Below, one piece after another: positions 1 to 27,845 of a stretch of 27,845 nt of DNA. Numbering within the stretch: position 1 is the first letter of the stretch; the number at the start of each line of letters is the position of its first letter. The notes under the pieces are model-generated. The model made no database searches and was not told the DNA's origin. It saw only the letters and a list, made by a program, of their open reading frames with translations. Source of the DNA: a virus (Duplodnaviria; Caudoviricetes); IMG/VR virus record IMGVR_UViG_3300032292_000879, positions 1-27,845 of that record; one strand, given 5' to 3'. Made by a program: the position numbers and the translations under genes.

Positions 1-386
1 GTGGCCGTGCCACCGGTGAACCATGTGCCGGTAATGCTGACGGGTGGAGCGGAAGCTGCCGCCGCCACGCTGTTGGTCAAGCGCCCTGCCAAGGTGACGT
101 TGCCGCTGGTGTCAGCGGTGCTGCCAGTGATTCCTGTGTAGGCGCCAGCGTTGTTCCAGATCAGGTTGCCGGTCGAGCCAGCAACTAGGCCCACCGTGCC
201 GGTTGTGTCCGGGAAGCTGATGGTGCGGTTGGCTGTGGGCGTGATGCACTGCAGCGTGGTGGTGAAGGCGCTGGAGTCGGTGAGGTTTACGTCACCAGCG
301 ACGTTGATGTTTCCGTCGCTGACATTGACAGAGCCACGGAAACTGTTGGGGCCGAAGCCGGGCCAGCCGCTGGTGCGCCAGGTCAT
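1..386 (-). CDS. Partial tail fibre / virion structural protein (runs off the left edge; absent from ORF track)
   Basis: ATG at 386-384 overlaps the stop of 383..778 (ATGA). Hand translation is open to the edge: MTWRTSGWPGFGPNSFRGSVNVSDGNINVAGDVNLTDSSAFTTTLQCITPTANRTISFPDTTGTVGLVAG... The G/T/S-rich composition and the PTANRTISFPDxTGTV motif are typical of fibres. Confidence 0.75.
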   Translation of the reverse strand, partial: MTWRTSGWPGFGPNSFRGSVNVSDGNINVAGDVNLTDSSAFTTTLQCITPTANRTISFPDTTGTVGLVAGSTGNLIWNNAGAYTGITGSTADTSGNVTLAGRLTNSVAAAASAPPVSITGTWFTGGTA

Positions 387-778
387 GTCAAGTCGCCTCC
401 GAGAGCAATCACCCGGACCGTTCCACTCGTCGGAGCGACTGTGATTGTGGCGCCCAGCTTCCAGCTAGCACTAGGCAGGACGAGATCGGTGTAAGCCGTG
501 GTGACTTGGTGGCCCTTGGTGGTGGTGCTGCCTGTTACGGCGCTGATCGTGAACTGATCGAACAGGTCCCAGTTGGTGCCGTCGTTGATGAACAAGTTGA
601 CCAAGGCGGCGACGGTGGTGGCGGTGCCTTGAGCGCGGATTTGCAGGATGCGCGTACCAGCGGCCACCCCGGTGATCAGGTCGGTAATGGTGCCTGTCCC
701 GTCAGTTGCCGTGTTGGCGGTGCTGAGGGAGCAGCGCCCAATTCGGGCAGTGGAAATGAAGCTGGGATTGCTGGCCAT
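383..778 (-). CDS. Hypothetical virion protein, probable fibre adaptor / beta-sandwich (131 aa)
   Basis: ATG lies 3 nt after the upstream fibre stop and the gene is ATGA-coupled to the next one. Beta-rich T/G/A composition, C-terminus ALGGDLT. Confidence 0.75.
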   Translation of the reverse strand: MASNPSFISTARIGRCSLSTANTATDGTGTITDLITGVAAGTRILQIRAQGTATTVAALVNLFINDGTNWDLFDQFTISAVTGSTTTKGHQVTTAYTDLVLPSASWKLGATITVAPTSGTVRVIALGGDLT

Positions 779-781
779 GGC

Positions 782-2656
782 TTAGATGCAGAGGCTGTTA
801 AGGGTGAGATTGGCCCCGGCAAATCGGCTGTCGTTACCGGCGGCCACCGTGCCAGCGGTTGTACCGACATTCAGCGTAGCGGCACCCCCGAGACCGAGGC
901 TGGTGCGGCCAGTTGCCGCCACGAGATTGGTGCTCCCGCCGTCCCACTGACGGCGCTCCGTATAGGCAGAATCCCACGTCGTCTGACTGGCAGTTGTAGG
1001 CAGCGAATAGCCAGCGGTGAATGCAAGCGCAATCGTGCCACTTGATGTAATAGGGCTATTGCTTACGGTGAAGCCGGTTGGAGCACTCAGGCCGACGCTG
1101 GTGACGCTGCCTGCACCGCCGGGTGGTACGGCCCACGTTCCATCGGCACGGAGGTAGTTCGAGGTGCCGCCGCCAGAGCTGGGGGCGAGGCCGGCGTCGG
1201 TCGAGGTGAAGAGGGGGAGGGTGGCGCCGGTGCCTGTGCTGGATGCAAGTGCGCGGGTGCTGGCGGTGTAGGTGAGATTCGTGCTTAGGCGGCTGTCATT
1301 CCCGGCGGCGACCGTACCAGCGCTGGTGCCGACATTGAGGACAGCGGCGCCGCCAAGACCAAGGCTCGTGCGTTGCGCTGCGGCGTCGGCGGCGGTGAGC
1401 AGAGCGCGACCCGCTGTAGTGCTATCGGTGATTTGGCTGGCGGTGGGGTTGGCGTGGACGTGATCAGCTCGGGCCAGCGTTGTGGACGTGCCAACCGCAG
1501 CGGTGCCGAGCGCTGCAGGCGTGGTGCTGCTGTAGATGGTGCGGTTCTTCCATAGGCCGTCTGCAGCGAGGACAAGCGCCTGGTCCGTAACCGCGCCTGT
1601 AATCAGGACGTCATGCAGCTCATTTAGTTCCAGGCCATTATCGACTTTGATGTAGATGATGCCGCTGCTGCCCGCGCCTTGTTTGACGCAGTAGCCGATG
1701 ACGACGCTGTGGGCGGGCTGGGTGGGGCGGGTGGAGGTGAGCTGGCCGGTGGTTTCGCTGAGCCAGACGAGCGCACCAACGGTGAGCGCGGAGGTGTTGA
1801 TGCCGCCAAGCTCACCTACTGCCATCACGTAGCCGTTGCTGTTGCTGCCGATGGCGGTCTGAGTAAGGCCGATGGTCAGCGCAGCAGTCAGCTCCGTCGA
1901 GGCATCGGCTGGAGCGATGGTCAGTGTGTTGCCATTAGCGCCGGTGACGTAGACGGGAACGCCTTTGGCAATGGAGCTGGCGGTATCGTTGCGAACAGGT
2001 ACAAGTACGGTGTAAGAGGATGTGGTAGCGACATTGAGAAGCTGCGAGCCGTCAACAGCGGGGAGCCGACTGGTCCCGTCAAGCTGAACAACATTATTAG
2101 GACTGGTGCCGACGTCGAGTACGGCGGACGTACCAAGGCCGAGGCTGGTTCGGCCCGTGGCAGCGACGAGGCTGGTGCTGCCGCCGTCCCATTGCCGCCG
2201 TTCGGTGTAGGCGGTGTCCCAGTTGGTTTGACTGGATGTTGTGGGCAGGGAGTAACCCGCTGTGAAGCCGAAGGTGAGCGTTCCACTCGACGTGACGGGG
2301 CTGTTGCTGACCGTGAAACCGGTGGGTGCGCTTAGGCCGACGCTGGTTACGGTGCCCGCGCCACCGGCAGGGGCGGCCCAGGTGCCGTCAGCGCGGAGGA
2401 AGTTGGTCGTACCACCGCCGGAGTAGGGGGTTAGGCCTGCGTCGGTGGATGTGAATAGCGGCAGCGTGACGTCGGCTCCGCTGGAGGAGGTGAGGAGTCG
2501 GGTGGCTGCGGTGTAACCGAGGTCCGTACCAGGGCCAGCGGGACCGGCGGGGCCAGCAGGTCCTTGGGGACCAGCCTCAACTGCGGTGACGGTTACGACG
2601 TCTGTTTCTGCAACAGTTACAACGTCTGTTTCAGTAACGACAGTTACGATAGTCAT
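782..2656 (-). CDS. Tail fibre-like protein with short collagen stretch and an internal 141-aa duplication (624 aa)
   Basis: GPQGPAGPAGPAGPG near the N-terminus. Repeated LRADGTW, VTSVGLSAPTGF and RTSLGLG..AxLNVGT fibre motifs. ATGA-coupled to 2653..2991. Confidence 0.8.
   Translation of the reverse strand: MTIVTVVTETDVVTVAETDVVTVTAVEAGPQGPAGPAGPAGPGTDLGYTAATRLLTSSSGADVTLPLFTSTDAGLTPYSGGGTTNFLRADGTWAAPAGGAGTVTSVGLSAPTGFTVSNSPVTSSGTLTFGFTAGYSLPTTSSQTNWDTAYTERRQWDGGSTSLVAATGRTSLGLGTSAVLDVGTSPNNVVQLDGTSRLPAVDGSQLLNVATTSSYTVLVPVRNDTASSIAKGVPVYVTGANGNTLTIAPADASTELTAALTIGLTQTAIGSNSNGYVMAVGELGGINTSALTVGALVWLSETTGQLTSTRPTQPAHSVVIGYCVKQGAGSSGIIYIKVDNGLELNELHDVLITGAVTDQALVLAADGLWKNRTIYSSTTPAALGTAAVGTSTTLARADHVHANPTASQITDSTTAGRALLTAADAAAQRTSLGLGGAAVLNVGTSAGTVAAGNDSRLSTNLTYTASTRALASSTGTGATLPLFTSTDAGLAPSSGGGTSNYLRADGTWAVPPGGAGSVTSVGLSAPTGFTVSNSPITSSGTIALAFTAGYSLPTTASQTTWDSAYTERRQWDGGSTNLVAATGRTSLGLGGAATLNVGTTAGTVAAGNDSRFAGANLTLNSLCI
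860..2527 (-). repeat. Intragenic duplication, 423 nt: 2105..2527 and 860..1282
   Basis: TDLGYTAATR...LGLGTSAVLDVGT aligns without gaps to TNLTYTASTR...LGLGGAATLNVGT. Confidence 0.9.
2592..2639. repeat. 24-nt imperfect tandem repeat (ETDVVT x2) at the fibre N-terminus
   Basis: gttacgacgtctgtttctgcaaca / gttacaacgtctgtttcagtaacg. Confidence 0.8.
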
Positions 2657-2991
2657 ACCGTGTAGCCCTCAGATACGGTAACTGTACCTTCTAAGTAGTA
2701 TTGGCGAACGTTACTAGGGTTGATAAGTAGGACGTCGTAGTAAGCCTTGTCGGGAAATAGCGAGGTTTGATCGTCTGTAAGTGTGATGGCGATTGTACCT
2801 GTGACTCGGTTGGTATAAGCTACGGTAAAATCCGCGTACTTAGTGCTGCGGTCTTGGTTCCAGACTTGGGCTGCGACGGTCCAGCCGGTGAGGTTTATTG
2901 CGGTATCTGTGCTGTCCTTGAACTGCAACGTGATGTTGTAATCAGCACGCCGTTGTAATTTTATGTTGTAAGTGCCCGGATAGATGGCCAC
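2653..2991 (-). CDS. Ig-like fibre-anchoring protein (LtfC / BppU-N-like, 112 aa)
   Basis: GTG start. The pattern INLTGWTVAAQV...GTIAITLT...YYDVLL...YLEGTVTV is typical of small proteins that precede collagen-like fibres. Confidence 0.65.
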   Translation of the reverse strand: MAIYPGTYNIKLQRRADYNITLQFKDSTDTAINLTGWTVAAQVWNQDRSTKYADFTVAYTNRVTGTIAITLTDDQTSLFPDKAYYDVLLINPSNVRQYYLEGTVTVSEGYTV

Positions 2992-3039
2992 GGCTAGGTC
3001 CGGTAGTCCTAATAGCCTAGCTGGAAGGGGAGGCGCAGC

Positions 3040-3177
3040 TTAGCGGCCCTGACCGCGCAGCTTTTTCTTGCCGCGACGGCGGGGCCTGGAGCGTTGGCCT
3101 TGGCCCTGGCTTGTGGTTTTGGGCGGGCCAGGCGTGTGATCGAGGCGGGCAACGCCGGTTTTGCTGCGGGTGGCCAT
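3040..3177 (-). CDS. Small highly basic protein (45 aa; absent from ORF track)
   Basis: Hand translation: MATRSKTGVARLDHTPGPPKTTSQGQGQRSRPRRRGKKKLRGQGR*. It fills the gap between dcd and 2653..2991. The RGQGR ending resembles small basic cyanophage proteins (from recall). Confidence 0.8.
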   Translation of the reverse strand: MATRSKTGVARLDHTPGPPKTTSQGQGQRSRPRRRGKKKLRGQGR

Positions 3178-3205
3178 AGGTTCGCGTGGCGGGTGGCGTG
3201 GGAGC

Positions 3206-3721
3206 TTAGCCCTTGGAGGCGGCGACGCTTAGGTCAGCGTTGTAGCGGCCGGTCTTGGCGTAGGAGATCTCGGGCTGGCCCGAGATCAGCAGGAATTTCA
3301 TTTGGCCTATGCGGAGACCGGGCCAGATGGGGAGGGGGTGCATCTTGCGGCCGTTCTTGATCTCCATGGTGAGGCGACTTCCGTACCAGCCCGGATCGCA
3401 CCAGCCCGCTTCGGCGTGGTCCCAGCCGTCGCGAGCGCGACTCGACTTGAGAACGAACTGAGCACCTACGTGGTCAGGCATGTGGAAGATCTCCTGGGTT
3501 TCGGCTAGGAAGAATTCGCCGGGTTGAATCCAGTAAGGGGCGTCTTGGGCGTGGTCCGAGATGAGCACTTGCTGAAGCTCGGGGGTGTGGGGGACCTCGA
3601 CCATCATGCGGTCGCCAAGGGTGACGTCGAGGCTGGCGGGGTTGAGGTTCTCCTCGTTGTAGGGGCTGACCATCGCCTTCATGCGGCAGAGGCGGCGGAT
3701 TTCGTGGTCGGGGAGGATCAT
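3206..3721 (-). CDS. dcd: dCTP deaminase (dUTPase-like superfamily)
   Basis: Motifs MILPDHEI, LNPASLDVTLG, PGEFFLAETQE, KSSRARDG, AGWCDPGWYG.RLTMEI and PGLRIGQM. Confidence 0.92.
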   Translation of the reverse strand: MILPDHEIRRLCRMKAMVSPYNEENLNPASLDVTLGDRMMVEVPHTPELQQVLISDHAQDAPYWIQPGEFFLAETQEIFHMPDHVGAQFVLKSSRARDGWDHAEAGWCDPGWYGSRLTMEIKNGRKMHPLPIWPGLRIGQMKFLLISGQPEISYAKTGRYNADLSVAASKG

Positions 3722-3770
3722 TGACTTGTTGCGATTGTTGAGTGAGTGCAGGAACTAAGACGTGGTGGAC

Positions 3771-4403
3771 TTAGCGTATGGCGACGAGCATACCTTGAAT
3801 TGTGTTGAAGTTTGTGCCTAAGGTTAGCGAATAGTTGGTATTAGTTACGGCATCTTCTTTTAGTACAATATAGACTAGGCCGCCTATTCCTGATGATCCT
3901 GAGTACAGGGTGGTTGGGCTGCCGCCTGTTACGCTCCAGGTGACACTATTTTGACCGGAGGCTGCATAGGCTACAAATGTGCAGGGAGTTGTATATCCTC
4001 CCGATCCAGTCATGTTAAGTACGTGAGTTGATTGATTGGATGAGGTGCTGTAGTTGGATACGAGCGTGGAGATGTTGCGGTATATGATGACGGTGCCGTG
4101 GATAGTTGCGGATTTTGAAGCGGTAAATGTGTAAGATTGTGAGCCGCCTGCGGTTGCGTATTTGTAACCGAAGAACATGTTTGGTAAGACTCCTGCGTCC
4201 TTGACTTCGGTTACGCCGGAGGGTGGTGTCCACGTCAGGTTGCCGTTACCAGCAGCGCTGGCAAAAAACAGCATGATGTCGCCTGTGGCAGTGCCGCCTG
4301 TAGCTGTAAGCGTTATGGAGGATGCCGTGGCAACTGCTTGAGCTGAATCTACGAAAAGGGGCGGGGGAGTAGCGCCAGAAAGAAGGAGCTGCTGAATGGT
4401 CAT
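3771..4403 (-). CDS. Hypothetical protein, candidate receptor-binding / distal fibre subunit (210 aa, low GC)
   Basis: ATGA-coupled to the fibre gene. S/T/G-rich beta protein with GDIMLFF...WTPPSG.TE...YKYAT...SYTFT. Visibly more AT-rich than its neighbours. Confidence 0.65.
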   Translation of the reverse strand: MTIQQLLLSGATPPPLFVDSAQAVATASSITLTATGGTATGDIMLFFASAAGNGNLTWTPPSGVTEVKDAGVLPNMFFGYKYATAGGSQSYTFTASKSATIHGTVIIYRNISTLVSNYSTSSNQSTHVLNMTGSGGYTTPCTFVAYAASGQNSVTWSVTGGSPTTLYSGSSGIGGLVYIVLKEDAVTNTNYSLTLGTNFNTIQGMLVAIR

Positions 4404-5380
4404 GTGAGGCCGCCGCCGCTAAGGACGAAGACGTTTGAGGCGACGCAGAAGACAGTGCAGAGGCCTCGGGTTGCCAGGGTGAAGCTGGTCTTTACGGTGT
4501 TCGAGCCAGCCAGGTAGGCGGTTACGGCGGAGGTAGTGATCGTCTGCGAAGCCGACGAGTTGTTGTAGATGCTTACGGCTTGGCCGGCGGAGAAGACGGA
4601 AGCGGGGACGGTGACACCGCCGGTGGTGATGGAGATGTGCTTGCCGTGGTCCGCTGCGACGAGGGCGTAGGCGGAGGTTTGGGCGTTCTGTGGGATGGTG
4701 CGGAGTTCTCCCTTGGAGTCGGAGAAGGTGGAGTTACCGGAGACCGCACCAGTGAAAGAGGGGGTGGCCAGGGTGGCGTAGCCGGAGATGCTGGCGCCTG
4801 CAGGAATGGTGACCGTACCAGTGAAGGTGGGGGAAGCGAGTGGGGCGTAGCCGGAAATGCTGGCGCCGGCGGGGATGGTGACGGTGCCGGTGAATGTGGG
4901 GGAGGCGAGGGGAGCGCGAGTGGTGTCGGTGGGGTGAACGTGATCCTGGCGGGCGTAGCGCAGGGACGTACCAACGGCGGCGGTGCCGTCCTGCGCTGGT
5001 GCGACCGACGCGGCCTGGCCGATCACGAATGCCGTGGTGGCGATTGCGGTGGTGTTGGTGTCGGCGGCTGGAGTGGTGGACGTTCCACCGCCGCTGAGTG
5101 TTGCAGCGCCTGTGACTCCGAGGGTGGTGCCGATCGAGGCGGCGCCGGTTGTGGTAAGTCCGGTGAGGGCGTAGGTGCTGGTGAGTTCAGCCCAGGCGCT
5201 GCCTGACCACTTTTTCCAGCGATTAGCGGTGCTGTCCCACCTGATGGTGTTGGTGGGGATGTTGGTGCTGGTGGTGCCGTCGAATTGCAGGGCTAGGTCT
5301 TCGTCGCGGTTCTTGACCTCTAAGACGAAGTTTGTGTAAGTGCTTGTGAGTGTGGGATTGGACCAGTTTGCGTTAGCCAT
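4400..5380 (-). CDS. Side tail fibre protein (326 aa)
   Basis: Follows J via a TGATG overlap. Fibre motifs TPAADTNTTAIATTAFV, ARQDHVHP and APLASPTFTG. Confidence 0.8.
   Translation of the reverse strand: MANANWSNPTLTSTYTNFVLEVKNRDEDLALQFDGTTSTNIPTNTIRWDSTANRWKKWSGSAWAELTSTYALTGLTTTGAASIGTTLGVTGAATLSGGGTSTTPAADTNTTAIATTAFVIGQAASVAPAQDGTAAVGTSLRYARQDHVHPTDTTRAPLASPTFTGTVTIPAGASISGYAPLASPTFTGTVTIPAGASISGYATLATPSFTGAVSGNSTFSDSKGELRTIPQNAQTSAYALVAADHGKHISITTGGVTVPASVFSAGQAVSIYNNSSASQTITTSAVTAYLAGSNTVKTSFTLATRGLCTVFCVASNVFVLSGGGLT
4745..4915 (-). repeat. 69-nt (23-aa) tandem repeat APLASPTFTGTVTIPAGASISGY x2 plus a partial third copy
   Basis: Units 4847..4915 and 4778..4846 encode an identical peptide with synonymous differences. 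Confidence 0.9.
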
Positions 5381-8300
5381 CAGACTCCTCTCGCACTCCA
5401 GCTAAATGTGCCGCTGACTCGTGTGCCAGACGTGTTGAAAAGAAGCACCTTGAAACTTGTGGGATTAGGGGCGTCCACAAAATCATAGACGGCGATGACA
5501 GGGCTGGTAGTAAGCGGTGAGACTGTGATTGAATCTACATCAATAAAAGGTATGCTGAAGTTTACGGTCGTGCCACCGCTGTCGCCGGAGTTGGCGGTGG
5601 CGACGCCGGAGTCTGTCCGCAGCTTGGTATCGAGGCGAATGTTGAGGGCGGTGATTTGGAGGAGGTCCGTTCCACCCGAGGAGGCGAAGTCGTATTGGAC
5701 GCGGATGTAGCGGAAGTTGGTGCCGAAGACGCTGCTTACGTTGGAGTAGCTTGTCCAGCCGGTCCAGGAGACGTTTCCGCTTGTGGTGGTGCTGGTGGCG
5801 CTTGTTACGGTGAATGTGTTGGTGGCGGCTGTGGCGACCACGTAAGTTCCAGTGGTGGCTGTGCCGCTTGTGAAGTTGAGGTAGACAAGTTGATTAGCTA
5901 CTAGGCCGTGTGCATTGGATGTGACGGTGATTGTTGTTGTGGTCTGGGAGTAGGTGGCTGCGGTGGTTGATGTGCCCCTAAGACTGATCTTGGGGGTGAT
6001 TGACATACTGCCTGCAATGTTGTTGTCAGTGATGGAGGCGGTGACTTTGCAGCCAGCGAGAACTGTTCCGTAGTCAACGTCTTCGTAGTATTGGCCTGTG
6101 CTTACGGATGGCATCGCGTAGTAGGCGTAGCCAGCGTTTATTTGGTCTTGGGGGGTTGTCCAGCTTCGAGAGGTGAAGTGCGATTGCCAGGTTTCAGTGG
6201 TGTTGACGTTAGCGATTAGGCCGCCTTCAAAAGATGCGGTGTTGGTCTTAGTGCCGGAGAATGTGCTGTTTATGTCAGATTTGAGGATGTAGTCGGGTGG
6301 TTGGTTTACGGAGGCGGTGACGCTGCCGGGGGTGCCGTAGTTACCGGCGGAGTCGATGCCAGCGAGCCAGTAGGTGTACGTGCCAGCGGCGGTCTCGAAG
6401 ACTGTGGTGAATTTGCCTTGCTTGGTTCCGATGACGGTGGCGCTGGCCCAGGTCGAGCCTTTCCTTAGTTCGTAGGAGACGATGGGGAGGGTTTGGGTGG
6501 CGTCGGTCCACTGGAGGAGGACGTTGTTGTCGATGACTTGCTGAGTGATGGTGGGCTGCGATGGTGCGGTCACCATGGCGTCGAAGGTGGCTGACGCGCC
6601 GTAATTGCCCACGAGGTCAACAGCAGCAATGAAGAAGCGGCGGCCACCGCTCCAGCTCGCTTTGATTGAGATTGTGCTGCTTTGGGAAGTGCCGTAGACG
6701 GTGGCAGTGCTCCAGGTATCGGACATGGAGCCGTAACGAATCTCGTAATAGACAGTGCTCCACGTTCCAGCGACACGGGTCCATATGAGGTTGAGATTGT
6801 CGCCGCTGAAGGTGCCGGAGACGACTGGAGCGACTGCGGCGAGGACGGTGACTGAGGCGCTAGTTGCCGTTGTGGAGTAGGTGCCGGATGTGTCGAGGGC
6901 TTTGATCCACCACGTTGTCGTACCAGCGGGGAGCAGGCCGAGTTTCTTGGAGGTGGCGAAGAAGACGCCGATTTTCGTGCCAGCGCCCCAGGAGGGGCCT
7001 TGCCAGATTTCGTAGCCCTGGAGGTCGAGGTCAGCTACGGCGGTCCAGTTGAGGCTGATGCCGACGTCGGGGTCGATGGTGGCGGTGAAGGTGGCGACGT
7101 TTGCTGGAGGTGCGGTTTTGCCTAGGGCGTTGATTGAGCCGGTGAGCGCGTTGGTGGAAGCGATGCCTAGGGCGTTGAGGCTGTAGATTTCGACCTCGAA
7201 GAAGCCGGGGGTGACGTCGAGGATTTCGTAGTCCTGCTGCTGGCGGACCACGGAGGTCCAGTTGCCGGAGTCTTTGCGCCAGTTCACGCGGTATTGAGGT
7301 ACGCCTAAGACGTTGCGCCAGGTGACGATGATCTTGGAGCGGACTTGGTTTGTGTAGGTGTATAGGGCTTCGGTTAGGTCGAGGTTGGTTGGGGTAGCTG
7401 GGATGTCAAGCAGTGTGCTTACGGAGCGGGATTGGAGCGGGACGTTGCGCTCGACGTAGTTGTATTTGGAGGCGTTGTAGGCGAGAGCGGTGACGGTGTA
7501 TAGAGCGCCGTCCTGTTCTTGGACGCTGAGTACGCGCCAGGTCGTTGTTTGGAGGGTTGAGGTCTCGAAGATCCAGACGCTGTTTGGGTTGGGGGCGACG
7601 GAGAAGGGGGTGCTGGGGGTGACGACGTTGCCGGTGACGGTGGTGACAGCGCGGCTTTCGACGGTTCCGTCTGGGAGGATGACGGAAATGGTGGGCGTGT
7701 TGGTAGCGGTAAGGCCGGTAGCGTCGTCAACGGTGACGTTTGAGGTGGTGGCGGAGGTGATGCGACCGCCACGACGCGAGCCAGCCCGCACTGGGTCGCT
7801 GACTTCGATGATCTGGCCGGGGCGCACGATTACACCGGCGTCGATCGAGGCGGTGAAGGTGCAGGTCTCGGTTTCGTAGAGGGCGGAGTAGAGGAGCCAT
7901 TCGCCGATGCGGCGAGCTTGACCGCGCGACGTACACGCAAACGCGGAGATTTCTTCCTTGATTACGCCGAACTTGGAGATGCCATCTGCATTTTCAACGA
8001 CCTCGTAGGCCGTGTCGCGGAGATCCATGTCCAGGTACTGGACGACGGCGACGGTAGGCCGTGTTTTGAGGCTGGAGCCGCTGTAAGTGAAGCCCTCCTC
8101 TGTGACGTTGGCGAGGGTGAAGAGGTAGGAGGAGTCGGCTGGTTTGTCCTGGGAGACGGTGAGCGCACCGGTGCTCCAGAAGGGCATGGCACGGAAGACC
8201 GAGCACATGTTGTTGATGAGCCTGTAGGCGTCTTCGGCGGTTTGGATGTTGGCGTTGCAGGAGAAGCGTGGCTCCGTTCCACCGAAGCCATCAGCGACTG

Positions 8301-9213
8301 TCTCTCCGCAATACTGTGAAGCGGCGTAGAAGGCCCATTTGTCGAGTTGGGCGGCTGCAATGTGGTTGCCAAATCCGTAGCGGGTGCTTGTGATTAGGTC
8401 CCATAGGCACCAGGCGGGGTCTGAGGTCCAGACTGAGCTGGCGCTGAACGTTCCATCCCAGACGCCGCTGTAAGTGATGGCGCCGGTTGTGCTGTTTACG
8501 GTGCCATTGCTTGGGATCTTTACTTTGATGCCACGGATGCGGTAGGTGCGGGATGGGATGTTGCTGAACTGTTCTGCGTCGAAACGGAGCGAGATGAGTG
8601 CGGAGTTGGGGTAGGCGAGTTTGGCGTAGGTGACTTCGGTGTAGCTTGTCCAACTAAAGGCATCGGCGAGTGTTGGGTTTTCGCTGTCTGCTGTAACTCG
8701 GGTTACTTTGACGTTTATAGGGAAGGCACCGCTTAGGTCGATGCGGTACTGTTTTTGATACTGTTCGGCACTACGGCCTGTGATGGTGTCATCGATTACG
8801 GTGTTGTAACTGCCGCCGTTGTATTGGATGGCAATTTGGAGCTGGACTGAGGCTCCCTTGATGTCGCCGTCGTTCTGGAACTTCTGAAGGGCAGCGAAGG
8901 AGATGGTTACTTTTACGGCGTTGACGGTGGTATCCGTGATGGAACGGACCACCGGGGTGAGCTGCTGGACAGTGACGCCGACTGCGACTTCGTTGCTTAC
9001 CTCTTCGGTGCCGGTGAGATATGACTGGTTCTGGGTTCCGTTGCGGTAGTTGACGGAGATGCCTTTGAAGTTGAAGGTGCCGTCTGAGTTTTGAAGTGGG
9101 GTGTTGTCTAGGTAGATGGATTTTTCGGACGCCTTGAGGCCTTGGATTTCGCCTTCGCTGATCAGATCGACGATCCGGGCGTAGGAAGTTGAAAATAGGT
9201 TTACAGCGGTCAT
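5380..9213 (-). CDS. Tail tip / host specificity protein, lambda J-like (1277 aa)
   Basis: Motifs DLISEGEIQGL, YRNGTQNQ, LAYPNSAL, WTSDPAWCLWDL, DGFGGTEPRFSCN and CTSRGQARRIGEW, followed by FN3-like repeats. Located after I. Confidence 0.95.
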   Translation of the reverse strand: MTAVNLFSTSYARIVDLISEGEIQGLKASEKSIYLDNTPLQNSDGTFNFKGISVNYRNGTQNQSYLTGTEEVSNEVAVGVTVQQLTPVVRSITDTTVNAVKVTISFAALQKFQNDGDIKGASVQLQIAIQYNGGSYNTVIDDTITGRSAEQYQKQYRIDLSGAFPINVKVTRVTADSENPTLADAFSWTSYTEVTYAKLAYPNSALISLRFDAEQFSNIPSRTYRIRGIKVKIPSNGTVNSTTGAITYSGVWDGTFSASSVWTSDPAWCLWDLITSTRYGFGNHIAAAQLDKWAFYAASQYCGETVADGFGGTEPRFSCNANIQTAEDAYRLINNMCSVFRAMPFWSTGALTVSQDKPADSSYLFTLANVTEEGFTYSGSSLKTRPTVAVVQYLDMDLRDTAYEVVENADGISKFGVIKEEISAFACTSRGQARRIGEWLLYSALYETETCTFTASIDAGVIVRPGQIIEVSDPVRAGSRRGGRITSATTSNVTVDDATGLTATNTPTISVILPDGTVESRAVTTVTGNVVTPSTPFSVAPNPNSVWIFETSTLQTTTWRVLSVQEQDGALYTVTALAYNASKYNYVERNVPLQSRSVSTLLDIPATPTNLDLTEALYTYTNQVRSKIIVTWRNVLGVPQYRVNWRKDSGNWTSVVRQQQDYEILDVTPGFFEVEIYSLNALGIASTNALTGSINALGKTAPPANVATFTATIDPDVGISLNWTAVADLDLQGYEIWQGPSWGAGTKIGVFFATSKKLGLLPAGTTTWWIKALDTSGTYSTTATSASVTVLAAVAPVVSGTFSGDNLNLIWTRVAGTWSTVYYEIRYGSMSDTWSTATVYGTSQSSTISIKASWSGGRRFFIAAVDLVGNYGASATFDAMVTAPSQPTITQQVIDNNVLLQWTDATQTLPIVSYELRKGSTWASATVIGTKQGKFTTVFETAAGTYTYWLAGIDSAGNYGTPGSVTASVNQPPDYILKSDINSTFSGTKTNTASFEGGLIANVNTTETWQSHFTSRSWTTPQDQINAGYAYYAMPSVSTGQYYEDVDYGTVLAGCKVTASITDNNIAGSMSITPKISLRGTSTTAATYSQTTTTITVTSNAHGLVANQLVYLNFTSGTATTGTYVVATAATNTFTVTSATSTTTSGNVSWTGWTSYSNVSSVFGTNFRYIRVQYDFASSGGTDLLQITALNIRLDTKLRTDSGVATANSGDSGGTTVNFSIPFIDVDSITVSPLTTSPVIAVYDFVDAPNPTSFKVLLFNTSGTRVSGTFSWSARGV

Positions 9214-9788
9214 GCTGTTGTTTGCGCGACGTCGATGCCAGCGCTGATTACGACGGAGCCGACCAGCACTTCGCCGTAGACGACTGGAACGGGGACGCCT
9301 TGGCGGCTGGTGTTCTGGATCGAGCTGAAGCTGTAGCTCTTACGGGGGTCGTTATCGGTATCCGGACCAGCGGGGAGTTTGGGGACTGGGCTGAGCAGTT
9401 GGGCGACGCCGCCTAGGGTCAGGCTTGCGCCGATGCCGAAGACCACACTTTTGAGTGCGATGCCGAAGAGGAGAGCACTGCCAGGAATGAAAAGCGAGCC
9501 AACAATTAGGGCAACTCCGGCGAGAATCTTGCCTACCGCACCAGCGCCGGAGACGACGGGGACGATTTTGATGGTCTGTTGGCCGATGGGGTCGTGAAGT
9601 TCTTCGAGGTCGATGTCGCGGTCGTCGAGGCTGACGCGGTAGAACTGGTCGGCCATGTGCTGCTCAAGGGCGGGCCAGTTCGTTAGAAGGAAACGCATCG
9701 CTTCTGCCGTGCTGGCGACATCAGCTTTAAGGACACGGTGCCCAACAAACTTAGCGAGTTTTCCGTAAAGCCGAATTTTACGAAGCAT
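9210..9788 (-). CDS. Tail assembly protein, lambda I-like
   Basis: IRLYGKLAK at the N-terminus, a Gly-rich hydrophobic middle, and [35 protein letters not shown] at the C-terminus. Confidence 0.93.
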
Positions 9789-10485
9789 GTCTAAGGCGGC
9801 GCCCAGTCCATCTTACGAGCGCTCCGTCGTAAAGGTCGCGTGATGAGAGGCGGCCTTGGATGTGGTGAAGGATAAGTTGGTCGCCGAGGTAGACGGCGCA
9901 GTGGTTTAGCGCGGGGCAGTTGAGGCGGATGAGGAGGAGGTCCCCTGGAGCGAGGGCTTCGTCTTCGGTGAGTTCGCGGAAGCCGGTAGCGGCCCAGGAT
10001 TCGTCGAAGGTGGGGTCCTTGAGGAAGTCGTTGGGAGTGGGAGGGCGATCCCAGTCACGGAGGTAGATGCCTTGTTGGGCGTACCAGTCGCGGGCCAGGG
10101 TCCAGCAGTCTTGGACGGCCCAGACCCACTCGCGCCCGATGAGGGGCGGAACGTAGCCACTGGGAAGGAGGTCGTGCCAGGCCTCGGAGGTGGGGTTGAC
10201 GATGTACCAGGGCAGTCCCGATTTCTCACAGGAAACGACGTCGGCCTGGGTAGGGGTAGGAGGTGTGCGGGGATGGCTGTGAACGACTCCGATGATTTCA
10301 CCGGCATCTTCAGCATTTGCATAATCATCAGGGTCGATAATGAACATATCATTAGGGGACTCCGCTAAGTTTGTGCAGGGCAGGTATGTCTCAGTTCCTT
10401 CGATAATTGTAACTAAGCCGCAGCTTTCCGCAGGAACTTGCGATTTCGCGTGCGAAAGAGCGTCCTGACGTACCTGAGAGTTCAT
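9778..10485 (-). CDS. Tail assembly protein, lambda K-like (JAB/MPN + NlpC/P60)
   Basis: JAB motif ESCG...VVHSHP...D. NlpC/P60 motifs [16 protein letters not shown] and ILHH. Confidence 0.95.
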
Positions 10486-11198
10486 GTGAAGTAGGTGCCC
10501 ACACCTGGAAAACTACCAAACGGGAGCTGCGCTGTCGCTCCAAAGCGAACCTTGCAACTACTTAGCCGCTTACCGCACACATCATTAGCGATGGTGGTGG
10601 CAACGTCATTTTCCGTAAAGTAATTGGTGCCGGTGTAGCTGCATTCGGTGGAGCGGTAGACCCACTGGCAGATGTTGGAGATGCACTGGCGCTTGGGGGC
10701 GCGGACGCCGATGAGGTCGAAGGCGGCGGCCAGCTCGAACTCAACGAGGTCGCGGGTCTCGGCAGACTTGCGATCGATGTAGTAGACCTCGCGGGGGAAT
10801 TCGGCGGTGGGGTCGGGGGTGCCGTAGGGGTTCGTACCACCGGGGAAGTTCACGGCGTCGATGTAGCGGGCCATGGTGCGGATGCGCGTGACCTTGGCGC
10901 CTTCGAGGGGAGTGGCCAGCAGCAGGGCGGTGACGGTGCCGAAGATGTTGCTGACGCGGATCTTGGGGCGGGGGAGCTGACCGTTGCCTGAATACTCGAA
11001 GCCTTCTGCTTCGATGGGGAAGGCTTGGTAGGTCTGACCGGACCAGACCAGATCGCCGTTCGTTGAAAGGGCGTTTGTGCCGGAGTGGTAGCGGTAAATT
11101 GTTGTGCTGCCTTGGATGGCTTGGATGAACTGCAGCTCGTACAGCTCGATGATGGAGCTGGGAGCGATTGATTGCAGCTCGGAGACTGGTACGGTCAT
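10482..11198 (-). CDS. Minor tail protein, lambda L-like
   Basis: [12 protein letters not shown]...[10 protein letters not shown] and GAKVTRIRT, plus the C-terminal Cys cluster [11 protein letters not shown]...[10 protein letters not shown], which binds Fe-S in lambda gpL. Confidence 0.95.
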
Positions 11199-11530
11199 GC
11201 TTCGTAGACCTGACGAAACTTAGCGGTAATGTTGTTGAAATTACAGCTTACCATTTCTAGGTTCCATTCGTCGCACACATACTTACCGGCGGTGCCGCGA
11301 GGGGGTGTCCAGTCGAAGGAGGTGACACCAGCTTGGGTCTCGAAGAAGGTGAGGATGTTGTCGCGTTCGGTATCGCTGCGATTGTTGAACTGGAGGCTCC
11401 ATTCCTTGGGGTCGGTGTGGAGGCCGAAGCGCACACGTTGCTCGTAGCCGTCACCGGCTTGGAAGCGGCGAACGCGAGGGCGGCTGCTTTCGGAAGCAGC
11501 GAAGCTAGGGGTGTAGGAAAACGTCGCCAT
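11195..11530 (-). CDS. Distal tail protein, lambda M-like
   Basis: PRVRRFQAGDGYEQR, SFDWTPP and ITAKFRQVYE. Lies between the tape measure gene and L. Confidence 0.93.
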   Translation of the reverse strand: MATFSYTPSFAASESSRPRVRRFQAGDGYEQRVRFGLHTDPKEWSLQFNNRSDTERDNILTFFETQAGVTSFDWTPPRGTAGKYVCDEWNLEMVSCNFNNITAKFRQVYEA

Positions 11531-11543
11531 GATCTGTGTGAGA

Positions 11544-14500
11544 TTAAGTGAGTAGACCGCCAGGCCGACGTTGCTTAATTAGTTCGGCTTGGACAGCTTG
11601 GGAAATTACGCGGCCGAGTTGTTCGCCTCTGTTGCTGTTGCCTTCAGCGTTGGTGCCCTTGGCATCGACGTTGACTGTGACGTTGTAGTTGCCGCCGCCA
11701 CCGGCGACGCCCAGGCGGCCGTCGCGTCCTCGGCGGAGTGGGACGATTGCTTCAGGACCGGCCTCACCCATAAGTCCCGTTCCAGGGATGCCGCCGTTGG
11801 CGTACTTGAACAGCGTGGGCTGCGTAACAATGCCGCCCATGGCGAAGGGTTGGATGCCGTTGCTTGCGAAGACATTGCCTTTAGCTGAAGCGGAAGCCAA
11901 GCCAATGTTGTACGCACCACCACCACCACCACCATCATCAAATCCGAAGATGCTTCTAATCCCGCTAAGGATGTTGCGCAGAATGAACTGCTGAATAATT
12001 ATGCGTGTAGTCTGCTGAATTATGTCGAGGGCGAATTGCTTGAAATTAGCGCTGCCTGTGGTTACAAGGCTGAAGATGGCGTCCTCGACGCCCTTGATGC
12101 CGTTGATGGTGAGGTCGGTTGTGGCCTTGCGGAGAGTGCCGATGGATTCGACGTACTGGTTTATGCCTTCTTGGAAGCCGGTGCCGATGCGGAGATCCTG
12201 CATCCGCTTCATAGCGTCGAGCTGTTTGTAGTATTCTTTTGTGGTTTTGACTAGGACGTTGTAGTTGTCTGTAAGTCTATTTGTATTAGCAGTTGTTTCT
12301 GCTGCCCCTAGTTTTGTAAGAGCCAACTGCTGAATACCTTTCTGATATATGTCATTGTATTTATTTAACGCGGTGGTTAGCTCTGGGTTTATACCATTTC
12401 GTTGAATTAAAATCTGCAACTCTAGGTCAGTATTAATTCTACCTACTTCCGTAGCTGTATTATTGATTATGTCTTGAACAAGTTTAAGTTTGTCTCTTTG
12501 CTCTTCTGTAAGCGCATTAGTTTCTTCAGCGCTGCGCTGAGCCTGTCGAGCTGCATCCGCACCAGCGGCGGCATTTGTAACGAACTGAGGAGCTGTAAAT
12601 ATAGGTGCTGCTGTTTGAGGAGACGGTACAGAGTATTTAACAGTAGGTGCATTTATAGATCCTTGTAACTGCTTGATCAGTGCATCTCTTTCACGTTCAA
12701 GACGAGAATAAATAAAACTTAACCTAAGTATCGCAGCTTCGTATCGCTGCGTATCCATGCCTGCTTGTGCTATGTCTGTTTGTGGAATTCCTGCTGCAGC
12801 ACGCAGTCCAGCCGGATCGCTTAGTTTTGCCTGTACATCTACAAGACGCAAACTAGCGGTTAGACGACTTGCAGCTCTACCTGTAACATCATCCATTATA
12901 TTTGCAACAGTCTTAGCGTAATTTACTTGTATTTCGCCGATGCGCTTAGCGTATGTTTCGTTGGCCTTGTTTAGTGATTGCGCAGTCTTAAGTTCAAAGT
13001 CGGCAATAGTTTGCTTTTGTTTGCGCTCTGCGTCAGCAGCTTTTTGTGCTGCTGTGATTTTTGCGGTTTCGGTGTTGCGTTCGATTTCAGCGATCTGCTG
13101 CTCGAAGTCAACAAGGCGGGGGTCTTCGCCCGCGATCTTGCGTTGGAGGAAGGTGATGTCTTGGCGTACTGCAGCGGTATTGCGCAGCGTGTTGGCGGTC
13201 TCGCGCTCGGCTTGGAGGCGGTCTTCGTTGAACTGACGCTCCAGGTCGCGGGCCTGCTCGATGGCGGCTTTGCGAATCTCGGCGATTTGCTCTTCGTATT
13301 GCTTGCGGGTGTCGAAGAGCTGCTCTTCGCGTTGTGTGATTGCTTGAAGTAGAGATTTGCCTCCCTGCTCTTTCAGACGTTTTACTTCTTCAGATTCTTC
13401 TTTTTGACGCTGATTTTTACGATTATCTGACGAAGTTTTAACAGCTTTATCATAATCAGCTAAGGCAGCTTTTAATGTTTCTATACGCTGCTTAATAGCA
13501 TCTTTTGATGGAAATAGTAAATCAGCGCTCACTCCCATAGCAGGAGTAAATATACCGCCACCCCCGAATTTAATAATGCTATTAATTATACCATTAGCGG
13601 TCGCTCCTTGAGATTTATACTCAGCTTGAGCTGTATTAATTTGATCAACAATAGATTGTCTATTGGGTGTGGCACCTTTTCCCAGCAGTGCGGAGTCTAA
13701 AAAGTAGTTTGATCCTGGATTGATTGCTTTTAGTTTTATGGCACGATCGATGATGCTGTCGAGAGCTTTTACAGCTCGTGTTGCGAAGTCCTGGAAGGCC
13801 GCACCAGCGGGCGAAAGAGCGTCGCCAATAGTTTTTTGTAGGTCCTGTAGAGCCAGCTCTAGCCGGGCACCTGCTTGCGCCGGAGATTGAGAGATTGTTT
13901 CAGCAGTCTTAGCGCTTTCGTTGCGCAGATACTGCAGAAATTTATTGAAGTCTGCAATGCCGACTTCGCCTCGTTTAAGAGCGGTGTCAAGCTCTCCGGT
14001 GGACTTATTAGCGGACTCCGCAAACTTAGCAAACGCACCAGCGAGGCGTTCACCGATCTGGTTGCGAAGCTCTTCTGCAGTGACTTTGCCCTTACTGAAG
14101 ACCTGTTGGGCAGCTCGGAGAGCGCCATTGACATCTTCAGTGCCGCCTCCGGTAGCAATAACAGCAGCGGTGAGACCTTCAAAAGCGGTTTGAGCTTCCT
14201 GGATCGTTCCACCGGAGCCAACAACAGCCGCTGATAGTTTTGTGAATTGCTCAGTGGCGTCCTTGATCGGAACGTTGAAGCGAGAAGAGATACTCTCAAT
14301 AGCTTGTAGTGCTGTTCTGTAGTCCTCGAAGCTGCCTACGGAGTCCTGCAGAGCAATACGCAGTTTTGAGATTTCGGCGGCGTAAGTTGCTGCACCAGCT
14401 ATCTGCTGTCGGAACATTCCAACCTGCGCACCGATGGCAGAGCCTGCGAATGCTCCACCTAGGGCGCCGGGGCCGCCTCCGGCTAGGAAGCCGCCAGCGG

Positions 14501-16307
14501 CACCGAGGACGCCGCCGAGCAGGCCTTCTGGGCCGCCGAAGATCCCGCCGGAGATCACTGCACCAGCCGTTTGAGCTGCGCCGATGCCGGTGAAGCCTTT
14601 GCGTTTAGCTCGCCCTTGTAGACGCTCTATCTTGCCATTAAGGACGTCGATATCATCGCCAGCACGTCTAAAAGCTGGGCTAAGTGGATTTACTGCGTTA
14701 CGCAGCTCTTCAAATAAGCGCTTTTGGAGTTGTAGTTCGTCAACACTGCCTCTACTTGCCTGACCAACTTTGTTTATATCTATGTAGATTTCCTTGAGTG
14801 GGCGACTTGCTTTTATAGTGCTTGCGGATAGATCCGCAAGATTTTGCCTTAGATTAGCGACAGCGGCTGAGCCGGCTTGTACGTCTGGCAGGTTAAAGAA
14901 GCCTTCCAGCGAGCGCCGCCTAAGAACATCGACTGTTCCTCCAGCAGGAGCGGGGCGAGTCGTGGATTCAGTGCGCCCTGGAACGAGCGAACGAGCCATG
15001 CCTCGGCCAGTGGAGGACGTTCCACCCACAGGAGGAAGCAGCGGTACACCTGGCGCCAAGCCAGCGTTTACAATACTTTGGTAAGCTGTAGTTGAAGCAA
15101 CAGTAGCAGCATTGTTTAGGTAGAGATTAGTAAGATTGCGCGTGGTGGCCGAGGCGCGTTGGGCAGCGGCTGCGTCTGTAGCAGCGTTCGCTACGTTTCT
15201 GTAACTAGTTGTGAGTTTGTTTAGTTGCGCCTCTAAAGCAACAATCTGATTGTTGTATTGTGCAAACTGCCTAGCGCCGTCGATAGTTGACTGGTCAATA
15301 TTATTTACTTCACTGCGTAGGGTGTTAAGAGCATTTGTTATTGTGTTGATTGTTGTTGGGGTTTCGCCTGCTTGGATGCTGCGTACCAACGCTTGACCTA
15401 GGCCGACTGTGGCTTGAGCAGCTTGATTTTCTACTCGGGCGATCTCGACAAGAGTAGCGATAAATTGATCGGAAGTTATGATAGTAGAGTTTAGATCCGC
15501 TCTAAGTTCGCGTAGGCGCTGCGGAAACTGAGCAAGTACGTTAGCCAGCTCAGGTAGAGATTGTCCTCCAATACCGAAACGGCGTTGGTATTCAGGATCT
15601 GCAACAATTTCAGCTTGAGCATTTATAGCTTGGCGTTCCAGGATTCGAGGGGCGCCAGAAAGCTGATTTAGGCGGCGCTGAGCTACGGCGAGTTTTTCTG
15701 CGGACAGGCTTGAGTCATTTAGGGCAACTTGGTACGCACGCCACTGCTTTAGTACAGCTTCAGGTCGAACACCAAGGATCTGCGTCAGAGCGTTTACGTG
15801 GGTGCGTGATGCAGTGGTGGCTGTGTCTAGCTGTGTGCGGAATCCAGCGATGTCACGCCCGAGCTGTTCATAGGCTGCTGAGCCGCCTCTGGTTTGCTGC
15901 TGGAGGCGCTCCAGGGCAGAGATACTGGTGCGCAGGGCTTCTGCGTTTGCTTTTGATGCGGTCGCGGCTTTTACAAGGGCCTCGCGCTGCTTGTCGATTT
16001 CGCTGGTGGAACCGCGCAGTTCTGCATCAAGGCTTCCAATGTCGTTGCCGAGTTCTCTGTAAGTTTCGGTGGTGTAGCCTGCTTGCTTCTGGAGGCTTTT
16101 GAGGGCTTCAATCTGGCCCTTGATTAGTTGTTCGGAGCGGGCGTTGGTGTTGCCGAAGGCAAGAACTTCTTGGCGTAGCGCTTCGAGGTTTACATTGGCA
16201 GGCGCAATGACTTTGCTCAGTTCACGGAAAGAGCTACGTAGGCTGCTTAGCGCTTCCGCGTTTTGAATGTTTAGCCTTACAAAAATATCCTCTACTTGCT
16301 TAGCCAC
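11544..16307 (-). CDS. Tape measure protein (1587 aa)
   Basis: Longest ORF, GTG start, helical A/Q/E/L-rich. Contains the tape-measure domain QVFSKGKVTAEELRNQIGERL and a lambda-type C-terminus FAMGGIV...GEAGPEAIVPL...QRRPGGLL. Confidence 0.95.
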   Translation of the reverse strand: MAKQVEDIFVRLNIQNAEALSSLRSSFRELSKVIAPANVNLEALRQEVLAFGNTNARSEQLIKGQIEALKSLQKQAGYTTETYRELGNDIGSLDAELRGSTSEIDKQREALVKAATASKANAEALRTSISALERLQQQTRGGSAAYEQLGRDIAGFRTQLDTATTASRTHVNALTQILGVRPEAVLKQWRAYQVALNDSSLSAEKLAVAQRRLNQLSGAPRILERQAINAQAEIVADPEYQRRFGIGGQSLPELANVLAQFPQRLRELRADLNSTIITSDQFIATLVEIARVENQAAQATVGLGQALVRSIQAGETPTTINTITNALNTLRSEVNNIDQSTIDGARQFAQYNNQIVALEAQLNKLTTSYRNVANAATDAAAAQRASATTRNLTNLYLNNAATVASTTAYQSIVNAGLAPGVPLLPPVGGTSSTGRGMARSLVPGRTESTTRPAPAGGTVDVLRRRSLEGFFNLPDVQAGSAAVANLRQNLADLSASTIKASRPLKEIYIDINKVGQASRGSVDELQLQKRLFEELRNAVNPLSPAFRRAGDDIDVLNGKIERLQGRAKRKGFTGIGAAQTAGAVISGGIFGGPEGLLGGVLGAAGGFLAGGGPGALGGAFAGSAIGAQVGMFRQQIAGAATYAAEISKLRIALQDSVGSFEDYRTALQAIESISSRFNVPIKDATEQFTKLSAAVVGSGGTIQEAQTAFEGLTAAVIATGGGTEDVNGALRAAQQVFSKGKVTAEELRNQIGERLAGAFAKFAESANKSTGELDTALKRGEVGIADFNKFLQYLRNESAKTAETISQSPAQAGARLELALQDLQKTIGDALSPAGAAFQDFATRAVKALDSIIDRAIKLKAINPGSNYFLDSALLGKGATPNRQSIVDQINTAQAEYKSQGATANGIINSIIKFGGGGIFTPAMGVSADLLFPSKDAIKQRIETLKAALADYDKAVKTSSDNRKNQRQKEESEEVKRLKEQGGKSLLQAITQREEQLFDTRKQYEEQIAEIRKAAIEQARDLERQFNEDRLQAERETANTLRNTAAVRQDITFLQRKIAGEDPRLVDFEQQIAEIERNTETAKITAAQKAADAERKQKQTIADFELKTAQSLNKANETYAKRIGEIQVNYAKTVANIMDDVTGRAASRLTASLRLVDVQAKLSDPAGLRAAAGIPQTDIAQAGMDTQRYEAAILRLSFIYSRLERERDALIKQLQGSINAPTVKYSVPSPQTAAPIFTAPQFVTNAAAGADAARQAQRSAEETNALTEEQRDKLKLVQDIINNTATEVGRINTDLELQILIQRNGINPELTTALNKYNDIYQKGIQQLALTKLGAAETTANTNRLTDNYNVLVKTTKEYYKQLDAMKRMQDLRIGTGFQEGINQYVESIGTLRKATTDLTINGIKGVEDAIFSLVTTGSANFKQFALDIIQQTTRIIIQQFILRNILSGIRSIFGFDDGGGGGGAYNIGLASASAKGNVFASNGIQPFAMGGIVTQPTLFKYANGGIPGTGLMGEAGPEAIVPLRRGRDGRLGVAGGGGNYNVTVNVDAKGTNAEGNSNRGEQLGRVISQAVQAELIKQRRPGGLLT

Positions 16308-16665
16308 GTTCGTCTTCCTCCAACTTTTCGGCGAAGACGCTCAGGGCGGCGGATTCCATGATCTGCAGGCCCTCAAGCATGGTTCGACGGTCCTCAATGC
16401 AGTATAGATCGAACAGGCCGCCCGGATTTAGCAGGACGTCGTAGCGCAGGCCGACGTAGCCAGCCATACTTACGGTCCACTGGGTTTCCATACGGAGGAA
16501 CATCATCACGATGTCCCAGTTTTCATCCCAGACGATGAAGGTGCCGTCGGTAGGGGAGGTGGGGGCCGGGAGGCTTAGGCCGAAGGCTTTGGCGTCTTCG
16601 TTGGTGGTGTCGATGACGCGGGTGAAGCCTCCGGCCCAGTGCCGGGCGGCCTCTTTCAGTTTCCC
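16300..16665 (-). CDS. Tail assembly chaperone T part (DUF1799-like), expressed as a G-T fusion via -1 frameshift
   Basis: The frame is open from the slippery site: GKLKEAARHWAGG...FIVWDENWDIVMMFLRMETQW...GLRY...LQIMESAAL. The track's 16300..16509 ORF is only its 3' part. Confidence 0.88.
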   Translation of the reverse strand, partial: GKLKEAARHWAGGFTRVIDTTNEDAKAFGLSLPAPTSPTDGTFIVWDENWDIVMMFLRMETQWTVSMAGYVGLRYDVLLNPGGLFDLYCIEDRRTMLEGLQIMESAALSVFAEKLEEDERG

Positions 16666-16985
16666 GCTTGGGCGCCGTCGAAGGTGGAGGTGTAGGCCTT
16701 GAGGACGCCGCGCATCCAGTAGGGGTCGTCAGCGAACTCCTTGACCGCTTCCATGGAGAAGGGGATCGAGGTGTTGGTGGCCTCGTCCTCCATGCCGTCC
16801 CAGTCGGTGAGGATGGCCTTGAGGAGGGCCATGTCGCCCTTGTTGCTGAGGCGGGCGAACTCGGCGCGTCCCACGCGGCGGAAAACGGCGTCGAAGGTGC
16901 TGGTGGAGAACGTTCCACCGTCGGAGGGTTCTTCGACGTTGACCGGCCACTTGAAGGTCTTGACCGTCTTGCGGACGAATGCCAT
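16656..16985 (-). CDS. Tail assembly chaperone, lambda G-like (109 aa; start corrected to ATG 16985)
   Basis: MAFVRKTVKTFKWPVNVEEPSDGG...ILTDWDGMEDE...QAGN. Lies between the tail tube and tape measure genes. Confidence 0.88.
   Translation of the reverse strand: MAFVRKTVKTFKWPVNVEEPSDGGTFSTSTFDAVFRRVGRAEFARLSNKGDMALLKAILTDWDGMEDEATNTSIPFSMEAVKEFADDPYWMRGVLKAYTSTFDGAQAGN
16659..16665 (-). other. Programmed -1 ribosomal frameshift slippery site GGGAAAC
   Basis: Coding strand reads GCG GGA AAC TGA, an X XXY YYZ heptamer just before the G stop. The -1 frame continues to 16300. Confidence 0.9.
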
Positions 16986-17020
16986 AGGTTTGCGTGGGGA
17001 TTGACGAAAACAGTCTAGCA

Positions 17021-17069
17021 ATAAAAAGTCCGCTAGGCCTTTACTGCATTATGCAGTAGGACTAGCGGA
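17021..17069 (-). terminator. Rho-independent terminator after the tail tube gene
   Basis: Minus strand TCCGCTAG-TCC-TACTGCAT-A-ATGCAGTA-AAGGC-CTAGCGGA-CTTTTTAT: a long nested hairpin followed by a U-tract. Confidence 0.8.
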
Positions 17070-17124
17070 GCTTAGTGGTGCGGCTTAGCGGCGGAGCTTA
17101 GTGCGGCGGCTTAGCGAGGCTTAG
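17070..17124. repeat. Five GCTTAG copies, 13/13/13/10-nt spacing
   Basis: GCTTAG at 17070, 17083, 17096, 17109 and 17119. Confidence 0.9.
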
Positions 17125-18284
17125 CTAAAAACAAGGGCGAACTCGTTGTTGCCGGGGCTGGTGGGGACAGCGGTGTAGGGGAGGTTCATCATGGCGATGC
17201 CGTCCTGATCGCTGTAGCTGGGGTCGGCGATGTCCACGGTGCTGAGGACCAGGCCGACGCGGTTGCCAGCGGTGGTGCCGTGAGCGAAGGTGAAGTTGCC
17301 GGTGGTGCCGTCAGTGGTGGCGGCGGTGAAGTAGTCCTTAGCGGCGATGGTGGGCGTCTCGATAACGACCGTGCCAGTGACGTTGCGCTGGGTGATGAGG
17401 ACTTCCTTGGTGCAGCCGACGAGTTCGCGGTAGACGATGTTGTTGCCGACGTCCATGCTGACCGACTGGAGGCAGGCGGAGTAGGAGTAGAGCTGGAAGG
17501 CGGTGGTGTTGCCCTGCTTGAAGATGAGTGGGGTGGCTTGGTTGGTGTAGGTGGCGGTGGGGGCGGCGGTGTCGGTGGGGGCGTTGTAGATGCCAGTCAT
17601 GGTGAACTGGAGGGTCGGGATGGCGCCAACTTCGCCGTTGAGGACGACCGTTCCACGGGCGCCGGTGACCTTGTGCAGCAGACCGTCTACGTTGTAGTAG
17701 ATGGTGACGCTGGTGAAGCTGGAGCTGACGGGCGCGTAGGAGGCGCTGGCGCCGATGCTGTAGGCGCTGGAGGCGCCGGGCACGAAGGTGGTGCTGATGG
17801 CGCGGACGGTGGCAACCTTGGTGGAGCCGACGTAGTCGGTGATCATGCCGACGTGGCCGCTGCCGGTACCGCTGGTGATCGTGATGATCTGGCCGATGTA
17901 AGCGTCGTCGGTGGCGCTGGCGCCTGCGGCGAGGGTGATGGAGTTGGCCGCGCCAGCGGTGGCGGTGCCGGTGACGGCAGAGGCGGTCAGCGTCTCAGCC
18001 ATGGCGCAGGCCTGGAGGGCGGAGCCGAAGCGAGGGGCCGTTCCAGCGGTGCCGGAACCGGCGAGTTCGACGGTGAACTGGCACTGGACGCGGCTGTTGG
18101 CCAGCAGCTGCTCGGAGGCGCCGAGGTAAGGGCGAACGAGGTCGCGGCTTACGACGTCACTTTGGATGGGCGTGATGGTGAGGTCACGGACCAGGACGGC
18201 ATCAGTTCCGGCGGGGGAAATGTCGGTGCCGTAGGTGGACTCAGCCTTGATGAGGATGAGACTTTTGCGGAGCAGGAGGGCCAT
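17121..18284 (-). CDS. Major tail (tube) protein (387 aa)
   Basis: KAESTYGTD, RDLVRPYLG and VELAGSGTAGTAP. Strongly C-ending codons. Lies before the G/T chaperones and is followed by a terminator. Confidence 0.88.
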   Translation of the reverse strand: MALLLRKSLILIKAESTYGTDISPAGTDAVLVRDLTITPIQSDVVSRDLVRPYLGASEQLLANSRVQCQFTVELAGSGTAGTAPRFGSALQACAMAETLTASAVTGTATAGAANSITLAAGASATDDAYIGQIITITSGTGSGHVGMITDYVGSTKVATVRAISTTFVPGASSAYSIGASASYAPVSSSFTSVTIYYNVDGLLHKVTGARGTVVLNGEVGAIPTLQFTMTGIYNAPTDTAAPTATYTNQATPLIFKQGNTTAFQLYSYSACLQSVSMDVGNNIVYRELVGCTKEVLITQRNVTGTVVIETPTIAAKDYFTAATTDGTTGNFTFAHGTTAGNRVGLVLSTVDIADPSYSDQDGIAMMNLPYTAVPTSPGNNEFALVFS

Positions 18285-18289
18285 GAGGA

Positions 18290-18538
18290 TTACCTCTCAG
18301 GTGGGGTTGGGGGAAGCGTGCGCTCGACTAGTGTGCGGACGCCTGTCTCGGGATCGAGGAGGTACGAACCACCCTGCCCGTGGAACTCATCTACAAGGAT
18401 AGAGGACGCAGGCTCGGTGGTTTCTTCTACGCTTTCCGAGGCAAACTCTTCGGCGGTGATGAACTCTTCGTTGAGAAGAGCTTCACCGGCGTTGATGTCG
18501 TCTTCGGAGACGGAAGTGGAGGAGGTGGTGCGGGCCAT
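18290..18538 (-). CDS. Small acidic hypothetical protein (82 aa; start corrected to ATG 18538)
   Basis: ATG lies 4 nt after the upstream stop. Acidic N-terminal half, C-terminal DEFHGQGGSYLLDPETGVRTLVERT. Confidence 0.65.
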   Translation of the reverse strand: MARTTSSTSVSEDDINAGEALLNEEFITAEEFASESVEETTEPASSILVDEFHGQGGSYLLDPETGVRTLVERTLPPTPPER

Positions 18539-18542
18539 CGGC

Positions 18543-18965
18543 TTAGGTGAGGGAGGTGACGGAAGTGCGGTAGCGGACATCGAACTCACAGGAGAAGACG
18601 CCTGCGGGTGTGTCAGCCTCTACAAAGTCAAATTTTACTTCGGCTGGCTGGACGTCAATGGCAAGGCCGCCAAGCGTCAAGTCAGCCATGAGCTTGGAGT
18701 GAAGTGATGCAATCGTTGGGTCGGCGGCTTGGTCGGCGATGAGGGCGCGGGAGATTACGACGATGCGAACGCGGAGTGTCCAATCGAGAGTGGGAAGGCT
18801 TGTGTTTTGTTGGCAGATGTCTTTTACGGGCTCGATTACTAGGGCGGGGCTTTCGCCTTTGCTTAGGGGTTCGACGCGGTTTCTGTAGATGCGCGTACCA
18901 ACGTTGGTCGTACCAGCCAGGGTGGTGGCGATGGCGGCGAGGATGGATTCGCGGCGTGTTGACAT
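18543..18965 (-). CDS. Tail terminator / minor tail protein U-like
   Basis: RRESILAAIATTL...RIYRNRVEPL...PALVI...LMADLTLGGLA...VRYRT. Located before the tail tube gene. Confidence 0.75.
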   Translation of the reverse strand: MSTRRESILAAIATTLAGTTNVGTRIYRNRVEPLSKGESPALVIEPVKDICQQNTSLPTLDWTLRVRIVVISRALIADQAADPTIASLHSKLMADLTLGGLAIDVQPAEVKFDFVEADTPAGVFSCEFDVRYRTSVTSLT

Positions 18966-18984
18966 GGTGCGCGTACCTTTGTAC

Positions 18985-19263
18985 TTAGCTTAGGGTGAGC
19001 ATTACGGTGCAAAGTTTGCCGTCGTCGAGTTTCATGGTTTCGCGGACGGTGTAGGTGGTGTCTTCGATGGTTACGGTGTCGCCGTAGAGGAGGTGGCCGA
19101 AGTCGGAGGTGCGGCAGGTGAGGCGGTAGTCGGTGGTGAGGACTACGCCGTCTGCGACGATTTCGGAGGGCATGTCGAGGATGCCGACGCCGGTGGACGT
19201 ACCAGCGGTGACGGGGACTCCGAAGTCGGTGAAGAAGAGGTCGAGGTCTTCGGAGAAAGCCAT
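18985..19263 (-). CDS. Head-tail joining (head closure) protein, FII-like
   Basis: 92 aa with FFTDFG...GILD...GDTVTIEDTTYTVRE...DDG. Synteny supports the call. Confidence 0.7.
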   Translation of the reverse strand: MAFSEDLDLFFTDFGVPVTAGTSTGVGILDMPSEIVADGVVLTTDYRLTCRTSDFGHLLYGDTVTIEDTTYTVRETMKLDDGKLCTVMLTLS

Positions 19264-19275
19264 GGGTGGGGGCCT

Positions 19276-19309
19276 AGAGAAAGACCCCAGACCGGGGTGG
19301 CCTGGGGTC
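19276..19309 (-). terminator. Rho-independent terminator after the capsid/decoration genes
   Basis: Minus strand GACCCCAGGCC-ACCCC-GGTCTGGGGTC-TTTCTCT. Confidence 0.75.
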
Positions 19310-19332
19310 GGTGGTGGCTTAAGCGCGGGAGC

Positions 19333-19743
19333 TTAGACGTACTTCTTGGCGCCTACGGCGTTGATGCTGTAGGTGTGGGAAGAGGAGCTGGTGGTGGAGA
19401 CGGCTTTGATGAAGCGTTTGGCCGCGCCTTTGGGGAAGACGAGGTACTGCTTGGAGGCCGTGGTGGTGGCTTGGGCGAAGGCGACGGCGGAGCTGGCGAC
19501 TTCAGAACCGCCACGGAAGAAGGCGGTGGTGACGTCGGTGTAAGAGCCGCCGGAGGTGTCGGCACTTTGGATCTTGACGTCGAGGGTGGACGTACCACCG
19601 CTGGCGACGTCGAGGATGACGACGATGTCGCCTTCGTAGTCGGCGAGGTCAACGGCGGTGCCGTCGAGGTTGCTGGTGCGGACAGCGGTGGGGGCCAGGG
19701 CGAAGTGTTGGAGCTTCTCCAGGCCGGTGGAAAGGATGGACAT
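19333..19743 (-). CDS. Probable head decoration / capsid-associated protein (136 aa)
   Basis: DGTAVDLADYEG...TLDVKIQSADTSGGSYTDV...KRFIKAV. High-expression codon usage. Lies between the capsid gene and the terminator. Confidence 0.65.
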   Translation of the reverse strand: MSILSTGLEKLQHFALAPTAVRTSNLDGTAVDLADYEGDIVVILDVASGGTSTLDVKIQSADTSGGSYTDVTTAFFRGGSEVASSAVAFAQATTTASKQYLVFPKGAAKRFIKAVSTTSSSSHTYSINAVGAKKYV

Positions 19744-19746
19744 GGC

Positions 19747-19974
19747 TCAGTCCTCGGGGGGAGCGGGGGGCTTGGGTTTGGCCGAAGCCTTGGCGGGGGA
19801 CGCGGCGGGCTTGGGCTCGGGTTTGGGTTCGGGGGCTGGCTCGGCCTCCGGGGCCGGGGTGGCTTTGCCGGAGGTGATGAGCAGAGCTGCCACGGCGTCG
19901 GGAAGATCCAGGGAGGAGCCTGCCTGAGCGGGCTCCCCTGAGATCATCACTTGCCGGGTGATCAGAACGCGCAT
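19747..19974 (-). CDS. Small hypothetical protein with a P/E/K/A-rich tail (75 aa)
   Basis: Directly after the capsid gene. About 38-aa compact N-terminus, then APEAEPAPEPKPEPKP low complexity. Confidence 0.75.
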   Translation of the reverse strand: MRVLITRQVMISGEPAQAGSSLDLPDAVAALLITSGKATPAPEAEPAPEPKPEPKPAASPAKASAKPKPPAPPED

Positions 19975-20006
19975 GGGTTAGATGGCGGGGGAACTACTGC
20001 TCAGGA

Positions 20007-22997
20007 TCAGGTTCCGTAGCAGAAGGCGGCGGGCTGCTTGATGGCGAAGTCAACGTCCTGGAGGGCGATGACGCGAACCGTTCCAGCGGTTGCACCGGCG
20101 AAGGGATCAACGGTGAGATCGAGTCCTGACCACATCGCCATGATCATCATCGAAAAATCACCGAAGAGTGCGTCATTAGTTCCGAGTTGATTCGAGACGA
20201 TGACGGGGTAGCCATTGATTTCGTTGTTTTCGTAGACGAAACCGGCGGCAACGGCGGTCGCGGACTTGGCGGTGGACTTGAGCGCACCACGCGCGGCGGC
20301 GTTGATGATGTAACGCATCGCGCCAGCGTCGGCGTTGCCTGCGGCAACGTCGGTCTCCATGCCGATGTACTCCTCGAAGGTGCCGTAGGTGGTGATGGTC
20401 TGGCTACCGATGCCGGTGGTGTTGATCAGGCCGAGGGGCTGGTTGGAGGAGCCGGTGCCGTACATGCCAGCACGGTCCAGTTCCAGGGCGATGACGCGGG
20501 TGAGATCGTTGCGGATCATGCCCTCGACGTCGATGCTGGATTGGAGCAGCAGGCGGCGGCTGTAATCGACGTACGCACCAACGGTCTTGGGCGTCATGTT
20601 GACCTGATCGATCGCTTGCTGCGATTCGGTCGGGGCAACATTTTCACCTACCCAGTATGCGCTACTGGCCGAATTTTGTCTCGGGATGCTGATGTTGCCT
20701 TGGAGGCCGCTCAGCATCGTGACGCCAGCGTTGGCGAGGGCGAGGCGGTTACGCAGCAGGTCGATGAACGACCCGCTGAGGAGTTGGTCGGCGACGAGGT
20801 TGCCGCCAGCGGAGGGGAGACCGGCGAGGAGGTCGCGGCGGAGGACTTCGTTGGGGACGACGATGCCGTTGCTGGAGCGCTCGTACTTCTGAGCGGCGGC
20901 CTTACCGACTTCGATCTCGAATTCGGCGGCGCGACGGGCGGAGGCGTCGCTGGGGTTGGCCAAGAAGTTGAGGGCGCGGACGAAGCTGAAGCGCTTGGTT
21001 TCGCTGGAGGAGAGGCCGACATCGTTGGTGGTGATGTCGGTGGAGCGGATGGGTTGGTCCATGGTGGTAGAGCCGAGTTTGTCGAGGACAGCGGTGCGAG
21101 CTTCATCGAGGGTGCGACCACCTTCGATGAGTTCACGGGCCAGGTCTTGCATCTGGTGGCGTTCGCCCAGTGCAGTGATGGCGGCGATTCGGGTCCGCTC
21201 GGCCTCAACGGCCTTGGACCGGACCACCTCCAGGTCAGGGGTGTTTTCCATTTCGGGAATGGGGGTAGATGCGGTTTCGGCCGCTGAGCGTGATGCCGGT
21301 TCGGCCACTTGCGCAGCGGAAACAGGCGCTTCGTCTTCAATAATAGACGGGCAGGAGTCGATTACTTCGGGGTCGAGGTGTGCGTCAGAAAGGAGTGAAC
21401 GTCCGATTCCGATTGTGGGATCAGCAGGTATTGAAACCACGCTAATTTCTACGGGCTGCCAACGTGTGGCGACAAAGTTGCCGCTACGCTCTTCCATTTT
21501 GTCGATGCCGTAACCGAAGCTGATGCCGCGAAGGATGTTGTCCTTGACATCGTCAAGGACTTCTTGCGCGAATTGATTACGGGAGAAGCGGACTTTGGCG
21601 TAGCCGCGCTTGTCGGATTCGTTAATCCAGGCGCGTTCCACGACACCGACGATCTTGTCGGGGTTGTGGTTGAAGAGGAGAGGGGCGCCATCGTTGAGGC
21701 GGGTGAGATCGGCAGCGTCGGATTCGTGGCTGAGCACCTCGTTTCCGAAGTAGCGGGCCACCGGGTATTCGGAGCTGAAGGGGAACTCGAAGGTGCGCTC
21801 TTCGATGGCACGGAAGTGGGTGGCTTCGGTGCGATTGTGGCGTTCGCCGATAGCGCGAGTAGCGTCGTTATCCATAGCTCTTAGGGCTGCGATCTTAGTA
21901 AGTGTAGAGAAGCGGTGGCCGACGAGAGTTTCTGTGGGTTCCCAAGCGGTGCCGGTTTGGCGGAAGATGCGGATTAGGGCGGCGGGATCTTCGGCGGTGG
22001 CGTTGATGCTGAATTCGGTGTTGGGGACGCCGAGGGTGCCTTCGCGCATGACGTGCTCGATGCGACCTTGGGCCGTTCCACCGGAGCTGGGCCAGCGCAC
22101 GTAGTCGCCGGTGGATAGGTCGGAGGGGTTGGCGCGTTCCACGGCGCGGTCGCCAGTGGCTTCCTCGAATTGGAGGGGCTTGTAGTCGTGGTCGCTTAGC
22201 CAGGCGCGGGCTTCGGCGGCGGTGAAGCGGCTGAGGCGGAAACGGATGGCTTGGAGTTCGGCGCCGGATTGGCCGTTTTTGATGCCGAAGATGAAGTCGA
22301 TGCCACGGCCAGCGGCGTTGTTACGGCGGCGGAAGCGGTCGTATTGCGAGGGGTCGCGGAGGCGAGCGGCGTGTTCCTGCGGGTAGGGGCGGTCGCTGCC
22401 TGGCTCGGGCGCTTCGGAAATTAGGCGCTCGGGGATGATCCAGAATTTGCAGAGGCCTTCGGGGGCGATGTCGCCTTCGACGATTTCGCAGGCGCGGGCG
22501 CCGGCGTAGAAGGCGCAGTTGGCGCAGACGAGGCCGGAGGAGGCGAAGGGGCTCTCCGGCATGTAGTGGGAGCCGTGAGGGCCGGAGGATTGGTCGAAGT
22601 CGCCGAGTTCGTCGGCGACGTCTTCGTAGGCCTCGTAGAGGGCGGCTTGGCCAGCGCTCACGGAGGAGTCGAGTTCGCGGTCGGTGTTTTCCATTTGGGT
22701 TACGAGGGAGTCGCTCCAGCGCTTGCCAGGGTCGCCGCCCCAGGCGGCCCAGGCGACACGGCCGGGTGAGGGGTAGCCGGACTCGCCGGGGCGGAAGCCC
22801 TCGGCGCGTTTATCGACTTCGTGGCGGGCGAACCAGGCGCTCATAGTGCGCACGGTGTCGGGGCTAAGCGGGTCGCCACTGAGGATTTGGGTGGCGCGAG
22901 TTGCGGCCACTTCCGTTCCACCGGCATGGCCTTCATGCTTCCAGGCGCGGTAGCGGCGAGCTTCCTCGCGCATCGCGTTTGTTGGGGTGGTGTTCAT
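20007..22997 (-). CDS. Polyprotein: four accessory domains + HK97-type prohead protease + scaffold + major capsid protein (996 aa)
   Basis: Protease motifs FSSEYPV, PLLFNHN, GISFGY and EISVVSIPADPTIGIGRS. Capsid motifs AGGNLVA, FIDLLRN, AYWVGE, PKTVGAYVDYSRRLL and FGDFS...DP. Confidence 0.93.
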   Translation of the reverse strand: MNTTPTNAMREEARRYRAWKHEGHAGGTEVAATRATQILSGDPLSPDTVRTMSAWFARHEVDKRAEGFRPGESGYPSPGRVAWAAWGGDPGKRWSDSLVTQMENTDRELDSSVSAGQAALYEAYEDVADELGDFDQSSGPHGSHYMPESPFASSGLVCANCAFYAGARACEIVEGDIAPEGLCKFWIIPERLISEAPEPGSDRPYPQEHAARLRDPSQYDRFRRRNNAAGRGIDFIFGIKNGQSGAELQAIRFRLSRFTAAEARAWLSDHDYKPLQFEEATGDRAVERANPSDLSTGDYVRWPSSGGTAQGRIEHVMREGTLGVPNTEFSINATAEDPAALIRIFRQTGTAWEPTETLVGHRFSTLTKIAALRAMDNDATRAIGERHNRTEATHFRAIEERTFEFPFSSEYPVARYFGNEVLSHESDAADLTRLNDGAPLLFNHNPDKIVGVVERAWINESDKRGYAKVRFSRNQFAQEVLDDVKDNILRGISFGYGIDKMEERSGNFVATRWQPVEISVVSIPADPTIGIGRSLLSDAHLDPEVIDSCPSIIEDEAPVSAAQVAEPASRSAAETASTPIPEMENTPDLEVVRSKAVEAERTRIAAITALGERHQMQDLARELIEGGRTLDEARTAVLDKLGSTTMDQPIRSTDITTNDVGLSSSETKRFSFVRALNFLANPSDASARRAAEFEIEVGKAAAQKYERSSNGIVVPNEVLRRDLLAGLPSAGGNLVADQLLSGSFIDLLRNRLALANAGVTMLSGLQGNISIPRQNSASSAYWVGENVAPTESQQAIDQVNMTPKTVGAYVDYSRRLLLQSSIDVEGMIRNDLTRVIALELDRAGMYGTGSSNQPLGLINTTGIGSQTITTYGTFEEYIGMETDVAAGNADAGAMRYIINAAARGALKSTAKSATAVAAGFVYENNEINGYPVIVSNQLGTNDALFGDFSMMIMAMWSGLDLTVDPFAGATAGTVRVIALQDVDFAIKQPAAFCYGT

Positions 22998-24574
22998 TCG
23001 TCGGTGGGCGGCGTGGACTTACGGCGGCGAGACCGTGACGGCGGCGGAGCTTCGCTAGGCGGGACGGGGTCTGTGGGTGGCGTTGGTGCGGAGAATGCAG
23101 GTGCGGCGTCGATGATGTCGCGGTCGAGGGTGACGTTTGCGTCGGAGCTGAGTTGTTGTTCGCGTGCGATTTCTGTGATGTTGTCGTCATAATCGCCACC
23201 GTTTTGCGCAACAATCTGAGATTTAGTCATGTAGCCGGCTTGCTCGGCTTCGCGGTAGGCCTTGACTTCCTTGAGGGGATCGACCCAGGACCAGCCACGG
23301 GGCATCCAGCGGGGCGTGTCGTAACGCTCGGGGCGCAGCTCGTAGTCGGCGAAGGGCAGTTCACCGCTGAGGACTGCGAGGTTCAACCACTCGCGGAAGA
23401 CACGCATGTGGAAGTTCTCGATTAGGTAGGTCTGGATGACGCGCCAGTGCTCGCGGTCCTCCAGCAGGCTTAGCCGCGAGCTGGAATAGTTGGTCTCCGA
23501 GAAGTCCTTGCTTAGGGTTTCGTAGGAGCAGCCAAAGCCGCTGGCGAAGCGGCGGATCTTGTTGCGGACGAACATCTCGAATTGTTGGTCCGGTGAGTCG
23601 ATTGTGGGGACGGAGACTGATTCGCCGGGGCTGAGATATTTGAACGTACCAGGCTCGAATTCACTTATGCGTTGGTTGTTTTCGATGGCGTCGGGGGTGA
23701 GTTCACCTTCGTTGTTGGTGATGAAGCCCATGATGGACGCGCCAGCGCGGGCACGGACCACGGCGGCTTCCTCGTAGCCCTGGAGTTGGTGGGCGTCGGC
23801 CATGACGGGGTGGAACCAGGGGACGCCACGGTTCTGGGAGGGGCGGTCGGGGAGAAAGAGGTGGATGATGTCGGCGGCGGGGATGAAGACGTGTTTGTTG
23901 CCGGAGGGGCGGGTGTTTTGGAACCAGTAGTCGCCGGGGTGGCGGGTGAGGATGGCGTAGCGGACGGGGCGGCCCCATTCGTCAACTTCGACGCCGTTGC
24001 GCCATTCGTTGTTGGTGGAGAGGGTGGGGCCGTTGTATTCCTCGTCGATTAGGTCGCTCTCCAGCATTTGGAGGGCGAGGGGGACTTTGGAGGTGCCGAA
24101 GGAGCGGCGGATGATGCGGAAGACTGCTTCGCCGGATTCGGGGAGGGCACCGGTTGCGAGCCACTCGAATTGGCTGAAGCTGTAGCGACCGGCGACGTCG
24201 CAGTTGGAGGCGCGGGTCCAAAGTTCCCACTTGGCCTCGATGAGCTTGTTGATGCGCTCGTCGCGCTTGTTGCCGCGCAGTTGGAGGACGAGGCTTTGGA
24301 GCTTGATGCCGGTGCCGATGACGTTGATTTGGGTGGTGCGCTTGGCTTGTTTGGCGTAGGGGTTGTTGCGGACCAGCTCGCGGGAGCGGTCGCGGAGCTT
24401 GCGGAGGCTGGTGCGGATTTCGGCGTCGGCGCTCGATTGGGTGGCGAGCCAGTCGGCGGTGAGGCGGGAAATTAGGGCGCCTTGATATTGGCGGCGGGCC
24501 AGCGGCCGGGCGGGGGTAGCGGGCTTGGTGGGACCGAAGCCGAAGGCGTGGGCAAGGGTGTCGCGGAGTCCCAT
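22994..24574 (-). CDS. Portal protein, lambda family
   Basis: LRDRSRELVRNNPYA, NGVEVDEWGRPVRY, RGVPWF, DFSETNYSSSR and WSWVDPLKE. Confidence 0.96.
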   Translation of the reverse strand: MGLRDTLAHAFGFGPTKPATPARPLARRQYQGALISRLTADWLATQSSADAEIRTSLRKLRDRSRELVRNNPYAKQAKRTTQINVIGTGIKLQSLVLQLRGNKRDERINKLIEAKWELWTRASNCDVAGRYSFSQFEWLATGALPESGEAVFRIIRRSFGTSKVPLALQMLESDLIDEEYNGPTLSTNNEWRNGVEVDEWGRPVRYAILTRHPGDYWFQNTRPSGNKHVFIPAADIIHLFLPDRPSQNRGVPWFHPVMADAHQLQGYEEAAVVRARAGASIMGFITNNEGELTPDAIENNQRISEFEPGTFKYLSPGESVSVPTIDSPDQQFEMFVRNKIRRFASGFGCSYETLSKDFSETNYSSSRLSLLEDREHWRVIQTYLIENFHMRVFREWLNLAVLSGELPFADYELRPERYDTPRWMPRGWSWVDPLKEVKAYREAEQAGYMTKSQIVAQNGGDYDDNITEIAREQQLSSDANVTLDRDIIDAAPAFSAPTPPTDPVPPSEAPPPSRSRRRKSTPPTDE

Positions 24575-24577
24575 GGC

Positions 24578-25159
24578 TTAGGCGTTGAATCGGACGAACA
24601 TATTGCGTGGGTTGCCGAGGCCGTTGGCCATGAGCTGCGCCGCCTCTTCACGCTTGACGTCAGCCTTGAGCTTTGCTTCGAGCTGGAGCAACTCGCTTAG
24701 GTCGTAGCGTTTGATGCTGCGCTGGCCGATGCGGTATTCCTGGACGCTGCCGCCGCTGAGGAGAGTGCGGATGGCAAGTTGTACGGCGTCGAGGTCCTTC
24801 TGGGCTTGGGTGCGGCCGTCGTAAGCGGTGGGGTTGCTGGCGTAGGCGAGGGAGGCGGCGACGGTGATGCTGCCTCGGCCCAGCTCGGTGACGGTGCTGT
24901 CACTGATCTTGGTGGCGACGGCGCTGAAGTACCACGTACCAGCGGCCATTGGGCCGGTGGTGGCGGCGCTGAGGGTGCTGCGCCAGGAGGTGCCGGAGGC
25001 GGTAGCGGTGCTGGTTACAGCCTCGAAGACTTCGTTGTAACGGAGGTAATAGATAAGGGTGTGGGTTGTGGAGTCAATGGAGGCGCCGAAGATGTCCACG
25101 GTGGGGGTGTCGTCCCACACGACCGTCGTTCCAGCGGTGATTTGGGGTGGGATGTTCAC
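24578..25159 (-). CDS. Head-tail adaptor, gpW-like C-terminal domain with an N-terminal extension (193 aa)
   Basis: Lies between terL and portal. C-terminal LDAVQLAI...VQEYRIGQRSIKRYDLSELLQLE. GTG start. Confidence 0.72.
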   Translation of the reverse strand: MNIPPQITAGTTVVWDDTPTVDIFGASIDSTTHTLIYYLRYNEVFEAVTSTATASGTSWRSTLSAATTGPMAAGTWYFSAVATKISDSTVTELGRGSITVAASLAYASNPTAYDGRTQAQKDLDAVQLAIRTLLSGGSVQEYRIGQRSIKRYDLSELLQLEAKLKADVKREEAAQLMANGLGNPRNMFVRFNA

Positions 25160-25236
25160 CTAAGGCTTAACGGGGCTAGATACAGCTTAGCCGTAGGTGG
25201 GCATTAGGAATTTGTGGGGTTTGAGTGTGGTGCGAT

Positions 25237-27111
25237 TTACCACTGGTGGATGAAGTTGCGGCGGGGTTTGGAGGTGGTGGGGGCGGGTTTTGGAGGTGGG
25301 GGCGTACCAGCGGAGCCGAGGGTGCGCTCGAATTGGTCCCAGATGGTGCGGCGGTCGTACTTCTGGTAGAGGCGGTGGAGCGCGGCGTAGGCGTAGTTGA
25401 GTTCGTCGAGAGCTTCGTTGGGGGACTGGGATTTCTTGACCCAGATGCGTTCGGGGAAGCCGTTGCGGAAGCGGAGGATCTGTTTTTCGGCGGTCAGTTC
25501 CTCGAAGTAGTCGTTGGTGATGGTGGGGTAGAAGTGGAGGTAGCCCGGACCAGGGTCGTTGTGTTTGAGGCGGCCGAATAAGAGGGACTTGATTCCGTCA
25601 ACGCCCACATTGAAAATTTGCACCCCTTTCTTAAGCAGCTTGCCATTGTAGTTCACGTCAACTTTGGACGGCTTACTTAGGGGCGGTTTGCCTTTCTGAT
25701 TAGCGCCTTTGATGGGGATTACGCCGAGGGCGGCGCGTTCGCGGGCGTATTGGTAGACCTCCTGGGTGTGGTGACCGCCGGAGTCGATCGCCATGATTTG
25801 GATGCTTAGGGAGTCGCCGGATTCGTTGGTGTAGGGGGTGCGGAGAACTTCGTCGAGTTGTTTCCAGACGTCGGGGCGGCTGGGGCTGCCGTAGAGCTTG
25901 ATGCGATCGACGAGCCAGCCCTCCTCGTCGCGGCCCCACGCCCAGACGCTGACGCTGAGGCGGTCGTCCTGGCAGTCGCATCCCGCTGTAAGTACGAGGC
26001 CTTCGATGGGTGGGCAGTGCTGCTTGTACGCCTCCTTAGCGGCGCGTTCCATCAGGGAGGCGGCGCCGATCTTGGAGGCGTATTCGTCCTCCCAAGTTTC
26101 GCCGAGGACGGTGTTGACAAATGTCTTTAGCTGCTCCGCGTTCTGCTTAGCGTCGAGGAATTCTTCGACGAGGTTGGACCAGGAGGCGTTAGGGGAGTAG
26201 GAGTAGGCGGCCCAGATGTGGAAGCCGATGTGGCGGCCGTTGCCGGGGGCGGTGGGACGCCATTCGCCGCGTTCCACCATCCAGCGCTTTTTGCTGTGGG
26301 GGATGAGGGTGCCGCAGGATTCGCAGGCGTAGGCGGCGGTGGAGGGGTCGTTGTCGGTCCAGCGGATGTTGGACCAGCGGAGGTATTGCATGTGGGAGCA
26401 GTCTGGGCAGGGCACGTAGTAGCGGCGCTGGTCGGACTGCTGGAACATGCGTTCCACCCGGCTGAAGTCGCGGATGGTGGGGGTGGAGCCGGAGACGATC
26501 TTGCGGTTCCAGTAATACTCGGTACGGCGGATGCCTAGTTTTATCTGGTCGCCCTCGGCACCGGCGGATGCGGGGTAGCCGTCGATTTCGTCGAAGAGGA
26601 CGATGCGGCGGCTGACGCGGCGGAAGCCTCGGGGGGAGTTGGCGCCGACGAGGCTGAGCGTTCCACCGGGGAATTGCTTCTGAAGGATGGTGTTGGCGCC
26701 GTCCTTTGCTTTGGCTTCGCTGACGAGGCCGCGCAGGCAGGGGGTGTCGCGGAGCATGGGCGCGATCTCCTCTTTCGAGTAGCCCTGAGCGTCCTCAATC
26801 GTGGGCTGCACCAGCATGATGGGTGCGGGATCTTGGTGAATGTGATAGGCGATTACATGGTTGAGGATCTTGCTATAGCCGACACGGGCAGATTTCATTA
26901 CGGTTATCTGTTCGACGTTATGATCGCTTATTGCGTCCATAATGCCTTTTTGATAGGGTAAAGTGCGCCAACGGCCGCCTTCTGCGCTGGATTCGGCGCT
27001 TAGATAGGCGTAGGAATCGGCCCACTCGCTAAGGGTGAGGCGCTTGGGTGGGGCGAAGGCTGAGAGGGCGGCACGTTCTAAGCGGGTGATGTTTGCGGAA
27101 GCTGTAGGCAT
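25237..27111 (-). CDS. terL: Terminase large subunit, lambda GpA family
   Basis: PYQKGIMD, Walker A MKSARVGYS, Walker B VLFDEIDGY, STPT, CPDC/CESC, FVNTVLGETW, IDSGG and NEALD. Confidence 0.97.
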   Translation of the reverse strand: MPTASANITRLERAALSAFAPPKRLTLSEWADSYAYLSAESSAEGGRWRTLPYQKGIMDAISDHNVEQITVMKSARVGYSKILNHVIAYHIHQDPAPIMLVQPTIEDAQGYSKEEIAPMLRDTPCLRGLVSEAKAKDGANTILQKQFPGGTLSLVGANSPRGFRRVSRRIVLFDEIDGYPASAGAEGDQIKLGIRRTEYYWNRKIVSGSTPTIRDFSRVERMFQQSDQRRYYVPCPDCSHMQYLRWSNIRWTDNDPSTAAYACESCGTLIPHSKKRWMVERGEWRPTAPGNGRHIGFHIWAAYSYSPNASWSNLVEEFLDAKQNAEQLKTFVNTVLGETWEDEYASKIGAASLMERAAKEAYKQHCPPIEGLVLTAGCDCQDDRLSVSVWAWGRDEEGWLVDRIKLYGSPSRPDVWKQLDEVLRTPYTNESGDSLSIQIMAIDSGGHHTQEVYQYARERAALGVIPIKGANQKGKPPLSKPSKVDVNYNGKLLKKGVQIFNVGVDGIKSLLFGRLKHNDPGPGYLHFYPTITNDYFEELTAEKQILRFRNGFPERIWVKKSQSPNEALDELNYAYAALHRLYQKYDRRTIWDQFERTLGSAGTPPPPKPAPTTSKPRRNFIHQW

Positions 27112-27150
27112 AAGCGGCGTGGGGGCCTGGGGGCTTGGGGGCGTGGGAGC

Positions 27151-27684
27151 TTAGAGATCGCTGTCGTGGTCTTGGGTGTCACCACTTAGGTCCTCTAGGG
27201 TTTCGCGGACGATTTCGTCAAGGATGCCTATGGCGGAGACGTCGAGATCGGGTATGCGTTGCTTGGCTTTTGTGGGGATGCCGAGGATTTTGGTGCGTGC
27301 CAGGGTGATTATTTCGACCCATTTTGTCTCGATTTCGGCTGCGGGGACGAGGAGGCCTTCCTTCTGCTGGCGTTCCAGCTCCAGAAGTTCGGCTTTTAGG
27401 TGCTCGGTGCGGGCGCGGCTCTCGTTGTACTCGGGGACGGCTTCGGTGGTGCGGGCCAGGCGCTCAGGGCGCGGGCGGGGCGTACCAGCGGCAGGCATCG
27501 GGCCAACGCCGATGCGGCGCTGCGTGTTCTGCGCCCATTCCTCGCGCATGGTGTCGCTATTTACAAGCACACGGCCGTCAGCAGCGTTGATGACACTGAG
27601 ACGACCAGTGCGGATCGCAGCGTAAACCGCTTCTTTAGTGACACCTAGAGCGCGAGCGGCGTCAGTTCGTGAAATGAGTGGCAT
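27151..27684 (-). CDS. terS: Terminase small subunit, Nu1-like (likely start ATG 27684)
   Basis: N-terminal HTH (SRTDAARALGVTKEAVYAAIRTGRL) and coiled coil ESRARTEHLKAELLELE...GLLVP. Directly upstream of terL. Confidence 0.88.
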   Translation of the reverse strand: MPLISRTDAARALGVTKEAVYAAIRTGRLSVINAADGRVLVNSDTMREEWAQNTQRRIGVGPMPAAGTPRPRPERLARTTEAVPEYNESRARTEHLKAELLELERQQKEGLLVPAAEIETKWVEIITLARTKILGIPTKAKQRIPDLDVSAIGILDEIVRETLEDLSGDTQDHDSDL

Positions 27685-27845
27685 AAGCAAATTGTAGACG
27701 AAGAAAGTTATGGATGAGTAGGGTTGAAAGCAAATACACGTGCTAAGCTGTCCGGTTTTGCATTTTTCCGGGTAAGGGGAGCTGTTTTTGTATAACGCTA
27801 AACAACTTTTGCGTGCTGTGCCTAGCTATATAATGCGACTCGAAA

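Follow-up and report, generated by a model that had tools for sequence, protein, structure and literature searches.

An oriented heptamer within a virion module

The window, i.e., the whole 27,845-nucleotide stretch of viral DNA analyzed here, carries the virion genes of an S-CBS-like cyanosiphovirus, and its best-ranked cultured capsid matches were those of S-CBS1 and S-CBS3 (46–50% identity). All 25 of the 25 called genes lie on the minus strand, so the coding strand of the repeated motif reads 5'-TGGWACG-3' (CGTWCCA on the plus strand). The window sequence was matched by contigs of one sequencing run, possibly that of the source sample, none of which reached beyond the window ends. Genes and motif arrays are arranged as follows.

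383..5380, minus strand, fibre-like proteins and dCTP deaminase (3206–3721)
5380..18284, minus strand, tail region from gene annotation: tail, minor tail, and tail assembly proteins
5380–9213, minus strand, central fibre J
11544–16307, minus strand, tape measure
18543..25159, minus strand, head region: head-tail joining, portal, capsid, connectors, and tail terminator (PHROGs 5774, 21, 617, 82, 4204)
20007–22997, minus strand, protease-fused major capsid within the head region (PHROGs-based)
22994–24574, minus strand, portal within the head region (PHROGs-based)
25237..27690, minus strand, terminase region carrying the array (PHROGs 57, 15 for the terminase pair)
25237–27111, minus strand, lambda-type terminase large subunit
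27151–27690, minus strand, lambda-type terminase small subunit
419..27487, minus strand, strict array TGGWACG, 46 sites, starting (plus-strand coordinates) at 419, 653, 1136, 1313, 2129, 2279, 2408, 2525, 3382, 4814, 4967, 5081, 5668, 6763, 6919, 8275, 8449, 10080, 10833, 11778, 14205, 15018, 15382, 15634, 16911, 17649, 18039, 18894, 18909, 19198, 19591, 20079, 21634, 22074, 22135, 22914, 23645, 24935, 25127, 25303, 26045, 26270, 26450, 26659, 27371, and 27481
6..27505, minus strand, degenerate array TGGHNCG, 119 sites including the 46 strict ones
1124..15736, plus strand, six minor-orientation strict sites at 1124, 8940, 9285, 11187, 14979, and 15730

The strict motif occurred 46 times in its main orientation as compared to six in reverse. 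The initial annotation had listed 45 sites by eye, all of which were present, together with one more at 14205; its six reverse sites were exactly those found, and its estimates of about 10 CGTGCCA and about 20 extended CGTWCCASCG copies agreed with counts of 10 and 21 on the plus strand. Most sites encode x-Gly-Thr as NNT GGW ACG (36/46), while eight encode (V/L/M)-E-R or L-V-R and two W-Y, also as described there. Synonymous-codon shuffling yielded 4.97 ± 1.56 copies of TGGWACG (maximum 11 in 1000 shuffles), and comparable values were obtained with a null conditioned on the next residue (5.7, maximum 11 in 300 shuffles) or excluding avoided palindromes (5.8, maximum 9 in 25 shuffles). A first-order codon Markov model preserving codon-pair frequencies produced 16.0 ± 4.0 copies (maximum 33 in 500 runs). 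Gly-Thr-rich protein content, codon-pair bias, and avoidance of GGTACC, GCCGGC, and similar sites each failed to reproduce the strict-site count and were rejected as its cause. TGGAACG and TGGTACG were the top two 7-mers of the window. The minor orientation was mildly raised (6 vs. 3.5 in shuffles), and the strand skew was larger than in shuffles (binomial p = 3e-6); shuffles preserving codon or codon-pair usage, the check proposed in the initial annotation, did not reproduce the count.

In full, the motif reads 5'-TGGHNCG-3', with 119 main-strand and 55 reversed copies, and is strongest as TGGWACG. Variants were enriched at both middle positions and mostly not at the five fixed positions, and the 5' flank of the degenerate sites favors C-G-(C/G). 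The 46 strict sites showed no excess regularity over random placement (CV 0.86, P = 0.23); their mean gap of 601 bp bears out the earlier figure of about 600 bp. Degenerate sites were more even than chance (CV 0.78 vs. 1.02–1.08 in draws from 281 codable positions), with mean and maximum gaps of 233 and 787 bp. Codon retention was higher inside sites than outside for most classes, with small counts and GGW inconsistent.

Strand polarity and co-occurrence with a primase-helicase

In relatives, the main orientation stood at 175 vs. 34 in plus-strand genes and 145 vs. 74 in minus-strand genes, and the reverse orientation at 57 vs. 40 and 37 vs. 18, respectively. Their non-coding DNA was enriched 14-fold for the main orientation (46 vs. 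3.3), with 11 vs. 4.1 for the reverse. No polarity switch was detected along the complete genomes G455, G458, and G459, and the motif was fixed to one genome strand in 47 of 48 loci of the type described below (G718 is unpolarised); in some AT-rich genomes the reverse strand was enriched 2.3–2.6x. A transcription-linked or mRNA signal was rejected, as polarity is independent of gene direction and present in non-coding DNA. The initial annotation had proposed selection on a DNA or RNA signal rather than on protein and had suggested checking polarity against both transcription and genome strand. Selection on nucleic acid survived the codon, codon-pair, and restriction-avoidance nulls and is seen in the relatives' non-coding DNA, the polarity is that of the genome strand, and a signal at the RNA level is disfavored. 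The word is thus best read as an oriented signal in DNA that is under selection.

Type P proteins combine a pRN1-like primase-polymerase domain, a PriCT-2 helical bundle, a RepA/DnaB-type helicase, and a winged helix, with domain identities taken from Pfam matches. Residues 4–243 of the type P model resembled the pRN1 primase-polymerase 3M1M (Z 11.9, rmsd 3.5, 173 aligned), and its helicase part matched DnaB/RepA structures; Foldseek with the whole model returned helicase matches only. When orientation was set by the primase gene, the motif exceeded all 20 shuffles in 48/48 dereplicated type P loci (median 1.76x, range 1.35–3.57; reverse orientation median 1.15x), every one of which encodes an AEP primase with helical bundle. 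As the window record lacks a replication region, a type P gene in its own phage is predicted from these relatives. Type P loci span 33–60% GC and two unrelated packaging modules, with and without PolA, and the motif-bearing phages come from lakes and ocean. The motif was kept alongside unrelated terminase, portal, and capsid, and without PolA in G455 (complete, with terminal repeats); PolA was ruled out as the reader by G455–G457 and G716. The type P proteins form an uncultured family of >1,300 protein clusters, a count that includes partial relatives. Across 50,697 records, no cultured phage had a match to 80% of the type P protein, and 401 genomes of the cyanobacterial family yielded no type P prophage, just helicase-domain matches. 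Only two genes, the primase and an RHH-like gene, are common to all 14 type P genomes.

Relatives with other primases showed little or no motif excess, and S-CBS1, S-CBS3, and S-LBS1 are without the motif. It is also absent from G003 and G004, although their terminase is 79% identical to that of the window. By terminase, the complete genome nearest to the window is G001 (86%), which has another primase type; G450, at 76–77%, is the complete relative that combines type P with the shared head module. In G001 and G158, the exonuclease, SSB, and PolA belong to the motif-bearing clade while the primase is from another family, and their replication genes held 12 sites vs. 10.3 expected. The polA genes of this pair held 0 sites, as compared to 71 (vs. 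13) across 21 type P polA genes. Motif excess was still 1.40x in G001 and 1.24x in G158, and 1.25–1.32x in G005, G162, and L171, three genomes or loci that are without type P and above all 20 shuffles. In a comparison of private and shared sites, G001 could not be told apart from type P genomes. As a candidate reader, the 880-aa primase found in G001 (S-2L PrimPol-like plus DUF3987) was rejected, since its distant carriers lack the motif and G450 is motif-positive without it; no polar word was found for carriers of this primase type.

A variant with a relaxed 3' G was concentrated in one primase clade, to which G458 and G459 belong. Within its N-terminal region this clade has just two fixed differences, at positions 228 and 306 (G450 numbering), both in or beside the PriCT-2 bundle. 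In G712 and L496 (a locus of only 6.1 kb), the other replication genes group with the relaxed clade and the primase domain does not. Strict-motif excess was 3.1x and 2.7x, respectively, vs. 1.3–1.6x, and the relaxed variant is still in 2.1x excess in G712. Both discordant records appear to follow the primase domain instead of the polymerase, exonuclease, SSB (tree built with FastTree), or RHH gene; G712 could be a basal lineage instead of a primase swap. As judged by these sequence comparisons, both the occurrence of the motif and its variant form track the primase domain, a result drawn from few independent events.

Candidate readers of the motif

Relatives encoding the type P primase-helicase carry the same oriented word, which is therefore a likely start mark for new DNA pieces, and of the analogies proposed in the initial annotation the comparative data favor a primase site. 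The motif is probably an extended lagging-strand priming site of the phage's own Prim-Pol primase-helicase, selected genome-wide. Co-occurrence points to the type P gene and not to its activity, and the protein has a winged-helix domain; use of the word for helicase loading, restart, or winged-helix binding rather than routine priming is nonetheless very unlikely, as the discordant records track the N-terminal primase region rather than the helicase half and the even spacing of sites fits repeated priming. The RHH-like protein encoded after polA (atlas neighbor RHH_9 at 0.94) might instead bind the 7-mer in double-stranded DNA and coat or organize the genome. Its gene is present in 14/14 type P genomes, in G001, and in 39/48 type P loci (flanks limited by contig ends) and is absent from G158, which would account for the greater motif excess of G001 over G158. 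However, double-strand binding alone gives no strand polarity; G162, nested among positives with a shortened RHH copy bearing the same strand residues, has an excess of ≤1.1–1.4x, and G712 pairs the RHH strand sequence of the relaxed clade with the strict motif, making this reading unlikely. Polarity would be expected of a directional nuclease, and if an MGME1-like exonuclease (with SSB) paused or stopped at the word, the phage would in effect encode its own Chi-like mark of self, used in resection or recombination-dependent replication. The exonuclease clade holds all exonuclease-bearing motif-positive loci plus G001 and G158, with motif-negative G159, G160, and G454 outside. We consider this quite unlikely, since G158 has the exonuclease yet is near background, the replication genes of G001 and G158 lack such sites, and L496 combines a relaxed-clade exonuclease and SSB with the strict motif; moreover, the only clear solved relative of the exonuclease is MGME1, a flap-processing nuclease.

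Strand-specific nick motifs of T5- and phiKMV-like phages are a precedent for programmed virion nicks, which the initial annotation had suggested. A role as nick, packaging signal, or methylation mark is highly improbable, given that the same motif accompanies unrelated terminases, portals, and capsids, with no tie to one packaging machine, and that G003 and G004 lack it despite their terminase. The proposed search for a cognate methylase revealed no methyltransferase among scanned ORFs of G001 (74 ORFs) or of G455/G458/G459 (41/56 ORFs >200 aa), and none is shared by the 14 type P genomes. A HIP-type methyltransferase-linked repeat was rejected, the motif being non-palindromic and polar, with no shared methyltransferase among the ORFs compared. 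The least probable reading is that the word imitates a Chi-type or other signal of the host. Some phage genomes are enriched in Chi, and PMC3784561 puts the excess of Chi in hosts at just ∼2.3x, so that our crude control is without power to exclude Chi everywhere; a few large genomes did reach 2–2.7x their control for TGGWACG. In most of 301 phylum genomes, however, TGGWACG was at or below the reversed-pattern control (by eye), no genome among 151 of the cyanobacterial family held more than 22 copies of CCGCTGGWACG, and the motif is absent from S-CBS1, S-CBS3, S-LBS1, and other-primase relatives yet spans phages of 33–60% GC. Over-representation was not found, with this crude control, in most of the sampled cyanobacteria. 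The earlier Chi-type analogy is disfavored on these grounds, and the resemblance of GCTGGT to E. coli Chi appears incidental. All-plus runs among the host matches listed probably reflect a listing effect, as forward and reverse totals were near equal, and were left out of the argument.

Predicted priming and comparison with known systems

Helicases of the DnaB/RepA/T7 gp4 type travel 5' to 3' on the lagging template. If the motif is a priming site, the type P helicase would run likewise and its attached primase would prime on meeting the motif, with the TGG strand as template by analogy with NrS-1 and pRN1. The fork would traverse the genome in a single direction, that of the virion genes, and primers would begin at the T of the motif or just 5' to it. 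Chance alone would not provide a 5–7-base site often enough for short Okazaki fragments; selection at synonymous positions would therefore supply the motif and prevent long gaps, and the weaker opposite-strand excess would represent repriming or a bidirectional phase. Among the counterpoints, site spacing (230–600 bp) is shorter than the 1–6 kb stated for T7 Okazaki fragments in PMC8599759, the long site of NrS-1 is present only twice in its genome, and the exonuclease clade coincides with the motif-bearing group if G001 and G158 are counted positive. On balance, we lean toward a large family of uncultured cyanophages, ranging from lakes to the open ocean, whose AEP primase-helicase reads a private 7-base word, with genes recoded for its regular one-strand supply and with a word that shifts when two residues within or next to the helical bundle change and fades on primase swap.

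Even for T7, the way in which primases settle on Okazaki starts among short, common words is considered an open question (PMC8599759), and what underlies the long site of NrS-1 is unresolved (PMC7102993). Here, selection would have made visible, across dozens of genomes, which site is preferred, with which flanks and on which strand, together with a naturally occurring variant in specificity. For an uncharacterised primase family, this yields precise predictions at the level of oligonucleotides and point mutants; CGCTGGAACG on ssDNA is the predicted priming template. Primase specificity and fork direction would be readable from genome sequence alone, and in fragments without replication genes, such as the window, the motif would indicate the type of primase and the direction of replication, as an example of a replication enzyme overriding codon bias genome-wide. 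A listing-level literature search, covering few subscription papers, found no account of these 7-mers or of enriched primase sites in phage genomes.

S-CBS1, S-CBS3, and S-LBS1 share the lambda-type head module, with capsids 46–50% identical, but differ in their replication proteins and lack the motif. Chi is likewise a short polar word enriched in phage DNA (PMC3784561); however, Chi is host-defined, whereas TGGWACG appears to follow a phage gene and is unraised in most sampled cyanobacteria. T7 gp4 joins a primase to the same helicase class and uses lagging-strand sites, 5'-GTC-3', with influential flanks (PMC8599759), but its primase is DnaG-type and its common triplet is mostly ignored, while type P is an AEP with a rare word needing enrichment. 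The pRN1 ORF904 primase, whose 3M1M domain is the best structural match of the type P N terminus, reads 5'-GTG through its helix bundle, and window sites mostly read (C/G)TG; its site is a triplet only, with no genome-wide enrichment described in the part of PMC10250227 seen, and type P specificity is predicted. NrS-1 is reminiscent of type P in combining an AEP Prim-Pol, helical bundle, and helicase in one chain and in recognizing a long site built on a TG(G) core extended on its 3' side, reported as 5'-NTTGRYYA-3'/TTTGGTTA and also 5'-GTGG-3' (PMC8718748, PMC10250227, PMC7102993). Type P differs in its word and in its RepA/DnaB-type helicase, and the NrS-1 8-mer occurs just twice per genome (PMC7102993), one copy per strand and origin-like, as compared to hundreds of polar copies spread evenly within genes here.

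Motif enrichment and context in the window

The motif array is a real feature of the window. The excess of CGTWCCA and its strand skew, as claimed in the initial annotation, were recovered as 46 copies on the plus strand vs 6 on the minus strand. The excess also withstood codon-level controls, with 46 coding-strand copies of TGGWACG as compared to 5.0 in synonymous shuffles (5.7 with the next residue preserved and 5.8 with avoided palindromes excluded) and 16 expected from a codon-pair model. TGGWACG ranks first among 7-mers of the window, and 27 of 88 eligible x-Gly-Thr tripeptides are encoded through it, as compared to 0–6% in four relatives (G003, G005, G161, and G162) and three cultured phages. 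In the degenerate form, TGGHNCG, the T, G, G, C, and G are constant and the two middle bases variable, substitutions at the five constant positions being mostly at or below expectation; the 5′ flank in the window lineage favors C-G-(C/G) and disfavors A at −1. Spacing is random for the strict sites. For the 115 degenerate coding sites it is more regular than in samples taken from the 281 codable positions (CV 0.78 vs 1.02–1.08; longest gap 787 bp vs 1,300–1,400 bp). Where the encoded residues are identical between the window and its relative G002, 18 of 29 sites persist.

The virus record of the window consists of one contig. It carries a lambda-type siphovirus virion module, and each of the 25 genes called lies on the minus strand. 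We infer a picocyanobacterial host, because Synechococcus phages S-CBS1 and S-CBS3 are the best-ranked cultured matches of the capsid and the sigma factor of the window's relatives shares ∼40% identity with its S-CBS counterparts. Among 301 genomes of the cyanobacterial phylum (read by eye), TGGWACG mostly did not exceed its control and peaked at ∼316 per Mb; the window reaches ∼1,870 per Mb. The longer motif form was rare in 151 genomes of the family. This host-signal test is coarse, since the Chi excess in E. coli is itself only ∼2.3x (PMC3784561). Window positions 27691–27845 are likely a physical genome end, because a contig of run X1 terminates precisely at 27845 and many relatives start ∼700 bp before terL.

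Distribution among relatives and strand polarity

The motif is unevenly distributed across relatives identified by terminase, tail, capsid, and fibre: it is strong in G002, G450–G453, and others and absent from G003/G004, whose terminase is 79% identical to that of the window. The first complete motif-positive relative, G001, encodes PolA, SSB, an MGME1-like exonuclease, and an S-2L-like primase-helicase. The latter was rejected as the reader because G450, a complete relative with the window's head module, bears the motif with an unrelated primase. In 16 dereplicated loci found through PolA (36–41% GC), the top 7-mer is the same word (127 vs 31.5); those examined share the G450 primase family, type P (Prim-Pol, PriCT-2, and AAA_25), whose modeled N terminus matches the pRN1 primase-polymerase and whose modeled center matches RepA/DnaB/T7 gp4 helicases.

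Type P alignment scans yielded 160 loci, of which 125 reached 6 kb or more; dereplication of these left 48. In the main orientation, which the primase gene defines, every one of the 48 surpasses all 20 shuffles; in the reverse orientation, 10 of them do. Without type P, and with G001 and G158 (also carrying an S-2L-like primase) set aside, 10 of 13 genomes or loci were not above shuffles and three were weakly so (1.25–1.32x). The polarity check suggested initially pointed to a fixed genome strand: across the 48 type P loci, main-orientation copies exceed expectation in plus-strand and minus-strand genes alike (175 vs 34; 145 vs 74), with reverse copies only mildly raised (57 vs 40; 37 vs 18). 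In 49.7 kb called non-coding, counts were 46 vs 3.3 (main) and 11 vs 4.1 (reverse). In 13 of the 14 long type P records, the enriched strand matched the prediction made from the primase gene; G718 was a tie. No polarity switch was seen along G455, G458, and G459. Some AT-rich type P genomes are also 2.3–2.6x enriched in reverse.

Other word biases were observed. On the coding strand of window positions 383–27690, CTAAG/CTAAT is elevated (61 vs 22 expected) and TAGC, TATC, TACC, and TAAC are depleted; CTWAG and GCTTA are likewise elevated in G001, G158, G450, and G002, so this bias is independent of the type P primase. The whole window strongly avoids GCCGGC, CCGCGG, GTCGAC, TTCGAA, GCGCGC, GAGCTC, GGTACC, CAGCTG, GGCGGA, and C6 runs, which are probably host restriction sites. 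Further features of relatives were as follows.

G450:20380–20391 and 32368–32379, two overlapping inverted motif pairs with a common central CG
G450, L395:1509–3149, thyX split by an intein that bears an HNH/NUMOD4 endonuclease
G001, L084:3–383 (contig start), tandem 10-residue repeats
G001, L084:2466–3236, stand-alone NAD-dependent ligase adenylation-domain fragment, kept in several relatives
G730, L599:11520–11771, and G001, L084:12027–12272 (phrog_4113), ribbon-helix-helix (RHH)-like gene kept after polA
G003 (L089–L091), L005, and L133, CAAGC/GCTTG words elevated in a motif-negative clade, on both strands where counted

Candidate readers of the motif

Only the primase gene and the 80-residue RHH-like gene are common to all 14 type P records; exonuclease and SSB occur in 12 and are absent solely from records cut off by a contig end. 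PolA was discounted as reader, being missing from motif-positive G455–G457 and G716. Terminase and head module of G455, G458, and G459 differ from the window type. G001 and G158 have the exonuclease, SSB, and PolA of the motif-positive clade but another primase. In these two genomes, 12 sites fall within replication genes (10.3 expected) and none within polA, and the motif excess over the whole genome is 1.40x and 1.24x, respectively. This residual excess fits decay after a primase swap. It also fits reading of the motif by the RHH-like protein, because G001 has that gene and G158 has none; yet the RHH copy of G162 is nested among motif-positives and G162 shows little motif excess.

The CTGGARC variant, in which the 3′ G is relaxed, occurs mainly in a single primase clade distinguished by two fixed substitutions within or next to PriCT-2. 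G712 and L496 join this clade by PolA, exonuclease, SSB, RHH strand, or helicase half, yet show the strict motif (3.1x and 2.7x) and lie outside the clade by primase domain; in G712 the relaxed variant remains at 2.1x, and the L496 record is short. The G162 RHH copy and this variant clade with its discordant records, although few events, favor the primase as reader.

Probable priming at the motif and known systems

A 5′-to-3′ hexameric helicase moves its primase along the lagging template, and sequence-specific priming is a known phenomenon. The type P helicase would thus carry the attached primase along that template, priming at the motif. A rare priming site would need enrichment and even spread, matching the observed array. 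Mobile-element AEP primases read template words via a helix bundle, namely GTG for pRN1 and NTTGRYYA and GTGG for NrS-1 (PMC10250227, PMC8718748). Most window sites read (C/G)TGG, which by analogy suggests the TGG strand as the likely template; the replication fork would then move in the direction of late transcription. As the window's primase gene lies outside the record and its closest complete relative by terminase carries the other primase type, we infer a type P primase from signal strength and G450. On these sequence comparisons, the motif is likely the priming site of the type P primase-helicase.

The type P protein was not found in any cultured phage (50,697 records, matches over 80% of the protein), and the literature listings searched held no report of the motif word or such an array in cyanophages. 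Unlike this array, the long priming site of NrS-1 occurs only twice per genome (PMC7102993).
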